Source of the DNA: a virus
Taxonomy: Duplodnaviria > Heunggongvirae > Uroviricota > Caudoviricetes
Length of the DNA: 64,000 bases
Reading direction: 5' to 3' (one strand)
Virus record (IMG/VR): IMGVR_UViG_3300011008_000003
Shown: positions 1-64,000 of the stretch, one piece after another
How positions within the stretch are numbered: the first letter of the stretch is position 1
Layout of the letters: each line of letters opens with the position of its first letter
The notes under the pieces: generated by a model
Told to the model about the DNA's origin: nothing
What the model saw: the letters and a program-made list of their open reading frames with translations, nothing else
Databases searched by the model: none
Position numbers and translations under genes: made by a program

Positions 1-113
1 ATGATGAACGTTTGTCGTACTATACTGAGCAAGAATTTCCAGTTGTAGAAACTACGATAAATCTCTAACTCAATTTATAAATATAAAACACAAGTTAATA
101 TAGAGGTGAAAAA

Positions 114-680
114 ATGAATAATATAATCATTATCGGCGCAATCCTTTTTGTTGCTGCCATCGTAATCACGGTCCTTTCGGTCAAGCTTCATCGTAAGAAG
201 AAGCAGATTAGTTTGGACGAAGCTGTTGATACAGTCAAGACCGAAGCTCAGCAAGCTCAGGAAGACGTTCTTCAACAGACAAGCGAACTGATTAAGGACT
301 TGCCGCCTGTTGACGGTCCGGATGCAGTTGTCGTTGATTCCGATAATCCGTATTCAATTACCAATAACGAACCGCTTGTTGTCGGCGAAAAGTCTACTAT
401 CGAAGACATTTGCAGCAAGGTCGATGTTGGTGAAATTCTCGCCACTCCGATTGCTTCTCCGGAAGTCGAAACACCGGTTGTTCCTGAAGTGAAGGCTTTT
501 ACCGAAGTTGTCAAGAAGGCAGAAGAAAAGCCGGCTAAGCGTACTCGTAAGAAGAAGGAACCGGTCAAGGTCGAAACTAAGACCCAGAAGAAGACCAAGA
601 AGGTTGAAAAACCTGCCAAGCCGGTTAAGACCACCAAGGTAAAGAAGAATACCAAGAAGACTAAGAAGGAGGCTAAGTAA
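114..680 (+). CDS. Hypothetical protein, N-terminal TM anchor and Lys-rich C-terminal tail
   Basis: ORF with GAGG RBS downstream of TATAAATA (76-83); hydrophobic N-terminus. Confidence 0.75.
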   Translation: MNNIIIIGAILFVAAIVITVLSVKLHRKKKQISLDEAVDTVKTEAQQAQEDVLQQTSELIKDLPPVDGPDAVVVDSDNPYSITNNEPLVVGEKSTIEDICSKVDVGEILATPIASPEVETPVVPEVKAFTEVVKKAEEKPAKRTRKKKEPVKVETKTQKKTKKVEKPAKPVKTTKVKKNTKKTKKEAK

Positions 681-1039
681 TGGATAATCTGACATGCCCG
701 ATTTGCGGTGAAACTTTTGAAAACCGCATGAAGCTCGGTTCACATATGTGGACGAAGCATAAGTTAAAACTGAAGGAATATGAAGCTGGTCTTGCAGCTC
801 AGCCGGAAGTTAACGAATCTGTACAGCCGAAGGCCGCTGATGGTCTTATCAAGCCAGCACAGATTACTGAATCCAAGGAATTCATTAACGAACCTGCCGT
901 AAAGGTTGATAAGGAATTCGTTACTGAAAAGACCGTTTCTGACGGTGAATTTGTAAAGCAGTCCGCTACTTATCACAATCCGTATAAGGATCTGTATAAG
1001 GACGACGGAATGGTTATCAACGAATACCTTGGTCGTTAA
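680..1039 (+). CDS. C2H2 zinc-finger protein
   Basis: CPICGETF...LGSHMWTKH motif. Confidence 0.7.
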   Translation: MDNLTCPICGETFENRMKLGSHMWTKHKLKLKEYEAGLAAQPEVNESVQPKAADGLIKPAQITESKEFINEPAVKVDKEFVTEKTVSDGEFVKQSATYHNPYKDLYKDDGMVINEYLGR

Positions 1040-1128
1040 TAGAAAATACAGAAAAAATGTTTCCGTTTCTTTACGAACGGAAACTTTTCTATATTTGTAA
1101 AAGATTTATTACATAGAGGTAAAAACAT

Positions 1129-2259
1129 ATGGCAAATAAATTGCTAGCTAAATTGAAGAAAGAAAAGGCGTTCAACGATATTCTTGTCACTGAACAGCCC
1201 AAAGATGAATGGCTCTCAACGAACTGTATTCCTGTAAACCTGTTGCTTTCAGGTAAGATTCAGGGCGGTATCAAGAAGGGCTGTATGTCTCAGATTGGTG
1301 CTGACTCTTCTTTCGGTAAATCTATTATCGGTTATTCTGTTCTTAAGGCTGCACAGCAGGCAGGAATGGATTGCTTTATCGTCGATACTGAAAACGCAGT
1401 CAACTATAAGATTTTGACTGGTATTGGTGTCGATATGAAGGATGTCGGTGTTATCAATACCAAGCTCATTCCGGAAATTAAGCAGTTCTTCTCCAAGATG
1501 GCTCACGGTCTTACTCGAGCAGAACAGCGTAACGTTTTCGTTCTTTTCGACTCTTGGGGCCCGATTGTCGAACTTCAGGTTATGGAAAAGGCAGAAGAAG
1601 GTTCTGCAGCTGTCAACATGAGTTCTGCACGATTCAAGGCTGAACTTGCTGAAGTTATTAACGCTTGTAACTTTACTACTTTAATTCTCAACCACGTTTA
1701 TGCTACTCTCCAGATGTACGGTGATCCGGTTACAGTCGGTGGTGGTAAGAAGCTTTACTACCTTTCTGATGCTATCATGCTCGCTACTTCTGCTAAGAAG
1801 GATAAGGATAAGGAAGGTAATATTCGTGGTAAGATTATTACGGCTAAGACACTTAAGGGTCGTGCTGCTAAGGAAATGAGAACAACTCATTATCTTATCC
1901 AGCATAACGGCGGTATTAACCCGTATTATGGCTTGCTTGATGAAGCTCTTGACTCTGGCGCTGTCTATAAGCCGAAGCCTGGTTATTACTCTCGTACTGA
2001 TTATGACGTCGATAAGGAAACTGGCGAAGTCACTAAGCAGTGGAAGGAAGAACAGCTTTACTGTGCTGAATTCTGGATTCCTCTTTACAAGGATGAAAAG
2101 TTCAAGAAGTATGTCGAAAATAAGTTCTCTTATGACGACAACGTTCTTATCGCTTCCAACCAGGATGTCATGAAGTTGATTAGCGGTGAACAGGAAATTG
2201 TCAATGACGGAATTCCTGACACTGACGATGAAATTGACCTTGGTGAAGACGAAGAATAA
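1129..2259 (+). CDS. uvsX: UvsX/RecA-like recombinase
   Basis: Walker A-like GADSSFGKS, DTE and FDS motifs, GGG motif, GGINPYYGLLD typical of T4-type UvsX. Confidence 0.9.
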   Translation: MANKLLAKLKKEKAFNDILVTEQPKDEWLSTNCIPVNLLLSGKIQGGIKKGCMSQIGADSSFGKSIIGYSVLKAAQQAGMDCFIVDTENAVNYKILTGIGVDMKDVGVINTKLIPEIKQFFSKMAHGLTRAEQRNVFVLFDSWGPIVELQVMEKAEEGSAAVNMSSARFKAELAEVINACNFTTLILNHVYATLQMYGDPVTVGGGKKLYYLSDAIMLATSAKKDKDKEGNIRGKIITAKTLKGRAAKEMRTTHYLIQHNGGINPYYGLLDEALDSGAVYKPKPGYYSRTDYDVDKETGEVTKQWKEEQLYCAEFWIPLYKDEKFKKYVENKFSYDDNVLIASNQDVMKLISGEQEIVNDGIPDTDDEIDLGEDEE

Positions 2260-2324
2260 TTCCAAGTCTACATAAAAAGAAAAAGACCATAGAAATATGG
2301 TCTTTTATTATTTTATAAAAAATA

Positions 2325-2834
2325 TTAATATTCAGAATTTATAATGCCATGACCAAGGATTTTAGAAATCCATTGTAGCAAGTCTTCTTCGCTAGTAACA
2401 TCTTCGCCATAAGCGCCAAACATGTACTTGTTAGAAATCTTATCAGGAACTCTGGCAAGTGTAGTATTATAGACAAATTTTTTAGACTTAGAAGATAACC
2501 AACATTCAATTTGAATAAACGGACCGCCAGTTTTGCCATTGTCAGTAGTTCTGATTTGAATATTATCATATGCATATCTCTTTACGAAATAGTCATAGTC
2601 TTCAAATTTGTTACATACTTCATCGATTTTCTTAATAAGTTCGTCCATTTTTCTGGAAACTATCTGCTTTTCTTTACGGTCTTCAACACCTTCAGAGTCT
2701 TGATATGTTGGATTACCGTTATTCCATGCTTCAGAATCATCATAAGGATCATCATTTAAATCCTGACTAGCGTCACGGAATTCAAGAAGATAACCATTCC
2801 TTTTGAGCAACTGTTTAGCTTCGTTTAAATTCAT
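2325..2834 (-). CDS. Late protein with shared MNLxEAKxxLKxxGY leader (candidate internal head protein)
   Basis: GGAG RBS, TATAAATA upstream, N-terminus shared with 20258-20983 and 29908-30537. Confidence 0.65.
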   Translation of the reverse strand: MNLNEAKQLLKRNGYLLEFRDASQDLNDDPYDDSEAWNNGNPTYQDSEGVEDRKEKQIVSRKMDELIKKIDEVCNKFEDYDYFVKRYAYDNIQIRTTDNGKTGGPFIQIECWLSSKSKKFVYNTTLARVPDKISNKYMFGAYGEDVTSEEDLLQWISKILGHGIINSEY

Positions 2835-2854
2835 AATTTCTCCTATTTTTATAT

Positions 2855-2866
2855 TATTTATAAATA
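2855..2866. promoter_or_regulatory. Overlapping divergent T4-type late promoters (TATAAATA)
   Basis: TATTTATAAATA reads TATAAATA on both strands between divergent genes; same arrangement at about 5174-5185. Confidence 0.7.
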
Positions 2867-2870
2867 TTAC

Positions 2871-4307
2871 ATGGCTAATTATACACAACCCAATTACGAT
2901 CCGAGTCAAAACGGTTTCTGGCGTGGAACTGTTGACGGAGCGCCGAATTTCGGCTATCCAAGAAATTATTACTATGCAGACACTATCAGAAGCTTGTTTC
3001 TAGCATTTGAAAATTTCTTTAATGACATCAAGGTTATTAGGTATGACAAGTTCCAGGTTCCGACGAAGGTAATCAATGTTCCTATCAAGTTCGGCCCTAG
3101 AAAGAAGAGTCATGATTTCCGTACAGAGCAAGAATCTGGCGATAAGTATTATATTTCTATGCCGAACCTGGCATATAAGCTTGATTCTATGGAATTCGAT
3201 GCCGAACGTGCCAAAGGTCTTTATGAAACCCGTGCTTTCTATGATAAGGACCTTGAAAATGCCGGAATTGTCTGCGATATGCAGGAAAAGTTCTGGTCTG
3301 ACGTTCAGCCGGTTCCGTATAATATTTCGGTCGGAATGGAAGCCAACTGCGAAAATATGTCTGATGCACTTCAGATTGTCGAACAGATTTGTGCTCGATT
3401 CTCACCTGCGTGCTTTATGGATTTAAAAGAATTCTGGTTTTTCAATAAACGTCGCAGTATCAAGATGTTATTGAACGGCGTTACGTGGGAAATTCAGTCT
3501 GATGCAATGGGTGAAGAAGAATGGCGACAGATTAAGGTCAACTTCTCATTCAAGATGGAAGCCGTACTTTATAAGCCAATTAAGGATGCTAAGATTATTG
3601 AAAGAATCAATACCTATGTTACTCTTAACAAGGGTGATTTCATGTATCACAATGTTACATTCGGTGACAAGGACGGTTCTCTCGATAATCCGTATAATTT
3701 CAGCAATGTCTATAAGACTTTCGTTACGAATGCCTATGTACTGAATGGTTCTCCTGTAACTACGTATGACGACCGTACAAGCGCATATACGACTACGTAT
3801 GACTACATTCAGACTGAACAGCTCACTACATATGGTCAGGATGCAAAGCTCCTTAAAAAGGTCGTTACACGCTGGATTCCAGCAGGTACTTCAGCCGAAG
3901 GTCCGAAGATTTTCCATAAGCGTCCTGTATATGACGATAAGGGTAAGATTTCTGGATATTTACCTGAAGTTATCGACACCGTAGATAAGGAAGGAAATCC
4001 GATTACTGCATATAATCCTGAAGTCTATTCGACTACCTATACTTCTGAATGGATGACAACTAAGGAATATGAATATATCGGCGGTTACGGCAATCTGAAG
4101 GATCCTACCGTTGAATTCGGCGACAAGATTCTTTACGACCAGTACGACCAGCCGTATAGTGCTTATTATTCTAAATATTCTGAAGAAGGAACTTATACAA
4201 GTAATTCTGCAGATTTCGCTGAAGGTAAGGCTGATTACTACTATAACTTTAATAAAAAGACCACCGAAATTGATTTCGATGGTAGTAAGTATAAAGTCGA
4301 AAAATAA
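2871..4307 (+). CDS. T4 gp15-like tail sheath stabilizer/tail terminator with C-terminal extension
   Basis: YY..TIR...AF..FF, VPIKFGP, P+LAY, PVPYNI, LQIVEQI motifs of gp15-like proteins. Confidence 0.75.
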   Translation: MANYTQPNYDPSQNGFWRGTVDGAPNFGYPRNYYYADTIRSLFLAFENFFNDIKVIRYDKFQVPTKVINVPIKFGPRKKSHDFRTEQESGDKYYISMPNLAYKLDSMEFDAERAKGLYETRAFYDKDLENAGIVCDMQEKFWSDVQPVPYNISVGMEANCENMSDALQIVEQICARFSPACFMDLKEFWFFNKRRSIKMLLNGVTWEIQSDAMGEEEWRQIKVNFSFKMEAVLYKPIKDAKIIERINTYVTLNKGDFMYHNVTFGDKDGSLDNPYNFSNVYKTFVTNAYVLNGSPVTTYDDRTSAYTTTYDYIQTEQLTTYGQDAKLLKKVVTRWIPAGTSAEGPKIFHKRPVYDDKGKISGYLPEVIDTVDKEGNPITAYNPEVYSTTYTSEWMTTKEYEYIGGYGNLKDPTVEFGDKILYDQYDQPYSAYYSKYSEEGTYTSNSADFAEGKADYYYNFNKKTTEIDFDGSKYKVEK

Positions 4308-4309
4308 GA

Positions 4310-5167
4310 TTAATTATAACCTGTTGCAAGGCCGGAGATTGGAACATAAGAACATTCTTGGCCTTTTAGCAATATAGCGATACCTGAAAGGAAGTTTAAC
4401 CAGCTTCCATTTCCATATTTCTTAAAGTTAATAAGATAATCGGTTGCATAAGCGACAAGCGGCATAACGTTCTGGTCATGAGATATAATAATACTGAACT
4501 TTGGTGTAGCAGTAAGGGCAGTAGTTATAAATCTTTCGCATTCATATGTAATATCATTAAATGCATCCATATATTGATGGTCTATATTATCTTTATTTTC
4601 CGGAAGTGGGTCCTGTGTTCCATAGATATAACCATACCAGACATTACGATAATTATCTTTCGGACGACCTGAAGCATCATGTGATGTATAATATTCATAT
4701 TTGGATTGATCTTTGATAAAATCAAGCCCATAAATATTATTCTGCCAAGTAATTGGAATATTTGCATAAGAACCAATTACATCATCTATCTGATTTACTT
4801 CATTACGACCTTTATAAAGCAAATATGCAGTCTGCTTAGTTCTGACAGTATCGGTACTGAAATATTTGAATTTTGTAGAAATTCCGTTTAAATGCTTACC
4901 GGCAAGAGATGCTGAATATTTTCCTAAATCGGTCAATTCTACGTTGGGTGACCAGTCATTTAATGGTCGTATACTGTGACGTAAGACCAGAACGACTTTA
5001 TCGTATTCAGTTTCGAGATTAAGTCGATTAGCCAATACACTTATTGGTGTAAATTGGACATGCTTTTCATTTACGAGAAATCTACCGTCTTTCTTAAGGC
5101 GGAGTTCGACGGAAGAATTATCTACCGTTTTTGTCTTATATGTTGAATTTATGCTCAGAATACTCAT
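4310..5167 (-). CDS. Histidine phosphatase family protein
   Basis: LRHS catalytic motif, LT..G, RTKQTA, SHD. Confidence 0.75.
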   Translation of the reverse strand: MSILSINSTYKTKTVDNSSVELRLKKDGRFLVNEKHVQFTPISVLANRLNLETEYDKVVLVLRHSIRPLNDWSPNVELTDLGKYSASLAGKHLNGISTKFKYFSTDTVRTKQTAYLLYKGRNEVNQIDDVIGSYANIPITWQNNIYGLDFIKDQSKYEYYTSHDASGRPKDNYRNVWYGYIYGTQDPLPENKDNIDHQYMDAFNDITYECERFITTALTATPKFSIIISHDQNVMPLVAYATDYLINFKKYGNGSWLNFLSGIAILLKGQECSYVPISGLATGYN

Positions 5168-5204
5168 TTAATATATTTATAAATAATATAACAAAGGTTA
5201 TAAT

Positions 5205-6461
5205 ATGGCAGTACAATTTGATAATAATGTTTCAGAATGGAGCAGAAATACCGCTGCTGATGGTAAATGGCTCAATAAGAATACTATTCAGCCGTTAATA
5301 GCACGTACAGAAATACTTCGCGACGCTATTAATGATATGACAGGTACTTCTGTGCCTGAACTCAAAGCACAGCTTGAAACTGAAAAACAAGTACGTGCAG
5401 AAGCAGATAATACAGAACATACAGCCAGATCCGAAGCTGATGATGCTTTACGTCGCGATATTGACGGTCTTTCAGAACAGATTGGTGATACCATTAATCT
5501 TGTTGAAGGTCAAGGTATTAAACTTGAAGAAGTTGATAGCGGTAAATATTTAAGAATTTCTGCTAATTATAATGATGGTGATAATACTACTTATGGTATT
5601 TTTACAGCATCTAACGGTGCAGGATATAATACTGGCGATTGGGCACTTGTTGAACTCAACGGCAATTTGACTACCGACGGTATTTCAATTAAGGGATTGA
5701 AAGATAATAAGGTATATCATATTGATATTAGTGGTTATTATGTTGTTAATACTCCGAACGATACCATTATTTCAGCATATCTGTTAGATTCTAACGGAAA
5801 GAAATTGAATTTCAATGTAGATACGTCAAATGCTAATCTTGCAGTACCAGTCATATTGTCTTATAGCTTTATTCCAACTACTGGACTTGACGAAACGACT
5901 GGAACATATACATATAAACTTGTAAAATGGTCAAGTATTGATGAATATGGTCAGGAAGGTAGAGAAGCAGAAACGAATTCTATAAATTTATTCCTTACCG
6001 ATATTTCAATCCATGAATTAGCGACCAAGAATGTTAGTGTCAGTGTTCCAGATGTTAAATTATATGGCCTTGCTGATAATCCGAATTTAGTCGGTGCAGA
6101 TACTTTGGGTACGAAAAAATTGCCGCTTAGTGTTACAAATCCTATGACTGGTAATATTGATATTCAAGTTACTAATGATTCTATTGTAACTAAGACTTCT
6201 GCGATTTATAATTGTAATGCAGTTGTTGTTATTACCAAGACTGGAACTTTGACCGAGAACGTCGCAATAAGATTTGATGTTCCATATACAACTACACAGT
6301 ATATGTCATTTGACCATGTTATAGATGTTACAAAAACAACGAATACGATATGTCTTTGCTGGCAAGCTGCAGGTACAAACCATTTGGATATAACGGTAAA
6401 TACATTACCTCTTGGTTTAACAGCAAAAGTCAAATATATTCAATATACTGAAACTAATTAA
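5205..6461 (+). CDS. Putative virion structural or fibre-associated protein
   Basis: Late promoter, N-terminal coiled coil followed by Thr/Asn/Gly-rich beta region. Confidence 0.45.
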   Translation: MAVQFDNNVSEWSRNTAADGKWLNKNTIQPLIARTEILRDAINDMTGTSVPELKAQLETEKQVRAEADNTEHTARSEADDALRRDIDGLSEQIGDTINLVEGQGIKLEEVDSGKYLRISANYNDGDNTTYGIFTASNGAGYNTGDWALVELNGNLTTDGISIKGLKDNKVYHIDISGYYVVNTPNDTIISAYLLDSNGKKLNFNVDTSNANLAVPVILSYSFIPTTGLDETTGTYTYKLVKWSSIDEYGQEGREAETNSINLFLTDISIHELATKNVSVSVPDVKLYGLADNPNLVGADTLGTKKLPLSVTNPMTGNIDIQVTNDSIVTKTSAIYNCNAVVVITKTGTLTENVAIRFDVPYTTTQYMSFDHVIDVTKTTNTICLCWQAAGTNHLDITVNTLPLGLTAKVKYIQYTETN

Positions 6462-6474
6462 AATAAAAGAGAGC

Positions 6475-7239
6475 CTAACAAACAGGCTCTCCTTTTTCAT
6501 TTACCGGATTATACATGACATTTATGTTGTTGTACGAATCCGGATTTTTCTTTGCGTCTTCAGATGTAATATCGTCATTCTTTAAAATATCGTCAATAGG
6601 AACATCAGACGAAATCGGATAACTAGCGACCTTATAGATGGGATCTTCTGGATTAGCCAGAGTAGGAGAATCCTCAGCAATGGTCCACTTATTATCCTTA
6701 TAGACTTTCAATGTAAACGTATAGGTATGCGGTTTTAAACCGAAAGCCTGTTCATAATACTTAACATCGACAATTCTGTAGAATGTATTGTTTGCTGGAA
6801 TATAGATTATATCGCCGATAGAAGGCGGCTGTTCTTCGTAAACTTCCGGAGTATTCTTATCATATCCACCATAAGTAGAATAATAATTGAATGCGCCGAT
6901 ACTTGCAAACATACGAACAGTATCTTCACCCCAGATACCTTGAAGCTGATAGCTTCTGACATTGGGAGGCATTTGTTCAATATAACCGTTAAAATACCAG
7001 CTACGAAGAATCATTCGCAGTTGGTCTTCACCGAAAAGCTTGTCTCTCAAAAGGTCTTCAGAAACACGGTAATAAACGCATTTAAGTCCATATTTTTCAT
7101 ATGCATCCTGAACGACTTCATCAGCCGTATCGGTTTCATTAGTACATACGATATTATTACCGTCGCTTATCGGCGCTTCCAGCTTAGTAATCGAATTACA
7201 AAGCCATGGATAATCAGCTATACTTTTTATACCAGCCAT
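6475..7239 (-). CDS. T4 gp14-like neck protein
   Basis: YG..C.YY, D.LFGED, P..GD.IY motifs. Confidence 0.65.
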   Translation of the reverse strand: MAGIKSIADYPWLCNSITKLEAPISDGNNIVCTNETDTADEVVQDAYEKYGLKCVYYRVSEDLLRDKLFGEDQLRMILRSWYFNGYIEQMPPNVRSYQLQGIWGEDTVRMFASIGAFNYYSTYGGYDKNTPEVYEEQPPSIGDIIYIPANNTFYRIVDVKYYEQAFGLKPHTYTFTLKVYKDNKWTIAEDSPTLANPEDPIYKVASYPISSDVPIDDILKNDDITSEDAKKNPDSYNNINVMYNPVNEKGEPVC

Positions 7240-7242
7240 GTA

Positions 7243-7854
7243 TTATTTATGGTTTTTCTTTTTACTGTCTTTATGAAGCTTCTCATAAACCTGGTCGAGA
7301 TGACAAGCCAAGTCCCAGATGTCATCATGACGGAAAAATTCGTAAGTCAAGCCCATATTGGCAGGAATATTGGTTTTGTATTTTTCAAATACAGCATCCC
7401 AGAATTCTCCTCGCTTATTCCAGTCTTCCTCTTCTTCCTCAGAATCGAATTCAAAATCCCCGCTGTCCATATAAGAATATTCATTCTTTTTCAGACGCTG
7501 GAAAATCTGATTATCTGCTTTGAAATCGTCGAATCTGAAGGCATTGAAAAACCAGAGGATGATTTTGCCGTCATGCTTAATAACAGTACAACTGGCACTA
7601 AAGTCAGCCGGATTGCCACGTTCTACTCCGTATGCACTCTTTTCTATGACACGGATTGCCTTAGCCAAAATATCTTCGTTTCGCCTTGCAAAACGCTTAT
7701 ACATGGAATTACCGAACTTGATAAACCAATCGGCTTGCTTATCGATAATTCCACGCATGAACTTAAGGTAATCAGAACGAATAGAATTAAGCTCTTGCAT
7801 TAATTCGTCTTCGCTCTTGTCATAGATATAGGCATTCAGAATACGATATGACAT
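7243..7854 (-). CDS. Hypothetical protein
   Basis: ORF coupled to upstream stop (TAATG). Confidence 0.6.
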   Translation of the reverse strand: MSYRILNAYIYDKSEDELMQELNSIRSDYLKFMRGIIDKQADWFIKFGNSMYKRFARRNEDILAKAIRVIEKSAYGVERGNPADFSASCTVIKHDGKIILWFFNAFRFDDFKADNQIFQRLKKNEYSYMDSGDFEFDSEEEEEDWNKRGEFWDAVFEKYKTNIPANMGLTYEFFRHDDIWDLACHLDQVYEKLHKDSKKKNHK

Positions 7855-8003
7855 TACTTACCACACCACCAGTTAGACTGACAACCTTCTTCAGGTTCAT
7901 CCGGTTCTTTCCAATACGGATTATCGCCAGAACCTGCAAGCAATGCAGTCTGCATGTCATAATCAACAACTTCCATTGTCGGTTTCACATATTCTTTCTT
8001 CAT
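7854..8003 (-). CDS. 49-aa peptide with RiPP-precursor-like leader
   Basis: MKKEYVKPTMEVV...LLAGS then GDNPYW...CQSNWWCGK; AAGGTG RBS. Confidence 0.55.
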   Translation of the reverse strand: MKKEYVKPTMEVVDYDMQTALLAGSGDNPYWKEPDEPEEGCQSNWWCGK

Positions 8004-8004
8004 T

Positions 8005-8295
8005 TTATACGCACCTTTCGGAATGTAGTCTCCAATAAACAATATCGTCTTCAGAGACACTATTACCGTCTTCATCTGTTAATTCAAAATCGCAATATTC
8101 ATCATAGATTTCATTACCTTCGCTATCGGTCCATGAATAACCGTTATCTACCCAGTTAACGGAAAGAATACTGCTGGTTCTATCTTTAAAAATACATTCA
8201 ATATCGACATAATCATATGAATCGATTGCATATGAAACTTCATTCTCTTTTTGAAGCTGCCATGTATCGTAATATTGTTTGTATTTATCAGACAT
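8005..8295 (-). CDS. Acidic hypothetical protein
   Basis: ORF directly behind an early promoter. Confidence 0.55.
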   Translation of the reverse strand: MSDKYKQYYDTWQLQKENEVSYAIDSYDYVDIECIFKDRTSSILSVNWVDNGYSWTDSEGNEIYDEYCDFELTDEDGNSVSEDDIVYWRLHSERCV

Positions 8296-8495
8296 ATAAC
8301 AAATATAGTAAAAAGGTTGACCTTCGTCAACCTATTTCTTTAATTGTTTCGGATCCTTCTTGTTAAAGTAATCCCAAATATCGATATTTGTTAATTTTCG
8401 CCTAGTCTTAAAATTAGTCTTATGTAACCACATAAAACAACGAAGACGATTCAACTGATGCTTCAATAAGGCGATTTCTTTATCTTTCTCATCCA

Positions 8496-9686
8496 TTAAA
8501 ATGCCGCCTTGAAGTTATATACTGGCTTGATAATCTTTTCGATAGAGCAAGTAGGTTCAATATTCGTAATGATTTCCTGCATCGGCTTGTATGCCATAGG
8601 AGACTCATCAATCGTCGCAGAAGACACACAGGACGTGAAAATTCCCTTCATAGCATCTTTATATTCTGACATGGAAATGGAGTTCTTAGCGTCCGCTCTG
8701 GTCATTAAACGGCCTGCACCGTGAGGAGCGCTGTAGTTCCAGTCTTCATTTCCCTTACCGACACAAATCAAAGAGCCATCACGCATATTCATCGGAATAA
8801 TAACACGTTCACCAGCCTGTGCAGAAATAGAACCCTTACGAAGAATCATATTCTTAAGGTCGATATAGTTATGAATAGTTTCAAACTTTTCGACAACCTT
8901 GAAACCCATTTCCTTGACAATCACATCGAGCATTGCGGCACGGTTCATAACGGCAAACTGCTGAACAATTTCCATGTCATGCAGATAACCCTGCATGTGT
9001 TCGCCAGTAAGATATGAAAGATTCTTAGGAACAGAGAAATGGTCATAATCCTTCATAAGTTCCTTAATTTCCGCATCGGTCTTTCCCTGATTCTTATACT
9101 TGGAAATTTCAGCGCCGCGAATGGCTGTCAGGTCGGCACAATCCTTAATTGCAAGATTCTGCCAGTATTCACAAGTAGCGACACCCAAATGACGAGAACC
9201 GGAATGAATAACTACATAGAATGCACCATCGTCGTCTTTATCGACCTCAATGAAATGATTGCCTCCGCCGAGGCTTCCAATCGACAGAAGTTCTTCACGA
9301 CGAACGTCAGCGATAAGTTCTTCAAACTTTTCGTCAAATTCATTACCGAAACGGTGACGGTTAGTTCGATGTTCCTTACCGGACGGAATCTTGGTCTTGA
9401 TTACCTTGTCGAGCTTACCGAATTCGATAAACTTATCTTTAAGCTTCGCAACCAACATTCCGCAACCAATATCAACACCGACAAGATTAGGCACAACCTT
9501 ATCCGTAATAGTCATGGTAGTTCCGACCGTGCAATCCTTTCCGGCATGTACGTCAGGCATAATACGAACCTTAACGTCTTTCGCCCAGCATTGACACATC
9601 ATATTCAAAATCTGTGAATATGCCGCATTATCAATATTGTCCGTATAGACACGGGCTGTATTATATTTTCCTTGAATGTCAAGCAT
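8496..9686 (-). CDS. rtcB: RtcB RNA ligase
   Basis: MPDVHAG, VGVDIGCG, GSLGGGNHFIE, HSGSR, HNY, SAPHGAGR, DESPMAYK. Confidence 0.95.
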   Translation of the reverse strand: MLDIQGKYNTARVYTDNIDNAAYSQILNMMCQCWAKDVKVRIMPDVHAGKDCTVGTTMTITDKVVPNLVGVDIGCGMLVAKLKDKFIEFGKLDKVIKTKIPSGKEHRTNRHRFGNEFDEKFEELIADVRREELLSIGSLGGGNHFIEVDKDDDGAFYVVIHSGSRHLGVATCEYWQNLAIKDCADLTAIRGAEISKYKNQGKTDAEIKELMKDYDHFSVPKNLSYLTGEHMQGYLHDMEIVQQFAVMNRAAMLDVIVKEMGFKVVEKFETIHNYIDLKNMILRKGSISAQAGERVIIPMNMRDGSLICVGKGNEDWNYSAPHGAGRLMTRADAKNSISMSEYKDAMKGIFTSCVSSATIDESPMAYKPMQEIITNIEPTCSIEKIIKPVYNFKAAF

Positions 9687-9694
9687 TATTTAAC

Positions 9695-10990
9695 CTAGTG
9701 TTTTGCCTGGTAATTATTTTTGAAGAAATTTACGAGCTGTTCTTCATAAACCATTGGATATTGTTTGCCAGCATCATCAACAGCAATAACGGCACAATCA
9801 AGATGGCAAAGCATAGCACTACGGTCATGCTTACAATCTATAATTGTATAAACTGTCGGATATTTGCCTTTCTTCCTAACTTTGTCGAACTTACAATTTG
9901 CATTATATGAACGACATACTATTTTAAATAATTCTTCATTAATCATTTTGTTTTCCTTTATCTTGTCACTTTCGGTAAAAATGTCCAGAAAGCTACAGAA
10001 TCCCATGGTTCATGGTCAGAATCCTTATCATAACAAGTATCTTCTACCCAAGTCCAGTCAAAATGACCGTCGTCATAATAGGCTCTACCTACTGCACGTA
10101 AATCATAGCTACCATCTTTATAAAGAACCCACAACATTTTACCTAACATATAGTCATGCGGTTCCTTGTCTAAACTGTACCAAGTCTGTTCAGGGGTATG
10201 AACAAACTTAGTATTTTTAGGCAAACTGCCTAATAATTTCTTATTGTCTTCAACGTAAGACATAATTCATTAAATTCCTAATTCATCGTTAAGCTTTCTT
10301 AATCATTTCAAAAATTTCTTCGCACTTCTTATTTTCTGCATTGCGTGCTGCTTCAGCGTCAAGGCGTTCCTGGTTGATTTCAAGCCAGTTCATATACGGT
10401 TCAACAACACGAATCGTATCATATTCATATTTTGCACCATCTTTCAACTTGAACTGCTTAAGCACATAGTTCTTATATTCATCCATATACTTTAACGGAC
10501 ATTTATCAAGGAAAGTAAAATAATCCTTGATTTCATTAAGCTTAATGCAATTACCTAAAACATAGTTATTTTCGCCATGCTGAGTAGCGAGTGTCGGATT
10601 ATATACGAAATCCTTATTCTTTCTGTAGATTTCAATACAATGCTTGATTGTAGCTTCTGCCTTATCGGTAATGCCGTTAATAATATCAAGAGCGAAATCC
10701 TTACCGTAATCAGTAAGCTTGCCATCAATACTGACTGTATCAGAAGCACCAATCCAATGATAATCAGACATCGGACGACCGACTATAAATTCACCGGTCT
10801 TATAATCCGGCTTATCTGCATCTACAGACTTAAACGTAAGTTCGTTCAATTCTTCAAAAATAGCAGTACCTTTAACACGAACACACTTATTTTCTACATC
10901 GTAATAGAAATATTCCTTACGTTTCATATCGTCATTGAGAGATTCGACAGTATGAAGATTGTAAATTTTCTTTTTGAAGAAGTTAAACAT
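9695..10990 (-). other. Three hypothetical genes (about 9695-9946, 9958-10263, 10289-10990)
   Basis: Tandem ORFs with RBS behind an early promoter at about 11017-11046. Confidence 0.55.
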
Positions 10991-11055
10991 ATGTTGTTCC
11001 TTTTGGTTTATACCTATAATATAGAAAAAAGGTTGACTGTTGTCAACCCCTTTTT

Positions 11056-11144
11056 TCGTTGAGGTAGCTGGAGTCGAACCAGCGGTGTGTCATTAGCCGT
11101 ACAGGATTCAAAGTCCCGCGCCCTCGCCACTGAGCTATACCTCA
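11056..11144 (-). tRNA. tRNA-Gln(UUG), long variable arm
   Basis: Cloverleaf, loop CT-TTG-AA, GTTCGAC T-loop. Confidence 0.85.
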
Positions 11145-11345
11145 ATATTGACTTTTTGACACGTACTAAGTCTAAAAGCGCCTCGGCTACAAAGGTGAAC
11201 GGAGTATTGTGCCTTGTATGAAGAAGCCGCATCAGTTGTCCGTTGCTATCAAGGACTTCTTCAATTCGCCATACTGCCGATTTAGGATGTCGGCATCTTC
11301 CGATATGCAGACGAGGTTTGTACCTTTTACCTCCAAGCATGACTT

Positions 11346-11423
11346 TAGTACTCCTGTCTGGACTTGAACCAGAAACCTATCGTTTAGGAAACGACCACTC
11401 TAATCCATTTGAGCTACAAGAGC
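11346..11423 (-). tRNA. tRNA-Arg(CCU)
   Basis: Cloverleaf, loop TT-CCT-AA. Confidence 0.85.
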
Positions 11424-12107
11424 TTAATTTGATAATTGTTGTATTCTAATAGTTTGTTTTAATCTATAAATTTCAGTTTCTCTGTCTTCTAATGAAAGTT
11501 TTTGCCAATCAGACCAACGAATTCTTTTTAATAATCTCCATCCTAAATTAATTAAATTTTCAGTACGTATTTTATCATGTAAAATACCAGTTTTTGTATA
11601 ATGCTGTTCACCATCTACTTCAATATATACTTTAATATCAGGCCAAGCATAATCTAAAAAATATCTATCTACATGATATTGTTTTTCCGCATTAGTAAAT
11701 ATTTCATTAAAATATTGTTCTGCATATGATTTCCGTTTTTCTCGTGCTGTTGTATATCTCGATATATTTTTATAATTTTCTTTTTGAACAATAGAAATTT
11801 GTTTACGTGTTTCAATCGTTTGATAATGTTTATATGCGGCTTCTGGTAATGTGCCATTTAAATAATGTTCATGTCTAGTTTCTGTATATTTAGCAACACG
11901 TAAATCATTATCTTTTGTTAATCCTTTATTCCATGCTTTATGTCCTTTTCTGGGTTTATATTTTCCTTTTTCACGATTTTCATGTAATATTTTTAAACAT
12001 CTATCATCTTTATTAGGATTTAATTTACACAAACGTTCATGATTTCGTAATGAATTTGCATTTTTGCATATTTTATTGCAATATTTACATACATAATCTT
12101 GTTTCAT
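11424..12107 (-). mobile_element. Free-standing homing-type endonuclease (Zn finger plus DUF559/Vsr-like nuclease) inside tRNA operon 1
   Basis: CKYC..HERLC, WNKGLTK, YFLDYAW...IEVDGEQH; AT-rich, inserted between tRNAs. Confidence 0.7.
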
Positions 12108-12139
12108 ATTTTATTTATTTGGTTTATTAGCATCGCTTT

Positions 12140-12221
12140 TAGTCCACGGGGTTGGAGTTGAACCAACACATAGAACCTTATAAGAGCCCCTGCCTGATAC
12201 CAATCGGCTTATTGCCCGTGG
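12140..12221 (-). tRNA. tRNA-Ile(UAU)
   Basis: Loop CT-TAT-AA. Confidence 0.75.
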
Positions 12222-12225
12222 ATAA

Positions 12226-12307
12226 TAGTGGACTTGGCCGGATTCGAACCGTGCGACTCCCGTATTAAAAGTACGGTACTCTAAAATGCCTGCTGAGTTA
12301 CAAGTCC
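12226..12307 (-). tRNA. tRNA-Lys(UUU)
   Basis: Loop CT-TTT-AA. Confidence 0.8.
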
Positions 12308-12312
12308 AAAAA

Positions 12313-12395
12313 TAGTACACTAGGCGGGCTTCGAACCCGCATTTGCAGCTCCAGTTACGGCTAACGGATTAGAAGTCCGACCCGACTACTAGTGT
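12313..12395 (-). tRNA. Atypical tRNA-Arg(UCU), reduced D arm and long variable arm
   Basis: Loop CT-TCT-AA, T arm and acceptor stem intact. Confidence 0.6.
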
Positions 12396-12398
12396 ATT

Positions 12399-12474
12399 TC
12401 GTGGACCTATCCGGACTTGAACCGGAATCCGAAGATTAAAAGTCTCCTCGTCTAACCAATTGACATATAGATCC
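12399..12474 (-). tRNA. tRNA-Lys(UUU)
   Basis: Loop CT-TTT-AA. Confidence 0.85.
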
Positions 12475-12480
12475 AAAGTA

Positions 12481-12556
12481 ATTGAGGTGGAGAGATTCGA
12501 ACTCCCGAATGCATGGGTCAGAACCATGTGCCTTGAACCAGCTTGGCTACGCCTCA
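12481..12556 (-). tRNA. tRNA-Gln(CUG)
   Basis: Loop TT-CTG-AC. Confidence 0.85.
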
Positions 12557-12562
12557 GTATAT

Positions 12563-12595
12563 AAAAAAACAGTTCCCGTATTGCTACAGGAACTG
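12563..12595 (-). terminator. Attenuator terminator, tRNA operon 1
   Basis: CAGTTCCTGTA-GCAA-TACGGGAACTG followed by T7. Confidence 0.85.
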
Positions 12596-12626
12596 AAATA
12601 ATTGAATAAGGTAAACTCTTACGCTA

Positions 12627-12704
12627 TCATTCGTTTCCCATAGCAAAACACACAGCTATTTGCTGTTTTCTTATCTGTTTTACTTGTTTAACGAATTGCT
12701 TCAT
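12627..12704 (-). CDS. Leader peptide 1, MKQFVKQVKQIRKQQIAVCFAMGNE
   Basis: AAAGG RBS; CAA/CAG, AAA, ATA, AGA codons match downstream tRNAs. Confidence 0.85.
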   Translation of the reverse strand: MKQFVKQVKQIRKQQIAVCFAMGNE

Positions 12705-12796
12705 TTTCTTTAACCTTTATAATTATATATAACAGTTGTTTGTTAATTTTCGCTTTTTAATATAGTAAATTTTTCTCTAGTTGTAAACCCTAAAAA

Positions 12797-13021
12797 TTAT
12801 TTTTTATCAAAATATTTTTCTACATCGTTATTTTCATAGTATTGTGCAGGCTGCTCAGTAAAATGATCAACGATTCCTACTAGCACAAAAACTACAACGA
12901 TAAATGCAAGGAAGAAAACAGCAGCCATAGCGCCCGGAGCCAAAAAGCTACCGACGATTGAATCCGGCGAATTGCCTGCGTACTGTGCCGCCAAAATCTG
13001 TGCTCTTGTCGCGTTATCCAT
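12797..13021 (-). CDS. Small membrane protein
   Basis: Single hydrophobic segment. Confidence 0.55.
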   Translation of the reverse strand: MDNATRAQILAAQYAGNSPDSIVGSFLAPGAMAAVFFLAFIVVVFVLVGIVDHFTEQPAQYYENNDVEKYFDKK

Positions 13022-13033
13022 ATTTTATATATT

Positions 13034-13240
13034 AAAAAGTCCCGTAATTAATCATACAAATTAATACGGGACATGATTTATATCACACAAGCACGCCGAC
13101 GTCACCCTATCCGTAGAGGTCGAGTCCGTGAATCTCAGCGAAGGGTGTAACCCGTCCTTCGCCGCACTATTATACACACGTAATTGCTATCCCTAGCCGG
13201 CACCTTACTGGACCGTGTACATGCTTATGTTTTATGTCTT
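13034..13240 (-). ncRNA. Candidate stand-alone sRNA of about 200 nt
   Basis: Own promoter (TTTACA..TACTAT), closing helix, internal hairpins, terminator GTCCCGTA..TACGGGAC plus T tract, no ORF. Confidence 0.5.
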
Positions 13241-13317
13241 TAATATAGTAAAATAGAAAAGACTTGTAAACCCCCTTTATATAAAAAATATGAGGCGATA
13301 TTTATCGTCTCATATCT

Positions 13318-13412
13318 TAGAAGAGGTGGTAGGATTCGAACCCACGGTCCGGGATGATTACCGAATCACCGGAGTTCAAATCCGGCACCATAAACCACTC
13401 GGTCACACCTCC
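13318..13412 (-). tRNA. tRNA-Ser(UGA)
   Basis: Loop TT-TGA-AC, long variable arm. Confidence 0.85.
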
Positions 13413-13420
13413 ATAATTTT

Positions 13421-13506
13421 TAGCCGAGGATGAGAGGCTCGAACTCCCATGCAGTTTCCCACGTCCGCTTTCTAGGCGGGTGCACTACCAATTGTGCGTA
13501 TCCTCG
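13421..13506 (-). tRNA. tRNA-Ser(AGA)
   Basis: Loop CT-AGA-AA, long variable arm. Confidence 0.8.
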
Positions 13507-13687
13507 AAAATTCCATAATATATTATTCCCTGAGCGCCGCGAAATATTAGTGTAATATCTGTATCTCTCTTTCAGTCTCGAAGACGATTTCTCAGTAATA
13601 TACGGCGTAATTCGCAATCACCCATTACGCTTGTATATTCGAAGTTAACACCGTTGCGCCATGTTAACTTATACACTCTATATTATG

Positions 13688-13764
13688 TAGTCCCGGAGGT
13701 TGGGCTCGAACCAACGACCTTTTGATTATGATTCAAACGCTCTAACCAGCTGAGCTACTCCGGG
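13688..13764 (-). tRNA. tRNA-Met or Ile2 (CAU)
   Basis: Loop AT-CAT-AA. Confidence 0.8.
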
Positions 13765-13769
13765 ATGGT

Positions 13770-13832
13770 AATAGCGGGAAGTAAATTACCGATTTTAAGT
13801 CTGTTTTTTAATAGGAACTTCCATATGCTATT
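13770..13832 (-). ncRNA. GUUCCUAU scaffold RNA carrying a Leu(UAA)-like anticodon stem-loop
   Basis: AGCA-NN-stem-GTTCCTATT...GA-CTTAAAA-TC...TAC-stem-CGCT. Confidence 0.6.
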
Positions 13833-13840
13833 AATTTCTT

Positions 13841-13932
13841 TTAGCGGGATGTAATTTGCCTTTCGGCTTTCGGATTTGAACCGAATCAAGGCCTGACGGC
13901 CTATCATCCATAATAGGAACATCCTTTGCTAA
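13841..13932 (-). ncRNA. GUUCCUAU scaffold RNA carrying a T-arm-like hairpin
   Basis: Same scaffold; insert includes TTCGG-TTCAAAT-CCGAA. Confidence 0.6.
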
Positions 13933-13935
13933 ACT

Positions 13936-14024
13936 TAGTAGCAGGGGCTGGATTCGAACCAGCGTGGACCTTTCAGTGCTCTAGGGTATGAACCTAGCGA
14001 GCTCGACCTCTACTCGACCCTGCG
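13936..14024 (-). tRNA. tRNA-Met(CAU), long variable arm
   Basis: Loop TT-CAT-AC. Confidence 0.8.
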
Positions 14025-14033
14025 ATAATTTTT

Positions 14034-14173
14034 TAGTAGGCGGCCTTGGATTCGAACCCCGGCAAGTCTCTCGTCCTAAACTTCGTGTTTTCTCGCGACC
14101 TAGCACGAAGGTCTGAGAGCGTTCTCTCTGCTGTGATTGCTGATGCAATCCCGTTCCGTTTGAACTATCGCCC
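14034..14173 (-). ncRNA. tRNA-like RNA with large multi-hairpin insert and no clear anticodon
   Basis: Acceptor-like ends GGGCG/CGCCT and GGTTCGAATCC T-loop, about 140 nt. Confidence 0.5.
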
Positions 14174-14398
14174 ATAATAAACTTTGTTTCGGTTTTTACC
14201 GAAGATTCCGAAAAACTCCAGCGGACTGCCGCCTTTTTACCTCTAGCTTTAAACACGTCCACTGTTTTAAGGCCGCAACCTTTTTCGCACAGTGTCTCAA
14301 GCGAACTAATTGGTAGCAGATTGCCCTCTCCTCAGTCATTCCTAGGAAACCTTGGAGGACAAGAATAATCCAATGATGATCAGTCATTATCTGCCTTT

Positions 14399-14488
14399 TA
14401 GTGCTAGCTAAGGGAGTCGAACCCCTGATGTTAACTCATAAGAGACGTGATCTACAGTCACGCGCAATCGCCACTCTGCCAAACTAGC
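14399..14488 (-). tRNA. tRNA-Tyr(GUA)
   Basis: Loop CT-GTA-GA. Confidence 0.85.
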
Positions 14489-14505
14489 ATAAGCACACAA
14501 ATTTT

Positions 14506-14592
14506 TATGACAGCTGTTGGACTCGAACCAACGAAAGCCCGTTAGGGCGGGAGGGTTACAGCCTCCAGGAATTGCCGCTATCCGAAACTGCC
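14506..14592 (-). tRNA. tRNA-Tyr(GUA)
   Basis: Loop CT-GTA-AC. Confidence 0.85.
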
Positions 14593-14669
14593 GAATTTCT
14601 CGGACTTTCACCGAGCGTTTATCCATTCTATCCTATACAGCGTTTGCCTCAAGGGACTGGACAATCAGT

Positions 14670-14702
14670 AAAAAAGAAAAGCCGCAGATTGCGCTGCGAC
14701 TT
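14670..14702 (-). terminator. Attenuator terminator, tRNA operon 2
   Basis: AAGTCGCAG-CGCAAT-CTGCGGCTT followed by T-rich tract. Confidence 0.8.
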
Positions 14703-14727
14703 AATAAAGTTTTATAATAAAACCCTA

Positions 14728-14814
14728 CTAGTCGCGACACCCCATATAATACATGGAATAACCGAACATCGAGCTCGGAACTAATGACCATGAATATGAA
14801 TAAGAGTGCAACAT
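14728..14814 (-). CDS. Leader peptide 2, MLHSYSYSWSLVPSSMFGYSMYYMGCRD
   Basis: AAGGA RBS; rich in Ser(TCN), Tyr, Met. Confidence 0.85.
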   Translation of the reverse strand: MLHSYSYSWSLVPSSMFGYSMYYMGCRD

Positions 14815-14922
14815 AATTTTTCCTTTTATATTATATATAAAAACTTTTTTATGTTTTTCGTTTTTACATACGTAAATATAGTAAATATTTTTCTCTTTGT
14901 AAACCCCTAAAATAAAAATTTT

Positions 14923-15231
14923 TTATGGTCCTGTATTTGTTGAAACAATTGCTGGTACGTATGGACAATAAATAATTCCTCTCGATTGTTTCTTCAGTTT
15001 CCGTGCTTGTTTTTTCGTCAATATTTTTGGCGGAGGCGGATTAATGAATTTTCTTTCCCATTCATAATATTCATTTCTTAAGCGTACACGTTCTGCTTTC
15101 GGTAATCCATTAAATGCACGCTCAGTTGGCGTATGCGGCTGGTCATAGGCTAAAAAATAATGGCGCATAATAAATGTACCGCTAGAACCGACAATAAAAA
15201 ATGTTTCATTAGCAAAGAAATCCTTTTTCAT
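14923..15231 (-). CDS. Hypothetical protein
   Basis: ORF downstream of tRNA-like RNA. Confidence 0.5.
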   Translation of the reverse strand: MKKDFFANETFFIVGSSGTFIMRHYFLAYDQPHTPTERAFNGLPKAERVRLRNEYYEWERKFINPPPPKILTKKQARKLKKQSRGIIYCPYVPAIVSTNTGP

Positions 15232-15272
15232 TTTTATAAGGACTCTCTCTGCTTGTAATTCAGTTGAAATCA

Positions 15273-15387
15273 TAGGACGATACTGCGGAATTGAACCGCC
15301 AGACACCATATCTACACCGACTCGAACGGCCACTCACCAAGAGAACACGGAATTGAACCGTTTTCAGCACCATTACTAAGTATCGCC
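15273..15387 (-). ncRNA. tRNA-like RNA with three T-loop hairpins
   Basis: Acceptor GGCGATAC/GTATCGTC; ACGG-TTCAATT-CCGT, GCCG-TTCGAGT-CGGT, GCGG-TTCAATT-CCGC; own promoter. Confidence 0.6.
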
Positions 15388-15431
15388 AATTATAATATAG
15401 AAAAAGGATTGATATTTGTCAACCCTTTATT

Positions 15432-15454
15432 TAGCGGTGCTGGAAGGATTCGAA
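15432..15454 (-). pseudogene. 3' remnant of a tRNA (T-loop plus acceptor strand)
   Basis: TTCGAATCCTTCCAGCACCGCTA abutting the endonuclease stop codon. Confidence 0.5.
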
Positions 15455-15455
15455 T

Positions 15456-16469
15456 TTATTTTTCAAATTTTCTTCTAAAATATTTTCCTTCAAAATCTTT
15501 TTTAAAACGTTCTAAGGTGTCTTCAATAATTCTTTTTGTATAACCTGTTTCTTTTTCAACTTTTCCAACCCATCCAAATTTTTGTAAATCAATACCACAA
15601 TTTAAAATAAGATTCTTACGTTCTATCCAAATTTCTTCTGATATAATATTTGGATTACCTTTACCTGATTTATCTTTTGGATATAATGATTCTTTTTTAA
15701 TTTTTGGTTTCTTTTTTAATTTTCTTATTTTTATATTAGGATATTGTTCTTGAAGTATTTTTATTTCTTCTAAATTTTTTAATTTATCTACTTTATATAA
15801 TAAATTATCTTTTTCTGAATAACGCCAAAATTCACAGTTAAGTTTTTCGATAATATATGCTTGCCTACACTTATCACGTAATATTCCTTTTATTTGTGTA
15901 TGTTTAGATTGTTTTTCATCATATTCAAAAACAATATTTAACACTTTATCATAACCATCGACATGATAAGGTCCTACTTTATATTCGCCGCCATTCATAG
16001 CGTGCTGTAAATGCCAATTATTTTTTATATTTAGTTCATCAATAAATTTACATGCTTTTTCATTATAATTACATTGGCAATTAATTATATTTTTACGTTC
16101 CAGCATTTTTTCTGCAAGTTTAGCCCTAGATTCAGGTGTATGTGGTTTACTAATACCTTTTAATTCACCAGAAGCGTATTTTCTTTTTATTGTTTCTGCA
16201 GATTTACGTTTGCTGTCAATATTAATTGTTTTTCCTAATGAATCTTTTGGTAATTTAGTTTTTTCTTCGCAATCCTTATAATGCTTATATAATTTTCGTC
16301 GTGAATAAAATATTTGATTGCAATATTGGCAAGTCCATTCTTTATATTTTGTTTTAAAACATTTTTCCGGATGCATTATATGCATATGTTCATATAATGA
16401 CATTTTTGTATCAAATACATTATTACAATAACTACATTTCCATTTATTTATTTTTATATTCGAACCCAT
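15456..16469 (-). mobile_element. Free-standing homing-type endonuclease (two Zn fingers, NUMOD3-like, PD-(D/E)XK-like)
   Basis: CSYC..H..H, CQYC..H..C, KPHTPESRAKL, VDGYD...VFEYDE; AT-rich. Confidence 0.7.
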
Positions 16470-16509
16470 ACATTATATATAATGGCTGAGTCTGCCAGTT
16501 CTGTAAAAA

Positions 16510-16601
16510 TAACCGAAGGTACAGGGTTCGAACCTGTGTGAGACCTTTGACAGCCTCGGAAGTTTAGCAAACTTCTGCAATTACCATTCTGCCAACCTTC
16601 G
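16510..16601 (-). tRNA. tRNA-Ser(GCU)
   Basis: Loop TT-GCT-AA, long variable arm. Confidence 0.85.
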
Positions 16602-16604
16602 TTA

Positions 16605-16693
16605 TAGTCCCTTAGGGGAGACTCGAACTCCCACGGAATTTAATCCATCAGATTCTAAGTCTGACGCGTATTAACCATTTTCGCCACACAGGG
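16605..16693 (-). tRNA. tRNA-Leu(UAG)
   Basis: Loop CT-TAG-AA. Confidence 0.85.
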
Positions 16694-16699
16694 ATATAT

Positions 16700-16791
16700 T
16701 ATCGGTCTGGAGGGATTCGAACCCACAATCCGTATTTATCTCGGCTGCCGGGTTTGAGCCGACACTGTATACCATTTCCAAGCACAGACCG
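16700..16791 (-). tRNA. tRNA-Leu(CAA)
   Basis: Loop CT-CAA-AC. Confidence 0.85.
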
Positions 16792-16794
16792 GTT

Positions 16795-16881
16795 TATCGT
16801 CAAAGTGGGACTCGAACCCACACGTCCTTTCGGACACGAGACTCTCATTCTCGCGAGGCTACCAGATTACTCCATCTGACG
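16795..16881 (-). tRNA. tRNA-Leu(GAG)
   Basis: Loop AT-GAG-AG. Confidence 0.8.
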
Positions 16882-16885
16882 TTAT

Positions 16886-16969
16886 TATCGATACGAAGGG
16901 ACTCGCACCCTTAATCCATTTCTGGCATCACCCTCTCAAGATGACATGTATACATTCCATCACGTATCG
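16886..16969 (-). tRNA. tRNA-Leu(GAG)
   Basis: Loop TT-GAG-AG, T-loop GTGCGAGT. Confidence 0.75.
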
Positions 16970-16970
16970 T

Positions 16971-17056
16971 TATCTGGCTGGAGAGACTTGCACTCTCATG
17001 GAGTTACCCCCGGCACGGTTTAAGCATGCTATGTCTTCTAATTTCATCACAACCAG
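16971..17056 (-). tRNA. tRNA-Leu(UAA)
   Basis: Loop CT-TAA-AC. Confidence 0.75.
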
Positions 17057-17066
17057 TAAATTAGTT

Positions 17067-17142
17067 TAGAGCTGATAGTAGGAATCGAACCTACTCATAG
17101 AAAGTTTTGCAGACCCCTCCGTTCCCACTTCGGCATATCAGC
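17067..17142 (-). tRNA. tRNA-Cys(GCA)
   Basis: Loop CT-GCA-AA. Confidence 0.8.
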
Positions 17143-17154
17143 ATATTAAAAATT

Positions 17155-17233
17155 TATCCACAGGGTGAGAATCGAACTCACAGACTCACGAGCCTCTGAA
17201 GCCCGCCGCTTTGCCAAGTTTGCGTACCTGTAG
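17155..17233 (-). tRNA. tRNA-Leu(CAG), short variable arm
   Basis: Loop TT-CAG-AG. Confidence 0.75.
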
Positions 17234-17245
17234 TAACTTATATTT

Positions 17246-17322
17246 TAGCACCCCGGTAAGGATTCGAACCCTAATCAGCTGGGTTGGAGCCAGCCATGCT
17301 TAAACCATTACACCACCGAGAT
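17246..17322 (-). tRNA. tRNA-Trp(CCA)
   Basis: Loop CT-CCA-AC. Confidence 0.85.
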
Positions 17323-17324
17323 AT

Positions 17325-17355
17325 AAAAAAGGTCCCTACTTTTCGTAGGAACCTT
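17325..17355 (-). terminator. Attenuator terminator, tRNA operon 3
   Basis: AAGGTTCCTAC-GAAAA-GTAGGGACCTT followed by T tract. Confidence 0.85.
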
Positions 17356-17383
17356 GTAAAACCTTTTTGATTCAGGAAATGAA

Positions 17384-17476
17384 TTATTGGTTTGTTACCT
17401 TGTCCCTACTGTGTACTACGAAACACCAGCTAAGCAAGCTGAGGAGTAGTAAACTAGTGAGACAAACCTTTTTCAT
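17384..17476 (-). CDS. Leader peptide 3, MKKVCLTSLLLLSLLSWCFVVHSRDKVTNQ
   Basis: AAAGGA RBS; Leu, Ser(AGY), Trp, Cys codons match downstream tRNAs. Confidence 0.85.
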   Translation of the reverse strand: MKKVCLTSLLLLSLLSWCFVVHSRDKVTNQ

Positions 17477-17584
17477 TTCTTTAATCCTTTATATTATATA
17501 TAAAAAGTTTTTTGTGTTTTTTGTTTTTACATAGGTAAATATAGTAAAAGTTTTTCCTTTTGTAAACCCTAAAAAATAATTTTT

Positions 17585-17908
17585 TTATTCCTTCCAAGTT
17601 TTTGTATATTCATCAAATTTAGAAAGTAGAAAATCAAATTCCTTATTGATTAAATCCGGAAATAGATTCAGTCTTTCAAACTTGAATGCGCCACAATCTG
17701 GGTCATGATTCGGATCTTCTGTAAGAATCAAATCATACATCTCATAATTGTCCGTTTCTGCAAGGCATGTTTTGAACCTGTCATAAAGATGCGAATAGAA
17801 CTTCGCTATCAATTCAAGGTTTTCATTTTGACACATGTTATAACGAGCCCACCAATTAGGTTCGTCAGGACGTGCCGACTTATCGACTAATAAAATATTG
17901 TACCACAT
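17585..17908 (-). CDS. Hypothetical protein
   Basis: ORF. Confidence 0.5.
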   Translation of the reverse strand: MWYNILLVDKSARPDEPNWWARYNMCQNENLELIAKFYSHLYDRFKTCLAETDNYEMYDLILTEDPNHDPDCGAFKFERLNLFPDLINKEFDFLLSKFDEYTKTWKE

Positions 17909-18119
17909 ATCAGAAAATATAGATAAAAATATTGGCTTTGTAAATATGTAAAAAAATTTTTATATATACTACAGGTTTTCAAACGTAGCTCGTAAGGCTA
18001 CAGTACGGGTATCGAAAATACCGGAAGGGTTTTCCTCATAAAAAACCCATGGCTCGTGAACATGATAGTACGCTGGTACAGGATTGCGGGAATGATATAA
18101 TCTTTAACAAAGGTCAAAT

Positions 18120-18908
18120 ATGAATATAACTAAGAAAGAGATAGACGCTCTCGTAAAATGCGCCGAAAATGTCAATTACTTTAGTAAGTACGTCCAGATA
18201 ATTACTGCTAAAGGTCGTTCAAAATTCAAACCGTATTCTTATCAGAGAAAGCTTCTGAAAAAGATAATGGACACTTATAACAGTCCACCGGAAGAAAAAC
18301 ACAATAATATAATAGTCGCACCGAGACAGATAGGCAAGACGACACTTCTGGCAATTTATGCATTATGGTTCGCCTTATTTAAACCGGATAAGTATATTGC
18401 CATACTGTCGTTTAAACATGCGGCTTCGAAAGAAATCTTGTCGAGAATCAAGGATATTTACAATACCCTGCCGGAATTCTTGAAATTACAACCCAAGATA
18501 AACAATGTCGAAATGCTCGGATTTGTAAACGGTTCCAAGATATTCGCAGCACCGTTTAAATCGTGTAGCATTAAAGGAAGAACTGTCGACTTGCTTATAT
18601 TCGATGAAGTCGCATTTACAAATGAACACGATTTCGATGATTTCATGTGGAGTGTATTCCCTACGCAGGCATGTAGGCCGAATGCACAAATGATAATGTG
18701 TTCTACCCCTCATGGGACAGAACACGGATTCTATAAGATATGGAAAAAATCAATTGACGGGCAAAATTCATTTGTTCCGACAAAACTCAAATGGAACTGT
18801 GTTCCATATCGTACAGCAGAATGGAAAAAGAAAAAGATGTTAGAATACGGCGAAGCATTCTTTAAACAAGAGCTTGAAGCCGAATTCATAACATCCAAGA
18901 GCTTATAG
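18120..18908 (+). CDS. Terminase large subunit-like ATPase domain, no nuclease domain
   Basis: YQ adenine motif, APRQIGKTT Walker A, LLIFDE Walker B, STPHG motif III, ends at FKQELEAEF. Confidence 0.8.
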   Translation: MNITKKEIDALVKCAENVNYFSKYVQIITAKGRSKFKPYSYQRKLLKKIMDTYNSPPEEKHNNIIVAPRQIGKTTLLAIYALWFALFKPDKYIAILSFKHAASKEILSRIKDIYNTLPEFLKLQPKINNVEMLGFVNGSKIFAAPFKSCSIKGRTVDLLIFDEVAFTNEHDFDDFMWSVFPTQACRPNAQMIMCSTPHGTEHGFYKIWKKSIDGQNSFVPTKLKWNCVPYRTAEWKKKKMLEYGEAFFKQELEAEFITSKSL

Positions 18909-20175
18909 TATCTGTTCTGTCTTAATTCTCAAGCGCTTGTAATAATCTTTAGTACGGTCAATTTCTTTCTGTCTTTCCTTAGCAGATTCGACTGACATGA
19001 TAGTAAAGGTTTTTCCAAGCTGAGTTGTAACTTCTTCGGTCAATGTATCTACAACAGAATTTACATTGACCGTTCTTTTTGTAATCCCGTCGTCGATAAC
19101 CGCGATATAGTCAATCTTTGCCTTCTTAGCCTTTTCAAGTTCAAGGCGCAGACTGTCTTCACGTAACAGTTCAGCTCTGATACTATCCCTACGATGAATA
19201 TATTGGGCAAGGCTGTCACGGATATGCTGCCTACGTTCTTCCTGTTCAGCCAACGTAGCTGCACGCTTTGCTTCCATCAAAGAATCGAATGCCGCAATTA
19301 TTTTCGGATCTCCTTCAATCTTTTTATTCAAGAACTTAGAGAAAGAAGACGGATTAGTCGTTTCGGCGTCACTGACGATAATGATATGCTTATCGTCCTT
19401 GAACATATCCATATAGTTCTTATAACAGCCATTACGAATACGGGACGGAATTGTAGTCCAGTCATATTCATAAATGTTCTTGTTACTCATAAGAATGACA
19501 GGAGCCGTCTTCTTTTCGTCATAGAAACCGAGAATATTGATATTTTCAAACGGACCAATACCGGTAACAGTATAAGTCCATGAATACATGGCACCGGCCG
19601 TATTACGTTCAGCCTGTACCTTGAAGGTCAAATACTTATATTTCAAAGCACTGTTATTGTCAACCATATTAATCCTTGATGATATTGTCAAACTGAGTCG
19701 AAAGGTCTTTACTTGTTTTCTGCTTAACCGGATCTGGGAAAATCAACTTTGAAATCCCGTCAGTTACAATGTTAAAGAATCCGAAAATAATCATAAACGG
19801 CAAGGCGAGAAGCATGATACCGCAAGAAGTCAGATGAATAAACAACAGAATAGACATCTTGAATATGAATCGCTTCTGTTCAAGCGAAAGCTTGTCATAT
19901 TTGGCTTTTTTAGGAATATTGTACTTATTTTCGATACAGCACGAGATAATCATCGTGCCCCAGTATACGACAGAAACTGCGACCCACGGCGTCGTAACAT
20001 CCGTAAAACCGTCACTGCATGTTGTAATAATACATGCAATTGTCGAAATTACTTCTCCCAGAAGCAATAGAATATAGATAATCGCAATAGCGCCGAGGTC
20101 GTCATGAGAAACGCCGGCTGCTACATCTTCATCATAGAAAAATTTGAGTGTAAATTCTTGAAATTTACGAAACAT
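18903..20175 (-). other. Two hypothetical genes (membrane protein 19669-20175; coiled-coil protein about 18903-19668)
   Basis: ORFs behind an early promoter. Confidence 0.55.
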
Positions 20176-20257
20176 AATTACTCCTTGGTTTTGTACATAT
20201 ACAATATAGAAAAAGGGCTGACTTGCGTCAACCCTTTCTTTGAAAATATATTATATA

Positions 20258-20983
20258 TTATAGGTCTGCAGATTTGGAATCGAGCTGCTTCTGAGCATAG
20301 TTACAGCCTTCAGTATCAGACTGGTAACAGATAAGGCCGCGAGGAATTCCGTACGGGAAATCCCTGCCTACGAACTTTCTATCATACCAGAAATACAGAT
20401 AGCTAGGAACAAAGCCCTTGTTTTCATTAGGAACTACACAATCATAACGCTGTTCACGCTTAAGCGGACGACCATCCTTAGTTAAAATCGTACAAATATC
20501 GAAACCGGCATCGTCTTCAGCTTCGCCGTGTAAGTAAACACTATTATCGATTGATGTATACTGTTTAATAGTATCGTAATTATTATAAGCGTCCGGCATA
20601 ATAACAATCTGACCCTGGTTAAGAAGTTCGGTAACTTTTTCTGGAAGTTCATCTTCAAACGAGTCACGGTTCAGAATAGCGCCGAGATTTGCCTGAATAT
20701 CGAAAATTTTCTTGATAAAATCGTCAATATCCTTAGACCAAGTAAGTTCTTGGTTAGTTGTTCCCTTATAAAGAACATAGGCACCGTCGTCTTCCTTTTT
20801 AACGGTTACTGCCAAGCCTTCGGGATTTGCCTTACTCTTAATCTTAAATTCTTCGCCTGATGCGAGGTATTGTTCGATACGGCTCTTCATGCCAGCCATC
20901 TGAGCCGGAGTAACATCTGCATATGCTTCGCAAATAGTATAACCGGCAGTTTTTAAAACTTTTTTAGCTTCAGTTAAATTCAT
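20258..20983 (-). CDS. Late protein with MNLxEAKxxLKxxGY leader
   Basis: TATAAATA plus AGGAG upstream; shared N-terminus. Confidence 0.65.
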   Translation of the reverse strand: MNLTEAKKVLKTAGYTICEAYADVTPAQMAGMKSRIEQYLASGEEFKIKSKANPEGLAVTVKKEDDGAYVLYKGTTNQELTWSKDIDDFIKKIFDIQANLGAILNRDSFEDELPEKVTELLNQGQIVIMPDAYNNYDTIKQYTSIDNSVYLHGEAEDDAGFDICTILTKDGRPLKREQRYDCVVPNENKGFVPSYLYFWYDRKFVGRDFPYGIPRGLICYQSDTEGCNYAQKQLDSKSADL

Positions 20984-21025
20984 TTGAATCTCCTATTTTT
21001 ATTATTTATAATAGGAGAATCTATT

Positions 21026-21101
21026 TATCCCAAGGCCGGAACTCGAATCCGAACTAACAGAATCACAATCTGCTGTGCTAGCCAATTACACCACCGCGGG
21101 G
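21026..21101 (-). tRNA. tRNA-His(GUG)
   Basis: Loop TT-GTG-AT. Confidence 0.8.
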
Positions 21102-21107
21102 ATGATT

Positions 21108-21183
21108 TAGAGCCCTATGCCGGGTTCGAACCGGCGCCACCTGCTTGGAAGGCAGAAATGCTAAGCCACTACACCAATAGGAC
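21108..21183 (-). tRNA. tRNA-Gly(UCC)
   Basis: Loop CT-TCC-AA. Confidence 0.85.
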
Positions 21184-21189
21184 ATATTT

Positions 21190-21266
21190 TAGAGCCCTAG
21201 ACGGAATTCGAATCCGTAAACCTTCTCCATGGCAAGGAGACATTCTACCAGTTGAACTACTAGGAC
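21190..21266 (-). tRNA. tRNA-Gly(GCC)
   Basis: Loop TT-GCC-AT. Confidence 0.85.
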
Positions 21267-21269
21267 ATT

Positions 21270-21345
21270 TCGAGCGATAAATGGGACTCGAACCCACAAC
21301 CTATTCCATGGCAAGGAATCGCTCTACCAGTTGAGCTACTACCGC
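21270..21345 (-). tRNA. tRNA-Gly(GCC)
   Basis: Loop TT-GCC-AT. Confidence 0.85.
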
Positions 21346-21533
21346 ATAACCTAATTTTTTATCTTCCCGGTGTCGGACACGAGAAATTAGTAAAACTCCC
21401 ACCGCATAGTTCATGCCAGCGACTGCTTTCTTGAGGACAAGAACCGTGCCCTGTCAGCTTTTTATACCTAATGGTTCTCTGACGAAACATAGCTAGAGCT
21501 CATACCGTAGCTAAATAAGTATGAGATAGATTT

Positions 21534-21609
21534 TAGTGCCACTACCTGGATTCGAACCAGGACCCGCTGATTAAGAGTCAGCTCGACTAGGCCATTATCA
21601 TATAGAGGC
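21534..21609 (-). tRNA. tRNA-Lys(CUU)
   Basis: Loop CT-CTT-AA. Confidence 0.8.
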
Positions 21610-21616
21610 AAAATTT

Positions 21617-21692
21617 TCGTACCCCAGGAAGGACTCGAACCTTCAACCCACTGATTAAGAGTCAGCTGCGCTACCAATTGCGCCACTGAGGC
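21617..21692 (-). tRNA. tRNA-Lys(CUU)
   Basis: Loop CT-CTT-AA. Confidence 0.9.
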
Positions 21693-21693
21693 A

Positions 21694-21772
21694 TAGTGCA
21701 CCCGACAGGCTTCGAACCTGTAACCGCCGGCTTCGTAGGCCGATGCTCTAAATCCAGTTGAGCTACGGGTGC
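21694..21772 (-). tRNA. tRNA-Arg(ACG)
   Basis: Loop CT-ACG-AA. Confidence 0.9.
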
Positions 21773-21780
21773 AAATTTGT

Positions 21781-21857
21781 TAGCGATCATGGTGGGATTC
21801 GAACCCACGAAAACTGGTTAGACAGACCAGCGCCCTAGACCACTAGGCGACACGACC
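21781..21857 (-). tRNA. tRNA-Asp(GUC)
   Basis: Loop CT-GTC-TA. Confidence 0.85.
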
Positions 21858-21862
21858 AAATT

Positions 21863-21918
21863 AATAGCGAGAAGTAATAATACAGATTTGCAGTCTAATA
21901 GGAACTTCATATGCTATT
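21863..21918 (-). ncRNA. GUUCCUAU scaffold RNA carrying a Cys(GCA)-like anticodon stem-loop
   Basis: Scaffold with TAGA-CTGCAAA-TCTG insert. Confidence 0.6.
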
Positions 21919-21992
21919 TAGCGGTCTCAACGGGTCACGATCCCGTACCTCCAGCGTGACAAGCTGGTGTCCATCCATTAAACGATGAGACC
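21919..21992 (-). tRNA. tRNA-Asp(GUC)
   Basis: Loop TT-GTC-AC. Confidence 0.8.
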
Positions 21993-21996
21993 AAAT

Positions 21997-22027
21997 AAAA
22001 AAGATTCCTGTGAGTTGCACAGGAATC
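21997..22027 (-). terminator. Attenuator terminator, tRNA operon 4
   Basis: GATTCCTGTG-CAACT-CACAGGAATC followed by T6. Confidence 0.9.
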
Positions 22028-22053
22028 AATCTAAAACTTTTTACAGTTAAAAA

Positions 22054-22155
22054 CTAGATGACCCTGTGCTTGTGTCGATCCTTATCATGCTTACCGAAAC
22101 CTCGTCCGTCGCGGCGAGTCTTGCAATCATGAATGTCAACTACAAACTGAGTCAT
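22054..22155 (-). CDS. Leader peptide 4, MTQFVVDIHDCKTRRDGRGFGKHDKDRHKHRVI
   Basis: AAAGG RBS; Asp, His, Lys(AAG), Arg(CGN), Gly codons match downstream tRNAs. Confidence 0.85.
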   Translation of the reverse strand: MTQFVVDIHDCKTRRDGRGFGKHDKDRHKHRVI

Positions 22156-22208
22156 TTTCTTAACCTTTATATTATATATAAAAAATTTTTTCCTGTTTTT
22201 GCAAAATA

Positions 22209-22327
22209 AACAGCGGGCAGTAACTGGCAACAAGAGTAGGACTCGAACCTACGACCTTTCACCTTGCGGTGAGTGCTCTAACCAACTGAGCTACCTCGTT
22301 AATTTTATAGGAACCGCGTATGCTGTT
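22209..22327 (-). ncRNA. GUUCCUAU scaffold enclosing a complete anticodon-less tRNA mimic (22225-22300)
   Basis: D arm, T arm, acceptor with encoded CCA; anticodon loop replaced by a GCAA tetraloop. Confidence 0.65.
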
Positions 22328-22396
22328 CTCATTTATTTTACGTTGTTAAATATAGTAAATTGTTTTAGCTTTGTAAACCCCTAAAAATAATTTTTT

Positions 22397-25300
22397 TTAT
22401 CTTATGTCAATTAACCAAACCTTATGCCACAAATTACTGCCTTTATCCTTTTCAATATAAGTCTTTATGCAATAAGTGGATTTGTTGAATGCCCTACTGG
22501 CTATCATAAGTAATTTTTCAGCAAAAGCAGTCCTTATCGTATCAAGCTGGAAACTTGACACATAATCCGGAAAAGTAGAACCTTCAGTTACATACAAGCA
22601 CATTTTCGGATCTTGTAATAACTTATTGGCTATTGCATTAAACTGTTTTTTGGCCATCAATGCTTCAATTTCATAAATGTCTTCGATTGATAACATATAG
22701 CAGGAATTTTGATATTCAGTCATTGTGTACTCCTTATTTTTATAAACGCTTTAATAACAATTCTGTTCCGATATTCATGACGTAGGTTATGAATTTTTGT
22801 CTATCTGATTCACGCATAATTTTCTCGTAAACTTCACGGTCAAAATATGTATGAAGTTTTTCTCTCCATATTACATGATTATATGCAGACAATTCCCATG
22901 TAAGATTATCCTTGAGAAGTTTTTCTTTAATATCATACTCCTGATATTTTAAAGTATATACAGAATCATGATAATATGGAACATATAAATATACTTCAGG
23001 TATTCCGTTAACCCTTTTCAGAAACATTCCGAAATTCTCTTGGGAATATTTAAGCGTTTTAGTAAGATTCATCGTTCTACAAAATGTATAAGTTCTGTAT
23101 CTTTTAATTTCGACACCCAGTCAAGCACTTCATCGTGCTGTTCCTTAGTAATAGACTCCTCCTCATATAAGAAAAAGTTATCGATTACGTCAGCAATGCT
23201 TTCAAAATAACAAATATCGTCTGGATCGTAATTAGCTTCAAAGCTTTCTCTAAGATAATCTGGCATTTCAGGCCACATATCTTCGATTTTAAGAGCCGAT
23301 ACCTTGGAGATTGGAAGGTTCTCGCATCTTTTCATCAAAACTTTCCAACGTTCATCGTCACAGAGTTCTTCGTATGTCATATTAGTTATCCTGTATATGG
23401 TTAATCCAATCACGAATCGTATTCGGATTCGCTCGTCCTTGAAATTTTGTCATTATATATTTCATAATATCGTTCACTTCACCAACACGCCATTCCGGAT
23501 GATTGTCATACATGAAGTTGAGACAAATCCAGAATTCAGATTCTGTCGGGCATAGTTGATGTAGACCGCGACCGGCTGGATTAAAATAACGCTTATTGAA
23601 ATATTCGATTATCTTTTCATCATTCATTATTTTACCTCCTCGTGAGAATAACAACGGTCATGGCATTCAGGACAACTGAATGTATATTCAAATTCATTCA
23701 TTCCTGTTTGATAGTTTTCACACTTATATTTCGGCGCGTTAAATTCGGTTCCGCATCTGGTACATACGAATTTCAATTTTATTGCAGGCTTCATAATGTC
23801 GACTTCGCCGATAGTCGCTACCGGTTGTTTTTCAGTCGGGCCTAAGCATGTTACTGAATCAATCTTCATAAAATGTTTATACTTGTTCTTGGCGAACTTG
23901 ATAATTGCATTATTCAATTCTTCGCCAACTAAGTCGGTTTCAAAATAATCATTCGAATGATGGTCGTCCCAATCATCGAATCCCATATAACCGTCATAAG
24001 TCTGGTAATGAACACGTACTTGATAACCCTGTTTCATATTAGCTCCTAATCAATTTATCGAATTCTTTAGACAACGCCAAAGCCGGACGCCGTATTTTCC
24101 ATCTATTCTGCTTCTTACGTTCGGCTTCATAGTAAGTATTTACCCGTCGTTGGCGTTCAATAATTTTTTCCATATAAGTATCATATGTCTTTTCTTTTAT
24201 AAAATCTGCTGCACGCCACATTACAGTAAAAATATACAAAAGAAATATCAAAAGTATCGGTCCAGCTAGAACCGTACTAAATACTTTAAAAACTAAACCG
24301 AAATCGATAGTCATATTATTTCTTCAATAGGTCGTCGAACCTGGAACGAATGGATTTTGCTGCTTCTTCTTTTTTCTTTATACGTTCATCGGCGCTGCCA
24401 AGATAAAGTATAGCAAAAATAATAGTAAGTATCGGACCCATCAATGCGCCCATACATATAATAAGAAATTCTATCGGACTTTCAAGCTTTATATACCTAT
24501 AGATTACAATAGCATTGATAACTCCGCAAATAAGCCAGATTATTTGCTTTATTGTTTCTTGGTCAATCATTATACTTCCTCCCATGAAGAATCGAGTATC
24601 ATATCCCACATCTTGCAATATGTATCTAAATCCATATATCCGTCTACCTTGACTTTTACTTCGTCTTTCAAGATTTCTTCCAAGGCATATGCGATAGGAT
24701 CCGGTGTTTTCTTTATAATATCATGAATATATGAAACGACGCCTTTTCCCATGGCTACGATATTTCGATAATGTTCGTTATCGAAACCATGGCCGGTAGA
24801 ATTAAAAAGGGTTTCGTTCTGCCATGCCTGATATTCTATTAAGAATGTTGCTTTAGGTATGTATTCCATCATTATTACCAAAATATAAAAAATTTATTTC
24901 CAAATCAAGCGCCTGATATGCCTGTTCAAGTTCATAGAGGTCACCGATTACAAAACGTTTACCATTAAATTCAATCCAGTTATCGCCAGAATATCTATCT
25001 TCACGGTCATTAGTTACTAATTTAAAAATATTCGGAATAACAGGAATTGCACTACAAGAATATCCCATGTGCTTGTCTATTTCCGGCGGAAACGGTTGTT
25101 TCGTAGTCCAACACCAGTTATCACGATAATGCAGGAAAAAACATGGAACAGATATTTCATTCCTTATCATCGTTTGCGGATAATATGGTAATCTCGTAAC
25201 ATAATCCTTAAGTTCATACTTATAATCCGTTACGTCAACAAGAATAGAGCCTTTTGAAAGTCCCATTGTCGGATAATAATGTGCAAGCAAGTTCATATTT

Positions 25301-28195
25301 GGCGGGTCATCTGGCGTAAGCTTCCAGTTAATACCGTGAGTATCTCGAAAATCACGGTTCCTAAGCTTCAATGCCGTATTATGGTGATTGTATTCGACAA
25401 CAAGCGCCGGCATTTGCTTGGTATCTTTACCTTCAGCTCGCCATTTTTCAGAAAGTTCATCGTAATCCATTTAACCTAACACCTCAAGATCTTTTACAAT
25501 CTTTTTATTTTCCCGCCTAATAAATTCTTTCCTTAACGCTTCGGTAATTTTAACGACTTGCTCGTTAATTAATTCGACAGTCATTGGCGGCTGTAGATAA
25601 GATTCATACAGTTTTACCGGTTCAAACATTTTATGCTGCTTGTTATATGCTATAGTACGAAGTTCAAAACCGTTCGATAATGACCATTTGGCAAAATATG
25701 CCGTATGTCTTTCAGGCATTTCTACCCAGTCATGATCAGCTTCGCGATTATCGATAAGTGGATGCTTCATTACACCATATACGGCAGTATTTTTTACAAT
25801 AATTTCTGCCTTGGCTTTTTTAAGCATGTCGATAGCAGTTTTCTTCGTTACAGTCTTAGCCATATTATTCTTCAGCCTTTAATTTCTTAAAATATTCAAT
25901 CTGTTTCTGTATACCTTTAATTGACGCTTCAAATTCGGTAATCTTATCGTCTATCGACGATTTGACTTGGATTTCGTCATAATGTTTCTTGAAATCCTGT
26001 GGTGAACAAGAAACAATATTTATGTAAGTATACGGAATATAAAACGGAGTATTGTCGAAATTAATTTTACTAACTACAGTATTATTCGGAATGAAATAAA
26101 CTCCGTTTAATTGAAAATATGAGTTATCCGAAAATGGCAAACAGCCATATGTATATTTTAATCTTTCTTTTTCATTATGCGTTACGCCAAAACAGTCTAA
26201 TGCGTCGGCAGCGCCCGTATTACCATGTGTATGATGAATTTCACTCGGATCTACGACATAACGGCTAGACATCAATTCTGCCCTATAAGTACCGGTTTCG
26301 GGATCGTACTTTCTACCGCCGCGAGCATAAACTTCTTGAATCTGGAAAAGAATTATCATATTATCCTCTAATCTACCTGCCAAGCTAAAAGGCAATCGCC
26401 AGGAGTATAGCCTTCATGCTCCATCATGAGGTTCATTTCACGATAGCAGTAATCAATTTCATTGCCGGCCCATTTCAAAGCATTACAAAGATGTTGCCTC
26501 TCGGTTTCTGTAAAATCAAGAGGTTCACCTTTCTTTAACTTCAAGTAAAGCTTGTTTAGGTTTTTTCTATGCCAGCCTTCCTGTACTTTTGCCCATTCTT
26601 CGTTTGACATTACTTTTTCTTCTTTTTTGATTCTTCGTACTTCTGTACAATTTTTACACGCTTTGCCAGTGTAGCAGAATTCTTAGACCGGTCTTCAATT
26701 CTTTGCAAGTCATGGAATCTGCTATAATAATCGTCAGAATTATCCTGTTTGTATTGCTTTAGTTCAAGACCGGCAGCAAGAATCTTAAGCAACTTCTTAA
26801 ACGGCTTCTGACTATACTCTTCCATCACGAACTGCGTCTGCGGAGTAGTAAACCAGTGCTTTGTATCTTCTGCATTGACACAGAATCGATTAATAACATA
26901 GTCTACTTCAAGCTTATTGGTTTTCGCGTTTTCAACAAAACGACCAGGACTTACACACTTCTTGACAAAATGAAAATAGAACTGCTTTCTGCCATATTTA
27001 GCAATAACGGCATAATCGTCACGAATAGGATTATAATTATCGCCTAAACGTTTCATGGCTTCTTCTTTACTTTCCTTCTTACACTCTTCGATAACCTTAA
27101 AACCGTGTTCCTTGATAACATCCAAAATTCCCTGATATTCCTTATCAGTAAAACGAACTTCGGTTGCATAAACATGGTCGAACGCAGCGAAAACGTTATC
27201 TATATGTTGGTCACCAGTTCCGTAAAGATCTTCATAGAAAGTCTTAATCTTATCTTCACGGAACATAGAAGGATTAATCTCAAAAGCCTTCTTGAGTTCT
27301 TCTAAATTTTCTTTTGCTGCTTTTTCTGATACCAGTGCGCCCATTATTTTACCTCTTTATAAGCGTTAAAAAGTTCTTTAAAATCTTTCTGCTTCCACTC
27401 GAATTCGTTTTTTGTAAGTTGTTCGAGCGTTGTTTTCATTACTTCCATACTAGTTTCTTTTAAGATTCTTTTGCTTTGCCAATCAGGAGTGTCCCATTTA
27501 GTTTCTGCATGGTTAAAAACGACCTGGTTATTGGCCTTAAGGCAAAGATTGAGAAAATCGATAAAACCTTGGTCAGTTTCTTTTTCAAACGTAAAAACAT
27601 CGTCGTTATACTTTACGATTACGGTTTTTCCATCGACCTTGATATTACCGATTTTGTCGTCAAAAGAATGAGGACGTTCACCGGTATAGATTGTAAGTTC
27701 ATCCTTCTTCATGTTCGGTACGATACCAGCGAAACGATTACGCTTGAAATCCCATTCCAGTTTCAAAGACTGATGAATCCTGGTAAAAATCGCCTGCTTA
27801 AACGGAGGACGATGATCCTTATCGTACCAGCCAGAACCCCATTCACCAAGTTTCTGATAATAACCCTTTCCTTCAAGATAATCCGTGACATCATCTTCAA
27901 ACGGATCAATATCAAGTGTCGTCCAGACATCATTAATCTTTGCGACACGGTGACAATTTAAATCCTTGAGCTGTGTATCATCACAGGTAGTCCAATAATT
28001 ATCTCCATGGAACGTATCGTATTCGATATGTTTACCTGTAGTATCTACTTCAATCGCTTCATCAAACAATGTATGTGTATAACCAATCGGAATGGTATTC
28101 AACAGTGTCTTTGACTGAAAACGATAGCCTGAAAGCGTATCTGTAGCTTCAACACCGCCGGAAACGATGTACATTTTATTAAAAACTCTGGCCAT
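22397..28195 (-). other. Array of about 14 tightly packed hypothetical genes
   Basis: Co-oriented ORFs with overlapping start and stop codons; no recognisable motifs. Confidence 0.6.
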
Positions 28196-28929
28196 TATTT
28201 AGCTCCTTTAACTAATTCATTCCATCTCGTAATAAGCAACTTGGAATAGGTTTCACTGCTCATACTGTAACTTCCGCAACTGAATGCGTCATTGACCTCG
28301 ATAAGTGCTGTATCGCCAGTATCTAAGATACCGACATCAAGGCAATATGCGCTCGGCGCACCAGCCTTAGCCCAGTCTCGTACCATTTCGTTGACTATAA
28401 CTCTCGATACCATAATGTCAGGATTACCAAAATAATTGCAATAGTCCAACGGTACATTATTGACTACCGGGACTCTGTACTCCGTAATCCATTTGACTGG
28501 CTCGGAGCATACAATATTCGTTCCGGCGCTTGCTCCTTGGGTAAGCATCCAGTCATCTCTTGAATTCAGTACGAAACCGGTAAACTTTTTCAGTTTATCT
28601 TTAGGCTTGATAAATACCGGTTCCATAAGATAATCGTTGAACGCCTTATCCTGCATATATCCGAGTTTCGTTTCCCAGATTCGTCTATGCAGATATTTCT
28701 TTAACGGCTCCGGATAGTCGTCATGTTTGTAATCAATTCCGAGTTTCTTCATCGCATTGAACATGACAGGAATTTCACCAGCGATAAAGTCGTCTTTGGT
28801 AATCTTAATCTTATTTTGAAGCAAATGTTTCTTGTAAAAAGAAAAATAATGACCAGCGCCGAAATAGTCGGCAAGCTTCTGCTCGTCGCTTCCAAGAATT
28901 CCCTTGTCATTTCGCTGTAAGTAATTCAT
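28195..28929 (-). CDS. ATP-grasp domain protein (DUF4343/R2K-like)
   Basis: PVFIKP, K.FTG, EYR, Y.LDVG, LIEVND..S.G.Y. Confidence 0.7.
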   Translation of the reverse strand: MNYLQRNDKGILGSDEQKLADYFGAGHYFSFYKKHLLQNKIKITKDDFIAGEIPVMFNAMKKLGIDYKHDDYPEPLKKYLHRRIWETKLGYMQDKAFNDYLMEPVFIKPKDKLKKFTGFVLNSRDDWMLTQGASAGTNIVCSEPVKWITEYRVPVVNNVPLDYCNYFGNPDIMVSRVIVNEMVRDWAKAGAPSAYCLDVGILDTGDTALIEVNDAFSCGSYSMSSETYSKLLITRWNELVKGAK

Positions 28930-29387
28930 TGTAATACCGATAATGTTTCGTTAAGCTCTCTGTTTTTACGTATTTTATAATATCTTGTCAGGTCATATCT
29001 AATCTGTTCAATCTGCTTTTTCATTTTTTCTTTCCATCCCGGTTTTCCAGGAACGATATAAGTAGAATGTGCCGGTATACGATCAATCGAAACGACACCG
29101 CTCTGTTTTAAACCAGTAAGTTTAAAAATTTGATAACCTATATTTGGAAAGAAATAGACAAATATCGCTGTCGATGTAAGAAAATCATCCAATACAGGAT
29201 GAGTAATTGCACCAGCAACGTCACAAGGCATAGTTTCATACAACGGAGTGCTATTCTTTACAACAATCATTCCGATTTCTTTTAGAAACTGCTCTGCCGC
29301 ATTGACATCTGTCAACAAATCTACCATGCTGATGAATATAGAAAAAGGGCTGACTCTTGTCAACCCTTTTTAGAGCAAAATACTTTA

Positions 29388-29834
29388 TTATTGATTTCCG
29401 TACTTGGCCTTCAGACGCTCATAAGTGGCACGTTCTTCCGCTTCCTTCTTTTCTGCTGCCTTCTTACGGGCATTCGCAGCACGTTCGCGTTCATGTTGTA
29501 ATCTTTCTTCTGCCTTTACTTTTTCGGATTCGATATATGCAGTCAAAGCTTCGTCGTTATAAAGGAATTCCTTCTTGAACGTAGAATAGCCGATATAGTC
29601 ACCGTAACGGTCAGAGTCAGATGTACCGAAATCGATTTCATCTTCCTTATCGCCGCGGCGAACCTTAACATCATAACCGTTCATTTCTGCCTGGAACAGT
29701 TCATTGTCATCGCACGGGCCGACATGATACGGTTTCCAAAGTTCAGTATAGAGACGATTATACACATGCTGGGCACGCGTAATCATTCGTTCATAGACTT
29801 CAAAAGCGTTATCGACTTCTTCCTTAGTTACCAT
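29388..29834 (-). CDS. Hypothetical protein
   Basis: AGGAG RBS, early promoter. Confidence 0.6.
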   Translation of the reverse strand: MVTKEEVDNAFEVYERMITRAQHVYNRLYTELWKPYHVGPCDDNELFQAEMNGYDVKVRRGDKEDEIDFGTSDSDRYGDYIGYSTFKKEFLYNDEALTAYIESEKVKAEERLQHERERAANARKKAAEKKEAEERATYERLKAKYGNQ

Positions 29835-29907
29835 ATAAAACTCCTTTTAATATAATATAGAAAAAGGATTGACTTCTGTCAACCCTTTTGAATCTTAAAT
29901 TTCTAGT

Positions 29908-30537
29908 TTAGTCTTCTATAGTATCATTTTTAACATCACGATTAAGTAAAATAGTAAGAATTTTCTTTAAATTTTCAGTATATTGTTCTTTAGTCATATT
30001 TTTATAGAATTCTTCATATTTTTTATCATGCCATGTTATATCGCCTGTATATGCATCTTCAAAGCCTTCTATCATATTTTTAACTATTTCTTTAATTTTA
30101 TCATTTATTTCATTAATATCTTCCTTGATGCCTGCATATTCACTTTCACCCCAACCTGGGTCATAAGAGCCAAAATCGTGGCCATCCCAGCTAGCTTCTT
30201 CGCCATATTCATTATATAATGTAGTTACATAGCAATAATCTTCGCCAGTCCAAGAACCCCAACAAGAGAAAGCATATATAAAGTCTAAGTCAAGCTTAGT
30301 AATTTGTGCTTTTTCTTCATCTGTTAAGCCAATAATATATAATCCTTGAGCATAATCATTTTTAAGTTCTTTTTTAACTTCATCATTATTTTTATCTATT
30401 ACGATTAAAGCTTTATATTCAGTTGGATCTGGACCATCAGGTGGATCATAATCATAATCCTGGTCCATATCCCAGTATTCTTTTAAAAGCTTATAACCAG
30501 CAGTTTTTAATATTTTTTTAGCTTCATTAAGATTCAT
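29908..30537 (-). CDS. Late acidic protein with MNLxEAKxxLKxxGY leader
   Basis: TATAAATA plus GGAG upstream; shared N-terminus. Confidence 0.65.
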   Translation of the reverse strand: MNLNEAKKILKTAGYKLLKEYWDMDQDYDYDPPDGPDPTEYKALIVIDKNNDEVKKELKNDYAQGLYIIGLTDEEKAQITKLDLDFIYAFSCWGSWTGEDYCYVTTLYNEYGEEASWDGHDFGSYDPGWGESEYAGIKEDINEINDKIKEIVKNMIEGFEDAYTGDITWHDKKYEEFYKNMTKEQYTENLKKILTILLNRDVKNDTIED

Positions 30538-30602
30538 AAAATTCTCCACTTTTATATTATTTATATAAAAATAAAAAAGAGGATTAAAAATCCTCTTTTT
30601 AT

Positions 30603-30688
30603 TAGTCTGCGACCCTGGACTTGAACCAGGACAAAGCAATGTCTCTGCCTTATCAGAGCAGCGTGTTAACCAATTACACCAGACGCAG
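30603..30688 (-). tRNA. tRNA-Ile(GAU), long variable arm
   Basis: Loop CT-GAT-AA. Confidence 0.8.
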
Positions 30689-30696
30689 ATATATTT

Positions 30697-30781
30697 TAGT
30701 CGGCATACCTAGACTCGAACTAGGACAAGCAATGTCTCTGCCTTATCAGAGCAGCGTGTTAACCAATTACACTATATGCCG
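30697..30781 (-). tRNA. tRNA-Ile(GAU), long variable arm
   Basis: Loop CT-GAT-AA; core nearly identical to its neighbour. Confidence 0.8.
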
Positions 30782-30787
30782 ATAATT

Positions 30788-30865
30788 TATCTCCCCTCTT
30801 GGATTCGAACCAAGGTTTTGCTTGCTTGTAAGGCAAGTGCCATAACCAGGCTAGGCGAAGGAGAG
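30788..30865 (-). tRNA. tRNA-Val(UAC)
   Basis: Loop CT-TAC-AA. Confidence 0.85.
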
Positions 30866-30866
30866 T

Positions 30867-30944
30867 TAGTACTCGATAAAGGATTCGAACCTATGACTTA
30901 CGCTTAGTCGAAGCGTCACTCTGAACCAACTGAGTTAATCGAGT
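30867..30944 (-). tRNA. tRNA-Val(GAC)
   Basis: Loop TC-GAC-TA. Confidence 0.8.
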
Positions 30945-30945
30945 A

Positions 30946-31020
30946 TAGTAGCGGCGTCGGGAATCGAACCCGAATGCCAGGATTGAAGGTCCCGTGAACT
31001 AACCATTATTCTACGTCGCC
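30946..31020 (-). tRNA. tRNA-Glu(UUC)
   Basis: Loop CC-TTC-AA. Confidence 0.8.
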
Positions 31021-31026
31021 ATATTT

Positions 31027-31102
31027 TAGTAGTCCTATACAGATTCGAACTGTAGTAACTTGGCTGAGAACCAAGTGGCCTTGACCGCTAGCCGATAGAA
31101 CC
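31027..31102 (-). tRNA. tRNA-Glu(CUC)
   Basis: Loop TT-CTC-AG. Confidence 0.85.
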
Positions 31103-31106
31103 ATAT

Positions 31107-31184
31107 TAGTGCCCCCGGCAGGAATCGAACCTGCGACGCTTGGATCTTCAGTCCAACGCTCTACCAAAACTGAGCTACAGAGGC
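31107..31184 (-). tRNA. tRNA-Phe(GAA)
   Basis: Loop CT-GAA-GA. Confidence 0.9.
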
Positions 31185-31185
31185 A

Positions 31186-31262
31186 TATTACCAGGCTCGG
31201 AATCGAACCGAGAATCTTTTGTCCTTCCGAACAAACGCTCTTACCATTTGAGCTAACCCAGC
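31186..31262 (-). tRNA. Atypical tRNA, anticodon undetermined (8-nt loop or GGAA tetraloop)
   Basis: Normal D and T arms; TTTGT-TCGGAAGG-ACAAA. Confidence 0.55.
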
Positions 31263-31263
31263 A

Positions 31264-31341
31264 TAGTGGAGGCAGCTGGAATTGAACCAACTTAGAGAGG
31301 AACATTCTATGCAAAGATTGCGGAAAGTAACCTTTGCCCCC
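31264..31341 (-). tRNA. Atypical Ala-type tRNA-like RNA
   Basis: Acceptor GGGGGCA/TGCCTCC-A with G3:U70; T arm present, D and anticodon arms irregular. Confidence 0.45.
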
Positions 31342-31343
31342 AT

Positions 31344-31420
31344 TAGTGGATCCAGTGGTATTCGAAACCACAACCTTCGGTGTGCAAAACCGACGCTCTG
31401 CCAAATTGAGCTATGAACCC
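31344..31420 (-). tRNA. tRNA-Ala(UGC)
   Basis: Loop TT-TGC-AC. Confidence 0.85.
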
Positions 31421-31426
31421 ATATTT

Positions 31427-31504
31427 TCGTGGACCTGACGAGACTCGAACTCGTAAACCTTCTGCTTGCAAAGCAGTTGCGCTACCAAATTGCGCCACAA
31501 GCCC
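31427..31504 (-). tRNA. tRNA-Ala(UGC)
   Basis: Loop TT-TGC-AA. Confidence 0.85.
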
Positions 31505-31552
31505 AAAAATAAAACTGACCTTACTCATCTCAACGCGTACTATTGACTTTCG

Positions 31553-31627
31553 GTTAGCGCATACGGGATTCGAACCCGTGACCAGCGGCCTTCACACCGC
31601 TTGTTCTACCGCCGAACAAAATGCGTT
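31553..31627 (-). tRNA. tRNA-Phe(GAA), divergent
   Basis: GTGAAG in anticodon loop, T arm GGTTCGAATCC. Confidence 0.6.
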
Positions 31628-31635
31628 ATCAGTTT

Positions 31636-31712
31636 TAGTGGACACATATGGGATTCGAACCCATGACGTTTTCCCTGCCAGGGAAACATTCTACCAACTG
31701 AATTAATGGCCC
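31636..31712 (-). tRNA. tRNA-Ala(GGC)
   Basis: Loop CT-GGC-AG. Confidence 0.8.
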
Positions 31713-31720
31713 ATGATTTT

Positions 31721-31797
31721 TAGTAGCGCTGTCGGGACTTGAACCCGAATTTCCGACTTGAAAGGCCGGTGAACTAAACCAGTTATTCGACAGCGCC
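31721..31797 (-). tRNA. tRNA-Glu(UUC)
   Basis: Loop CT-TTC-AA. Confidence 0.85.
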
Positions 31798-31806
31798 ATA
31801 GTTTGT

Positions 31807-31883
31807 TCGTGGACAAGACGGAATTCGAATCCGTGACCTCCGCATTGCAGGTGCGGCGTTCTACCAAACTGAACTACAAGCCC
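31807..31883 (-). tRNA. tRNA-Ala(UGC)
   Basis: Loop CC-TGC-AA. Confidence 0.8.
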
Positions 31884-31887
31884 ATAT

Positions 31888-31963
31888 TAGTACTCCGTCC
31901 CGGATTCGAACCGGGGTTATCCGATAGAAAGTCGGATGGCTTAAACCGCTGGCCGAACGGAGC
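31888..31963 (-). tRNA. tRNA-Glu(UUC)
   Basis: Loop CT-TTC-TA. Confidence 0.85.
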
Positions 31964-31971
31964 ATATTTTA

Positions 31972-32047
31972 TAGTGCCAAGTTCCGGAGTCGAACCGGAT
32001 TTCTGGGATTTTCAGTCCCGTCCATTCCCACGATTGGATGCCATGGC
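31972..32047 (-). tRNA. tRNA-Phe(GAA)
   Basis: Loop CT-GAA-AA. Confidence 0.8.
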
Positions 32048-32049
32048 AT

Positions 32050-32080
32050 AAAAGAAAGGTTCCTGTTGTGCACAGGAACC
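32050..32080 (-). terminator. Attenuator terminator, tRNA operon 5
   Basis: GGTTCCTGT-GCACA-ACAGGAACC followed by TTTCTTTT. Confidence 0.85.
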
Positions 32081-32110
32081 GTAAATTCTTCATACTCTTA
32101 GGTAATCGCT

Positions 32111-32218
32111 TTACTTGAACCTGTGCACTGAATTGTCAATCGCAAATACACGTTCTGCAAATTCTGCAATACGTTCTGCTGCGACCGCGATGAATTCAAT
32201 GTTAAAGTTCTTGTTCAT
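32111..32218 (-). CDS. Leader peptide 5, MNKNFNIEFIAVAAERIAEFAERVFAIDNSVHRFK
   Basis: AAAGG RBS; Phe, Glu, Ala, Val, Ile(ATY) codons match downstream tRNAs. Confidence 0.85.
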   Translation of the reverse strand: MNKNFNIEFIAVAAERIAEFAERVFAIDNSVHRFK

Positions 32219-32398
32219 TTTGTTACCTTTTATATTATATATAAAAATGTTTTTCCTGTTTTCGCAAAATAGATTCGGCCAATGGACTCCATCCAAAGTT
32301 TTACGTTAGCGCTGCACCGAATCATCTGATGCATCAGTTATGTTTAAAATATAGTAAAAAGTTTTTGGTTTGTCAACCCTCTTTTTAAAATATTTTTT

Positions 32399-32517
32399 TA
32401 GGCGGCGAGACTGGACTCGAACCAGCAACCCAAAGTACCCATTAAATAGGAATCATCGGTGCTAGAAAGCGGATAATAAAATATAAACTTTTGCTCTACC
32501 ATTGAGCTACCCGCCGC
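32399..32517 (-). ncRNA. tRNA body whose anticodon loop is replaced by a circularly permuted scaffold motif
   Basis: Canonical D and T arms; insert TTATCCGCT-TTCT-AGCACCGATGATTCCTATT. Confidence 0.6.
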
Positions 32518-32522
32518 ATATT

Positions 32523-32587
32523 GTTAAAGCGGAATGTAAGTAAACAATAAAGGAAGTTTTTGAATAGGAACATTCATTTGCTTTAAC
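32523..32587 (-). ncRNA. GUUCCUAU scaffold RNA with unstructured insert
   Basis: AGCA-AAT-GAATGTTCCTATT...TACATTC-CGCT. Confidence 0.55.
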
Positions 32588-32635
32588 GGTTGTAAATATA
32601 GTAAAGATTGTTTGGTTTGTCAACCCCCTTTTTAA

Positions 32636-33242
32636 TTAAAATGCGTTAAAGAATTTTCGCACTTTATCAATCCAGGTAGGAAGCGTCCAACGCTGTTCAA
32701 TCTTTCGGCCATCAGGCAAGATGGTCGTTTTATAATAGGTCTTGTAATCCCAAGTTCTATGATCGTCATAATGGATTTCAGCATTATTTTCTTCATCATA
32801 CTGGCGATAACTATCAGACACATAGTTTTGATTTCCTGTATGCGGATAATAAAAATTATGATATTCACGTTCGTAAATAACACGATTCTTGTCATCATAA
32901 GTATAATATGTAAGAGACACGCTTTCGTCAGAACGGTTTTCATGCTTCATGTAGAAAACATGCTTAATACAGCGGTTCTTGCTGTCATATTCATTAAATT
33001 CGCGATGTAATTCTGTAATATTATTATGTACCGACACGACATATTCATGAGACAACCGGTTATTGTTTTCGTCAAATGTCGAATTAGTATAGTATGAACC
33101 GCGTTCTTCGTCCGGATAAATAACCGATGAATGAATAACATTGCCGCGTTCATCCTTAACTTCGGTACGTGTATCGGCTGGGGATACAACCTTGACACCA
33201 TTATCGATAATCGTATAGCTTTTATCGGGATTCTGCCAGTTT
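32636..33242 (-). pseudogene. YD-repeat-like reading frame lacking a good start codon
   Basis: Frame stays open about 60 codons upstream of the TTG at 33055, with the same xDExxN repeats, back to a TAA. Confidence 0.45.
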
Positions 33243-33445
33243 TAAAATCAAAAAATGTGTCTGATACGATTCACGCACCTTTTTAGAAGACTTAGACACA
33301 AAATTTATAAGCCTTGAGCGGACACGTTACACCTAATACGCTCATAGCCGACCCATTCTCCAGGGTTAGGGCCTATATGTCAAGTATCATTGCGCATTGA
33401 TAATCCGGGTGAAGACTCCAGATACACATAGGACTTTTTAAAAGC

Positions 33446-33517
33446 TTGGCGGGAAGTAGACCTTCAAATTAGCATTTTGATGCTCTTACTGAGCTAAATA
33501 GGAACTTCCTATGCCAA
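33446..33517 (-). ncRNA. GUUCCUAU scaffold carrying D arm plus Ser(GCU) anticodon arm
   Basis: TAGCTCAGTAAGAGCA-TCAAA-ATGCTAA-TTTGA-AGGTC, ends CCCGCCA. Confidence 0.65.
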
Positions 33518-33624
33518 AATTTTTCGGATATTAATATTTTACTATCAATATCCGGTTAGAATCACCTACAATTTATAGTTTGACGAGAACCGAATTGTTT
33601 GCTTTCTAACTGATGTTTTCGTAC

Positions 33625-33696
33625 TAGCGGGTCTTGGACTCGAACCAAGGACTTTTGGGTTATGGGCCCAAATTGCTACCACTGCATCAACCCGCG
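33625..33696 (-). tRNA. Initiator-type tRNA-fMet(CAU)
   Basis: GGG/CCC anticodon stem, unpaired C1. Confidence 0.8.
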
Positions 33697-33865
33697 TCAA
33701 AATAAACTCAAAAATATGGTAAGTGGCCGACACTGTTCAAGACACGCATTCAGTTCCTCGTGCACTAGGCAGAACTCTGGAATTTACTTAGTGTCGGCCT
33801 TAAGGCACACTTACCGTACCTGCAGTCTTTTCGTTTTAAGTAGAAAGAAAATATATGTAAAAATA

Positions 33866-33977
33866 AACTCAGTTGCTTTAAAGTAGAAGAACCTGAAATA
33901 ACTCGGCTGCTTTGAAGTAGAAGAGCTTTGAAATAACTCAGTTGCTTTGAAGTAGAAGAACCTGAAATAACTCAGTT
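33866..33977. repeat. About 3.3 tandem copies of a 34-35 nt unit
   Basis: AACTCAGTTGCTTTGAAGTAGAAGAACCTGAAAT repeated with no spacers. Confidence 0.85.
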
Positions 33978-34132
33978 TTTTGTGGAAACCTTGAAAAACC
34001 ATTTTCAAACACTCTGCCGGAATCCCGATTCTCCACCGGCCATGACGTCTATCAACTGCCCATTCTATCGGTCGACTTCTTATAGGGTACAAACTCCGTC
34101 ATCTAGCAATTTATTGATCGTCTAGCTATATC

Positions 34133-34870
34133 TTATATTAATTAAAAACTGCTTAATGGAACACTTCCGGACTTATCTATTTATATGCAACCAAGGATCC
34201 TGTCCTAAAAATGCAGCGTATAAGGCTTTTTAACCGATATAGGGGCACATGTTCTGTACTGGAACCAGCCCACGTACATATCGTCCACAAGCAGTTTTTA
34301 ATTAACATAATACTCTCTATACTCCGCCTGATATAGATTCAGTGCTTAACAGGTTCTCAATAGGAGCTACCTATACAAAAGGCTACAAACCATTTGCCTA
34401 ACATATACTTTAAATATGTCCAGTTGTTGAACCCGTCGGGCGTTATAGGTTCCGGGCGATAAACACAGCACGTTACCGGGACTTCAGAGAAAGCATTCAA
34501 TGTGTGTTCATTGATTTTCTCACGCACTTAAGTAAAACACGTTACAGTCCATATGCTTACAGGCATCCTAATTACAAGGACCGATTAAGAAGTACAACTG
34601 GTGGTTAACCCAGAATTTCTCTTCGCGCACTCTTATTTCAAGTGGCCTCACGTGGCATATTTACAGAGCCAATACTACTCCTTTGCGACCATCATTCTTA
34701 AATCCATAATTCGCAAAGTCAGATTCCTCATCCCAGAGTTTTCCCCATCTGGGTTAGCCCGCTAGCATGAACATGAATGGTGCAACACGGGTTCTCCTCA
34801 CATATAGACTATACTCAATTTCGTTCTTTCAATCTACTGAAACACTCGCTGGTGTTTCAATCATTTACGT
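34133..34870 (-). ncRNA. Large structured ncRNA candidate(s)
   Basis: Promoter at about 34875-34904 then over 700 nt without a credible ORF and with many hairpins. Confidence 0.55.
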
Positions 34871-34926
34871 CTTATAATATAGTAAATGTTCTTGTGTTCG
34901 TCAACCCTTTTTTATAAAAAAATTTT

Positions 34927-35457
34927 TTATGCCAGGATTATAAGCTCTGCAAGTCTGCGACATGGTTCAGGAATATCCTTACGCTTCAGAAGCATTTCAC
35001 AGACATTCTGATACATTCTCTTCTTTGCATTTTCCTTTGGTTGGTCCCAAGAATTATAAACCATATCGGCAAGCTTAATCAACAAAGCATCCTTCGAAAT
35101 CGAACACAGCTTTTCGGTCATATATTCGGTCTTACCGAGTTGGTCAATGATATGACGGTTATTTGTCAATTCCAAAACCAGTTCTGCTACTTCTTCGCTA
35201 CCAGAAATGACTGCGATTTCTTCATAAGACGTATCAGTATCTTCCAAAAGGTCATGACCGAAGGCGGCGTTAATCTGGTCGATTGTTCCACCATATTTCT
35301 TGACAAGCCAAGCGACTCCGCGAGGATGAACGAAATACGGCATTCCGCTGCCCTTACGAGCCGCATGTGCATGCCTACCCTTCGCAAAGTAATACATGGC
35401 TCGACATTCTACAGGAAAATCCTGCGATTTGGATTTCTTAAACATTGCGCTAAACAT
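34927..35457 (-). CDS. Small alarmone hydrolase-like HD protein (RelA/SpoT HD, Mesh1-like)
   Basis: H...RK.SG.PY.VHP, HDLLEDT, LT, IKLAD..N. Confidence 0.85.
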   Translation of the reverse strand: MFSAMFKKSKSQDFPVECRAMYYFAKGRHAHAARKGSGMPYFVHPRGVAWLVKKYGGTIDQINAAFGHDLLEDTDTSYEEIAVISGSEEVAELVLELTNNRHIIDQLGKTEYMTEKLCSISKDALLIKLADMVYNSWDQPKENAKKRMYQNVCEMLLKRKDIPEPCRRLAELIILA

Positions 35458-35690
35458 TAATTGCTCCTTGGTTATATAAAACAATATAGAAAAGGGCTGA
35501 CGTTCTGTCAACCCTTTTTCATAAAATAAACGGCGGGAGATTCATTTAGGTGATAAAGTAGCTATCTCTAACACCCATCGCAATTAGACATCAGCACACT
35601 ATCATATGTACACTCAAATAGCATACTGTAATAATCAAAGAAAAACCCTAAGAAACGGTCATGCGATGTATTGTTACCATTAGATGGTTT

Positions 35691-35766
35691 TAGCGCTGGT
35701 GGAGGGATCCGAACCCCCGACCGGCTGATTACAAATCAGCTGCTCTACCTGCTGAGCTACACCAGC
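35691..35766 (-). tRNA. tRNA-Thr(UGU)
   Basis: Loop TT-TGT-AA. Confidence 0.9.
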
Positions 35767-35993
35767 AAAAGGTGATATATATGGTGATTAACCCACTAAC
35801 GGACTATATCTGCCGGATAAGGTATGTACTAACGCCTCGTTACCTCTATCAGAACCATCGCTTCGTGATGTAAGGCGAATCAAAACTTGGGTTCCTTACA
35901 CGCTTTTGGAAATCACCCACGAAGAATAAGTCTCCATTGTCTGCATGAAATCCCACTTTCATGTATTTACTGTTGTATGACTTTAGACTATTT

Positions 35994-36069
35994 TATCGGA
36001 GTAGCCAGATTCGAACTGACGACATTCTGCTCCCAAAGCAGACGCTCTACCAGACTGAGCTACACTCCG
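35994..36069 (-). tRNA. tRNA-Pro(UGG)
   Basis: Loop TT-TGG-GA. Confidence 0.9.
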
Positions 36070-36077
36070 GAAATTTT

Positions 36078-36160
36078 TAGCTGTTCCACCTGGACTCGAA
36101 CCAGGGACCAGGGACCAAGCGATTAACAGTCGCTCGCTCTACCAACTGAGCTATGGAACA
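36078..36160 (-). tRNA. tRNA-Asn(GUU) with 7-nt duplication in the variable region
   Basis: Loop CT-GTT-AA; GGTCCCT twice. Confidence 0.8.
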
Positions 36161-36220
36161 ATCTTGTATTAACAAATATAGCAATTAATGTTCTACTTGT
36201 CAACCCATAAAATAATTTTT

Positions 36221-36299
36221 TCGCGCCTGGTGAGAGATTCGAACTCCCGACCGGATGATTACTAAACATCTGCTCTAAAGCCAGCTGAGCTAACCAGGC
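36221..36299 (-). tRNA. tRNA-Thr(AGU)
   Basis: Loop TT-AGT-AA. Confidence 0.8.
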
Positions 36300-36306
36300 A
36301 AAAATT

Positions 36307-36376
36307 TGGCGGGTCGTAAAACCTTTTGATTACCAATCAACTGCTCATCTGAGCTAAATAGGAACGACCTATGCCA
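36307..36376 (-). ncRNA. GUUCCUAU scaffold carrying D arm plus Thr(GGU) anticodon arm
   Basis: TAGCTCAGATGAGCA-GTTGA-TTGGTAA-TCAAA-AGGTT, ends CCCGCCA. Confidence 0.65.
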
Positions 36377-36377
36377 T

Positions 36378-36462
36378 TATCAGGGTAGCAGGATTCGAAC
36401 CTGCGATGTCACGAGGACGCTAGCTCCCGAAGCTAGTGGCAAACCAACCTGCCGCTACCCTG
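36378..36462 (-). tRNA. tRNA-Pro(CGG), long variable arm
   Basis: Loop TT-CGG-GA. Confidence 0.75.
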
Positions 36463-36473
36463 TTTTAATTTGT

Positions 36474-36549
36474 TCGTCAGAGTGGCTGGGCTCGAACCAG
36501 CGACCCCTCGCATCCTAGGCGAGCTCTCTACCAACTGAGTTACACTCTG
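36474..36549 (-). tRNA. tRNA-Pro(AGG)
   Basis: Loop CT-AGG-AT. Confidence 0.8.
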
Positions 36550-36603
36550 ATAAAGTCACTACTTGGACAACTGGCGGAAAGTACGCACGCTCCGTGAGTG
36601 ACT

Positions 36604-36681
36604 TAGCTCCAAGGGAAGGATTCGAACCTCCGAAATCTGACACGTTAACAGCGTGCTGGCATACCGCTTGCCGACCCTGGA
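36604..36681 (-). tRNA. tRNA-Asn(GUU)
   Basis: Loop CT-GTT-AA. Confidence 0.85.
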
Positions 36682-36687
36682 ATAAAT

Positions 36688-36763
36688 TAGCTGGGAAGGA
36701 GGGATTCGAACCCCCAACATAGTGGTTAACAGCCACCCGTTCTACCATTAGAACTACGACCCA
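36688..36763 (-). tRNA. tRNA-Asn(GUU)
   Basis: Loop CT-GTT-AA. Confidence 0.85.
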
Positions 36764-36769
36764 ATGTAT

Positions 36770-36808
36770 AAAAAAGAAATCCTGTATGGTTTCAATCATA
36801 CAGGACTT
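36770..36808 (-). terminator. Attenuator terminator, tRNA operon 6
   Basis: AAGTCCTGTATG-loop-CATACAGGATTT followed by CTTTTTT. Confidence 0.85.
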
Positions 36809-36835
36809 ATCAAAAAAATCGGTATATGAAGAAAC

Positions 36836-36898
36836 CTAATCCAAAAGCACTCCTGGATTCGTCGGATTAGTATTATTTGTGTTCTTCATAAAAGTCAT
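36836..36898 (-). CDS. Leader peptide 6, MTFMKNTNNTNPTNPGVLLD
   Basis: Asn, Thr, Pro codons match downstream tRNAs. Confidence 0.85.
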   Translation of the reverse strand: MTFMKNTNNTNPTNPGVLLD

Positions 36899-36952
36899 TT
36901 TCTTATCTCTTTATATTATATATAAAAGTTTTTTCCTGTTTTTCGCAAAAAT

Positions 36953-37013
36953 AAACAGCGGGCAGTAAGAACCATAAACCAAAGGAGTAAAATAGGAACT
37001 GCGTATGCTGTTT
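36953..37013 (-). ncRNA. GUUCCUAU scaffold RNA with unstructured insert
   Basis: ACAGCA-TAC-GCAGTTCCTATT...TACTGC-CCGCTGT, right after a promoter. Confidence 0.55.
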
Positions 37014-37063
37014 TGTTTTACATGTTATAATATAGTAAATGTTTTTGTGTTTGTCAACCCTTT

Positions 37064-38254
37064 TTAATCAACTTTTTTAACATTTTTTATTTCGACTTGT
37101 TTTGCAAAATATTCAAACATTTCGATTGCCGCTTGAGGATATTCTTTCGGATAATTCCTGGACCAGTTATAGAAAACAAGCTGAAGCATTTTTGTCAAAT
37201 GTTTGCTATTAATAAATTCTACATTGGTCAAATAAGAAATCATCTGCGTAATATCATTTTGGGTGGTTCCGACATCATCTGTTATCTTACGATAGACATT
37301 AAACATTTTCTGCCGTACCGATACGACATATTTCTTATACTTGTTCAGATAATATCTTAAAGTAAACATATAGTTTACGTATTCATATTTATCTTTACCG
37401 TAGAAAATTGTCGCTGACGATTTCAAGTTTCGTGAAATATGCAAGATAGCGACTTTCTTTCCGTTAATGTCGCATCTTACATAGTAATCGCCAGGATATG
37501 CATTCTTCGTCTCAATCGAATATTCAGACTGATATTCGACAAATTCACAATCTTTACCGAGAACTTCGGTACAGGTTTTTCTAAAAGAATCGGGCGTAAT
37601 CATAGTTTATGTTCTTCCAAAATATTCAAAATATCTTTTCATACAGTTAGTAAGTCTTTTCTGAGTACCTTTACTTACCTCCTCATAAGACTTTAACTGT
37701 GCTTCTTTTATTTTTTTACGATTGACAATAAGATCTCCAATAGATTCGACTATCATCCAACCAATAGCTATCGCAATGATAATAGGACCAAGAAGAATAC
37801 AAATTCCTTCTGAAACTATTTTTTCAGCAATATTGTCAAATTTACAAGTCTTATCCGGAATAATAATACATGCCATTATAATGGTAGAAATAATACAGTA
37901 AACTATTAATGCGGTCAACATATTTTATTTCTCATAATTATTCACACTGATGTTTCTTACGTCACAATAACGAAAAACTTTAATCTGGTGCGGATCATGT
38001 TTATTATAAAATCTATTTGTACCGCCGAAACCAAAAACATCTTCTCGTTCCCAATCCTTCATAGAAAGTAATTCACAACGATTACCGCTGTATTTGGGAC
38101 AAATCTGATATGTATCTGGTTCAGGTGCAGGTTCATGATAATATATGATACCGCATATAGGGCTTACTATAAGTATTGAACAGATATAAACAACTTTCCA
38201 TTCAGAAAAATGCTTAATGACTGGTCTGAAAAGACGGTACAAATAGTTTTTCAT
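37064..38254 (-). other. Three hypothetical genes
   Basis: ORFs 37064-37603, 37607-37921, 37925-38254. Confidence 0.55.
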
Positions 38255-38257
38255 AGG

Positions 38258-38695
38258 CTAGTGATTGTCGTTGTCGATGATAATCTTTGTTTCTGGACAG
38301 AATACGAACTTGAAAAGTGCTTCAGGATTATCGATGAAGCCAGCAAGCAAGCGACAATTAGAATCGACACTCTGATGGTCGATATAACCGACCATATTTT
38401 CTACCGATTCCGGAATTTCAAGAGTGATTTGCTTGGTAGCGAAATAATCGATAACTGCCTGACGCTTTTCAGGTTCATAATCCATACCTGTGTCCTTGAT
38501 AGCTACGAGCCAGTAGTCAAGCAAAGAATACGGAGTGTCCAAAACATCGTAACCCCATCCATATTCACCTTCACCACGGGCGGCAAGAGTCTGCGGGGCA
38601 GGATTGAGGTTTTCACATGCGCTAGCGCAAGGGAAGCAGATTGTATGTTCAGAAGAACTGTTTGTTTCAAAAACGTTAGGTCTAATTGTCTTCAT
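38258..38695 (-). CDS. Conserved phage protein with IR..VFETNSSS.H N-terminus
   Basis: MKTIRPNVFETNSSSEH and YIDHQS motifs; next to radical SAM gene. Confidence 0.6.
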   Translation of the reverse strand: MKTIRPNVFETNSSSEHTICFPCASACENLNPAPQTLAARGEGEYGWGYDVLDTPYSLLDYWLVAIKDTGMDYEPEKRQAVIDYFATKQITLEIPESVENMVGYIDHQSVDSNCRLLAGFIDNPEALFKFVFCPETKIIIDNDNH

Positions 38696-38745
38696 GATTA
38701 TTTCCTTTTTGTGAAATATAGTAAATCGGGATGTACTTGTAAACC

Positions 38746-39783
38746 CTACCAACCCTTGATAGATAACTTAAACAAGTCCCTAATATTTTCTGTTCCGTCG
38801 AAGCTATGCCTCATATCGAGCGGAGCCGTACTCATTCGGCAAACCTTCATAGTTGGAACGTCGATAAACATAGTACAGCATGTAATATTGTACATATCAT
38901 CCTTAACCTTCGTATCAGAGCCTTGATACAGAGTATTCCATGTACTATCGTTTACGCCCATAAGAGATTGAGGCTTGACCTGTTCAATTCCTAAATCGTC
39001 AAATGAAATAGTATTGAATTCAAATGCAAGAATAGGCAAAGACTTCTTGAGCCATTCGATATTCTTGTTTATCGACATAAATTCTTTCTGTAGATGGTCA
39101 TGACCGCGACGAAGATTCTTATATCCAAGGACGATAATCTTCCTATTACGGACAAACGGAATATCGGCTTCGTTGAACAGTCCGGCAATCACATGAATAA
39201 TTACATTCGAACCGAGCATATCGATAATTTTCATATCGTCCGTATTCGAAGAATCTGTCATGGAAACGCCGATACCGTTGACTAGTTTTTCATTTACCAG
39301 TTTCAGTAACAAATCCTTATTCCTGGCAAGATGTTTCTGGTTTACGGTAATATTGGAAATAACGCCCTGCTTTTTCAGAAGTTCAAGGAACCAAACCAAA
39401 TCAGGATGTTCAAAGATATTCCCGCCGCCGATTGCGACTTCAGTACCAGGCTGCAAAGTCTTAATCATCGGTTCAATCTGTCGAAGATTTCCATTCACGC
39501 CTTTTACGGTAGAATTCTCGTGGCAATAGATACAGCCACCGTCACAGCGGTCGGTAATCTTTATGTCGAAATTCTCAGGAAATTCATAAGTCAGATGGTC
39601 TGTTTCTACATCAACCCAACGATTTACACGTTTGCTGTCTGGACCTATTTCATTGATATAATATCCGGTTTCCTTAACTTTCGTACCGTCCGCATAAAGG
39701 ATCGTACGGTGATTGCCATTTACATAACTTCCGACAATTTCTTTATTGTCTGTAAAAATTTTTATCGCTTCGTCTTGTTTCAT
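38746..39783 (-). CDS. Radical SAM protein
   Basis: CDGGCIYC (CX3CX2C), EVAIGGG. Confidence 0.85.
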   Translation of the reverse strand: MKQDEAIKIFTDNKEIVGSYVNGNHRTILYADGTKVKETGYYINEIGPDSKRVNRWVDVETDHLTYEFPENFDIKITDRCDGGCIYCHENSTVKGVNGNLRQIEPMIKTLQPGTEVAIGGGNIFEHPDLVWFLELLKKQGVISNITVNQKHLARNKDLLLKLVNEKLVNGIGVSMTDSSNTDDMKIIDMLGSNVIIHVIAGLFNEADIPFVRNRKIIVLGYKNLRRGHDHLQKEFMSINKNIEWLKKSLPILAFEFNTISFDDLGIEQVKPQSLMGVNDSTWNTLYQGSDTKVKDDMYNITCCTMFIDVPTMKVCRMSTAPLDMRHSFDGTENIRDLFKLSIKGW

Positions 39784-39790
39784 CTTCGTT

Positions 39791-41960
39791 TTAAGGTAAT
39801 TTTTCAATACTCATTAGAGTTTTTGTATTTTCAAGCCACATTTTTACTTTTGACGGGACTTCATTAAAAAGAATATCTTTCATATAACATACTACTGCGC
39901 CGTTGATTTTAAGATAAACCTTATCGGCCGCTTCAGTATGTGCATAAAAGAACCATGAGTGTTCATCATAAGAACCTAAATATCGAGTACCGTATACTCG
40001 TATTGCTTGTCTAAAACAGCTACTGTCAACCCATGGTGTAAATATTTCATTAATTACATCAAGATTAATGTAACATATTATCTGTTCTTTTTTGCTACAA
40101 TCATCTATGAACCCGACATAAACATTTTTGTCTACTGTCATTTAAATAATTCCGGATGATTATCTTTCAGCTGTTCATACTGGTTCATATTCTTTACGTA
40201 TATCTTAGAGAAGTTGTTAAGGAACCAGGCACGCTTTTCAAGTTCGTCCTTGATGGAATCATTCTGTTCGATAGAACTGGACGGAATCATGGTAAAGGAC
40301 TTTTCAAAATAATCCGGATGAACCTTCATTACTGTGTCGAGCTTCATGTAAAGCTCGTCATAATGGGTCTTCAATGTATTGATACGGTTGTTAATAGTTT
40401 CAAGGTCTGCGGCACGGCGTGCCATTGCTTCGTTTAAATTATCCATTTGTTTCTCCATCGAGATTGTCAATTACTTTTTCCAAATATTTGTTATGTGCTT
40501 TCGTACATAGGTCAAACGGCGACATTTTCATCAGCTGTTCCTTATAGCGGTGAACCTGCCAAGGAAACTTAAATGCTGGGCTATCCTCTATATAGATAGA
40601 ATTCCTGTCATACAGAATTTCTACCTTGATATAGTATCTAAAGAAATGCCAAAAGCCTTTAACCTCATGTATCTTAATAAAGATAGTAAAGTTTTCAGGA
40701 ATATTGTTGTAAAAATATTTTTGTAAATCAAATGTATCGTCACAGATAGCAGTCTTTGTTTTTCCTTGAATAATCTTAATCATAAGGAAAACAAAAAATG
40801 CAATTAATACTGCTTCGACATCATCGAAAAATCCAGCATCAATCAGGTCTAATACCGTCGAGGTCATTTATGACTCCTTCCATATAAACGTTATATGCTT
40901 GTATCGTAAGTTTCTTAAAATCGATATTCATAATTTTCTTCTTAACTCGCTTGATAGACAGAAAACTATTTAAAGGTTCTTCGAAATTAAATACTGGAGC
41001 ACCGCTATAATAAACATTGATTAAAAAAACGGGCGTAGTTTCATCATCGTTGAGTCTTGTATCGAAACATATTCCAAGCTCTTCAGGAATTTGACGGGCG
41101 GTTTTTAACCGCAGATACCATCTCGTAAGTTCATCCCATAAGACAAGAGTACGTTCCTTAACACGTATACGGGACAAACGAAACAAGGATGAACCTAATA
41201 GATAAAAACTGACACCCAACCCGACTAATGTTATTAAATCTTCTAAAAATCCATCGTACATAGTTTAGCCCTCGATAGAATTGAACGTAGATTCAATATA
41301 ATCGTTATATGCGTCGACACAGAGCTGCTTTATGTCGGAATTTAAAACCTTTTCCTTGAACTTCTTTGCCTTAAATCCGAAAATAAAGCTGATATCCTTT
41401 CCGAACGGATAATATACCCATTTACCGTCACCGTAATCATATGTTACAGTAATATTGATACTGTAGCTCGGTTTTAAAACTTTGGGACGCCAGTCATAGT
41501 CTACGTCAAGCCTGTAGCAGTTAGGTAAAGACCGAAAATGATCCGCAGCCCAGACTCTGAGCTTATTGCAGATACTGTTTACTTCAGCGTCGGTATGTTC
41601 AATATACATAGCAATAAGACCGGTAGAATTGACGATAGCGCTTACAACACACAAAATATCTTTAACTTCCATTATAGATTACTCCTTGTGGTCTTCTGCG
41701 TATTCGTCAGCCGTATTGTAATGCTTCCAGTAAGTGATATGATGTTTACCGGACCATGTACCTTCGCAAATAAGGTTATCCTTGATTTTTCCGAGAATCT
41801 TTTCCTTATTTTCCTTTTCGTCAAGTACGATATGTGCGATGTCCCAGCGGGGGAACAAGAGCCAGTCTCGCCAAGAAAGTTCCTTATGTTCGGATTCTTT
41901 CTTCTTTACCGGTTCGGTCACATCAGACGTGTGTTTAAGTTCTACTTCCGTAATTTTCAT
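39791..41960 (-). other. Six hypothetical genes including three tandem paralogs (40439-41672)
   Basis: Shared C-terminus L..xAYNxYxExxxxxxxG. Confidence 0.55.
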
Positions 41961-42042
41961 ATTATTCCTTGGTTATAGACATAATATAATAAAAACCAGG
42001 CATTTTGTCAATGCCTGGTTCATGGTTTTATTTAATGAAATA

Positions 42043-42483
42043 TTATTCGATTGTGAATATCTTCGGCTTAGCAGTTTCTGCGACCGGGATAGTGATTCGC
42101 AACAGACCGTTTTCGACATGAGGCTTCAAGTTGTCAATATCCAGATTGCTCGGAACTCGGAGGCTGCAATGCTTTGTGGTCTTGATGAGCTTTTCGAAGA
42201 CCTTGCGCTTGTCGGCGGCAGCCTTTTCTTCTTCTGTAAGTTCCTTTTCCTTGACGTCGATAACGAGATAATTTACACCGTCCTTGACTTCCGCGGAGAC
42301 TGTTACATCTTCCTTGGTCTTGCCCGGGATTGCAAGCTCGACAATGTTCGTTCCGTCTTCTTCTTCGTAAAGGTTAATCGGCAAGGAAACCTTGCGAGTA
42401 GCCACTTCTGCATCCTGTACGAAGCCCTGGCGTTGGATGAACGGGTAAAAGAGTGCGTCGATAATATTATACATGTTTTCCAT
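42043..42483 (-). CDS. Hsp20 small heat-shock protein
   Basis: PINLYE, ELAIPG.TKEDV, ENGLLRITIP. Confidence 0.85.
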   Translation of the reverse strand: MENMYNIIDALFYPFIQRQGFVQDAEVATRKVSLPINLYEEEDGTNIVELAIPGKTKEDVTVSAEVKDGVNYLVIDVKEKELTEEEKAAADKRKVFEKLIKTTKHCSLRVPSNLDIDNLKPHVENGLLRITIPVAETAKPKIFTIE

Positions 42484-42668
42484 GATTTTATTCCTTTAGA
42501 GACCTTACGTGTCTCTTTTCGTCGCTATTGAACAATCCTCGGTCCGAATTCGTAACCGATTCTCCGACGGCAGCGACAAATCCGTCAAACCTTGTCCGTA
42601 TTTGCTATATTTATAAACTGGACTGGACAATTTTCGTAAATATAGCAATTTTCACGGAACTGTCAACC

Positions 42669-43250
42669 CTACTTGCTCGGTTCTTGCATTACGGCGCCGG
42701 TATGGACGTTAATATCCCAATACTGCATGGCGTTACGGAACCATTCGACCTGTTCCAGGGAAATCGGCGCGTAACGGTGATAATCGATACCCAAATCGAA
42801 ACCGTTAGTCTTAGCGAAAGCACGACCATGGATATGACCGAACAAAGTGATATACTTACCGGCTCCGAACTTCTTGTCAGCGTCCTTGACATACGGCGTA
42901 ATCGGCTCATGGACACAGAGATAGTTCAGCTTGTTTTCAGTGAACGTGTAGAAATCTACAAATTCGACATTTTCCAAGCCCTTGGCAAGTTTCTTGTACT
43001 TGTCGTAATCCCTACGTTCATAATTACCGCATACCCAGATGAGTTTCTTGAAATTCAAGTTATTGATAATATCCTTGCACTTCTCGAGCTCACCGAAGTC
43101 ACCGCAATGAACGACAGTATCTTGCATCGTGACGTTCTTGTTCCAGTTAGAAATCATTTCCAAATCCATCTCGTCGACATTAACGAACGGGCGACGGGAA
43201 TAATTCAGAGTACGTTCCTGACTGAAATGGGTATCGGAAGTGAAATACAT
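42669..43250 (-). CDS. Calcineurin-like metallophosphoesterase
   Basis: SDTHF, GDFG, GNYE, HEP, GHIH. Confidence 0.85.
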   Translation of the reverse strand: MYFTSDTHFSQERTLNYSRRPFVNVDEMDLEMISNWNKNVTMQDTVVHCGDFGELEKCKDIINNLNFKKLIWVCGNYERRDYDKYKKLAKGLENVEFVDFYTFTENKLNYLCVHEPITPYVKDADKKFGAGKYITLFGHIHGRAFAKTNGFDLGIDYHRYAPISLEQVEWFRNAMQYWDINVHTGAVMQEPSK

Positions 43251-43373
43251 CGTACCCTTACGGTTGAGGGCGTCGACTGCATTCTTTAAAGTCTTATAAA
43301 GGGTAGATTCGTATTTCTTATCGTTTTCCTTAAGACGGACAGCGATGTATTCGTTATGTTCTGCGTCCTTAGG

Positions 43374-43811
43374 TCATCCGAAGAAAGTATTTGGTTTCTT
43401 GAACCATTCGCCGAATTCGATATTTGTAGTACGTGCCGGATGTTCCTTGCTTCTCGGAATCCAGAAAACGATGGCGCTCGCCGTAGACATTGCTGTATGT
43501 TCCCACCATGTCTGTTGGGCTAAAGCGTCCGTGCCGACGATTTTTTGATAGTTGGCATTTGTAGGAGTAAGGACAGTGCCTTTGAAACCTATCTTTTCCA
43601 ATAAGTCATAAGCTTCAAATCTCCAGTCCTCTTCATAGTTCTTTCTTGGACATGGACCGGCTAGGAAGATAGAATTCTTGCAGTTCTTTATTTCATTGAA
43701 CTTTCCTTTTGTATTACACGGTGTCAGAATCTTGAAACCGTAGTCTGTTTTCTTTTCATTGAGTACGAAACTTGGTACTCTCTTGTCTAAGTATGCTTTT
43801 ATTTTTTCCAT
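43374..43811 (-). CDS. Nucleoside 2-deoxyribosyltransferase-like domain, in frame with the phosphoesterase across a TGA
   Basis: IFLAGP, WR, WE, IVFW, TTNIEFG. Confidence 0.65.
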   Translation of the reverse strand: MEKIKAYLDKRVPSFVLNEKKTDYGFKILTPCNTKGKFNEIKNCKNSIFLAGPCPRKNYEEDWRFEAYDLLEKIGFKGTVLTPTNANYQKIVGTDALAQQTWWEHTAMSTASAIVFWIPRSKEHPARTTNIEFGEWFKKPNTFFG

Positions 43812-43849
43812 ATGTTTATCTCTTTAATAAAAAGTCATAGTATTTATTA

Positions 43850-44195
43850 TTCTCATCTTTTGGACAATGCGAGCGGACAGGTTAAGCCTAGTAGGTAATA
43901 CTAGACTTTCTTATTCACACTTTTGGCATAAAGCTTCGCGTGTCAGTCAGAAGGACTTATAGGTATGCTTACGGGTCGGTCATCCTGTACTCCGGCTATA
44001 TCATACCAGGCCATGGCGGCTAAGTGTACGGTTTGCTAGACCGTACTTCGATAATCGGTTCGTCACCCGATACGAAACCTTACATACCGAGTCAGTGATA
44101 TACCTCGATTCTGGGTATATGACGGCTCACCCTCTACCGATAGTTCCATTGGGTTGGTCTTCGTTCCGAGGAATAAGTCTTTACGATGTCGAATC
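43850..44195 (-). ncRNA. Structured leader or ncRNA candidate of about 340 nt
   Basis: GC-richer, ORF-free, multi-hairpin stretch between promoter and gene. Confidence 0.45.
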
Positions 44196-44248
44196 AAATA
44201 TAGTAAAAAATAAAACGCTAATGAAAATTAGCGTTTTTATCTGGATTT

Positions 44249-44971
44249 TTATTTGTACCAGTCGTCAGACGGAGGCTCTTCTCCGATTGACCATCCTAGC
44301 ACGTCTTCCCATTCCTCATAAGAATCAGGGACGAAATAGATTGCCTCATCGCCGACGTCTTCCTTGAGTTTATCAAGAACCTTTTTGTATGCGGCTCTAG
44401 GACCATAGCTACGGGCATAGTCAAAATCATATCCTTTAAACATTTTTTTCAGATATACGAAGTCATAATCTTCTGTTACCGGCTCGATATTTTCAAGAAT
44501 CTTTTTCGCTGATTCGAAATCCATCTTACATTTTGTTCTTTCTTCGAGTTCGGTACCTTCCTTTTTCGCTATCATACGGTCGAGAATATCGGAAAGCTGT
44601 TCGAAAACTTCAGACCAGTCTTTGAAATACGGAATGGTATTTACTACGGCGTCTTTATGGTTTAAACGCTTTTGCCAAACGGATCCTCCCAAAGGCAGGA
44701 AAATATTATCGTCTATGATGATAGTTTTTAAATCTATTTTAGAGACATCGCCCGCTCTTTTGTCATTATATACAGGCATAATATCAATTCGCCACCAATT
44801 AATACCGTCTTTCGTTTTCGTAGGTATAACCAAGTCGTAATATTTTTCCGAACCTGATGCTATAGTAGTACCGAAATATGTATAATTCCTAATTAACTGA
44901 ACGTTATCTGCCGCTTTTCTTGCAGATAAATATTCATCATCTAGCCAACGCAGTGGATTAAAATTTTCCAT
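44249..44971 (-). CDS. Hypothetical late protein
   Basis: TATAAATA plus GAGG upstream. Confidence 0.6.
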   Translation of the reverse strand: MENFNPLRWLDDEYLSARKAADNVQLIRNYTYFGTTIASGSEKYYDLVIPTKTKDGINWWRIDIMPVYNDKRAGDVSKIDLKTIIIDDNIFLPLGGSVWQKRLNHKDAVVNTIPYFKDWSEVFEQLSDILDRMIAKKEGTELEERTKCKMDFESAKKILENIEPVTEDYDFVYLKKMFKGYDFDYARSYGPRAAYKKVLDKLKEDVGDEAIYFVPDSYEEWEDVLGWSIGEEPPSDDWYK

Positions 44972-45046
44972 AGTTTCCTCTTTTTTATTATTTATAAGAA
45001 AACCCGGCTTTTACACCGGGTTTAAGATACTATGAATCAGAAAATC

Positions 45047-46027
45047 CTACGGAACGTAAAGAATTGTCGGATTGTCCGGATGGATGTCGAAACATTTCAT
45101 CCAGAATTCGTTTTCCAAGCAATACTTTCTCCATTCCTTTTCGAGAGCGTCGAAACAGACGATATTGGCATGAACGATATTCTTGTTCTTGTCAATCTTG
45201 TCCACCTTGACGTTTTCTGCAAATTTCTTACAGATTTCGGCGAAATCCTTAGTCTTTTTAAGATACTTGCCAGTCATGCTGAAATGAAGCATTTCCGGTT
45301 CGAACTTAACCTGAGGAAGCGGTGCCGTAATCAGGTTCTTCTTCGTATATTCTTCCCAAAGCGATTTAAAAACAGCCTTGTTGAACGGCTTGCAATGGAT
45401 ATGCTTACCGGACTTGGAAGGAAGAGTAAAGAATGAACGAGCAAGATAAGCCTCTTTAGCATCTTTGTCAGAAAGAGTCAGAATCGGTGCAGGATTCTTC
45501 CAGTTCTTGAGATTCGACTTATGAGGTTCACACTGTAAAACCATGTCGATAATATCATTCTCAAAAGGAAGATATTCAGCATCGAGGTCTAAAAGCCATA
45601 CCTTTTTCTTGCGTGCCTGGCATACACCGCCGTTCGCAGAGGCGACGAGGTGATACGGCGAGCTGTAGGTACCTCCAGACTCCACCTGGGTCGCAATATC
45701 CTTTAACATGCGTAAAGATATGTTCTTGTAATTACGCTTGTTAAGACGCACGTATGCGCGAACATTGAAGACGTCGCAAAGCGTGGTGATTTCATGCTTA
45801 AGTTCTCTAAGCTTATCCGATGAATGAATAAGATAGTCCTTGAGAGAACGGCTGTGCATGTTGCCGTGATATGCCGGATCCGGAACACCGTCGGTCATAG
45901 GGTCGTCAGACTGGCGGCGAAGTAACTGGATATACCAAACGTCGCCGTCGTTACGAGTTCCGTCAAGATTATCGTCAAGTCGTTGTTTATCGAGCCATTC
46001 ACAGATTAAATCAAAATTGTCTACCAT
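45047..46027 (-). CDS. Protein with AEP/primase-like motifs
   Basis: WLLDLD and SKSGKHIH resemble AEP motifs I and II. Confidence 0.4.
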   Translation of the reverse strand: MVDNFDLICEWLDKQRLDDNLDGTRNDGDVWYIQLLRRQSDDPMTDGVPDPAYHGNMHSRSLKDYLIHSSDKLRELKHEITTLCDVFNVRAYVRLNKRNYKNISLRMLKDIATQVESGGTYSSPYHLVASANGGVCQARKKKVWLLDLDAEYLPFENDIIDMVLQCEPHKSNLKNWKNPAPILTLSDKDAKEAYLARSFFTLPSKSGKHIHCKPFNKAVFKSLWEEYTKKNLITAPLPQVKFEPEMLHFSMTGKYLKKTKDFAEICKKFAENVKVDKIDKNKNIVHANIVCFDALEKEWRKYCLENEFWMKCFDIHPDNPTILYVP

Positions 46028-46812
46028 TTTTACTCCTTAATCAAAATCATGTTTATTGAATATGGCAGTAGATAAAAATATAGATGGAATAAAAATATGT
46101 GCCAAAATTATAATAATACCTAGAGCGGCATCACTGAAAGAATTTCTGTCCAATGTATCTAAAAACGGAATTGTCACGTAATTCAAAATTACAAATGATA
46201 TTACAAAGAGAAGAATTGCAACAATTTTAATAAGCGATTTCATTATTTAATCCTCCATAAAGTGTCTGGTGCCATGATTTTATCGATACCTTCTTGAAGT
46301 TTCAGTTCAGTCTTTTTAAGTCGGCATGCTTCGTCATGGAACGCATTATAAATTTCTTTCAGTTCACTTTTAATTAATCGGTCAAGTTTTTCCCAGATTT
46401 TGTCATATTGCTTTGCTGTCGTATGGTATAGGTCAATATGAGCTTTGTTTCCGGTTTTCGTATAATAGTTAAATGCATAAAAACCGCTACAGATATAATC
46501 GAAACTACCAAAGCAGATACGACGGTCAATATCGGTATAATATCTGTCAGATATAAAATTTTCCATATCGACATCACGTAAGACGAGATTATCGTTTTTC
46601 GTCAAGAAAAGCATTGGATAATCAGATTCAATAAAATCTTTGAATTCTTTTCGACTGATAGCCTGAGCTTTGGCTGGAATGTCGTAATTCATGGTTTACT
46701 CCTTAATTTTTTACTAATATAGCAAATCATAATTGTCTTGTAAACCCGTTTGTATAATAAAAAACGGGAACCGTTGCCGGCTCCCGTTTCCACTCAACCT
46801 AAGGAAACAAAC

Positions 46813-47478
46813 TTAGTGGTTGCTGAGGTATTCGTTAATGACATCCTGGAATTCGGTATCGATAACGGCGGTGCTGACAGCTGCTGCCGGCTTAGAACGA
46901 CCAACGAGTTCTGCAACTTCACGCTTGGATTCCATACGGAACTGAGTCGTCTGGACTTCCTTTTCGATTTCAGCGATCATTTCGTTGCAATCAACGCCGA
47001 AGTCGCCGATAACGTTGCGGTCGCACATCTTGAGAGTATTAATCTGAACGTTGAGAGCAGTAAGCTTGGCTTCGATGAGAGCCTTGTTCGTATCGATGTT
47101 CTTGAGAGTGTCGCGAACCTTAATGCATTGCTGTTCGGTGTTCTTCCAAGCAGTTTCAATGGTGTCACGAGCAGTCTTCATGCCCTTGTACGTGATGTAC
47201 TTGATCTTTGCTTCGTCGAGCTTAGCAGAATCGGTCTTGCTAGCTTCGATGAGAGATTCATAAGAACGCTTGTTAGCAACGGTCTGAGCGTCAAGTTCTT
47301 CGAACTTAGCCTTAAGTTCCTTTGCATTCGTGAGCATGTCTTCTGCAGACTTGATGTAACGTTCTGCATTCTTGTTGTACTGGTAACGGATTTCTTCAAT
47401 CTTATCCTTCGTAGAGATAAGAGAGTTGAGGCCGCGCTGAGACTTGTGGAAGAGAACGGAGAAGAAGTTGAACTTCAT
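46813..47478 (-). CDS. PspA/IM30-like coiled-coil protein
   Basis: About 220 aa all-helical heptad pattern. Confidence 0.45.
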   Translation of the reverse strand: MKFNFFSVLFHKSQRGLNSLISTKDKIEEIRYQYNKNAERYIKSAEDMLTNAKELKAKFEELDAQTVANKRSYESLIEASKTDSAKLDEAKIKYITYKGMKTARDTIETAWKNTEQQCIKVRDTLKNIDTNKALIEAKLTALNVQINTLKMCDRNVIGDFGVDCNEMIAEIEKEVQTTQFRMESKREVAELVGRSKPAAAVSTAVIDTEFQDVINEYLSNH

Positions 47479-48362
47479 AATGATTTTTCCTTTTGTTAAA
47501 AGAGTGAGGTTTGTTTTGTTTATGCCTATAATATAGTAATAAGTATAAGACTTGTAAACCCCTTTTTATAAAAAATTTTTTTATTCACCAAGAAGAATGA
47601 TTCCGCCTTCTTTATTCTGAAAACTTACGACTGTTCCGCCGCGATGGTTCAGAATAGAGAAGCTTGTGATACCTTCAGCCTTCAAAAGTTCGGAAATGAC
47701 CGCATTATACTTCATCGGCTGTTCTTGTTCAGATTCCATCTTGATAAGAGTGGAAATAAGAGAATTGAGTTTCTTTTCATCCATAATGTACTCCTTTTAT
47801 TAATATCTACCTTTAGTAAGCTTTAACTGTGATAAATTGATACTTTCTCGTAATTCTTTTAAGTCTTTAGTTTTAGCTGAAAGAATTTCCAAATCTTCAA
47901 GCATTTTATCTTTAATATATGCCTGTAGATTCTTATGAGTGACATACGTTTCTCGCCAGTCTTTAAAAGGCTTCGTATCTACACCAGGGTCGATACAGTC
48001 ATACATATATCCGACTTGACGGGTAACAGTATATTGGTTATAATTTTCGTAGTTTTCTTCAAAAATCATTAACGGATTCTTATAGTCAAAATGCTTTCCG
48101 CATTCACGAGGTGCTTGAACCGTCGGATCCATGATAGCAATACCTTGACCGTAAATACGTTCGTCACATCTATGTATTTGTGTATCATAATCCAAGCCTA
48201 AATCAAGATATTCTTTCCAGGATTCGCTTACTTCATCTTCATAATAAGGTTCATCAGGTTCAGATATTTTAATATATACCTGAAACCTGGTACCTTTCAG
48301 AGCTTCTTTAACGTTCTTAGCCGTTGTAAGAATAAGTTCGTTTTCTTTCAGATAGGACATAA

Positions 48363-49109
48363 TTACTCAATATGTTCAGCTGTAAGGAAATTAGCGTAAT
48401 GAGGGTCAAAATACGGAATACGAATGATGTCAGTCTTGAACTTGTTGCTACGATACATTTTCATAATCATATCGTAATGTGGACCATGAACACCCTTACG
48501 GATGAGTTCATTGACTTCATGATAAGTAAATCCGAGCTTATCTTCATCGCTAAGCGGCTGAAGTCCATCAATCGGAGTCTTGTGAACCAGTTCATGCGGA
48601 AGACCAAGGTCGTCACCGATTTCCATGACTTCTTCAGTAGTTAAATGACTAAGCGGAGCAAGCGAACCAGCAGAGTCACCGTAAAGTGTTGCATAACCTA
48701 CAGCATCTTCCGACAAGTTGCAAGTATTCATAACGATAGCGTTGATAGTCTGACCGTAAGCATAGAGAGTGCTCATACGGAGACGAGCCGGAAGATTAGT
48801 ACGAGCAGCGTCCGACTGATAGAAACCAGGAATAGCTGCACCGATTTCACGGAATGCTTCGCTAATATTAACAATATCATGGTCGATTCCGAGATGGTCG
48901 ACAACCTTGTAGGAGTCAGATATGTCCTTCTGGTCACCGTTCGGCATCAAAAGACCGAATACATTTTCTTTACCAAGAGCAGCTACACATATGGCTGCGA
49001 CTACGGTACTGTCCTTACCGCCCGAAATACCGACAATAACTTTCTTGCCGTTGATTTCCGCGGTCTTTTCTTTAACCCAATTAATAACGTTTGCTGTAAG
49101 TTGATTCAT
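48363..49109 (-). CDS. nadE: NH3-dependent NAD+ synthetase
   Basis: VGISGGKDS, N..ARLRM, N.SE..VGY.T.YGD, P.DGL, DE..LG. Confidence 0.9.
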   Translation of the reverse strand: MNQLTANVINWVKEKTAEINGKKVIVGISGGKDSTVVAAICVAALGKENVFGLLMPNGDQKDISDSYKVVDHLGIDHDIVNISEAFREIGAAIPGFYQSDAARTNLPARLRMSTLYAYGQTINAIVMNTCNLSEDAVGYATLYGDSAGSLAPLSHLTTEEVMEIGDDLGLPHELVHKTPIDGLQPLSDEDKLGFTYHEVNELIRKGVHGPHYDMIMKMYRSNKFKTDIIRIPYFDPHYANFLTAEHIE

Positions 49110-50124
49110 TATTTTACCTTTAATTAAACTTTGTATTAACAAAGATAGAAAGCGTATTACAATCCAATTGTAAACTTATTTTTTACGTTCTTCTGGTTTT
49201 TTCACTTCGAAATAACGCATATCGATAAGACGCTTGCGTAAGTCATTGAGGGTATCACGTTCCTTAACTACAACACCGCCGACCAATGTGATACCGAGGA
49301 GGGTCAGAATAGTTTTGATTACTTTATTCATTTTATTGTCCTTTAATAAATCTGGGCACAAATATAGAAATTTTTTCGATTTTGTAAACTAATATGATAA
49401 TAACTGTCGAAATTCATTCGTGAGAAAACTGAACTTATATTGCAGTTCCTTCATCGCCTTCGCCCAGTCCTTGAAAGTATCATGTCTCTTGATATGAATA
49501 GCATATCCAGGCAATTGGTCAAAACCGGCCTTGCATTCGCTGAATTGCCAGTATTTTGAATTTATAAACATCTGCTTGATAACTGGCTTCTGTTCGAAAA
49601 CGATATAAGCAGAAGAATATGACGGGCTTTCACAGCCGTCGACAAAGACTTCATCGATTGCATGGCCAACACAGCAGAAATAGGTTTTAATTCCGTGAGA
49701 ATTACAACGCATAACGACATCGGCGATATGTTCGTCGACTACTACGAAATCTTTGAATTCTTCTTCATGAATAATGAAATTACCAATACTGGTATACATG
49801 TATTCTTGGGTCTTAAAATTTACTAACGGACCTGGAAGATTTGTCCATTTAAGCTCAGTAGCTGTCATTTGAGTAATTCCGTAAATTTATCAGCCAGAAT
49901 TTTGGCTTTAGATCGCGTTTCTACTTTCTTTTCACCAGATTTTTTCAAACCCGAAAGATAAGGATCGTTATTGACATATTCCCTAATCGAATTGCAGATA
50001 GCTTCGACTTCAATACCGATAAGCCTGGTACGTTCACCAAGTTCTTTGATTTCGTCGTGTTCTGCGTCTAATTCGCGTTCAAGGCTATATGCTTTGCAAA
50101 AATCAGAAAAATGTTTATCTTTTA

Positions 50125-50916
50125 TCATTTCTGTTGCTCCTTTATCTTATCATGATAAAGCCAGTAGTTAAGACTCATTTCGGCCTGTTCATACAGCATT
50201 TCGAGACCGTTCACGGCGACTTCGCAGAAACGGTTTCCCTTAGCTTTATTGACGAGAGTATCGTCCGCATAGTTGAGGTCATAATATATGAACGGGTCAG
50301 TAATCGTGCCGAATTGAATATCGATACCAGCCTTAAACGGGATAGTATTGATAATGAGGTCATAGTTTCGCGGAACGAAAGCATCTAGCGGCAAGGTTTT
50401 CCTTTCCTTGTAACTGAAATGACGTTCGACATTCTTTTCGGTTCGGTTGAAAATATCGATATTCTTGATTTTCGTACCGTATTTGCCTGAACCGTAACCG
50501 GAAACTTCGTTAATCAAGGCGATACGGTCAAGCAATGAAGGAACGACGCCGCCATATCCGAGAATAGCTGCACGCTTAATCATCTTGTTCTTCTTGACGA
50601 AAGGTTTGGCATTTTTCCAGAATGTATTATAGAAAGCCGCACCGTCAGTAGAAACACCTTCAAGAGTTCCGTCGGAGTTTATAATGACAGTGTTAATAGA
50701 ACGTTCACAGACCGGACCTTTAAGCAGTTTGATGATTTTCTGTTTATAGGGAGTAGTAACGTTAAAACCTTTATATACTCCTGAATCGACAAGAATCTTT
50801 ACAGTCTGTTCAAAATTCTCGACATCAAAAACATCGTAGTTATAACCACGAGACTCGAAAAATTCTTTCGATTTAGAATAACCGATATTATGTCCGATTA
50901 GTGCAAAATTGTACAT
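50125..50916 (-). CDS. aroE: Shikimate dehydrogenase-like protein
   Basis: LIG..I.YSKS, GFNVTTPYK, INT, TD, YDLNY, GLEMLYEQA. Confidence 0.8.
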   Translation of the reverse strand: MYNFALIGHNIGYSKSKEFFESRGYNYDVFDVENFEQTVKILVDSGVYKGFNVTTPYKQKIIKLLKGPVCERSINTVIINSDGTLEGVSTDGAAFYNTFWKNAKPFVKKNKMIKRAAILGYGGVVPSLLDRIALINEVSGYGSGKYGTKIKNIDIFNRTEKNVERHFSYKERKTLPLDAFVPRNYDLIINTIPFKAGIDIQFGTITDPFIYYDLNYADDTLVNKAKGNRFCEVAVNGLEMLYEQAEMSLNYWLYHDKIKEQQK

Positions 50917-52140
50917 AGTTACGCCAATTCATTGAGAATGCTTTCCGTTTCAATATTTTCAACAACAATTTCCGGATGTATGCCGTTATCCATAGCTTTT
51001 ATGAAACGTCCGAGAATGTATAACATGTTTGTAAAATTGGAATTGGAAAACTTTTTGTAATAGAGGTAGTCAATTGTAGATTCTGTATGAGTATTGTCAT
51101 CATAGATTGAAATTTTGAAATAATCATACGAGAAAGATAAGTTCATCGTAAAACGACTCGACTTGTGAAGACGAAATAGACGTTCTTTAACAAGTTCTTC
51201 CATAATGAACATCTTAGATTCAGTAAAAGCTTTGATTATACGTGTACGAATAAAGTTATACTGTGCATCGTCAGAAAAATTATATGCAAGCCAGTCAAGT
51301 GGATTCTCGTTTTTTGCGTCGTTACGTTTCGGAGGATTCTTGGAATAAGCCTGATAATACTTAGCCTTTGACTTTTCAAATTTTGTCTGAGTCTTAATCA
51401 TCGGATTTCTTCTTCCTACGAGTTGTTTTACGTTTTGTCGGTTTCTGAGCAGCCTTATTTGTATCAAGCAGTTCGTTCAGTTTATCTTCTGTACTAGATA
51501 CGAGATAGTCGTATTCGCTGGCGAGCTTATTGGCCTGTGCGGTTTCTTTCGACATTTTGGACTGGTAGACAATTTCTTCATGGCCTTCGCCAATCAGACC
51601 GTGCCTGTACTTGAACATATCGAGCAGTTGCCATGCCAGTTCGTATGTCGGAATCAAACTACCGCTAGCCCAAGTACCGCAATCGCTGATAGATACGAGC
51701 TTCGGCTTTGTGATAGAGTTGTATTCCAAAAATTCTTGCTGATTATACTTCAAGTTTTTCCAGCTCGGATGCCAGAGATTCCATAAAGAAGGTTCATCTT
51801 TATATTGAACAATAAACCAGTCCACACCGTGATACCTGTATGGATAGCTATATTCAGGTCTTGCTTTGGTTTTAACGATTCTAAATTCCATGTACTAAAT
51901 ATAAAAAATGGGTCGACGTTTGTCAACCCGTTTTTTTAAAGTACACATATATCACATTCTTGAATTTCGTCGTGTTCGTATTTAGCAATCCGTTCAGCCG
52001 GTAATTCTGGACCTATTCCAGCATTATAAAAAAAGTCAATTTCTTTTTCATATGACTCTGCTAAAACGTCATAATTAATGGACGTACAGTAATTAAATTC
52101 AATACACATACATCCTTTAACTTTTTCAAAATATATATCT

Positions 52141-53277
52141 CTATCCATCTAGATCCGCCTTGTCAAATGTGTGATAGTTCTTAAATAGCTTCTTGAATTC
52201 ACTTTCTCGGTCCATTTCGTCACAATGAGTGATTTCCAGGACTTGAGACGAAATACCGGGTACCTTATTAAGTTTATAGTCGTTATCGATACGATTCTTA
52301 AGCTCATTAAGGTCGAGATAACCATATTTGAAATCTCCCTGGAACTTATTACGGTGATTCATCAAATCGTCCTTAATATCGCCAGAAATTTCACTACGTT
52401 TCGTTTCGTCGAACTGACCTGCGCCGTGTCTGGTCAAATACGGCCGTGTAACATAATGAACAGTCAAGTCGTTAATGAAATACAAATCTTTAGAATCGAC
52501 TGCGCCGATACCTGTAACAGACGGCGTAGTATGTACATTATCCGGATCGTCATTCAAAAGAAGTCCTTGTCCGTTTTCGAAAATATATTCGTCGAAATCA
52601 CCAGGAACATTGACAGTAAACTTCACATGGTCAAACATGAACTTACAATCGTCGATAAAATGTTCCATCAAGCCGTCGCTCTCCCAAATTTCTCGTTCTT
52701 CCTTGGTCATTTCGAACTTAGGAGCATACCCAGCGAAAGAATCGAAATATTTGGTATTGAAGTAACTGCGGACATACTTGAGATATGTCTTCTGGTTAGT
52801 CGGAAATGTCCTTGCGAATTCTTCGAAACCGAGAATATAATTCTTGGAACAACGGAGAACTGTTTCCCAAATGCCCATACCACAAGAACCGTGTTCTTCG
52901 TGATACTTCTGACGATTCTCTTCAATAATCTGGTTAGCCAAAATATCGTACGGAGTAGTCCAGCGGCAGAACCTGTGCATGTATATTTGCGGCATAGGCA
53001 GCTTTTTGGCCAGTTCTTTGTATTCCTTGACGAACTGCATGGGATTTACAATGAAGTCCTTAGAGAAGAACGTAGACGCGCCGTAACACGTTCCAGAACC
53101 GAAGTGCTTGAACGTAAACACTTCACCGTTTTTAACGACAGTATGACCACGTTGAGGACCGCCATTGGTAAGGATATTCAGAACCTTACCGTTAGCGTTT
53201 TTCGTATAATGGGCTATGACCGTGCCTTTTCCTTCGTCGCCCCAGTTGGAACCGATAATAATTCTACCCTTCGTCAT
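52141..53277 (-). CDS. purA: Adenylosuccinate synthetase-like protein
   Basis: GSNWGDEGKG, NGG.Q.GHT, HGSCG.G, FE.GQGLLL, TTPS.TG, Y.TRHGAG. Confidence 0.75.
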   Translation of the reverse strand: MTKGRIIIGSNWGDEGKGTVIAHYTKNANGKVLNILTNGGPQRGHTVVKNGEVFTFKHFGSGTCYGASTFFSKDFIVNPMQFVKEYKELAKKLPMPQIYMHRFCRWTTPYDILANQIIEENRQKYHEEHGSCGMGIWETVLRCSKNYILGFEEFARTFPTNQKTYLKYVRSYFNTKYFDSFAGYAPKFEMTKEEREIWESDGLMEHFIDDCKFMFDHVKFTVNVPGDFDEYIFENGQGLLLNDDPDNVHTTPSVTGIGAVDSKDLYFINDLTVHYVTRPYLTRHGAGQFDETKRSEISGDIKDDLMNHRNKFQGDFKYGYLDLNELKNRIDNDYKLNKVPGISSQVLEITHCDEMDRESEFKKLFKNYHTFDKADLDG

Positions 53278-54060
53278 CGCCTTCGAGTTCTCCGATTGAT
53301 AAGATTGTTTTGATATAGTTAAATGCTGCGAAGATAATGTCTTCGTTATTGCCAAAATTGTTAAATTCTTTGCCGTTTATTATGATACATTTTGGTCTGC
53401 TACGTGAAATATAGGAAGTAAATGTTCTAAATTCAACGGCATCATTTACAATATCAAGATAACCAATAATATAAGCATGGTCGGCAATATCTGTTCGACA
53501 GTAGACCACATTATTGAAATCGTTGACAATTTCCCAAGAATCACCGAATATTTTTACATTCAAATTCAATTTTGCTAGTCCAACCAATTTTTCCTGATTG
53601 TCTGTTGCCCATTGGACTGCATCACTATGGCCAAGTTTATAAAGATTGTCATACATTTTCGTTCAAGCTCTCTAAAGATAAAACAACATCGAGATAGTTA
53701 ATGGCGATTCTGACTTTATCGGCAGAATCAGTCTTGAAAGACTTGCCTGCGATAACCATGAATTCCGGTTGATATACAAACGGATAACTGCAGTACATTC
53801 TAAAATCGCCATCTTTATTGAAATAACCGATTCTTAATTCGCCTTCATCGCGAATGGTTGCAATAACGTTATTAAAAATCTGATACTTTCTTTTAGTCTT
53901 TCCGATAGTAACAGAAATAGGATGCTTAACCCTGTTGTAGATTTCACTTTCAGTTAATCCGAAAACAGTTTTAATCTGATCCATGTAGAATTTAGTAAGA
54001 TTGATTTTAGCCATGGTTTAAATATAAGAAAAGGATTGACATTTGTCAACCCTTATTTAA

Positions 54061-54591
54061 TTAGAACTCAGCTATATGAGAATAATAATCTTTTTCTTCA
54101 GTAGACTCAGATTTATCAGATAGCCAGTTAATAGCACCAGAAGTATCAGTTCTAGTTAATTCTACTCGATTATCCGTATCTATGGTTTCTTCGGTAGGAC
54201 CTGTTGCCCAGGAAATTACATAATCGTTTTTAACCTGAGTTCCAGAATCTTCGAATAATGCCTTATACGTTTCAGCCGGTAGAGTTATAAATTTACCAGA
54301 ATCCAATTTTACGATATATTCTCCTGGATTTACATCTACGAAGTCGCCCGATACCGTTTTAAGTTTAATATACCATACCATTCGTCCCCAACGTTTACCA
54401 GGTACTCCGACTTCACGAGAATCAATCTTGTAATTATCGTCACCTAGCCATTTTACTAGCCATTTTATGAACTCAGCGTATGAATATTTATCTTCAGGAT
54501 ATTCATAAAGAACGGCCTCGACATGCGAGACCGCTTCTTTATGACGTTCAGACGTAAACCATTTTGGTTTTTGAACCGTCTTGACCATCAT
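54061..54591 (-). CDS. Hypothetical protein, paralog-like to 56236-56595
   Basis: VEA...T.SG....PGEYIVK...G.F motif. Confidence 0.5.
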   Translation of the reverse strand: MMVKTVQKPKWFTSERHKEAVSHVEAVLYEYPEDKYSYAEFIKWLVKWLGDDNYKIDSREVGVPGKRWGRMVWYIKLKTVSGDFVDVNPGEYIVKLDSGKFITLPAETYKALFEDSGTQVKNDYVISWATGPTEETIDTDNRVELTRTDTSGAINWLSDKSESTEEKDYYSHIAEF

Positions 54592-54599
54592 AGACTAAC

Positions 54600-55490
54600 C
54601 TACCAGGTAATCGTTCCGTCCGGCTTAGTCTTAGCTCCTTCGTTGAGCACGCCAGCGCCACCGTTGCGAGCTGCGATTGTTTCGCTAATGCAAGCTTCGA
54701 TAACATTCGGAAGTGCGTCAATCGATGCGACCTTAGCACGGTCACCAAGCAACTGACCGAAAGTATTTTCGATACGGTCCTTGTAGCTACGATAGCAAGT
54801 CGAATGATCATCGATAGAAATATGATAGATGTCAAACTTCTTCGATGCTTCATTGTAAAGCTTCTTCGTTTCTACGTTGCCCTGGACATGTGCTTCATCG
54901 CCAAGGAAACCTTCGACAGCGTGACGTTCGAGAACCGGATTCAACGGTTCGTCACCCATCGTAATGATAATTCCCTTCTTGCCCTGCTTGTCGAAGCAGT
55001 CAAGCTTAGTCTGCTTAAGGCCGAAAAGCCAAGCCGCAGAATAAGATTCATAGGAATTACCGCCGCCGCCGCGTTCCATGTAAATCTTGTCGATTGCTTC
55101 TGCGATACGAACGTCAGATTCAAACTGCGATGCTTGAACCGGAGCTTCGTCGCATTCCATATCGCCAATACCCATGACCATGAATTCAATATCGTCCTTC
55201 TTGTGTTCCTTCAAGAGGTTACACATGATGGTACCGAGTGCTTCAGCAGTACGCTGACAAGCAGAACCCATAGAACCGGTAACGTCAAGAGCGAGAATAA
55301 CCGGAAGAGTATTCGGATGTTCTGCACTGTTGGCGCATTCACGGATTACATTCTTAGGAGACATGGATTCATCCAAACGACGACTTGTAAAAGTCTGACC
55401 CTTGGTAACAAAACCCATGCTGTCAACACACTTACCGCGGCTAGTAGAATAGCTACGGAAAGAGCTCATATCAAAGCTACCGCCACCCAT
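54600..55490 (-). CDS. vWA domain protein
   Basis: MIDAS DVTGSM, GIGD, GGG...ESY, GDE. Confidence 0.8.
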   Translation of the reverse strand: MGGGSFDMSSFRSYSTSRGKCVDSMGFVTKGQTFTSRRLDESMSPKNVIRECANSAEHPNTLPVILALDVTGSMGSACQRTAEALGTIMCNLLKEHKKDDIEFMVMGIGDMECDEAPVQASQFESDVRIAEAIDKIYMERGGGGNSYESYSAAWLFGLKQTKLDCFDKQGKKGIIITMGDEPLNPVLERHAVEGFLGDEAHVQGNVETKKLYNEASKKFDIYHISIDDHSTCYRSYKDRIENTFGQLLGDRAKVASIDALPNVIEACISETIAARNGGAGVLNEGAKTKPDGTITW

Positions 55491-55502
55491 TGGCTTACCT
55501 CC

Positions 55503-56216
55503 TTACTTTGCCTTCTTTGCTGCTGCCTTCTTCTTTACCGGAGCCGGAGCAGTTTCTTCGCCTTCGCCTTCGCCTTCTTCATCTTCGTCGGCACCCGTAC
55601 CCCAAGAAGCATCGGTGTCGAAATCGAGATTGAACATATTGGTGAAGTCGAAACCGTTACCGTTGCCGCCGCCGAGCATTTGCTGCATCATCATCATCTG
55701 ACCGAGGCCGCCGAACATGTCGCCGCCGTTACCGTTACCGTTGCCACCCATCATGCTCTTCATGACCATGAGCTGGATAAGCTTACCCATAAGGCCCTTA
55801 CCCTTGAGACCGGCGTTACCGAAGAGGGAAACAATCTTGCCGTACCAGAAGGTGCTGCCGAGGAACACGTGACGTTCCGGAACGATTTCACGGATTTCAC
55901 TGGTTTCGTAGTCGATGCACTTGATGGACTTGTCGTCGTCGTTTACACGAAGAACGCACTTCGGCTTACCCTGAACGAGAATGACGTCGCCGACGGTGAC
56001 CTTGCTGGTCGGGAGCACGAAGAACAAGTCAGATGCTTCCATGCAGAAGTTAGTGACGTTGGTCAAACGCTTCTGCTTGACATTGTAGGACTTGTACGAA
56101 CCGTTGCTCGTACGGATTGCAATACCGCCACTCATGGAAAGTGCGCAAAGACCCTTGTCGATCTTACCGAACATACCCTTGAATGTGTTACCCATGTTGA
56201 AATCGAAATTGAACAT
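55503..56216 (-). CDS. Hypothetical protein with Met/Gly-rich C-terminus
   Basis: ORF with strong codon bias directly upstream of vWA gene. Confidence 0.7.
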   Translation of the reverse strand: MFNFDFNMGNTFKGMFGKIDKGLCALSMSGGIAIRTSNGSYKSYNVKQKRLTNVTNFCMEASDLFFVLPTSKVTVGDVILVQGKPKCVLRVNDDDKSIKCIDYETSEIREIVPERHVFLGSTFWYGKIVSLFGNAGLKGKGLMGKLIQLMVMKSMMGGNGNGNGGDMFGGLGQMMMMQQMLGGGNGNGFDFTNMFNLDFDTDASWGTGADEDEEGEGEGEETAPAPVKKKAAAKKAK

Positions 56217-56235
56217 ATTGTGTTTTCCTTTTTTG

Positions 56236-56595
56236 TTAATTGTTAATATCTTCTTTTTCCAACCAGTTAATTACCTGGAGGTTTTCATTACCCGCATCAT
56301 CTTCAGCGGGTTCATAAAGTTCATTGAATGTACTATCTGGCATGGCATAGAATTCACCGTTAATTCCCTTAACGATCCAGTCGCCTTCATAAGCGTCATG
56401 TGTGCCTGTCGATGTAGTGATTGTCATAGCTATACGCCGTGTGGCAGTATCAAAACCACAAAAATCATGATATTTTAACTCAATCTTGCCTTTACCCCAT
56501 GCAAGAATCTCGCTATCATTAAAACGCGAAATATGCATTGCTTCGACAACGATTGGTTTCTTACGATACTTTGGAATATTCATTGTTTTTTCCAT
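56236..56595 (-). CDS. Conserved phage protein
   Basis: KYRKKP.VVEA...GDWIVKG..GEFY. Confidence 0.65.
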   Translation of the reverse strand: MEKTMNIPKYRKKPIVVEAMHISRFNDSEILAWGKGKIELKYHDFCGFDTATRRIAMTITTSTGTHDAYEGDWIVKGINGEFYAMPDSTFNELYEPAEDDAGNENLQVINWLEKEDINN

Positions 56596-56685
56596 TATTC
56601 TTTTGACCTTTATAATATAGTAAAAAAGACCGCTTTTGTAAGCGGCCTAAAGTAAAAATATTTCGCAAATTTTAATTAATTTACA

Positions 56686-56763
56686 TTAACTAAAATACGA
56701 CAAAAACAAGCCGCATGACTGTGACCTGTTTGATGATGAAATGTCGTACTTAAAATTAATCAT
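56686..56763 (-). CDS. Possible Ser(UCA)-rich leader peptide MINFKYDISSSNRSQSCGLFLSYFS
   Basis: TATATAATA element, five TCA codons, GCGGCTT complementary to downstream hairpin. Confidence 0.4.
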   Translation of the reverse strand: MINFKYDISSSNRSQSCGLFLSYFS

Positions 56764-56819
56764 TCTTATTACCTGTATTATATATAACGGCAATAGGATA
56801 AAAGTTGCAAAACTAGAAA

Positions 56820-57659
56820 TTATTTTAAGTCGCCCAAAATTCTGCTGAAAACTTTGTAATTCGTATCGTCACGACCGCAATAAACAGCGAATTCGATATG
56901 CTTAAACTTATACAGATATTTTTCAGTAATGATGTCCTTATAGGCCTTGGCGACAACTTCCGGTGGATTCTTAAATGCGCCGCAGCCAAATGCGCCGAGA
57001 ATTACGGTATCGTCACCGTGATATAATGCACAGTTGAGAATCTTATCTGCACGCTTCTTATGGATTTCATAAAGCTCTTCGTCAGTAACCTTGATACCTT
57101 CACCATTTTCATGATTGTAGGCGTTAGCCGGAGTTTCTCGAAGATTCGGAGCTGCACAAGTAATAACGTCGACATGCATACGCTGGTAAAGGCCAGTATA
57201 AGAGTCAGATTTAATAATTACTACACCAGGAGTGAAGATAATGTCGTCATTATGTAACGGAGTTCCGGATCTTCTATGCGGTTCATAGAAATGTTCCTTT
57301 GCCCAGTCAGTATTCAGACATTCATAAAGGGTAGAACAACGGCATAAGCATTCTTCCTGCGCATTTGAGCCCTTATCGACGCCGCCGCCTGGATTTGTAG
57401 CAGATGCAAAATTCAAAACGGCGACTTTTGATTGACTATACTGGCGGGCGGCATTAAATGACCCGTTTTTAGTAACGACAATATCTGCTTTTCCGAAATA
57501 ACTCGGATAGTCTTCCGGTTTCATATCGAATTCCATACGAGCAGAATAAAAATTCTGGTGCGTCTTAGAATGCTTTACAAATTCCTGAAGCTGGTCGTCA
57601 TTCGCAATTTGTTTTAATGTATCTCTGAAAATTTTGATGTTTTCTTCTTTGATATTCAT
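56820..57659 (-). CDS. TIGR02452/DUF2263 bacterial-type PARG macrodomain protein
   Basis: VLNFASATNPGGG, AQEECLCR.S.L, LGAFGCGAF.N. Confidence 0.85.
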   Translation of the reverse strand: MNIKEENIKIFRDTLKQIANDDQLQEFVKHSKTHQNFYSARMEFDMKPEDYPSYFGKADIVVTKNGSFNAARQYSQSKVAVLNFASATNPGGGVDKGSNAQEECLCRCSTLYECLNTDWAKEHFYEPHRRSGTPLHNDDIIFTPGVVIIKSDSYTGLYQRMHVDVITCAAPNLRETPANAYNHENGEGIKVTDEELYEIHKKRADKILNCALYHGDDTVILGAFGCGAFKNPPEVVAKAYKDIITEKYLYKFKHIEFAVYCGRDDTNYKVFSRILGDLK

Positions 57660-60302
57660 AGTGTACTCTTCATTGTTAATAAAATTGTATATATGTCTTT
57701 CGTTGATAGTTCAACAGAAAGATGGTTGTTTATATCATGCAAACGTTCTTCGATAGTGTCCCAGAAACTTCTACACATGGCCGGATAACGACGTCGTGCT
57801 TCTTGTTTTTCTTTGACAGTATAAGAATAAAGACTTCTGTAAAAATAGTCTATATCTTCAATGTATGACTTTTTCTCACGTACTAGATAATCATATTCAT
57901 CTTTGGAATGAACTCTTATATCGACGCCGAAAAACTCGACCAGTGAATTTATTTCAGGATAGTCGTGTTCGAATAATATTTCATTAAACTCATCTAATAT
58001 CGATTTTTTCATTATCTAGCTCTGTATGACATATAATCGAGTTCTTCATCAGAAAGCTTATATGTTAAATTATTATTCATGGAATCCAATAAACGTTTAC
58101 AGTTACGTTTTGTTTGATTGGCGACATAATTCATATCGTCATAACAAGTTCCATATCCATAATCGTATTTCATATTATCCATACGAGTGCGATATTCAGT
58201 AATATAATAATTAATACGTTCTTTGGTCCAGTTAATATTTTCAATTTCTCTCTTGTTACATACTTTAATTTCGACACCGTAAAGCTTAATCTTTTCGATT
58301 ATCGGATGATCATGCTCAAACAACAGCTTATTGAAACCGTCGATAACAAAATCTAAAGTAACATCTTTTGGGTTTGTATAATCTGGTTTTTTTGGAGATA
58401 ACCAATAAGAATCTCCATTAGTATGATAATGTGCTATAGACATAATAACCTACCTGAAAACCATAGGTTTAGATGGAACAGCCTTTAAATCGCGACCATT
58501 TGTATATTTGGGTTTATATACTGCCGGTTCCGGCGCAGTTTTTTCTTCCGGCTTGTTATACGGAGTATAGATTCCGACATTTTCTAAGAAATATTCATGG
58601 ATAGATTCTTCGAAAACCAGAACCTTAGCACGAATATTTTCTTTATTGTATACTTTATTTGCATCTGAAATCACACAAAGGCGAATGCAGAAAGTAAGAG
58701 CAAACAGAATCAAGGAGCCAATTACGATACCGAACTGACAATCCCTATGCATAGAATTTGTACTTCTCATTTTAAGCTCCTTAATCCAAAAACTTGTTTA
58801 AACGACTGACTGTCGACTTTATTTTAGTAAACGATTCTTCGTTTAGTGTTTCACGTTCAGTTTTTCGGCGTTCTGCATATTTCCATGGGAATGTAAACAG
58901 CCATACGAAAAATTCAGTGAATATGAAAAAACTGTAATAATATTTCGGTGAATTTTCAGTCGCAATAAGGGAAATAAGTCCCATTACAAAGAAATATATA
59001 CAGAGAACTAATACAAGATCAAAAATATGACTGTACCATGGTCTCATGTATTTCAGCATTACATCTTTTTGTAGATAATAATGCTTATAGACGGTTTCAT
59101 ATCTATATTCGCTAAGATGATACTTTTCATATGCAATCGATTTCAAAGCATCCTGATCATCGCTACAATCGCAGAAAGGTTTTGTACTTTCCAGTTTTTC
59201 ATAGTCACGTGTTTCAAACTTTATGCCGATAAGATTTAAAATACAGAAAATTATCGATACGACGATAATAATCTCTGAAATTAAATACCGACCAATTGAT
59301 TTTTCCTTGGTTGCCATTTTTTACTCCTAATTTTTCAAAAATTTATTATACTGTTTGATTGTCGATTCCGTATTTTCAGTCTTGACTTTCTTCGGTTCAG
59401 TCGCCTTAAGAATTACATTATCGATAGAGTCAATAATAAAATTGACAAACAACACGACACATGTAATCGCGATACAGATCCATCCGCCGATGGAAACAAG
59501 ATAAAACAGCCACATATGAAATGTGAACAGACGTCTTTTCTCATGATGCTTCTGATATTTATAATTTGCTCGTCCAGCCGCCAATCCGAATATTGAAGAT
59601 ATGATTGCCGAAACAAGCATAGCTTTATAAATCCACGGGAAATTGATTGTAAGATATGAAAGACAATCTATTGGAGTAGCAAAGATTGAACCGAGAGAAA
59701 TGAAATATAATATAATCATTCCGACAATAGAAAAGATCATACATACCATCGGCCATATTTGCGAATACGATGAACATAGACATTCTTCGTCGGCCCAGTT
59801 ACCAGAAGTTAAATGTTCAGAAGCATCTTTAAAGAATTCAATCATGGCTGTTCTCCGTTTGCAAACTTTTCAAGAAGTTCCAATGCCTTATCGTCTTCAA
59901 TAAAGAAAGGATCCTTACGGCCATTAAATTCCCATAAATTGTACATAAGCTGGCCAAAACGCATATCCGGGAACTGCGTCATGTGAATAGCACGAAGCTT
60001 GTCATAAAATTCATAGAGACGATTTGGATTTCTCATGTTGTTTCCTTATGGTTTGCTTTGATTTGTTCTTTAAGCTTGTTAATGACGATAATCATATTGT
60101 CGGAATTGACTGGAGCTTTAAGCTTTATTAAAATTTCTTCAGCTAATTCGGTAATATAAGCGTCGTCTGCTCCCTCAGCTTTAGATACAAGACTGGACCA
60201 AACTTGAGCTAAGTCATTCAATCCTTTTGTATTATATTCTGCGGGTATTTTAATCATTACATTCACAATATAGAAAAAATGGTCGCTTTTGTAAGCGGCC
60301 AT
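57656..60302 (-). other. Seven hypothetical genes (paralog pair 57656/58012, membrane proteins, small MRxPxR family protein at 59842-60036)
   Basis: Packed ORFs; shared FN..LFEHD.P.I motif in the pair. Confidence 0.55.
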
Positions 60303-60309
60303 TCATCAA

Positions 60310-60846
60310 TTATTTACCATAGTCAATAATTTTTGCATTATTGTCAGGAGTCAGTCCCCATTGATTTGGGCGTAATATTTCTTTACGATTTAATCCAGAT
60401 TTTCTAAAAAATTCATTTGCATTTGTAATCAAATCTTTTGTATGTTGTTTGCATTTTTTTGGAATTATAAGTTTTTTATTATCAACTATTAAAAATGCTT
60501 TAAAATAGCTAAATGAAATCCAATAAATCTTTGCAAAAGCTTCAGCAGTTAAGGGGGTTAAATATTCAGCACTAATACAATAACCGTTATTAAATATATC
60601 AAGTGTTACATTTATTACTGGATAAGTTTTAAATTCTTGATATTTTGTATATTCTTTACAATTCTGTTGAAACCCAAAATCATTTTTTGCGACTTTTAAA
60701 ACCAATTCATCATTAATTTTAAAAACTATTCTACCAGAACCTTCACCGGATATATTATAACCTAATTTTAAGATTTCAGTTTTAACAGTTTCATAATCAT
60801 TAAAATCTTTATAACCGTTGATTATTTCTAATAATTTTTCATCCAT
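60310..60846 (-). CDS. Minimal protein-kinase-like protein
   Basis: GEGSGR.V, VLKVA, QN..E, N.G, IIDYG. Confidence 0.55.
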   Translation of the reverse strand: MDEKLLEIINGYKDFNDYETVKTEILKLGYNISGEGSGRIVFKINDELVLKVAKNDFGFQQNCKEYTKYQEFKTYPVINVTLDIFNNGYCISAEYLTPLTAEAFAKIYWISFSYFKAFLIVDNKKLIIPKKCKQHTKDLITNANEFFRKSGLNRKEILRPNQWGLTPDNNAKIIDYGK

Positions 60847-60891
60847 AAAATATTTATGGAAATAGCTGCTTATAAAAGCAGCTACTTTAAA

Positions 60892-61943
60892 TTACTTGTC
60901 CAATAGCGAATCAAGTTCTTTATGAATGTCAGGCTTGGGTTTTTGCTCGGGTCGACGTCTATCAAGTATATCTGTAAATTTCTTGAACCATGTCGGACCG
61001 TTCTTACATATGGAACACAGAATGTCAAGTACAAGAATCGGTGAATATACGGCAAAAGAAAAACCGCAGAAACAACATACAAACGATGTAAATCCGAAAA
61101 TTCTACATGAGATATAGTCGTCTCGCAGCCAGGCAGAATAAGTTCTCCACATGCAGATGTCGCCGATAGCGGCCGATATTGCGAACCAATACCAATATGC
61201 CGAGAATATGCTATGGATTAACATAGCCCCGGCATTATGCGGTCTATCTGGATGGGAAGATACACCGTCTGTTACCGCAGAACATACGATGAAGAATACG
61301 ATTTGGAATATGATTGCGGCCATAGCAAAGCCGACATTATAATCGTCTCTGAAGAACTGGTCGATTTCTTTTTTAGGCATGAATAACATAGTATTGTTTC
61401 CTTTGGTTATTAGTAATATCTCTTTTTGTTTTTCAACAAATCGTCATAGCACTTGATAGTGCTCTTGCTGGACGGTTTATTTTTCGGCTTTGGATCAGTG
61501 TTGACCCATTTGATAAACTTACGAAAGATTGCCAGAATGATAGTATAAAGTCCAAAACACATATCAAGAAAAAGAATCGGAATATATACGACAAATAAAA
61601 CACCGAGAGTGCTAAATATAGCGCTTAACAGACCGTAGAACCTAACGGCGTCATAATTTCGTTTATCATGACCATTACCTGCTTTATACATACAAATATC
61701 GCCGATTATAAACGACGCCAAGAAATAAGGCCAATACTGTGCGAAATATACCGTGTATGTATAAAGCCACGGAATATTAGACGGTTTACCGTGCAGATAG
61801 TCCATATAAAACATAAGACTTAATGCGCCGGTTACGAATTGAAAGGCAATTATTCCGAGAACATAATTGCTATGCTTATGATAATCGTAAAATTCGTCAA
61901 TCCATTGTCTTGAAAGAATCATATTGTCTCCTTGGTTTATCAT
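60892..61943 (-). other. Two paralogous membrane proteins
   Basis: Shared IDxF, IIxFQ, IGDICM, VYxPILxLD. Confidence 0.6.
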
Positions 61944-62000
61944 AATATAGCAAAAAAGACCGCTTTTGTAAGCGGCCTTTTTGAAAGGTAAATGTTGTAT

Positions 62001-63275
62001 TTAGACAACAGTCATGCTACCTTTCCATTGGTCAAGCGGAATATAATCGAATACCTGCTTAACGTAGTCAACATAAGTAGGAGATTCGCACATATTCTTT
62101 TCAGGACAATCGCTCAACTTAACGACATCCTTGCCATTGACCTTGACAACCTTCATAACCATGGACAACGGCTTAATACCAGCAGTAGCAGTTACAAGAT
62201 TTGCCATGAAATAAGTACCGATACCGAAGCTAATCTTGATACGGCCGTTGAAATGCTGAGCAATCTTAATTGCCTTATCAACGTCGAGAGAATCAGACCA
62301 GCAACCAGTCTTGGTAGTCGGGTCAATACCGAGTGCCTTATAATGGGCAATCAGCATTTCGCCCCAGACAAACGGGTCACCGCTATCGTGACGGCATCCG
62401 TCGAACAGCTTCGCATAGAACTTATCGAAGTCGCGAAGGAACGGGATAAAGCCGAAATTGTCAGACAACGCGATACCAAGATCGCCACGATATTCCTGTG
62501 TCCATGCGTCGAACACTGCCTTCTGAGACTGGCGAATAGGAACGTCGTCAAGTCCCTGGAACAAAGCATACATTTCGTGTGCAAACGTTCCAATTGCCTT
62601 TACGCCATATTTAATAGCGAAATAAAGGTTAGACGTTCCGACAAAGCACTTGCAATGCTTGGCCATGTAACCAACTGCATAGTCTTGCCATGCAAAGGAA
62701 TGACGACGGCGTGCACCAAAGTCAGCGAAACCGAACTTCAAACCAGAATCGATAGCAGCGTTAAACTTATCAACTGCATCTTTAAGATTTTGCTTTGCCT
62801 TGTCAAAATCAAATTCAAACTGGCGGAGATAAAGTTCCTGGATAATTTCCATCACATAGATTTCAAACCATGTGACTTTGAGCTGTGGACCTTCTGCTTC
62901 GATTTCAAGATCGTCACCACGGCGAGTAATCTTGATGTACTTTCTCTTAAGACGGAAATCTTCAAGCCAATCAACGTAATCCGGCTTAATATAATAAATC
63001 TTGGAAAGAGCATTAAGCTCAAAAGGCTGCCAGCGAAGTGTACAAAGATGGTCGACTTCACGATTTACTGCATCGACAAGATAACCAAGATGAACGTCTT
63101 TAGAACGAAGCTTCCATTTCCACTTAGCCCATTCATTCGGTCGCTTATGAAGCAAACATTGTGTCATACTGACCTTGTAAATGTCAGTGTCACTCAAGTA
63201 ATTGATAATATACTTATCTTCATCGAGTGGTTTATAGTTCTTGATTTCTTCAATTTCTTTTTGAGAAAGTTCCAT
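62001..63275 (-). CDS. pncB: Nicotinate phosphoribosyltransferase
   Basis: DTDIYK..M, ADFGARRRHS, GTSN, GT.AHE, RHDSGDP, SDSL, FGIGT, KLSD.P.K. Confidence 0.92.
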   Translation of the reverse strand: MELSQKEIEEIKNYKPLDEDKYIINYLSDTDIYKVSMTQCLLHKRPNEWAKWKWKLRSKDVHLGYLVDAVNREVDHLCTLRWQPFELNALSKIYYIKPDYVDWLEDFRLKRKYIKITRRGDDLEIEAEGPQLKVTWFEIYVMEIIQELYLRQFEFDFDKAKQNLKDAVDKFNAAIDSGLKFGFADFGARRRHSFAWQDYAVGYMAKHCKCFVGTSNLYFAIKYGVKAIGTFAHEMYALFQGLDDVPIRQSQKAVFDAWTQEYRGDLGIALSDNFGFIPFLRDFDKFYAKLFDGCRHDSGDPFVWGEMLIAHYKALGIDPTTKTGCWSDSLDVDKAIKIAQHFNGRIKISFGIGTYFMANLVTATAGIKPLSMVMKVVKVNGKDVVKLSDCPEKNMCESPTYVDYVKQVFDYIPLDQWKGSMTVV

Positions 63276-63292
63276 ATTTAATCCTTTGGTTA

Positions 63293-63661
63293 TTAGTTAA
63301 AAGACGGTTGAAGCTTCTTAACGTAGAAGTCAATATCGCGTTCATTTTCAGGTTCGTTTTCTACACATTGCTGGTAGAACTTTTCGTCATAATATCTGGA
63401 CTTTTCTTTGAAAATGAGCTCGTAAAGTTCATTCATCATCTTATAGCGATGCATGGCACGAGTATCACCTGGCTTTTTAGCATGGGCGATAATGTACTTG
63501 AACTCACGCTTGAGCTTCTTCTTGTTCGCTGCCTTGATATAGGTCGCACACTGGTCATATTGACCGCAAGCAAGCAGTCGACCAATATCCATAGTTAGCT
63601 TACGATCCGGTACGAAGAAATTGTAAATTGCGTCAAAAATAGCGCCAAATAATTCATCCAT
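63293..63661 (-). CDS. Hypothetical protein
   Basis: AGGAG RBS. Confidence 0.6.
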   Translation of the reverse strand: MDELFGAIFDAIYNFFVPDRKLTMDIGRLLACGQYDQCATYIKAANKKKLKREFKYIIAHAKKPGDTRAMHRYKMMNELYELIFKEKSRYYDEKFYQQCVENEPENERDIDFYVKKLQPSFN

Positions 63662-63678
63662 GGCATATTCTCCTAGTA

Positions 63679-64000
63679 TTATTCGTTAATGACGTCGATT
63701 TGCTGACGCTTGAGGCAGAAGATAGCAGCCTTCTGACCTTCTTCGTCCATGTCCGCGATACAGCTTGCGTCGACGGTAATCTTCATGTTCGGGAAAGCAG
63801 CACGAAGAATAACGGCATTTGCAAGAACACAGATTGTACTTACGAAGCCCCAGATTTCGATTTCGTTGAATTCGATATTCAAGGACTTGATATATTCCGG
63901 AAGGTCAATCTTACCGAAAGTATACTTGTCGACAGAGAAGAAGAGATGCTTGCCGTCTTCGTTCTTCTTCTGAAGTTCAGCAAGAATATCCTTCTGGATT
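63679..64000 (-). CDS. Nicotinamidase/isochorismatase family protein, 5' end outside the window
   Basis: DK.TFG, G.V..ICV.ANA, VDASC; frame open to the window edge; two genes from pncB. Confidence 0.7.
   Translation of the reverse strand, partial: IQKDILAELQKKNEDGKHLFFSVDKYTFGKIDLPEYIKSLNIEFNEIEIWGFVSTICVLANAVILRAAFPNMKITVDASCIADMDEEGQKAAIFCLKRQQIDVINE

Follow-up and report, generated by a model that had tools for sequence, protein, structure and literature searches.

Leader-peptide attenuators predicted ahead of six phage tRNA blocks, each matched in its codons to the tRNAs that follow it

Why phages carry tRNA genes has been debated for more than 50 years (PMC10264068). The window analysed here, the whole 64,000-nucleotide stretch of DNA from a large rumen phage (Caudoviricetes), raises this question in a particular form, namely what the short open reading frames (ORFs) and terminators that separate the promoters from the tRNA genes of six distinct blocks are for. 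Very probably, each block is gated by a ribosome-mediated attenuator that samples the decoding speed of the block's own codons; no experiment supports this, and translation of the leaders in vivo and regulated read-through are inferred. It is also likely, as judged from sequence and predictions, that the phage withholds a tRNA block unless decoding of its matching codons is slow. What is established is the anatomy of the units, the codon match and its position within the leaders, the prediction of mutually exclusive folds, covariation among relatives and coding-type selection.

The six blocks lie on the minus strand. Block 1 (11058..12556) carries Gln(CUG), two Lys(UUU), Arg(UCU) and Ile(UAU) and, past an inserted gene for a nuclease-like protein of 227 aa, Arg(CCU) and Gln(UUG); block 2 (13320..14592), two Tyr, two Met(CAU), Ser(AGA) and Ser(UGA); block 3 (16513..17322), Trp, six Leu, Cys and Ser(GCU); block 4 (21028..21992), two Asp, Arg(ACG), two Lys(CUU), three Gly and His; block 5 (30605..32047), Phe, Glu and Ala (several copies each, some atypical), two Val and two Ile(GAU); and block 6 (35693..36763), two Asn, Pro(AGG), Pro(CGG) and Thr(AGU) and, past an internal promoter at 36205, Asn, Pro(UGG) and Thr(UGU). 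Together they serve all 20 amino acids; with standard wobble pairing, CGG is the only sense codon left uncovered. Leader control is not universal, in that a tRNA-Met (33625-33696) and a weak Ser(CGA) (15275-15355) lie outside the leader units.

Each unit, again on the minus strand, consists of the TATATAAT motif, a purine-rich ribosome-binding site (RBS), an ORF of 20-35 codons, a G+C stem with a U tract, and the tRNA block. The ORFs are leader 1 (12627..12704, 25 codons), a putative sensor of Gln/Lys(AAA)/Ile(AUA)/Arg(AGA); leader 2 (14728..14814, 28 codons), of Ser(UCN)/Tyr/Met; leader 3 (17384..17476, 30 codons), of Leu/Ser(AGY)/Trp/Cys; leader 4 (22054..22155, 33 codons), of Asp/His/Lys(AAG)/Arg(CGN)/Gly; leader 5 (32111..32218, 35 codons), of Phe/Glu/Ala/Val/Ile(AUY); and leader 6 (36836..36898, 20 codons), of Asn/Thr/Pro. 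A sigma70-type promoter is found 60-200 nt upstream of the TATATAAT motif in every unit; the upstream region of unit 1 (12716..12789, minus strand; -35 at 12787, motif at 12729) is typical, and the promoter/motif pairs of the other five are 14903/14837, 17566/17500, 22377/22178, 32376/32241 and 37057/36922. The motif itself is likely to be a second, late-type promoter, by inference; in each complete relative genome it occurs five times, every time at a leader. The sequence-only reading had placed six leaders here, each with motif, RBS, terminator and tRNA block, which held. Its claim that the operons begin at the motif is amended by the sigma70-type promoter upstream, and that of one leader gating the tRNAs of each operon held only in part, given the tRNAs that bypass leaders and the internal promoter of block 6.

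Codon content ties each leader to its own block. Pooled over the six leaders, the tRNAs of the respective block read 93 of 165 codons (12/24, 14/27, 14/29, 20/32, 22/34 and 11/19 for leaders 1-6), where phage codon usage predicts 12-29% per leader (P 3e-7 to 3e-5 for the single leaders, binomial test), and the true leader-block assignment is the best among 720 pairings, the runner-up reaching 73 matches. Anticodons were checked by hand for this count; with a purely automatic tRNA list the match is 86/165 and the true pairing is still the best. The automatic filter errs both ways, missing a number of genuine tRNAs and retaining a number of spurious ones, and the pooled Fisher value was not used, only the hand-checked cases being relied upon. 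Ranked by codon match among the 529 short ATG ORFs of the window, leaders 2-6 are the top five and leader 1 is only 12th, because default ARAGORN misses the Ile(UAU) and Arg(UCU) tRNAs of block 1. Each leader samples 3-5 amino acids through 11-22 in-frame matched codons. Among Lys, Ile, Arg and Ser codons, the synonymous choice agrees with the block's anticodons in 28 of 31. Thus, the earlier claims that the leaders are enriched in codons of their own tRNAs and jointly cover 20 amino acids, and that the match extends to synonymous codons (Lys AAA/AAG, for which only 'mostly' was claimed, Ile ATA/ATY, Arg AGA/CGN and Ser TCN/AGY), held, the enrichment confirmed by the 720 pairings.

The match also has a position. 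In the window, matched codons make up 74/111 of the leader bodies versus 9/42 of the last seven codons (P 5e-7), and two relatives show the same split (73/98 versus 10/35, and 70/96 versus 9/35); they are concentrated where a stalled ribosome would leave the antiterminator strand free. An intrinsic terminator stands between leader and tRNA genes in all six units, on the minus strand at 12570..12595 (U tract behind it), 14679..14702, 17329..17355, 22003..22027, 32058..32080 and 36778..36807, with predicted hairpins of -12 to -17 kcal/mol, U tracts and region z-scores of -2.1 to -4.1. The predicted antiterminator strands lie at about 12620-12644 and 14716-14739 in leaders 1 and 2, have their cores at 17402-17409, 22054-22069 and 32120-32128 in leaders 3-5, and in leader 6 extend over about 36822-36836, from the stop codon onwards, where the partner is the inner part of the terminator 5' arm together with the loop.

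The fold state taken as relevant is the co-transcriptional one, cut before the terminator 3' arm. In it, with the ribosome on the control codons, the terminator 5' arm is predicted to be held in an antiterminator state (-19 to -23 kcal/mol), which disappears when the ribosome arrives at the last 6-12 codons or, in leader 6, at the stop codon. Predicted antiterminator occupancy drops from 0.8-0.9 on the control codons to about 0 close to the stop, except that leader 6 retains 0.5 at its stop. Full-length equilibrium folding, on the other hand, often favours the terminator despite a stalled ribosome, in many units at any ribosome position, and the switch therefore depends on the order of co-transcriptional folding. 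As regards a 1:2 pause/protector hairpin, which would give super-attenuation in the absence of translation, the leader ORFs fold better than codon-order shuffles of themselves (z -1.5 to -4.0), but protection of the antiterminator strand in naked RNA is clearly predicted for leader 3 only. In silico only, the folds satisfy the demand of attenuation for an antiterminator and a terminator that exclude each other, with a stalled ribosome releasing the antiterminator and one at the end of the ORF covering it. Of the earlier claims, an antiterminator segment in the last codons of every leader held in part, the strand of leader 6 starting at the stop codon, and the proposed folding check returned exclusive states in the co-transcriptional setting, the terminator often prevailing at full-length equilibrium.

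A referee may object that the leaders sense translation or its coupling in general, i.e. the presence or absence of a ribosome, codon identity being incidental. In favour of this, the antiterminator is predicted in naked RNA before the 3' arm in 4/6 leaders (0.79-1.0), so that loss of initiation alone could allow read-through. However, the block-specific codon match, the synonymous splits and the travelling of codons with tRNAs described next are left unexplained, making this reading very unlikely.

The relatives are rumen phages, two of them complete at 416-424 kb; the four genomes compared share kinship and amount to about three independent arrangements. Among them Cys, Gln, Ile and Val tRNAs change block, and the matching leader codons shift too. 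Where tRNA-Cys sits in the Leu block (the window and G002), the Leu leader has 2 Cys codons; where it sits in the Tyr block (G001 and G004), the Tyr leader has 3-4. The pattern recurs for Gln(CUG), Ile(GAU) and Val(UAC), and when the Gln/Lys/Arg/Ile block lacks Gln(CUG) its leader uses CAA only. In three related genomes, too, the true leader-block pairing ranks first among 120. Within the Leu and Tyr families antiterminator, terminator 5' arm and 3' arm vary in concert, as seen when strands are anchored on the terminator 5' arm, MAFFT alignments having left the antiterminator strands out of register. The covariation that the sequence-only reading proposed to look for was thus found, with exceptions: L166 (Gln, Cys) and L017 (Ile, Val) keep codons while the tRNAs are missing from the block, and the Asn block of G001 carries Met, Leu and Tyr tRNAs behind a leader without matching codons. 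Both complete genomes have a sixth leader ahead of a leftover tRNA cluster; those of G001 and G002 have no clear Shine-Dalgarno sequence, and that of G001 is predicted to switch weakly (about 0.5 to 0.4). Pattern scans of metagenome contigs and genome contigs gave no match, and cultured phages none beyond a tRNA-like stretch, the Atlas search also being empty. In units 3 and 5, rumen metatranscriptome contigs reach from the leader across the terminator to the tRNAs, indicating presence only (strand and level not given); an RNA contig ending just beyond terminator 5 (run X4) was excluded as evidence, and depth was not used for ranking regions.

Single changes in the leader ORFs across relatives are 19 synonymous versus 10 non-synonymous, with 22% synonymous expected. 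Such conservation and coding-type selection would also suit a second rival, which gives the peptides a function of their own as small proteins, or lets the leaders act in trans as RNAs, and has constitutive, leaky terminators do no more than set the tRNA dose; a leader peptide with trans roles, peTrpL, is known (PMC7298713). Against it, peptide composition shifts exactly with tRNA content, the last codons are constrained through pairing with the terminator arm, and the distance from leader stop to terminator loop is constant at 34-44 nt in all families. It is, therefore, regarded as very unlikely.

A third possibility is a T-box-like or protein-dependent switch binding tRNA or a regulator directly, the ORFs being by-products. 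In its support, a recurring structured RNA motif precedes leaders 4, 5 and 6, two of its copies having tRNA-like parts. A T-box is likewise a termination-antitermination switch reporting tRNA status, but it binds tRNA directly without translation. No T-box (stem I, specifier loop, antiterminator bulge) was found up to E 0.1, nor any riboswitch match, in an Rfam search of 10000-38000; 11-22 in-frame codons for several amino acids follow an RBS where a T-box has one specifier codon; the leader ORFs show a synonymous excess; and leaders 1-3 lack the structured motif. This rival, too, has very little to recommend it.

The attenuation model, which passed every computational test that could be run, remains very probable. 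According to it, RNA polymerase would transcribe the leader while a ribosome translates the ORF. A fast ribosome, at the last codons or the stop, would cover the antiterminator strand, and the terminator would form 34-44 nt past the stop, halting transcription ahead of the tRNAs. If any matched codon is slow, whether its tRNA has been cut, is in short supply or lacks modification or charging, the ribosome would stall upstream, the free strand would bind the terminator 5' arm and the polymerase would continue into the tRNAs that decode the stalled codons. Each block would form a negative-feedback loop, six loops tiling the genetic code. A host polymerase with coupled translation, and tRNA loss as the natural trigger, are inferences only; against the model, a host with uncoupled transcription would require polymerase pausing for the switch to work. 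The attenuation inferred earlier is thereby supported computationally, translation and regulated read-through remaining inferred.

The mechanism is likely to be classical leader-peptide attenuation, the difference lying in its use on tRNA genes and in the tiling of the code. The units resemble the E. coli pheL-pheA attenuator (PMC3082878) in the short ORF with RBS, the control codons, the exclusive antiterminator and terminator and ribosome position as the switch. The trpL and hisL attenuators belong to the same class, and the thrL and ilvGMEDA leaders are multivalent, as here. Amino-acid operon attenuators, however, control genes for enzymes that synthesize or charge the amino acid in question, whereas the genes downstream here are tRNAs and the setting is a phage; moreover, each phage unit would sense 3-5 amino acids and tell their synonymous codons apart, the six split the whole code, and the gene product itself would relieve the stall. 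Attenuation acts on the translation machinery in the E. coli pheST (pheM) and Streptomyces leuS leaders. There the output is an aminoacyl-tRNA synthetase for one amino acid, whereas here it is a tRNA array. The Anabaena trn L-array is a long tRNA operon induced under impaired translation and co-regulated with rtcB (PMC8421152, PMC10272220), a partner that in the phage adjoins block 1. However, it is one block without codon specificity, its transcription initiation being governed by the repressor TrcR on direct repeats that overlie the -10 box, unlike six leader-headed units, and the words 'attenuat' and 'leader' are absent from PMC8421152.

What the system is for is a matter of inference. Phage tRNAs can substitute for host tRNAs destroyed by defence nucleases, as shown for T5/SP15 tRNA-Tyr, which counters retron-Eco7, and for tRNA-Lys, which counters an anticodon defence system (PMC11555353), and evasion through the anticodon loop has been hypothesized (PMC10264068). 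Those tRNAs have a strong promoter and attenuation is not mentioned, whereas expression in the window is predicted to be conditional and codon-specific. The bolder reading is of feedback-controlled tRNA replacement, in which six attenuators would poll the decoding of almost every sense codon, resolved to the isoacceptor, and activate no block but the one with the missing tRNA, mainly as an adaptive response to host anticodon nucleases and alongside RtcB repair; the balance tips slightly in its favour. Replacement of nuclease-cut tRNAs as the purpose, which the sequence-only reading had put forward as on-demand and undescribed, stays a possibility beside starvation, missing modifications and host-range gaps. 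No attenuation of tRNA genes tiling the genetic code was found in the literature searched (subscription journals outside coverage). If blocks are indeed expressed only on a stall, the tRNAs answer a shortage arising during infection and not a fixed codon bias, each leader is a written record of the codons the phage monitors, attenuation extends from enzyme operons to tRNA genes with closed-loop control of the tRNA pool, and 150-nt portable sensors could reveal which tRNA a defence nuclease has cut.

The RtcB tRNA ligase gene (8496..9686, minus strand; phrog_1075, E 1e-129) lies just downstream of block 1, and its link through tRNA repair to the blocks is an association only. Its best matches (85% and 78%) are on contigs binned in a Methanobrevibacter MAG and a Clostridia MAG; both contigs are taken as misbinned phage DNA because the first bears two phage leaders. 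The best remaining matches are from Bacillota at 56-59%, too distant for naming a host. As a minor point on block 1, in the relative L003 Arg(CCU) comes directly after Ile(UAU), unlike in the window with its inserted gene.

Six codon-matched leader units are present in the window at the level of sequence, each placed ahead of a block of tRNA genes. All share one layout, in which a promoter of the sigma70 type and then the TATATAAT motif precede a short ORF (20-35 codons) with its purine-rich ribosome-binding site, and a spacer separates this ORF from a hairpin followed by a U tract; the stop codon lies 34-44 nt from the terminator loop in all 31 leaders compared. The sequence-only reading had claimed that the codons of each leader match the tRNAs of its own block, and this held in the permutation check: 93 of the 165 internal leader codons are decoded by the tRNAs of their own block, the best score among all 720 possible pairings (runner-up 73, mean 29). 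With the phage's own codon usage as expectation, the per-leader binomial P ranges from 3e-7 to 3e-5, and five of the six leaders take the top five ranks for enrichment among the window's 529 short ORFs. The match was further said to extend to synonymous codons of Lys, Ile, Arg and Ser, the four amino acids divided between two blocks each, and indeed the division is respected in 28 of 31 codons: AAA goes with the UUU and AAG with the CUU tRNA-Lys, AUA with the UAU and AUY with the GAU tRNA-Ile, AGA with the UCU and CGN with the ACG tRNA-Arg, and Ser UCN with block 2 and AGY with block 3 (exceptions: codon 2 of leader 1, the middle of leader 2 and the pairing tail of leader 4). Matched codons are concentrated in the body of the ORF and scarce in its last seven codons (74/111 versus 9/42, P 5e-7; similarly in three relatives), which is the geometry that a stall sensor requires.

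How such a sensor may act was explored by folding the transcripts up to the terminator loop, with the ribosome modelled as a 13-nt mask from the start of the A site. With the ribosome on the control codons, a long antiterminator hairpin is predicted to capture the 5' arm of the terminator in all six units (-19 to -23 kcal/mol, occupancy 0.8-0.9), and the arm would be freed as the ribosome enters the final 6-12 codons. Mutually exclusive terminator and antiterminator states are predicted for the six leaders, but the earlier claim that the antiterminator strand lies within the last codons fails for leader 6, where the strand begins at the stop codon, so that in the model this switch does not close before that codon, and then only to about 0.5. 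When the full length is folded to equilibrium, the terminator frequently prevails regardless, so that the attenuation model depends on the order of folding. A protector fold, which bears on whether untranslated leaders terminate, is clearly predicted for leader 3 alone. In the Leu and Tyr leader families the antiterminator strand and the 5' and 3' arms vary jointly, both pairings being kept. Single-base differences among close leaders are synonymous in 19 cases and non-synonymous in 10 (22% synonymous expected without selection), an excess somewhat inflated by transition bias and RNA structure. Metatranscriptome contigs span leader, terminator and tRNAs of units 3 and 5, which documents presence only.

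The window is taken as part of a large T4-like phage on the basis of the gp15-type tail sheath stabiliser and terminase-like ATPase it encodes; among its close relatives are the complete IMG/VR genomes G001 (424 kb) and G002 (416 kb), and parts of the region are also found in sheep and bovine gut sequencing runs. A motif search returned five leaders each in G001, G002 and the related genomes G003 and G004, with no extra match in the two complete ones. Block content varies among relatives, and the leader codons track it. In the window and G002, tRNA-Cys is encoded within the Leu block and the Leu leaders carry two Cys codons; G001 and G004 have it in their Tyr blocks instead, with three or four Cys codons in the Tyr leaders and none in the Leu leaders. 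Gln(CUG) is found in block 1 of the window; G002 has it in the Leu block, and G001 and G004 in the Tyr block, with CAG codons in every case in the leader of the block that contains it. The Glu/Ala/Phe block of G001 is without Ile(GAU), and its leader has lost its four Ile codons, while three have been acquired by the Tyr leader. In G001 and G004, Val(UAC) has relocated to the Asn block, and Val codons with it. The proposed search for covariation thus shows Cys, Gln, Ile and Val tRNAs moving with their codons, although the compared genomes are kin and represent about three independent arrangements.

Exceptions are found in two related loci and in the Asn block of G001. The L166 leader retains Gln and Cys codons, and that of L017 Ile and Val codons, in the absence of those tRNAs from their blocks, and leaders may possibly trail tRNA gene loss; the G001 Asn block contains Met, Leu and Tyr tRNAs without corresponding leader codons. 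The sixth leader of G001 has only a weak predicted switch, and one tRNA cluster of G002 has no leader. Within the window, a tRNA-Met with initiator-like features (33625) and a weak Ser(CGA) lie outside leader control, and an internal promoter at 36205 is predicted to drive three tRNAs bypassing it.

A further cluster in G001 and G002, undetected by the motif and comprising Arg(UCU), Gln(UUG), Lys(UUU) and Ile(UAU), is also headed by a leader and a terminator, its Arg, Gln, Lys and Ile codons being AGA, CAA, AAA and AUA (except codons 2-4 in G002). The T4-type late promoter sequence TATAAATA precedes these leaders, which suggests that the TATATAAT motif could, by inference, be an additional promoter of late type; a 200-aa protein weakly matching sigma region 2 is encoded in G001 as well as in G002. 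Hairpins with the -35 box inside the stem and the -10 box directly after it (11054-11018, 15428-15394, 20239-20203, 29365, 29884 and 35513) resemble terminator and promoter simultaneously, and several are located where tRNA blocks end.

In the absence of experiments, the best reading is very likely ribosome-mediated attenuation of the classical kind, here acting on tRNA genes and giving negative feedback on decoding capacity: slow decoding of matched codons would lead to expression of the tRNA block, which would restore decoding capacity. Shortage of tRNA is the probable signal, since the leaders separate synonymous codons and extra tRNA cannot cure amino-acid starvation, which the model predicts would trip the switch too. 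A gene for the RtcB ligase adjoins block 1 and, along with the published rescue by phage tRNAs from tRNA-cutting defences (PMC11555353), fits a context of tRNA damage; we incline, by inference and with reserve, to an answer to such damage or defences as the purpose. The working principle is that of pheL (PMC3082878) and of the multivalent thr and ilv leaders, from which the phage units differ in that the regulated genes are tRNAs. They are not T-boxes, no such match arising in Rfam up to E 0.1 over 10000-38000. The closest regulated array of tRNA genes, Anabaena trn, is controlled by a repressor at initiation, unlike the phage leaders. No paper on leader-peptide attenuation of tRNA genes was found in the literature searched, most subscription journals being outside its scope; within it, a known mechanism appears to have an undescribed application.

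ARAGORN identifies 52 tRNA genes (11058-36763), all on the minus strand, to which relaxed scoring, Rfam and hand folding add Ile(UAU), a second Lys(UUU), Arg(UCU), Phe and Pro(CGG). Four tRNAs carry A34, namely Ser AGA (13423-13506), Thr AGU (36223-36299), Pro AGG (36476-36549) and Arg ACG (21696-21772); all of these but Arg ACG are uncommon in bacteria and would depend on A-to-I editing for wide reading. The tRNA-Ile(UAU) of G002 (L173:2585-2700) has an apparent, intron-like anticodon-loop insert of about 25 nt. A tRNA-like element (32402-32516, minus strand; Rfam tRNA 49 bits) keeps the acceptor, D and T arms, a 43-nt insert replacing the normal anticodon arm. Another tRNA-shaped RNA, with a GNRA tetraloop instead of the anticodon loop (22225-22300, minus strand), lies ahead of leader 4 and after its sigma70-type promoter, a position kept in G002, G004, L020, L028 and L034; it might be a decoy or scaffold.

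A repeated structured RNA motif, consisting of a short stem, a 3-4-nt bulge, a covarying 6-bp helix, the constant word GTTCCTAT and a variable insert (often a tRNA fragment), occurs on the minus strand at 36999, 36365, 33505, 32571, 22314, 21905, 13920 and 13818. Leaders 4, 5 and 6 are preceded upstream by three copies, the tRNA regions of G001, G002, G004 and the related genome G005 hold 6-11 same-strand copies, and an Rfam search gave no match. Rfam also returned none for a 250-nt non-coding element (34556-34800, minus strand) in a 1.1-kb non-coding stretch ahead of tRNA-Met, 77-87% identical to stretches within the Tyr tRNA block of G004, L021 and L026 and conceivably a new structured RNA.

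Among minus-strand protein genes, one within block 1 (11424-12107) encodes a zinc-finger protein with a DUF559/restriction-endonuclease-like domain and one downstream of block 3 (15456-16469) a zinc-finger protein; both are missing from the corresponding sites in close relatives and, by analogy, may resemble homing endonucleases. Directly downstream of block 6, an HD_4-domain phosphohydrolase (RelA/SpoT hydrolase-type domain; 34927-35457, minus strand) could be an alarmone hydrolase. Phage-like RtcB is found, 78% identical, in a Clostridia MAG (L082, JAGCEE010000210.1) and, 85% identical, in a Methanobrevibacter MAG (L081, JAFRFD010000099.1); the latter contig contains two leader units and is, therefore, likely to be misbinned phage DNA.

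What the first reader, a model, noticed from the sequence alone, without database searches (positions are those of the whole stretch)
12563..12735. Attenuator 1: Gln/Lys(AAA)/Ile(AUA)/Arg(AGA) sensor
The run AAA CAA GTA AAA CAG ATA AGA AAA CAG CAA ATA precedes tRNAs Gln(CUG), Lys(UUU) x2, Arg(UCU), Ile(UAU), Arg(CCU) and Gln(UUG). GCTATGGGAAAC (12633-12644) can pair with the terminator arm GTTCCTGTAGC and starts 12 nt after the last control codon, about the downstream reach of a stalled ribosome. tRNA-Lys(UUU) is the known target of PrrC.
Basis: partly seen in the sequence, partly recalled or inferred. Interest (0 to 1): 0.85.

Follow-up and report, generated by a model that had tools for sequence, protein, structure and literature searches.

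The report
Leader-peptide attenuator gating phage tRNA genes
A rumen jumbo phage puts a tiny translated 'test' gene and a switchable transcription stop in front of a block of its tRNA genes. The test gene is written in the codons those tRNAs read, so the phage probably makes them only when ribosomes read those codons slowly; I found no paper describing this control for tRNA genes.

Summary
On the minus strand, two candidate promoters precede a 25-codon leader (12704-12627), a 12-bp antiterminator, a terminator (12595-12563) and seven tRNA or tRNA-like genes. Eleven of leader codons 2-16 are cognate to those tRNAs against 8% background. Modelled termination drops when a ribosome stalls at codons 3-13 and returns at codon 16. 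This is one of six such modules in the window, together covering all 20 amino acids; leader-to-operon matching is the best of 720 permutations. In related 410-424 kb phages tRNA-Gln(CUG) sits in three different operons, and CAG control codons move with it; Cys and Ile(GAU) behave similarly. One relative uses the same design, with Ala codons, before an alanyl-tRNA synthetase whose closest hits are Fibrobacter, the likely host. PrrC matched 1 of 81 Fibrobacter genomes, RloC-like genes 8. Best reading: a general, isoacceptor-specific feedback loop for tRNA shortage. The mechanism is classical; the controlled genes (tRNAs, in a phage) are the new part. This scan noted the same design earlier in other phages (139 findings, at least 91 genomes). 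Nothing is shown experimentally.

The parts
12759..12787 (-). Sigma70-type promoter (TTTACA-17-TATATT); predicted start near 12752
   Evidence: the same GGGTT(T/G)ACA-17-TATATT consensus occurs about 20 times on this strand; start site inferred
12724..12731 (-). TATATATA box, likely a variant of the T4-like late promoter TATAAATA
   Evidence: the extended motif occurs on the minus strand only before the six tRNA leaders; function inferred
12714..12718 (-). Shine-Dalgarno-like AAAGG, 9 nt before the ATG
   Evidence: sequence
12627..12704 (-). 25-codon leader ORF (attenuator A1)
   Evidence: frame, length and stop position kept in L001, L002, L003/L004, L190-L195
12657..12701 (-). Control codons 2-16 (3 CAA, 2 CAG, 3 AAA, 2 ATA, 1 AGA); codons 3-10 also form segment 1, which masks the antiterminator when no ribosome is bound
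   Evidence: codons 4-15 invariant at the DNA level between the window and the G002 type
12635..12646 (-). Antiterminator 5' strand (segment 2, codons 20-24); pairs with 12592-12581
   Evidence: 12 bp, -15.5 kcal/mol, 6/1000 shuffles
12563..12595 (-). Intrinsic terminator: 11-bp hairpin 12595-12570 (-15.6 kcal/mol) plus U tract 12569-12563
   Evidence: one rumen RNA-library contig ends at 12564 (weak)
12482..12556 (-). tRNA-Gln(CUG)
12401..12474 (-). tRNA-Lys(UUU), copy 1
12316..12395 (-). tRNA-Arg(UCU)-like RNA without a normal D arm; an extra hairpin with a D-loop-like motif lies behind the anticodon arm
   Evidence: read from the sequence; not called by default ARAGORN or Rfam; called Arg(tct) in L001/L002 at a relaxed threshold
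12229..12307 (-). tRNA-Lys(UUU), copy 2, with a different anticodon stem
12143..12221 (-). tRNA-Ile(UAU)
   Evidence: cloverleaf fold; called in L001, L191, L189, L254
11424..12107 (-). Zinc-finger/DUF559 endonuclease ORF inserted in the operon; absent in L001/L002/L191; probably a mobile homing-type gene
   Evidence: tRNA spacing
11348..11423 (-). tRNA-Arg(CCU)
11058..11144 (-). tRNA-Gln(UUG), last gene before the hairpin/promoter at 11054-11018
14679..14814 (-). Sister attenuator A2 (Tyr/Met/Ser-UCN)
17329..17476 (-). Sister attenuator A3 (Trp/Leu/Cys/Ser-AGY)
22054..22155 (-). Leader ORF of sister attenuator A4 (Asp/Arg-CGN/Lys-AAG/Gly/His)
32111..32218 (-). Leader ORF of sister attenuator A5 (Phe/Glu/Ala/Val/Ile-AUY)
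36836..36898 (-). Leader ORF of sister attenuator A6 (Asn/Pro/Thr)
   Evidence: its antiterminator was not significant in the shuffle test

Best explanation
A1 is a ribosome-mediated transcription attenuator that puts a phage tRNA operon under negative feedback from the decoding speed of the codons those tRNAs read. When charged Gln, Lys(UUU), Ile(AUA) and Arg(AGA) tRNAs are plentiful, the ribosome runs to codons 17-26, covers segment 2, the terminator forms and transcription stops at about 12563. When one of them is short (cut, degraded, uncharged or overloaded), the ribosome stalls in codons 3-15, covers segment 1, leaves segment 2 free to pair with the terminator's 5' arm, and RNA polymerase reads into the tRNA genes. 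With no ribosome, segment 1 pairs with segment 2 and the terminator forms. Six such units monitor the whole code by isoacceptor group. Shown by sequence and computation: the anatomy, the codon match, the alternative folds, co-movement of tRNAs and codons. Inferred: translation of the leader, actual switching in the cell, promoter use, the host, and the natural trigger (most likely host tRNA depletion during infection, by whatever cause).
For: (1) Switch position: modelled terminator probability is 0.99 without a ribosome, 0.03-0.50 with the A site at codons 3-13, and at least 0.96 from codon 16 (12-nt footprint). (2) Codon match: 11/15 against 8.1%. (3) The true leader-to-operon assignment ranks 1 of 720 in the window, 1 of 720 in G001 and 1 of 5040 in G005. 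(4) Natural experiment: Gln(CUG) lies in operon A1 (window, G002), A3 (G001) or A2 (G005, L222, L225, L232); the leader of that operon has 2-3 CAG and the orthologous leaders without the tRNA have none. Cys and Ile(GAU) follow with exceptions. (5) Isoacceptor split: A1 uses AAA, AGA, ATA; A4 uses AAG and CGN; A5 uses ATT/ATC; A2 uses TCN and A3 AGY, each matching its own anticodons. (6) Pairing is kept through sequence change: G001 A1 has a different terminator and a matching different antiterminator (14/1000 shuffles); in A3 a T-to-C change in the terminator 5' arm goes with A-to-G in both the 3' arm and the antiterminator. (7) Internal positive control: in G002 the same architecture, with four Ala codons, precedes an alanyl-tRNA synthetase gene. 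(8) Weak: RNA-library contigs of two studies cover the leader and stop at 12564 and 12580.
Against: No direct experiment. At equilibrium the terminator wins at every ribosome position in the G002-type A1 and in A3, so those would need the kinetic head start of the antiterminator. The A6 antiterminator is not above shuffles (351/1000). Arg(CCU) has no AGG in this leader, and GTA/GTT/TTC codons in the control zone have no tRNA in this operon. Some A5 leaders keep Ile codons where no Ile(GAU) gene was detected downstream (L211, L219, L224). The genomes are related, so the permutation tests are not independent, and operon limits were set by hand. The RNA contigs have depth 2-3, may be DNA, and start upstream of the predicted promoter.
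Confidence: 0.88

Rival explanations
1. A dedicated counter-defence sensor for PrrC: the leader evolved to detect cleavage of tRNA-Lys(UUU) by PrrC and replace it.
For: Three AAA control codons and two Lys(UUU) genes with different anticodon stems; an RtcB ligase 3 kb downstream; phage tRNA-Lys rescues phages from PrrC170 (PMC11555353) and from PARIS (PMC11464382); one clear PrrC in the likely host genus (E 4e-112).
Against: All 20 amino acids are monitored in the same way. PrrC matched 1 of 81 genomes sampled (incomplete MAGs) against 8 of 81 for RloC-like proteins. The G001 and G005 A1 leaders have more AGA, CAA and ATA than AAA (2 each). RtcB lies behind a separate promoter at 11046.
Confidence: 0.1
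2. Same switch, but its purpose is routine codon compensation rather than defence: it tops up tRNAs that are scarce in the host when phage mRNA overloads them.
For: AAA, CAA, AGA and ATA are minority synonymous codons in two Fibrobacter-genus genome samples (25-42% of Lys, 23-42% of Gln, 6-13% of Arg, 10% of Ile), so their tRNAs are plausibly scarce. A conditional switch suits load balancing.
Against: The same codons are minority codons in the phage's own genes (AAA 223 vs AAG 381; CAA 53 vs CAG 129; ATA 48 of 431). The sister units cover abundant codons too, so the set replaces the whole pool. Host tRNA levels were not measured. Not exclusive of the best explanation; it differs only in the trigger.
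Confidence: 0.3
3. An amino-acid starvation sensor in the classical sense.
For: Mechanically, uncharged tRNA stalls the ribosome just as missing tRNA does (PMC1183508); the alaS attenuator in G002 senses charging.
Against: More tRNA does not cure a lack of amino acid. Lys, Arg, Ile, Ser and Gln isoacceptors are split between operons and the leaders follow the anticodon, not the amino acid.
Confidence: 0.12
4. Chance: an A-rich spacer with a constitutive terminator, and a separate promoter or processing for the tRNAs.
For: The DNA is AT-rich, and AAA/CAA/ATA/AGA codons arise easily in A-rich sequence.
Against: Only 6 nt separate the U tract from the first tRNA, leaving no room for a promoter; five sister leaders with other compositions also match; codons track moving tRNAs.
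Confidence: 0.02

Closest known systems
Multivalent leader-peptide attenuators of amino-acid operons (E. coli thrL, ilvL of ilvGMEDA, also trpL, hisL, leuL, pheL); mechanism in PMC1183508, operon names from own knowledge
   Same: Short leader ORF with control codons, mutually exclusive 1:2, 2:3 and 3:4 pairings, intrinsic terminator, stalling geometry, several amino acids per leader.
   Different: Controls tRNA genes, not biosynthetic enzymes; sits in a phage; resolves isoacceptors; six parallel units span the code; no match to any Rfam leader family.
E. coli pheST attenuator (tRNA-Phe-dependent attenuation of phenylalanyl-tRNA synthetase; cited in PMC4082710)
   Same: Senses charged tRNA through leader translation and controls a part of the translation machinery. 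The alaS unit in relative G002 is a direct analogue.
   Different: A1 raises the tRNA itself rather than the synthetase; no sequence homology was shown.
Anabaena PCC 7120 trn L-array (PMC8421152)
   Same: A tRNA array that is silent by default, induced by translational stress and co-regulated with rtcB.
   Different: [quoted passage not shown]
Phage tRNAs as counter-defence (T5/SP15 tRNA-Tyr against retron Eco7, tRNA-Lys against PrrC170 and PARIS; PMC11555353, PMC11464382, PMC10264068)
   Same: Phage tRNAs replace tRNAs destroyed by host defence.
   Different: There the supply comes from a strong promoter or resistant anticodon arms; neither PMC11555353 nor PMC10264068 mentions attenuation.
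T-box riboswitches
   Same: tRNA-responsive terminator/antiterminator switch.
   Different: T-boxes bind uncharged tRNA directly and need no leader translation; no T-box hit in the window, and a missing tRNA could not trigger one.

Membership tests
Ribosome-mediated (leader-peptide) transcription attenuator | Short leader ORF with a ribosome-binding site, downstream of a promoter | tested here: met
   conserved in relatives
Ribosome-mediated (leader-peptide) transcription attenuator | Control codons related to the function of the downstream genes | tested here: met
Ribosome-mediated (leader-peptide) transcription attenuator | Intrinsic terminator between leader and regulated genes | tested here: met
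Ribosome-mediated (leader-peptide) transcription attenuator | Antiterminator exclusive with the terminator, free at the control codons and covered at the stop codon | tested here: met
   (computed); equilibrium switch seen in the window and L001, kinetic only in the G002 type
Ribosome-mediated (leader-peptide) transcription attenuator | Translation-dependent read-through shown in vivo or in vitro | not testable with these tools
   only low-depth RNA-library contigs
Described leader families (Rfam Thr, His, Leu, Trp, Phe leaders) | Sequence/structure match to the family model | tested here: not met
   Rfam gathering scan of the window gave only tRNAs and cow-rumen-2
Described leader families (amino-acid operons, pheST) | Regulated genes are biosynthetic enzymes or a synthetase | tested here: not met
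   A1 is followed by tRNA genes; only the G002 alaS unit meets it
T-box riboswitch | Stem I specifier loop and T-box bulge | tested here: not met
   no Rfam hit
PrrC counter-defence | Host carries PrrC and its action induces the operon | tested here: inconclusive
   1 of 81 genomes of the inferred host genus; induction not testable

The most novel reading that the evidence does not exclude
The phage carries a complete, modular tRNA-pool surveillance panel. Six or seven codon-programmed attenuators each report loss of one isoacceptor group and switch on exactly the replacements, an inducible counter to any tRNA-destroying host defence, known or unknown. Leaders are re-written when tRNA genes move between operons, so the grouping may record which tRNAs the host's nucleases cut together (here the AAA/CAA/AGA/AUA readers).
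Probability: 0.5. Interest if true: 0.9.

Novelty: new variant of a known kind. Interest (0 to 1): 0.8.

Why it matters
Why phages carry tRNA genes has been open for about 50 years (PMC10264068): codon compensation or replacement of tRNAs destroyed by the host. An attenuator shows that this phage treats tRNA supply as conditional and anticodon-specific, and it makes the question directly testable: read-through at each of six terminators reports which tRNA runs short during infection. It also extends textbook attenuation to a new output, the tRNA itself, closing a direct feedback loop. The leaders are ready-made isoacceptor-specific biosensors for finding the targets of uncharacterised defence nucleases. 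The reshuffling seen in this rumen lineage gives comparative evidence that the codons are selected for sensing.

Tried and rejected
No cultured relative: blastn against 50,697 phage records found only short tRNA-sized matches, Tyr and Val among those listed. No whole genome is held for the window. Rfam gave no leader or T-box family. A 16-nt terminator pattern in viral contigs returned mostly chance hits. A gapped pattern for more attenuators in five genomes was too narrow and uninformative. CRISPR spacers: no exact short match between window 37100-57000 and 101 Fibrobacter-genus genomes, only 66-88% gene-level matches with no other genus as control, so the host stays an inference. More distant RtcB relatives G003/G004 (63-64%) have 38-39 tRNA matches, but my detector found no leader-terminator units before them. 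In one search the script picked the wrong hairpin for G005 A1, so that row was not used; its terminator and a plausible antiterminator were read by eye. Seven literature searches found no report of attenuator-controlled tRNA genes; the library lacks most subscription papers. RNA contigs cannot show strand, ends or level, and are kept as a weak hint. A peptide function for the leader was rejected: orthologous A1 peptides share only the I-R-K-Q codon core and differ in length (18-25 codons).

Full report
Setting. The window is phage DNA of 38% G+C with more than 50 tRNA genes on the minus strand, T4-like genes (UvsX-like recombinase, tail sheath stabiliser) and an RtcB ligase at 8496-9686. No cultured relative exists in the phage collection. 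The closest relatives (RtcB 85-95% identical) are uncultured contigs, including near-complete genomes of 411-424 kb: G001, G002, G005. Laid RNA runs come from cattle, sheep and unspecified gut metagenomes, and Rfam finds cow-rumen-2 RNA. The alanyl-tRNA synthetase of G002 is closest to Fibrobacter (66-75%, against about 55% or less for most other lineages). The host is therefore inferred to be Fibrobacter, from a relative's gene.

Observation. The leader ORF runs 12704-12627 with AAAGG 9 nt upstream. The control run is codons 6-16. The antiterminator strand starts 12 nt later and is a little longer than claimed: 12 contiguous pairs with the terminator's 5' arm and loop, -15.5 kcal/mol, matched by 6 of 1000 shuffles. 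The terminator is an 11-bp hairpin with seven U, ending 6 nt before tRNA-Gln(CUG), so the tRNAs can only be made by read-through. Downstream lie Gln(CUG), Lys(UUU), an Arg(UCU)-like RNA, Lys(UUU), Ile(UAU), an inserted DUF559 endonuclease gene, Arg(CCU) and Gln(UUG). The Arg(UCU) RNA has no normal D arm; G001, G002 and G005 have an ordinary Arg(UCU) in this operon.

Switch. Free RNA folds codons 3-10 onto codons 19-26, masking the antiterminator, with the terminator formed (z -3.9). Holding the translated part single-stranded gives terminator probabilities of 0.99 with no ribosome, 0.03-0.50 with the A site at codons 3-13, 0.57-0.70 at 14-15 and at least 0.96 from codon 16 (12-nt footprint; shifted by one codon for 9 or 15 nt). 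The switch point falls at the end of the control codons. L001 behaves the same. In the G002 type the terminator is stronger and wins at equilibrium, although the antiterminator forms on the nascent RNA, so there the switch would be kinetic. These are models, not measurements.

Codon match. Eleven of codons 2-16 are cognate to the operon's anticodons, against 8.1% in 6247 codons of window genes. The leader uses AAA, CAA, AGA and ATA, which are minority synonyms both in the phage and in two Fibrobacter-genus samples. Five sister modules precede the other tRNA clusters (ATG at 14814, 17476, 22155, 32218, 36898). The true leader-to-operon assignment scores best of 720 permutations in the window and in G001, and best of 5040 in G005. 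Split amino acids follow the anticodon: AAA in A1, AAG in A4; AGA in A1, CGN in A4; ATA in A1, ATT/ATC in A5; TCN in A2, AGY in A3.

Natural experiment. Relatives keep the modules but move tRNA genes between them. Gln(CUG) is in A1 in the window and G002 (2 CAG in A1), in A3 in G001 and four other contigs with that tRNA in view (2 CAG in A3, none in G001's A1), and in A2 in G005, L222, L225 and L232 (3 CAG in A2, none in G005's A1). The only CAG without the tRNA among the A1, A2, A3, A5 and A6 leaders tabulated lies next to the stop of some A6 leaders, outside the control zone; the window's A4 leader has one at codon 3. Cys moves from A3 to A2 with 3-4 TGY; Ile(GAU) moves from A5 to A2 with ATT, with exceptions; a G005 Asn/Pro/Thr/Val unit has 4 GTA. 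Three locations need at least two moves, but I built no tree. The constant core of A1 is Arg(UCU), Gln(UUG), Lys(UUU) and Ile(UAU) with the ATA-AGA-AAA-CAR codon string in all types. Pairing is kept by different sequences: G001 A1 has a changed terminator and a matching changed antiterminator, and A3 shows a three-way compensatory change. In G002 the same layout with four Ala codons precedes alaS, the known pheST-type use of this mechanism.

Promoters. Besides the sigma70-type promoter at 12787-12759, each leader has a TATATATA box just upstream, one base from the TATAAATA box seen before structural genes; A1 of G001 and G005 has TATAAATA itself. The units may thus work both early and late in infection (inference).

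Expression. RNA-library contigs from two studies cover the leader and stop at the terminator: 12564-12786 (one mismatch) and 12580-12775 (none). Depth is 2-3, DNA is not excluded, both begin upstream of the predicted start, and hairpins can end assemblies. This is a weak hint only.

PrrC. A PrrC model matched 1 of 81 genomes of the host genus; full or near-full AAA_13 (RloC-like, PADLOC PDC-S06) proteins matched 8 of 81. The genomes are incomplete samples. tRNA-cutting defences therefore exist in the likely host, but nothing singles out PrrC, and the six modules cover the whole code. The logic still favours tRNA shortage over amino-acid shortage as the signal, because more tRNA cures only the former and the leaders resolve isoacceptors. 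Whether the shortage comes from nucleases or from overload cannot be told from sequence.

Comparison and novelty. By every feature testable here it works like, and is built like, a ribosome-mediated attenuator (PMC1183508). It is not a member of any Rfam leader family or a T-box. The nearest functional cases are pheST attenuation (PMC4082710), the stress-induced Anabaena tRNA array, which is promoter-controlled (PMC8421152), and phage tRNAs that defeat retron, PrrC and PARIS defences (PMC11555353, PMC11464382, PMC10264068). Seven searches found no paper on attenuator-gated tRNA genes. This scan's own notes report the same design in other phages (139 findings, at least 91 genomes); they are unchecked and I found none on this DNA or naming this host. 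I reached the reading before seeing them. What this locus adds is the tRNA-codon co-movement, the alaS unit and a probable host.

Verdict. Real; a new variant of a known kind. Confidence in the attenuator mechanism 0.88; PrrC-specific purpose 0.1; interest 0.8.

Noticed in passing
window 12395-12316 (-): Arg(UCU)-like RNA with intact acceptor, anticodon and T arms, only about 9 nt where the D arm should be, and a hairpin with a D-loop-like motif behind the anticodon arm. L192 and L195 carry a similar odd RNA; L192 also has a normal Arg(UCU).
   Followed up: partly
L178:845-975 (+), genome G002: Leader with four Ala codons plus terminator directly before a 445-aa alanyl-tRNA synthetase (N-terminal type) most like Fibrobacter; its terminator hairpin is identical to that of window A5. 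Antiterminator 75/1000 shuffles.
   Followed up: partly
window 56763-56620 (-): Possible seventh attenuator: TATA-type box, 25-codon ORF with several TCA codons, antiterminator candidate (24/1000 shuffles) and terminator, upstream of unannotated protein genes at 56595-54061.
   Followed up: partly
L177:2088-2188 (+), genome G001: tRNA-Ile(UAU) of the A1 operon has a roughly 27-nt hairpin inserted in the anticodon loop; possibly an intron-like insert needing a ligase such as RtcB.
   Followed up: no
L180, about 1300-1395 (+), genome G002: The A2 (Tyr/Cys/Ser) leader has an in-frame TAA at codon 9, unlike its orthologues: a broken attenuator, an assembly error or read-through.
   Followed up: no
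window 36999, 36365, 33505, 32571, 22314, 21905, 13920, 13818 (-): A repeated structured RNA frame between tRNAs: stem, GCA(T/A), short helix, GTTCCTAT, variable cargo (sometimes a tRNA-like piece), then CCGC and the closing stem. Several copies sit between promoter and leader. No Rfam family.
   Followed up: partly
window 13423-13506, 36223-36299, 36476-36549 (-): tRNAs with A34 anticodons (Ser AGA, Thr AGU, Pro AGG) and an Ile(UAU), all rare in bacteria (own knowledge).
   Followed up: no
window 11054-11025, 15428-15403 and others (-): Many promoters have a hairpin built around the -35 box followed by a U run, so the same element can end the upstream transcript and start the next.
   Followed up: no
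window 11424-12107 and 15456-16469 (-): Zinc-finger ORFs inserted in or beside tRNA operons; the first has a DUF559 endonuclease domain and is absent from close relatives, like T4 segB.
   Followed up: partly
window about 11174-11310 and 13500-13660: Non-tRNA intergenic stretches have the deepest RNA-library contigs in run X3 (up to several hundred, from related strains), suggesting abundant uncharacterised small RNAs.
   Followed up: no
L182, L184 (genomes G003, G004): More distant 419-422 kb relatives have one long mixed tRNA array with no leader-terminator units detected, so the attenuators are specific to one subclade.
   Followed up: partly
L192:2470-2826 (+): A relative encodes a tmRNA.
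   Followed up: no

Follow-up and report, generated by a model that had tools for sequence, protein, structure and literature searches.

A 28-codon reading frame on the minus strand of an uncultured, T4-like giant phage from ruminant guts, together with the terminator behind it, probably forms a ribosome-mediated leader-peptide transcription attenuator that gates an operon of phage tRNA genes and subjects tRNA supply to negative feedback. This unit, which we call attenuator 2, is one of six of like build in the 64,000-nt stretch of DNA that we analyzed ("the window"); each stands before its own tRNA array, and together they cover almost all tRNAs of the window. The first-pass annotation had read attenuator 2 as a sensor of Ser(UCN), Tyr, and Met decoding. 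That reading gains support from the codon enrichment of the leader, the match between the leader and its own array, the predicted switch fold, the design kept in orthologues, and the co-variation of leader codons with tRNA content, all of which are computational lines of evidence. We further infer that the ORF is translated, that control runs in the direction set out below, and that the quantity sensed is usable tRNA, e.g., after loss or cleavage of host tRNAs.

The window encodes T4-type proteins, namely a gp15 tail-sheath stabilizer, a UvsX/RecA homologue, and an RtcB RNA ligase. ARAGORN finds 52 tRNA genes in it, 52 of 52 on the minus strand, and Rfam adds 2. No match to the region was found among 50,697 phage records by megablast, nor was a close isolate found among sequenced phages; the gp15-like protein shares no more than 29% identity with those of cyanophage, Caulobacter, and other T4-like phages. 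The related phages that we compared range in size from 165 to 424 kb and include two complete IMG/VR genomes with terminal repeats (G001 and G002; 416 and 424 kb). Near-identical DNA contigs and RNA-library contigs come from sheep and bovine gut samples. When the 18-nt pattern of the AU-rich box described below was used to search IMG/VR, most matches were chance ones and the true relatives amounted to four contigs; the conserved tRNA-Tyr worked better as a search pattern.

Anatomy of attenuator 2

The features of attenuator 2 and of the surrounding region are listed in Table 1. The promoter is of a type that also stands before the other leaders, and it is kept in the relatives G001 and G003. 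Between the promoter and the ORF lies the AU-rich box, which is near-identical (TTTTATATATAATATAAAA) and directly 5′ of the Shine-Dalgarno site in every leader of the window. Matches to it number 9 in the window, against 0.33 expected, and the clearer ones precede leaders. The box may enhance translation at all leaders alike, or it may serve as the operator of a factor that acts on all of them, e.g., a RegA-like repressor. Its palindromic form and its near-identity at all leaders suggest that one trans-acting factor or one translation signal serves them all, and a protein or RNA factor might therefore control termination through the box or the leader RNA, with the ORF incidental. A common factor, however, cannot explain why the codons of each leader match, and co-vary with, the leader's own array (see below), and we consider control of this kind very improbable. 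The box may instead be a second layer of control beside the ribosome-based one.

Table 1. Features of attenuator 2, its tRNA array, and the surrounding region (positions in the window)
Feature	Positions	Strand	Remarks
Promoter, sigma-70-like	14875-14903	minus	TTTACA-17 nt-TATATT; 10/12 matches; preceded by TTTTAGGGG
Palindromic AU-rich box	14823-14840	minus	TTATATATAATATAAAAG; directly 5′ of Shine-Dalgarno site
AU-rich boxes of the window	14823-14840, 17486-17503, 22164-22181, 32227-32244, 36908-36925, about 12718-12735	minus	
Shine-Dalgarno site	14821-14825	minus	AAGGA, 6 nt before ATG
Leader ORF	14814-14728	minus	28 codons + TAG (14730-14728); MLHSYSYSWSLVPSSMFGYSMYYMGCRD
Two small hairpins inside leader ORF	14778-14762 and 14757-14741	minus	no overlap with antiterminator
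Antiterminator hairpin (predicted)	14691-14740	minus	~20 bp
Intrinsic terminator	14668-14703	minus	AAGUCGCAG, loop CGCAAU, CUGCGGCUU, then UUCUUUUUU; hairpin -12 kcal/mol
Terminator core	14702-14679		9-bp hairpin, 5 G-C pairs; U-run tail TTCTTTTTTA
Conserved structured RNA	14593-14667	minus	~75 nt, two helices; between terminator and tRNA-Tyr
tRNA-Tyr(GUA), two genes	14592-14508, 14488-14401	minus	first genes under the proposed control
tRNA-like stretch	14030-14233	minus	~200 nt; just upstream of CAU_a
CAU_a, tRNA(CAU)	14024-13938	minus	87 nt, initiator-like
CAU_b, tRNA(CAU)	13764-13690	minus	75 nt, elongator type
tRNA-Ser(AGA), tRNA-Ser(UGA)	13506-13423, 13412-13320	minus	array end
Promoter, next after array 2	13270-13242		
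Structured RNA with own terminator	13040-13270	minus	~200 nt
Small ORF	about 13019-12800		
tRNA-Arg(UCU), tRNA-Ile(UAU)	12315-12395, about 12140-12225	minus	long extra arm in tRNA-Arg(UCU)
RtcB RNA ligase and two zinc-finger, endonuclease-like ORFs	8496-9686, 11424-12107, 15456-16469	minus	
tRNA-like genes with abnormal anticodon loops	22225-22300, 31188-31263, 31552-31628	minus	ARAGORN; 2- or 4-nt "anticodons"
Canonical initiator-like tRNA	33696-33625		
Rfam cow-rumen-2 motif	43948-44052	minus	103 bits, E = 8e-19

The AAGGA site and the ATG are kept in all orthologues of leader 2. Counted on the minus strand, the ORF holds seven Ser codons (TCT, three TCA, TCG, TCC, and one AGC; i.e., six TCN), five Tyr codons (all TAT), and four ATG codons including the start, exactly as the first-pass annotation had counted them. 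All of the downstream tRNA genes that it had named are likewise present: two for Tyr(GUA), two with a CAU anticodon, and one each for Ser(AGA) and Ser(UGA). By simple wobble rules for codon-anticodon matching, 14 of the 27 post-start codons are cognate to these tRNAs (six Ser UCN, five Tyr, three Met), compared to a background of 12% of codons in the long ORFs of the phage (binomial P = 4.8e-7). The cognate codons are dispersed over codons 4-24. The other 13 of the 27 codons are non-cognate to the array, which counts against the attenuator reading. The two small hairpins predicted within the ORF are possible pause sites for RNA polymerase.

The putative switch consists of two hairpins that compete for the same RNA. 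The terminator has an equivalent in all orthologues of leader 2. The 5′ arm of the predicted antiterminator (GUGU.GCGACUAGUAGGG) spans the last codons of the leader and its stop codon, and the 3′ arm contains the 5′ arm of the terminator, AAGUCGC. An earlier proposal, that GCGACT at the end of the ORF pairs with AGTCGC of the terminator 5′ arm, is confirmed by the folding analysis, in which this pairing is the core of the ~20-bp antiterminator. Indeed, the antiterminator is the minimum-energy fold of the leader RNA (z = -5.5 and -5.1), and none of 200 shuffled sequences folds as well. Pairing between the terminator arm and the stop-proximal region is a more modest control, being matched in 8 of 200 shuffles for the window and in up to 26 of 200 for relatives. 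Antiterminator and terminator are predicted in silico to be mutually exclusive, because both compete for the terminator 5′ arm. The stop codon lies inside the antiterminator arm in five of the six attenuators of the window. For leader 2, no anti-antiterminator (1:2 type) is predicted, and the two competing hairpins are the only ones.

Between the terminator and the first tRNA-Tyr lies a conserved structured RNA, which is part of the read-through transcript. Its consensus fold shows compensatory changes in eight relatives, many of them in the outer helix; the core reads CCCUUGAGRC...GUUGUAUAGG, and a second hairpin has a conserved UGAAAGU loop. The element is found in most relatives and is absent from G003. 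No strong promoter was found between the terminator and tRNA-Tyr in the window, where the sole candidate (9/12 matches) lies inside the structured element. Rfam yielded no match for the element and no support for a T-box or preQ1-type match in either the leader or the element. The Trp_leader, His_leader, Leu_leader, Thr_leader, and Phe_leader families had no match in the window at gathering thresholds, and a search of positions 14560-14920 up to E = 10 returned nothing relevant.

RNA data were available as assembled contigs from four gut metatranscriptome runs (sheep and bovine). One contig of 180 nt spans exactly 14850-14671; it begins past the promoter and stops where the U-run stops. Two longer contigs (1536 and 970 nt) run across the leader and the terminator into the tRNAs. 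In three of the four runs, there is no cover upstream of about 14877, so that cover starts just downstream of the promoter. These contigs give a weak hint that terminated and read-through RNAs both exist; the hint is weak because assembled contigs prove neither the starts, the ends, nor the levels of transcripts and may include DNA, and stretches that they leave uncovered carry no information.

The tRNAs of array 2 include two with a CAU anticodon, and the first-pass annotation had suggested, from the Met enrichment of the leader, that these are Met rather than Ile2. This holds for CAU_a, and in weaker form for CAU_b. CAU_a has a C1/U72 mismatch, a CGCAGGG acceptor, and an unusually long variable arm; an acceptor stem CGCGGG...CCCGCUA with a 1:72 mismatch is common to CAU_a and the canonical initiator-like tRNA of the window. 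CAU_a is thus initiator-like and, therefore, of the Met family. CAU_b is probably the elongator Met tRNA, because the att2 leaders have no AUA codon, AUA codons are found in leader 1, whose array holds tRNA-Ile(UAU), and the window has no other candidate for an elongator Met tRNA. Relatives with a single CAU tRNA keep the CAU_b type. An Ile2 identity for CAU_b is nevertheless compatible with its sequence. In a BLAST comparison with E. coli, the best match of CAU_b was a weak one to an ileX-type tRNA-Ile(CAU) (79.7% over 59 nt; E = 1e-3), which is driven by shared words in the D- and T-arms; tRNA-Met did not seed. A TilS-like domain (PF01171) was not found in the complete relatives G001 and G002, and a host enzyme could still carry out the modification.

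Two other RNAs near array 2 deserve mention. The tRNA-like stretch next to CAU_a starts with GGCGGCA and ends with a T-arm-like GGGGTTCGAATCC..GGCCGCC; it is covered by RNA-library contigs and may be an aberrant or intron-bearing tRNA-like RNA. The next promoter after array 2 precedes a structured RNA with a terminator of its own and no match to any Rfam family, which is followed by a small ORF; RNA-library contigs cover this structured RNA.

Leader codons and tRNA content across units and relatives

The codons of all six leaders follow the tRNAs behind them. In leader 1, these are codons for Gln, Lys(AAA), Ile(AUA), and Arg(AGA), before an array of Gln, Lys(UUU), Arg(UCU), and Ile(UAU) tRNAs. 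Leader 3 has Leu, Ser(AGY), Trp, and Cys codons, and its array holds Trp, six Leu, Cys, and Ser(GCU) tRNAs; leader 4 has Asp, His, Lys(AAG), Arg(CGN), and Gly codons before Asp, Arg(ACG), Lys(CUU), Gly, and His tRNAs. The two remaining leaders, rich in Glu/Ala/Phe/Val/Ile and in Asn/Thr/Pro codons, stand before arrays of Glu, Ala, Phe, Val, and Ile tRNAs and of Asn, Thr, and Pro tRNAs, respectively. In a 6 × 6 table of leaders against arrays, each leader scores best on its own array, and the actual pairing comes out on top among 720 permutations. It also ranks first in the four related contigs, among 120, 120, 120, and 6 permutations. Altogether, the window and these contigs provide 24 leader-array units, and in 24 of 24 the leader fits its own array best.

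The match extends to isoacceptors. Six of the seven Ser codons of leader 2 are UCN, before tRNA-Ser(AGA/UGA), and leader 3 uses only AGY, before tRNA-Ser(GCU) (Fisher P = 0.015). All four Lys codons of leader 4 are AAG, and its array has tRNA-Lys(CUU). Leader 1 has AGA and AUA codons, and these fit tRNA-Arg(UCU) and tRNA-Ile(UAU), two tRNAs that default ARAGORN settings missed.

In AT-rich DNA, short ORFs and hairpins arise often, and a scan for terminator-like sites in the 12.5-kb region returned 8.6 chance sites in shuffled sequence. A random short ORF that happens to share codons with the tRNA genes behind an ordinary terminator is therefore conceivable in principle. Against this stand the binomial P value given above, the fit of six of six leaders to their own arrays, and the recurrence of the match in relatives, where it co-varies with tRNA content, and we give coincidence practically no credence.

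Co-variation was examined in nine attenuator-2 leader-array pairs with differing tRNA content and eight distinct leader peptides. In the window and in the G002 type, the array holds two Tyr, two CAU, Ser(AGA), and Ser(UGA) tRNAs, and the leader has three internal AUG codons, zero to one Cys codon, and no CAG. The array of G003 adds Cys and Gln(CUG) tRNAs and has one CAU tRNA; its leader has four Cys codons, three CAG, and one AUG. Arrays that also hold Ile(GAU) (G001, L126, L128, and L141) follow leaders with three to four AUU/AUC codons. The array of L146 consists of Tyr, Asp, and Met tRNAs and is the sole one without Ser tRNAs; the leader has three Asp codons and one UCN. We considered whether this leader is a hybrid that also serves an Ala/Glu array, and rejected the idea, as that array has its own promoter and leader. 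For Cys(GCA), Gln(CUG), Ile(GAU), and Asp(GUC), presence of the tRNA in the array goes with three to four cognate codons in the leader and absence with zero to two, so that the two ranges do not overlap, although the rows are related, non-independent genomes and amount to few events. Among the att2 orthologues, the leader has three internal AUG codons where the array holds two CAU tRNAs, and one AUG where it holds one. The Leu leader behaves in the same way, with Cys and CAG codons only where Cys and Gln(CUG) tRNAs sit in that array.

The switch itself is also conserved. When the RNA is cut before the terminator 3′ arm and folded, the terminator 5′ arm pairs with the stop-codon segment in seven of seven distinct orthologues. 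The arms differ by lineage (GCGAC/GUCGC, GCGGC/GUCGC, GUGACAC/GUGUCAC, and GUGAC/GUCAC), as do the stop codons; for L146, the pairing of GCGGCG with CGUCGC was read by eye from the sequence. These statements rest on per-sequence folds; column-wise covariation on a MAFFT alignment was dropped, two lineages being shifted in the arms.

The orthologues also bear on the possibility that the ORF and its terminator are an independent small gene, encoding a micro-protein or a small RNA. In that case, other promoters or unregulated read-through would supply the tRNAs, and the codon match would be non-regulatory. In favor of such a gene, close relatives share parts of the peptide (SSMFGYS.YYM.G in the window and G002), a promoter-like site follows the terminator in G002-type relatives, and the 180-nt contig from the RNA libraries matches just the leader unit. 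However, orthologous peptides diverge freely while their composition tracks the tRNA content of the array, and the stop codon stays in the antiterminator arm in all orthologues despite differing arms and stop codons. In addition, one genome carries six distinct leaders, each matching its own array, and the window lacks a strong promoter between the terminator and tRNA-Tyr. We therefore regard a small gene as quite improbable and retain the attenuator as the preferred reading.

Some lineages depart from the standard arrangement. L112 and L118 (G002-type) carry an inserted promoter-like TTTACAA-N17-TATATT between the terminator and tRNA-Tyr, and have a degenerate promoter before the leader, which suggests that the gate is bypassed or rewired in this lineage. 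The leader at L121:4260-4359, also present in L122 and L124 (three samples; one contig of 411 kb), has an in-frame TAA at codon 9 (MTHQLYTY*CSSICGC...); L134, L145, and L147 have an intact version of this leader without the TAA. The TAA leader is either a natural always-on variant or has a recoded or suppressed stop; no suppressor tRNA that would read the TAA was found in that locus. Because of the promoter-like insert and the in-frame TAA, the gate is neither universal nor immutable.

Proposed mechanism and what the gate would sense

In the mechanism that we propose, RNA polymerase would transcribe from the TTTACA/TATATT promoter, and a ribosome would load onto the leader. With fast decoding, the ribosome would arrive at the UAG before polymerase has finished the ~50 nt that follow. 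Positioned on the stop codon, the ribosome would cover GCGACUAG, the antiterminator 5′ arm; the terminator would then form, and transcription would stop at the U-run before the tRNAs. The location of the stop codon within the antiterminator arm is the basis for this step, because a ribosome positioned there would mask the antiterminator and permit termination. If decoding were slow at one or more of the 14 codons for Ser(UCN), Tyr, or Met, the ribosome would be late, the stronger antiterminator would form first, and read-through would yield the two tRNA-Tyr, the two tRNA(CAU), tRNA-Ser(AGA), and tRNA-Ser(UGA). This output would relieve the slow decoding, and the unit would thus be a negative-feedback controller of those tRNA species.

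Several features bear on how well this mechanism fits. Since no anti-antiterminator is predicted, an untranslated leader should read through, unlike that of trp, and tight coupling of ribosome and polymerase must therefore be assumed. The wide spread of the regulatory codons is easier to reconcile with a timer that integrates decoding speed than with a single stall site. Further points count against the model: (i) a ribosome stalled at Tyr22, Tyr23, or Met24 might mask the nearby antiterminator arm, as a terminating ribosome would; (ii) the G002-type promoter-like site after the terminator can let the gate be bypassed in some lineages; (iii) the leader has an in-frame TAA in three related contigs.

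The same switch could also sense amino-acid starvation, i.e., the charging of tRNA-Ser, tRNA-Tyr, and tRNA-Met, instead of how much tRNA is present or whether it is intact. Stalling attenuators such as those of trp and his respond to the level of charged tRNA, so starvation would also give read-through, and the anatomy of leader and antiterminator fits starvation sensing and tRNA sensing alike. Feedback would be pointless in that case, however, as extra tRNA relieves no amino-acid shortage. Moreover, the match is at the level of isoacceptors and codon boxes (UCN versus AGY, AAG versus AAA, and CAG with Gln(CUG)) and tracks the downstream tRNA genes; it therefore fits the sensing of tRNA species, and we judge starvation sensing unlikely.

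As to why a phage would sense its tRNA species, one possibility, which we put forward with some reserve, is that each array has a multivalent, isoacceptor-specific "decoding-speed timer" that senses failure of the host tRNA pool, e.g., through shut-off or anticodon nucleases, and supplies tRNAs on demand; the units would then be counter-defense sensors, to which the neighboring RtcB ligase adds repair. If this is correct, the units would represent a new regulatory class, in which attenuation responds to tRNA species and controls tRNA genes.

Relation to known systems

Leader-peptide attenuation is a textbook mechanism for amino-acid operons; the ilvGMEDA leader has Ile, Leu, and Val codons, and the thr leader has Thr and Ile codons. 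Like attenuator 2, these systems have a short translated leader with several kinds of regulatory codon and a terminator opposed to a ribosome-dependent antiterminator, with slow decoding leading to read-through. Features typical of the trpL/hisL/ilvL class, namely a promoter-proximal ORF, enrichment of cognate codons, a terminator, and an exclusive antiterminator, are all found in attenuator 2 in silico; the class controls genes for biosynthesis or aminoacyl-tRNA synthetases, whereas six tRNA genes lie behind the terminator here. In contrast to ilvL and thrL, attenuator 2 would thus control tRNA genes rather than biosynthetic enzymes, and its product would act directly on the step that is sensed. 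It also differs from them in having dispersed rather than clustered codons, only two hairpins, and a stop codon in the antiterminator arm, and in being phage-encoded, present in six parallel copies, and without similarity to the Rfam leader families.

Two further cellular systems are informative. The pheST operon of E. coli, with its pheM leader, is likewise a leader-peptide attenuator of a component of the translation machinery that is specific to the amino acid of the leader; it is cellular, however, and involves one amino acid and an aminoacyl-tRNA synthetase, whereas attenuator 2 would act on the tRNAs themselves, for at least three amino acids. T-box elements, like attenuator 2, couple the state of a specific tRNA to terminator read-through by a choice between terminator and antiterminator upstream of translation-related genes. 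A T-box, however, needs no ribosome and contacts the uncharged tRNA itself by means of a specifier codon and the T-box sequence, whereas attenuator 2 has a translatable ORF with a Shine-Dalgarno site. A full-text literature search found no description of leader-peptide attenuation of tRNA genes or of phage tRNA clusters.

If the proposed mechanism is correct, phages match their tRNA sets to demand one tRNA species at a time. This bears on why large phages carry many tRNAs, for which compensation of codon usage, replacement of degraded host tRNAs, and escape from anticodon nucleases are candidate reasons. The leaders would be natural reporters of the codons that the phage monitors, and, where a tRNA is ambiguous or odd, they would predict its decoding identity, as for the CAU tRNAs here. 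The design would amount to a compact, multi-input kinetic sensor of decoding speed, with potential use in synthetic biology.

The tRNA clusters of T4-like and other large phages likewise combine clustered tRNA genes with homing-endonuclease-like ORFs and a nearby RtcB RNA ligase; in contrast to those clusters, this T4-like myovirus splits its >52 tRNAs into separately gated arrays. In the window, the RtcB gene adjoins the tRNA region, and the two zinc-finger endonuclease-like ORFs, which lie within or between tRNA arrays, are likely homing endonucleases. One of the tRNA-like genes with abnormal anticodon loops sits between a promoter and leader 4, and similar oddities occur in the relatives G002 and G004. 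Outside the tRNA region, the strong match to the Rfam cow-rumen-2 motif places this orphan motif in a giant T4-like rumen phage.

Follow-up and report, generated by a model that had tools for sequence, protein, structure and literature searches.

The closest described systems are the enterobacterial multivalent attenuators (ilvGMEDA, responding to Ile/Leu/Val, and thrL, responding to Thr/Ile; also leuL, trpL, hisL and pheL). In these systems a short translated leader carries the regulatory codons, several amino acids can be served by one leader, a terminator overlaps an antiterminator, and the position of the stop codon lets a finishing ribosome mask the antiterminator strand. The phage locus described here (17325-17505) has the same layout, with a leader that is probably translated. 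It differs in cargo, resolution and origin. The enterobacterial attenuators control biosynthetic enzymes, whereas the cargo of the phage unit is tRNAs, the very molecule whose shortage would be sensed; the match between leader and cargo reaches the level of codon and isoacceptor (e.g. Ser AGY versus TCN, Gln CAG versus CAA); and the unit is viral, one of a set of six that partition the genetic code, with no sequence or Rfam relationship to the enterobacterial leaders. None of the Rfam leader families (Leu_leader, Trp_leader, Bacteroid-trp, Phe_leader and others) matched at its gathering threshold; the best scores were 23.5 bits for Bacteroid-trp (threshold 49) and 18.4 bits for Phe_leader (threshold 55), both with E > 1.

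The pheM/pheST system of E. coli is a leader-peptide attenuator of an aminoacyl-tRNA synthetase operon and senses Phe. Like the phage unit, it controls a component of the translation apparatus and not a biosynthetic pathway. It is cellular, its cargo is a synthetase and it responds to one amino acid, whereas the phage unit carries tRNAs and would respond to four amino acids through about ten codons. T-box riboswitches also sense the state of a specific tRNA, use a terminator/antiterminator switch and precede translation-related genes. Their ligand is the uncharged tRNA itself, neither ribosome nor ORF takes part, and they contain a specifier loop and a T-box sequence, whereas the phage unit has a leader ORF; the Rfam T-box model gave no match at E up to 10 in 17200-17700.

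Phage T4 is likewise a large lytic phage with clustered tRNA genes, which are co-transcribed and processed from a precursor, with early- and late-type promoters nearby. We know of no leader-peptide attenuator ahead of the T4 cluster, and a full-text literature search, in which subscription journals were thinly covered, brought up no report of one. Within that coverage it likewise gave no account of leader-peptide attenuation acting on tRNA genes, in phages or in cells. Tandem tRNA genes, nine in the present case, lie outside the classical scope of leader-peptide attenuators (amino-acid biosynthesis and synthetase genes). Within the coverage of this search, control of tRNA genes by such an attenuator was not found described, and we regard it as a known mechanism class with a new cargo.

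The window, the whole stretch of 64,000 nucleotides analysed here, contains 52 tRNA genes, all on the - strand (ARAGORN). GenBank phages include no close relative by megablast, and the sole blastn match among them is the tRNA-Trp gene of a Vibrio phage. The closest relatives are IMG/VR viral contigs, two of which, at 416 and 424 kb, are complete genomes bounded by direct terminal repeats; the window can therefore be recognized as a piece of an uncultured giant phage. A PHROGs search of the neighbouring ORFs returned one name only, a terminase large-subunit fragment at 18120-18908 (+). Just 262 residues, the ATPase part, are matched, and the surrounding genes are encoded on the other strand; the terminase large-subunit gene may be split or interrupted.

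The unit under study is read on the - strand. From promoter to cargo, its elements are:

17538..17569 (-), early sigma-70-like promoter, predicted by promoter scan: GGG-TTTACA (-35, 17566-17561), 17 nt spacer, TATATT (-10, 17543-17538)
17486..17506 (-), AT-rich box TTTTTATATATAATATAAAGG, conserved, overlapping the Shine-Dalgarno sequence AAAGGA (17490-17485)
17384..17476 (-), leader ORF of 30 codons plus TAA (17386-17384), encoding MKKVCLTSLLLLSLLSWCFVVHSRDKVTNQ
17423..17464 (-), sensor run, codons 5-18 (C L T S L L L L S L L S W C), 13 of its 14 codons read by downstream tRNAs
17440..17467 (-), region 1, predicted 'protector' strand pairing with region 2 in untranslated RNA (minimum-free-energy folds)
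17389..17409 (-), region 2, antiterminator 5' strand: GTAGGGAC (17409-17402) plus the extension GGTAACAAACC (17399-17389), in codons 23-29, directly before the stop codon
17370..17384 (-), small hairpin (ATTCA/TGAAT) within the antiterminator loop, from folds
17345..17363 (-), region 3, common to antiterminator and terminator: GGTTTTAC (17363-17356) plus the terminator 5' arm AAGGTTCCTAC (17355-17345)
17325..17339 (-), region 4, terminator 3' arm GTAGGGACCTT (17339-17329) and a run of six T (17330-17325)
16513..17322 (-), nine tRNA genes, the cargo (ARAGORN), with intergenic gaps of 3-14 nt

We consider it very likely that this arrangement is a ribosome-mediated (leader-peptide) transcription attenuator gating a nine-gene phage tRNA array. 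The phage would probably make these nine tRNAs only when ribosomes read the Leu/Ser(AGY)/Trp/Cys codons of the leader slowly. The ATG of the leader follows its Shine-Dalgarno sequence at 8-9 nt, inside the range of this phage's genes. The intrinsic terminator (17355-17325) has 11 pairs, a 5-nt loop (GAAAA), a G+C-rich base, U6 and a hairpin energy of -16.3 kcal/mol (terminator scan plus hairpin energy). Only 2 nt separate the T run from the start of tRNA-Trp (17322), which leaves no space for a separate promoter. The leader RNA as a whole folds at -49.2 kcal/mol (z = -5.0), far more stably than its shuffles.

The promoter belongs to a recurrent type. The consensus GGGTT(T/G)ACA-N17-TATATT occurs at 23 sites on the - strand of the window, once before each of the six tRNA units; this count comes from a regular expression with variable spacing, while a fixed-spacing pattern gave 0 matches. 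Examples of such sites on the - strand are 20233, 15424, 11048, 29884, 29365 and 35513. In several of the 23 copies the -35 box lies within a terminator-like hairpin (AAAGGGTTGAC...GTCAACCCTTTTT), so that a single element seemingly ends one transcript and starts the next.

The AT-rich box precedes five of the leaders with at most one mismatch and the sixth with one insertion (shuffles give 0.33 matches per window), and it is also conserved before tRNA leaders in related contigs. At other leaders of the window it lies at 36925-36908, 32244-32227, 22181-22164 and 14840-14823, all on the - strand. The box of the tRNA leaders contains TATATATA; a one-base variant containing TATAAATA precedes ordinary protein genes in both the window and the 424-kb relative (for comparison, 2863-2846, 30566-30549 and 44997-44980). 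The TATAAATA motif matches what we take to be the octamer of T4 late promoters. On this basis the AT-rich box may be a second promoter, of a distinct class, for the tRNA units.

The initial annotation placed the leader ahead of Trp, Cys, Ser(GCU) and six Leu tRNAs, and ARAGORN finds exactly this set at 17322-16513, in the order Trp(cca), Leu(cag), Cys(gca), Leu(taa), Leu(gag), Leu(gag), Leu(caa), Leu(tag), Ser(gct); the first of these genes also has an Rfam tRNA match. The leader contains seven Leu codons (CTC x3, TTA, CTA, TTG, CTT; no CTG), four Ser codons, one TGG and two TGT. The five Leu codons that had been pointed out are all present, but their diversity is not significant alone (five distinct codons among seven Leu, P = 0.19). 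The claim that Ser appears only as AGY, next to TGG and TGT, agrees fully with the count (AGY 4/4, P = 0.011, with AGY making up 32% of the Ser codons in the phage). Overall, 14 of 29 leader codons are read by the array, against a background of 12.5% (binomial P = 2.6e-6), where the background is the share of array-read codons in 61 long ORFs of the window; within codons 5-18 the share is 13 of 14. The sensor run contains one non-cognate codon (Thr), and Leu(cag) is present in the array while CTG, its only codon, is missing from the leader.

The match extends to the whole set of units. All six tRNA arrays of the window, on the - strand, stand behind one and the same series of elements (a promoter of this type, the box, a short ORF, a strong terminator), and the amino acids encoded in each leader correspond to the tRNAs behind it:

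36898-36777 (-), leader N, T, P; array Asn/Pro/Thr
32218-32058 (-), leader E, A, F, I, V; array Glu/Ala/Phe/Val/Ile
22155-22003 (-), leader D, R, G, K, H; array Asp/Arg/Lys/Gly/His
17325-17505 (-), leader L, S, W, C; array Trp/Leu/Cys/Ser (the unit under study)
14814-14679 (-), leader Y, S (TCN), M; array Tyr/Met/Ser
12704-12570 (-), leader K, Q; array Gln/Lys

Summed over the six leaders, codons matching the leader's own array number 90, against a mean of 28.7, and the true pairing of leaders with arrays is the unique best of 720 assignments. The complete 424-kb relative (G001) has leaders of different sequence; there the corresponding values are 104 and 30.1, and the true pairing is again the unique best, here of 5040 assignments. 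The correspondence also separates isoacceptors of one amino acid. In the Tyr/Met/Ser leader, ahead of an array with Ser(aga) and Ser(tga), six of the seven Ser codons are TCN, in contrast to AGY in 4 of 4 with Ser(gct) in the Trp unit. Lys codons are AAG with the Lys(ctt) array and mostly AAA with the Lys(ttt) array.

Several other RNA-like elements lie among these arrays. Three tRNA-like genes on the - strand (22225-22300, 31188-31263 and 31552-31628) have irregular anticodon loops with 2- or 4-base 'anticodons' (ARAGORN); the first of them comes after the early promoter of the Asp unit and before its box, ahead of the Asp-unit attenuator. From the terminator of the Glu/Ala unit to the first called tRNA there are about 85 nt (32050-31964, -) with a T-arm-like GGTTCGACTCCGG, and ARAGORN calls a tRNA-Phe at about the equivalent position in the relative L023; the stretch may hold an undetected or degenerate tRNA. 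A repeated element, N5-GTTCCTAT ... N5'-CCGC, occurs on the - strand at 36365, 33505, 32571, 13920 and 13818, with looser copies at 36999, 22314 and 21905. Its N5 and N5' segments are complementary yet differ among copies, so the stem covaries. The element lies between or beside tRNA genes and in some copies encloses what resembles a T arm; a stable tRNA-like RNA and a processing element are possible identities.

Relatives of the Trp-type leader show how leader and cargo change together. Scans for the box motif and the terminator motif, together with searches of large contigs, gave 13 distinct DNA variants in three clades; the leader ORF is open in all of them. A metagenome scan with a loose hairpin pattern returned mostly generic palindromic hairpins, and among the matches listed 1 of 120 loci was relevant (L144, of the same type as L009). 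The clades differ in cargo as follows:

Clade A (window, L001-L004), leader MKKVCLTSLLLLSLLSWC...; Cys tRNA present, Gln(ctg) absent; two Cys codons, no CAG
Clade B (G002, G003, L085-L087, L093 and others), leader MKSLSLQCQLLSSSLLSWCLLSS...; Cys tRNA present, Gln(ctg) present; two Cys codons, two CAG
Clade C (G001, G004, L009, L084, L091), leader MKMLSLTILLLSSLLLSWLLRR...; Cys tRNA absent, Gln(ctg) absent; no Cys codons, no CAG

Clade C genomes carry their Cys and Gln(ctg) genes in the Tyr array, and there the Tyr leader has three Cys codons, plus three CAG in G001. The gene for tRNA-Gln(ctg) is found in the Gln/Lys unit of the window, in the Trp unit of G002 and in the Tyr unit of G001; in each of the three, CAG codons occur solely in the leader of the unit that bears Gln(ctg), and the other leaders containing Gln use CAA, beside Gln(ttg). 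The Ser codons of the sensor run are AGY in all variants, and a lone TCT in clade B is codon 3, upstream of the run. Synonymous changes within the run stay in the array-read set (AGT/AGC, CTT/CTC, CTA/CTT, TTA/TTG); the sole swap that leaves it is AGC/AAC (Ser/Asn). The reverse of the Leu(cag) case is met in clade C, where CTG can be present without Leu(cag), and Leu(tag) would read CTG. L002 has its tRNA genes in a different order from the window, with no change in gene set or leader. This leader-cargo co-variation is, in our view, the strongest evidence that the ORF would sense these tRNAs; the covariation amounts to few independent events, namely one both-sided helix change and the gain or loss of a tRNA gene on two or three occasions.

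Agreement at codon level also bears on what the leader would respond to. Since a stalled ribosome cannot distinguish a missing tRNA from an uncharged one, the same structure might have host amino-acid starvation as its input and link tRNA output to host nutrition. The anatomy is that of the classical trp, leu, his, thr and ilv attenuators, which respond to tRNA charging. We nevertheless regard a starvation input as unlikely: the cargo consists of tRNA genes, and extra tRNA cannot cure an amino-acid shortage. Moreover, leader and cargo match by codon and anticodon and not by amino acid (Ser AGY versus TCN, Lys AAG versus AAA, CAG tracking Gln(ctg)), which is what a sensor for individual tRNA species requires. 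Given the codon- and isoacceptor-level match and the tRNA cargo, a shortage of tRNA is favoured over a lack of charging as the sensed input.

The switch itself is built on a repeated octamer. GTAGGGAC has exactly two copies in the 64-kb window, both strands searched, one in the 3' part of the ORF (17409-17402) and one in the terminator 3' arm (17339-17332); shuffles give a mean of 0.63 copies per window. Both copies complement one and the same terminator 5' arm and so compete for it. The initial annotation had described the leader octamer as an exact copy of the terminator 3' arm. This is so in clades A and B, but not in clade C, where the two strands differ and both still complement region 3. 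Its further claim, that the leader copy competes directly for the terminator 5' arm, gains support from the alternative folds described below and from the pairing kept among variants.

Ribosome positions were modelled with a footprint whose A site could occupy any sensor codon up to TGG, and the RNA was folded as it stands before the terminator 3' arm exists. With a ribosome on the sensor run, region 2 is predicted to pair with region 3 (17363-17345) in every fold, and the terminator 5' arm is sequestered. In this predicted antiterminator, GTAGGGAC pairs with GTTCCTAC, and the helix is extended by GGTAACAAACC with GGTTTTAC, around the small hairpin. A ribosome at the stop codon masks region 2 in the model; the antiterminator then does not form and region 3 is available to the terminator. 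With no ribosome, the full-RNA fold has region 1 (about 17467-17440) paired with region 2 (17409-17389), and the terminator is predicted to form. Clades B and C give the same three modelled outcomes as clade A. Region 2 begins 13-20 nt after the last sensor codon, and the antiterminator strand is followed by the stop codon within 2-6 nt. The two competing structures are of comparable energy, the antiterminator at -14 to -20 kcal/mol and the terminator at -12 to -16.

Comparison among relatives supports the two competing helices. The 2:3 antiterminator helix is 8/8 paired in 12 of 12 distinct variants; pairs were counted by a script on regex-anchored segments, because MAFFT alignments of the leaders misplace region 2 of clade A. 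Relative to clades A and B, clade C has GTTCCCAC in place of GTTCCTAC in region 3, an A to G change at a paired base of region 2 (GTAGGGAC to GTGGGAAC) and an A to G change at a paired base of region 4. One A-U to G-C change thus affects both sides of 2:3 and is mirrored in 3:4, so that one compensatory event supports both helices. At two more helix positions the change is one-sided and pairing is retained. A small hairpin is present at the position of the antiterminator loop in each clade, with unrelated sequences. The 1:2 pairing appears in the minimum-free-energy fold of all three clades, with different partners in each and without covariation support; this predicted 'protector' helix is the least supported element of the model.

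These helices also weigh on the nature of the output. The leader might sense codons and yet act on processing or stability of the precursor, for example by making the hairpin before tRNA-Trp more or less accessible to RNase E, III or P, and the hairpin does adjoin the tRNA-Trp 5' end, the RNase P cut site. We judge such an output quite improbable. The hairpin is a textbook intrinsic terminator (11 bp, G+C-rich base, U6), a terminator is present in all six units, and its U-tract is retained in every relative; the alternative helix sequesters exactly the 5' arm, and the compensatory change is common to both helices.

Still less probable is that the ORF encodes a small hydrophobic peptide (signal-peptide-like or membrane), with the hairpin as its leaky terminator and the tRNAs made by constitutive read-through. 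The peptide begins with MKK followed by a Leu-rich stretch, as a signal or transmembrane segment would, and it is conserved within clades. Its hydrophobic positions, however, are nearly all Leu and its Ser codons solely AGY; the presence of Cys and Gln codons tracks that of the tRNA genes, and none of the five sister leaders is hydrophobic (one is rich in D, R, K, H and G), though each matches its own tRNA cargo. The region-2 copy of the terminator arm would also be left without explanation. A lipoprotein signal peptide was considered and rejected: LSWC in the leader peptide is, as we understand the motif, not a standard lipobox, and the five sister leaders are non-hydrophobic. Finally, an ordinary terminator beside an accidental short ORF is scarcely credible: short ORFs and hairpins are common in AT-rich intergenic DNA, and 10000-24000 holds 21 terminator-like sites against 9.3 in shuffles, but chance would have to account for the codon content (P = 2.6e-6), for unique best pairings among 720 and 5040 assignments in two genomes, and for an ORF, sensor codons and both helices conserved in three clades.

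The attenuator reading proposed in the initial annotation is accordingly strengthened by the four-part anatomy, the fold geometry of stalled and finishing ribosomes, the matching across six units, the co-variation of Cys and CAG codons with tRNA genes, and the compensatory change shared by the two helices. The parts, their mutually exclusive pairings, the codon-tRNA match and the co-evolution of leader and cargo can all be read from sequence. What we infer from them is that the leader is translated, that ribosome and polymerase are coupled, and that the unit responds to tRNA shortage. Leader-peptide attenuation needs a ribosome that keeps pace with RNA polymerase, which is not so in all bacteria (Bacillus subtilis has been reported as uncoupled).

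As an attenuator, the unit would work as follows. Host RNA polymerase would initiate from the early promoter, with the AT-rich box as a possible second start, and a ribosome would load onto the 30-codon leader. When codons 5-18 are decoded fast, the ribosome would reach the stop codon and cover region 2 (17409-17389). The terminator (17355-17329 plus the U-tract) would then form and the transcript would end at about 17325, 2 nt before tRNA-Trp. When charged tRNA for any sensor codon is scarce, decoding would slow, and the ribosome would stall upstream and leave region 2 exposed. Free region 2 would pair with the terminator 5' arm, and polymerase would read through into the array. The newly made tRNAs would relieve the stall, closing a direct negative-feedback loop. 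A separate function of the Leu-rich 30-residue peptide is also conceivable.

The role of phage tRNAs is debated: proposals include compensation for codon usage, replacement after host shut-off and escape from tRNA-cleaving defences. Tentatively, and with slightly less than even confidence, the six units may be viewed together as a codon-resolved tRNA homeostat and counter-defence, in which a failing host tRNA would call up a replacement block of tRNAs reading the failing codons. Such failure could arise by decay after host shut-off, by codon-usage mismatch or by cleavage by a host anticodon nuclease. If the homeostat reading is true, six small test genes would monitor the decoding of nearly the whole code, and each leader, co-evolving with its cargo, would be a list of the tRNAs that the phage needs to watch.

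If the attenuators work as read here, trp-style attenuation, not found described for tRNA genes, would control them in this phage, in a feedback loop whose regulated product is the sensed molecule. The leaders would be compact natural sensors of decoding speed for defined codons, and each would predict which tRNA shortages induce which array. Expression of phage tRNAs would then be demand-driven and codon-specific.

Follow-up and report, generated by a model that had tools for sequence, protein, structure and literature searches.

A tRNA operon of a T4-like phage preceded by a putative ribosome-mediated leader-peptide attenuator

Layout of the unit and its genomic setting

The unit described here lies on the minus strand of a 64-kb stretch of viral DNA, which was analysed at its full length and is referred to as the window. 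In the direction of transcription it comprises a sigma-70-like promoter, a tRNA-like RNA, an A/U-rich box, a short leader ORF, an intrinsic terminator and nine tRNA genes (Table 1). Including this one, the 64 kb contain six paralogous units, one for each tRNA operon. The A/U-rich box occurs in exactly six copies in the window, all on the minus strand; each stands before a short leader ORF, behind which a terminator and then a tRNA operon follow. The region singled out in the initial annotation (21997-22185) extends from the conserved A/U-rich box to the U-tract.

Table 1. Features of the unit and of the putative attenuator; positions refer to the window.
Feature	Position	Strand	Description
Sigma-70-like promoter	22345..22377	-	-35 TTTACA, 17-nt spacer, -10 TATATT; score 10/12
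tRNA-like RNA between promoter and leader	22225..22300	-	ARAGORN tRNA-???; Rfam tRNA, 49.4 bits
Conserved A/U-rich box with terminal Shine-Dalgarno AAAGG	22164..22185	-	AAAGG 8 nt before ATG
Leader ORF, 33 codons + TAG stop	22054..22155	-	ATG at 22155; conserved in ~15 related contigs
Putative sensor window, codons 7-28	22072..22137	-	20/22 codons cognate to downstream tRNAs
Internal GC-rich hairpin within the ORF	22101..22118	-	MFE structures; nearly invariant in relatives
Segment 2, predicted antiterminator 5' strand	22059..22069	-	overlaps codons 29-33, just before the stop
Segment 3, predicted antiterminator 3' strand = terminator 5' arm	22017..22028	-	pairs with segment 2
Intrinsic terminator	21993..22027	-	perfect 10-bp stem (5 GC pairs), 5-nt loop, U-tract
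tRNA operon, proposed to be regulated	21028..21992	-	tRNA-Asp x2, Arg(ACG), Lys(CUU) x2, Gly(GCC) x2, Gly(UCC), His(GUG); ARAGORN, Rfam

The sigma-70-like promoter probably drives the unit. Promoters of this type were found upstream of all six units, and in the related contig L021 the promoter stands directly upstream of the A/U-rich box with no RNA in between. In the tRNA-like RNA the anticodon loop is replaced by four nucleotides, GCAA, on a 5-bp stem, and the CCA is encoded; this RNA is dispensable for the attenuator model set out below. A repeated motif, AGCATACG..GTTCCTAT, flanks this RNA and is also present at 21900-21920 and near 13800. Two further tRNA-like genes with abnormal anticodon loops were detected at 31188-31263 and 31552-31628. 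The A/U-rich box may act as a translational enhancer or as a second promoter; similar A-rich contexts of ribosome binding sites (RBS) are found at phage genes.

The predicted leader peptide reads MTQFVVDIHDCKTRRDGRGFGKHDKDRHKHRVI. A GC-rich hairpin within the ORF is a candidate pause or protector element. The ORF is separated by a spacer of 26 nt from the terminator hairpin (22027..22003), whose U-tract (22002..21993) is followed at the very next base, 21992, by the first tRNA-Asp gene. As the terminator abuts the first tRNA and no space is left for a promoter, the tRNAs must come from read-through.

The window has a GC content of 38% and codes for UvsX, a gp15-type tail-sheath stabiliser and RtcB, by which it is assigned to a giant T4-like phage. 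Related sequences are metagenome-derived viral contigs of up to 424 kb (IMG/VR), which are taken to be of rumen origin. All 52 tRNA genes called by ARAGORN in the window are located on the minus strand. A search of cultured-phage DNA with 3 kb around the unit revealed matches only to tRNA genes and no cultured close relative. Neither the 241-aa gene after tRNA-His nor the 108-aa gene upstream showed a Pfam or PHROGs match.

Codon content of the leaders and their conservation

The initial annotation had counted five Asp, four His, four Lys, three Gly and five Arg codons in the leader ORF, and all these counts are correct. The tRNAs that it had matched to them are likewise present downstream on the same strand, as called by ARAGORN, with gtc as the anticodon of both Asp genes and the other anticodons as in Table 1. 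By standard wobble rules the nine tRNAs read 12 codons. Cognate codons make up 20 of 32 in the leader compared with a background of 22.6%, which was derived from 57 long ORFs of the minus strand (binomial p = 1.5e-6). Asp is encoded by GAC and GAT, His by CAT and CAC, Gly by one GGA and two GGT, and Arg by two CGC, two CGA and one AGG. Both CGC and CGA can be read by an Arg tRNA with inosine at position 34. The single AGG lies within the antiterminator strand and is therefore regarded as structural and not as part of the sensor. The Arg and Gly codons at 22118..22101 double as the internal hairpin, and part of the leader composition may be structural in this way.

More had been read into the choice among synonymous codons than the studied leader can carry by itself. 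The exclusive use of AAG for Lys (4/4) and the preference for CGN for Arg (4/5) were confirmed as counts; taken singly, neither is significant, as AAG accounts for 53% of the Lys codons of the phage (p ~0.08) and CGN for 69% of its Arg codons. A comparison with the sister unit that carries Lys-UUU (AAG 4/0 in the studied unit, AAA 3/1 in the Lys-UUU unit) gave p = 0.14. Specificity at the codon level (AAG vs AAA, CGN vs AGR) is thus only suggestive when the studied unit is considered alone. It gains some weight from the Ser codons of two sister units, which are AGY 4/0 in the unit with Ser-GCU and UCN 6/1 in the unit with Ser-AGA and Ser-UGA (Fisher p = 0.015).

Comparison of all six units gave a clear assignment of leaders to operons. 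The six leaders share no common sequence, and each mirrors its own operon. Among the 720 possible permutations of the 6x6 leader-operon matrix the true assignment is the best one, at the level of amino acids and of codons alike, with values of 0.38-0.66 on the diagonal and mostly <0.2 off the diagonal. The enrichment of cognate codons is significant in 6/6 leaders (binomial; combined p = 8e-24). Together the six units cover nearly all amino acids.

Leaders of the sister units also follow the gain and loss of tRNA genes in related contigs. In the Trp/Leu operon, contigs that lack tRNA-Cys (L014) have no Cys codon in the leader, and the window has both. Where the Tyr/Met/Ser operon contains extra Cys, Ile and Gln tRNAs (L074, L088), the leader has three codons of each, compared with one, zero and zero in the window. 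A tRNA-Val added to the Asn/Thr/Pro operon of L021 is accompanied by five Val codons in its leader, and in the Glu/Ala/Phe operon of the same contig, which is without Ile and Val tRNAs, most Ile codons of the leader are gone. A counter-example is L070, where the leader of a sister unit retains Ile and Val codons without Ile and Val tRNAs.

Pattern scans identified the studied leader in ~15 related contigs, with the start codon conserved in all of them. The leader is followed there by two Asp tRNAs, in some contigs by an Arg tRNA, and thereafter by those for Lys, Gly and His, the order of which varies. An alignment of the 10 distinct copies showed a mean column identity of 88%. Only 4 of 45 sites are variable in codons 13-27, compared with 19 of 28 in the spacer. 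By codon position, 12 variable sites are third positions and six each are first and second positions. Variable sensor codons before codon 28 change mostly to other cognate codons: position 12 is Lys or Asp (a change of three bases), His9 is replaced by Lys and Asp16 by Gly, and other changes are synonymous. His30 is replaced in relatives by Arg (CGC), which is still cognate. Non-cognate residues replace one another at codons 3, 8 and 11. Codons 28-29 vary freely, and a ribosome stalled at these codons would already mask segment 2. One metagenomic variant with a His9 to Tyr exchange is an exception. Synonymous positions of the core hardly vary, an indication of constraint at the level of the RNA or of the codons.

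A metagenome scan added no deeper covariation; apart from near-identical copies it detected one fragment at a contig edge (L181) and a single hit within a GC-rich gene (L174), which is attributed to chance. Searches with ARAGORN and Rfam found no Arg(ACG) tRNA in L073 and L086, though their leaders retain CGN codons, and a blastn search with the Arg(ACG) tRNA of the window revealed no convincing match in the relatives without a called Arg tRNA. Gaps of 108-236 nt are present at the corresponding position in relatives (L073:5603-5817, L086:1356-1464, L021:12341-12577), and the gap in L120 gave a weak tRNA hit in Rfam (33.6 bits).

Predicted RNA switch and competing explanations

The pairing between the end of the ORF and a downstream stretch, which had been proposed from the sequence, is real: GCACAGGGTCA (22069..22059) pairs with TGATTCCTGTGC (22028..22017), and the duplex has a predicted energy of -15.2 kcal/mol. 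Among random windows taken from the same strand, 0.13% reached complementarity of this extent to the terminator arm (p = 0.0013). The corresponding values for the other five units are 0.07%, 2.3%, 3.2%, 4.6% and 23%, and the combined p for the six units is 8e-7. The complete antiterminator hairpin (22069..22017), which consists of segment 2, a spacer hairpin and segment 3, was calculated at -18.8 kcal/mol, the terminator at -13.4 kcal/mol.

Both structures are conserved in the aligned relatives. All 11 antiterminator pairs form in 10/10 sequences, and the terminator is 94% paired. One antiterminator pair is compensatory (AU in seven, GC in two and GU in one copy). Its 3' partner is a base of the terminator loop, so this pair supports the antiterminator specifically; the support is thin, as 30 of 500 shuffles equalled its score. 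The covariation comes from this one pair because the relatives are shallow.

Folding of the naked RNA gave MFE structures with a formed terminator in 6/6 units. In the studied unit the terminator is present while segment 2 is engaged in pairing inside the ORF; the whole leader is far more structured than shuffled sequence (z = -5.65). To represent the co-transcriptional state, the transcript was folded as it would be before the 3' arm of the terminator exists, with a ribosome footprint of 28 nt masked. The antiterminator was the MFE structure with the ribosome at codons 1-25. It gave way once the ribosome occupied the final seven codons; at codons 27-32 most of its pairing was gone. With the ribosome at the stop codon, the terminator arm paired elsewhere and not with segment 2. 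At equilibrium and with the complete terminator, the terminator was preferred at nearly all stall positions of the studied unit; a clean switch with a masked footprint was obtained for the unit at 14814 and none for the studied unit. As equilibrium folding prefers the terminator, the switch must be kinetic, as it is in classical attenuators. The unit has an ORF with an RBS, enriched codons, a terminator and an antiterminator that a ribosome can mask, and it terminates by default in silico.

We consider it likely that the unit is a ribosome-mediated attenuator of the trp/his leader-peptide type, which would serve as a demand sensor for tRNA supply. The initial annotation had also read the region as an attenuator, and this finds support at the sequence level: all features are present, they are conserved in relatives, and they are repeated at 6/6 tRNA operons with operon-specific codons. 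A link to tRNases of the colicin D/E5 type, on which that annotation had touched, is speculative. Translation of the leader, a structural switch driven by stalling and the direction of the response are inferred from these features. Transcription would start at the sigma-70-like promoter, and a ribosome would load on the 33-codon leader. If the Asp, His, Lys(AAG), Arg(CGH) and Gly codons are decoded fast, the ribosome would reach the stop codon and cover segment 2, the terminator would form, and transcription would stop at the U-tract, just before tRNA-Asp. If charged tRNA for any of the sensor codons is scarce, decoding would be slow and the ribosome would stall in codons 7-25. Segment 2 would then be free to pair with the 5' arm of the terminator once this has been made, RNA polymerase would continue past the terminator site into all nine tRNA genes, and the leader would be trimmed off by RNase P. 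Without translation the leader would fold on itself and the terminator would form. In such a closed loop a shortage of the operon's tRNAs would raise their own synthesis.

The ORF could also be translated and sense decoding with a different output, namely processing or stability of the tRNA precursor through access of RNase E or RNase P, or loading of Rho. Codon match and conservation fit such an output equally well, the leader adjoins an RNase P site, and the preference of equilibrium folding for the terminator at most stall positions agrees with it. We nevertheless regard it as unlikely, since 6/6 units combine a canonical terminator and U-tract with a more stable, mutually exclusive antiterminator, which is the signature of termination control.

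Very unlikely, in our estimate, is a plain boundary between transcription units, at which the hairpin ends an upstream RNA made up of the tRNA-like RNA and a meaningless ORF. Constitutive leakage, or a phage promoter that has escaped recognition, would then supply the tRNAs, and the codon match would have no regulatory meaning. Terminators and promoter-terminator cassettes are indeed common in this T4-like genome, with 28 terminator-like sites in the window compared with 12.7 expected, and words similar to TATAAT and TATAAA within the A/U-rich box raise the possibility that it is a promoter specific to the phage. However, the U-tract abuts the tRNA so that no promoter fits between the two, and a mere boundary explains neither the six-fold operon-specific codon match nor the leader composition that tracks gain and loss of tRNAs. 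It also leaves unexplained the conserved complementarity between ORF end and terminator arm and the far stronger conservation of the ORF core than of the spacer.

Conservation of the peptide in ~15 contigs and the excess of third positions among the variable sites (12, compared with six each for first and second positions) would also suit a functional micro-protein with basic and acidic residues, for example an RNA- or tRNA-binding peptide, whose likeness to the tRNA set is coincidental. This is hardly plausible for six leaders that share no sequence and each mirror their own operon. Replacements like that of Lys by Asp or of His by Lys count as radical in a protein but leave a codon sensor unaffected, and the nearly frozen synonymous sites of the core likewise argue against selection on a peptide. 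A chance ORF was rejected, as it fails on the six-fold specific codon match and on the covariation between leader and operon.

Comparison with known systems and further features of the tRNA island

Multivalent attenuators are known from enterobacteria, where thrL senses Thr and Ile and the leader of ilvGMEDA senses Ile, Leu and Val; trpL, hisL, leuL and pheL are further leaders of this kind. The phage unit resembles these amino-acid attenuators in its short ORF rich in regulatory codons, its intrinsic terminator and the location of the antiterminator 5' strand at the ORF end. Default termination by self-pairing of the leader and several amino acids per leader are also common to both. In contrast to them, the target of the phage unit is a set of nine tRNA genes and not biosynthetic enzymes, so that it would work alike without being a member of the family. 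Because it would regulate tRNA genes, the sensed molecules would be the operon's own products. The phage leader would further differ in sensing five amino acids through interspersed codons and not through a run, and the phage unit differs in being phage-encoded and part of a set of six. The attenuator of E. coli pheST with its pheM leader is similar in that a component of the translation apparatus is controlled by the level of charged tRNA; however, it acts on a synthetase (Phe-tRNA synthetase), responds to one amino acid only and is encoded by the host.

T-box riboswitches share with the phage unit the control by terminator and antiterminator that reports tRNA status. They recognise uncharged tRNA by direct binding, for which they use a specifier codon and the T-box sequence, and translation plays no part, whereas the phage unit has an ORF and an RBS. 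A T-box was rejected, as an Rfam scan of the whole window at the gathering threshold revealed only tRNA and the cow-rumen-2 RNA motif. The latter is located inside the phage genome at 43948-44052 (-) and is a full-length match (103 bits, E = 8e-19).

Hairpin and U-tract elements repeated between genes of a T4-like genome are also reminiscent of T4-type PeSL (promoter-early stem-loop) cassettes, in which the -35 box lies within the stem and the -10 box after the hairpin. This assignment was rejected because the hairpin 22027..22003 contains no TTGACA and is followed directly by the tRNA, with no -10 box after it. Hairpins resembling PeSL elements, with TTGACA in the stem and TATATT thereafter, were found elsewhere on the minus strand (11054-11018, 15428-15394, 20239-20203 and 29889-29854).

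A similar arrangement was found in the Caulobacter phage phiCbK (JX100813, 47000-53000; L163), where GenBank-annotated rho-independent terminators lie directly before three tRNA groups. At L163:4342, a short ORF in which Gln, Phe, Val and Ile are abundant, and part of which is complementary to the terminator arm, stands before tRNAs for Phe, Val, Ile (two), Val and Gln (two). Two Pro, two Lys, three Leu and two Ser tRNAs follow gp083, which has 45 aa and a high content of Ser, Leu, Pro and Lys. In both phages the tRNAs thus stand behind a short ORF and a terminator, and their amino acids prevail in the ORF, whereas sequence homology is absent and phage family, host and GC content differ. Shared logic without homology suggests convergence or a very old design.

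To our knowledge, tRNA genes are thought to be controlled at their promoters (growth rate, stringent response) and by processing, and not by attenuation. A full-text search of the literature, with incomplete coverage, revealed no description of leader-peptide control of tRNA genes. We tentatively put forward, as a possibility somewhat short of probable, that large phages possess a modular closed-loop tRNA supply in which each operon is switched on by a multi-codon leader that samples the codons of its own tRNAs. Such leaders would detect host tRNAs that have become scarce or have been cut or degraded, as in host shut-off or by anticodon nucleases, and only those would be replaced. RtcB would be part of this counter-measure, and the design would be widespread, in T4-like phages of the rumen, phiCbK-like phages of Caulobacter and others, and would represent an unrecognised class of attenuator targets.

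If this holds, a leader that samples the decoding speed of its own tRNAs would place tRNA supply under direct feedback from its own product. The sorting of the tRNA islands of these phages into amino-acid-specific operons, each directly behind a terminator, would thereby be explained, and phages would have a mechanism to tune tRNA output to the loss of host tRNAs in infection or defence. The six leaders would constitute a natural panel of codon- and tRNA-specific sensors with possible use as reporters of tRNA status, and the same design in phiCbK, which is a laboratory phage, makes the idea directly testable.

Several further features were noted in and around the tRNA island. A homologue of the tRNA-splicing and repair ligase RtcB (8496-9686, minus strand; Pfam E = 2e-56) adjoins the island, as would suit a role in the repair of cleaved tRNAs. 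Between tRNA genes of the 12704 operon lies an ORF (11424-11800, minus strand) that resembles a small endonuclease. Two tRNA genes were overlooked by ARAGORN (12320-12395 and 12229-12307, both minus strand). One is Arg(UCU)-like; its D-arm is degenerate and its extra arm long. The other, a Lys(UUU) tRNA, is detected by Rfam. With these two genes the tRNA set would fully match the 12704 leader, in which AGA and AAA codons occur. Unusually long tRNA matches of 110-117 nt were found at 32402-32516 (-) and in relatives (L120:9978-10092, L070:8506-8622, L021:8852-8962), where they are kept just upstream of the Glu/Ala/Phe unit; such a length suggests that they contain an insertion or an intron or are permuted.
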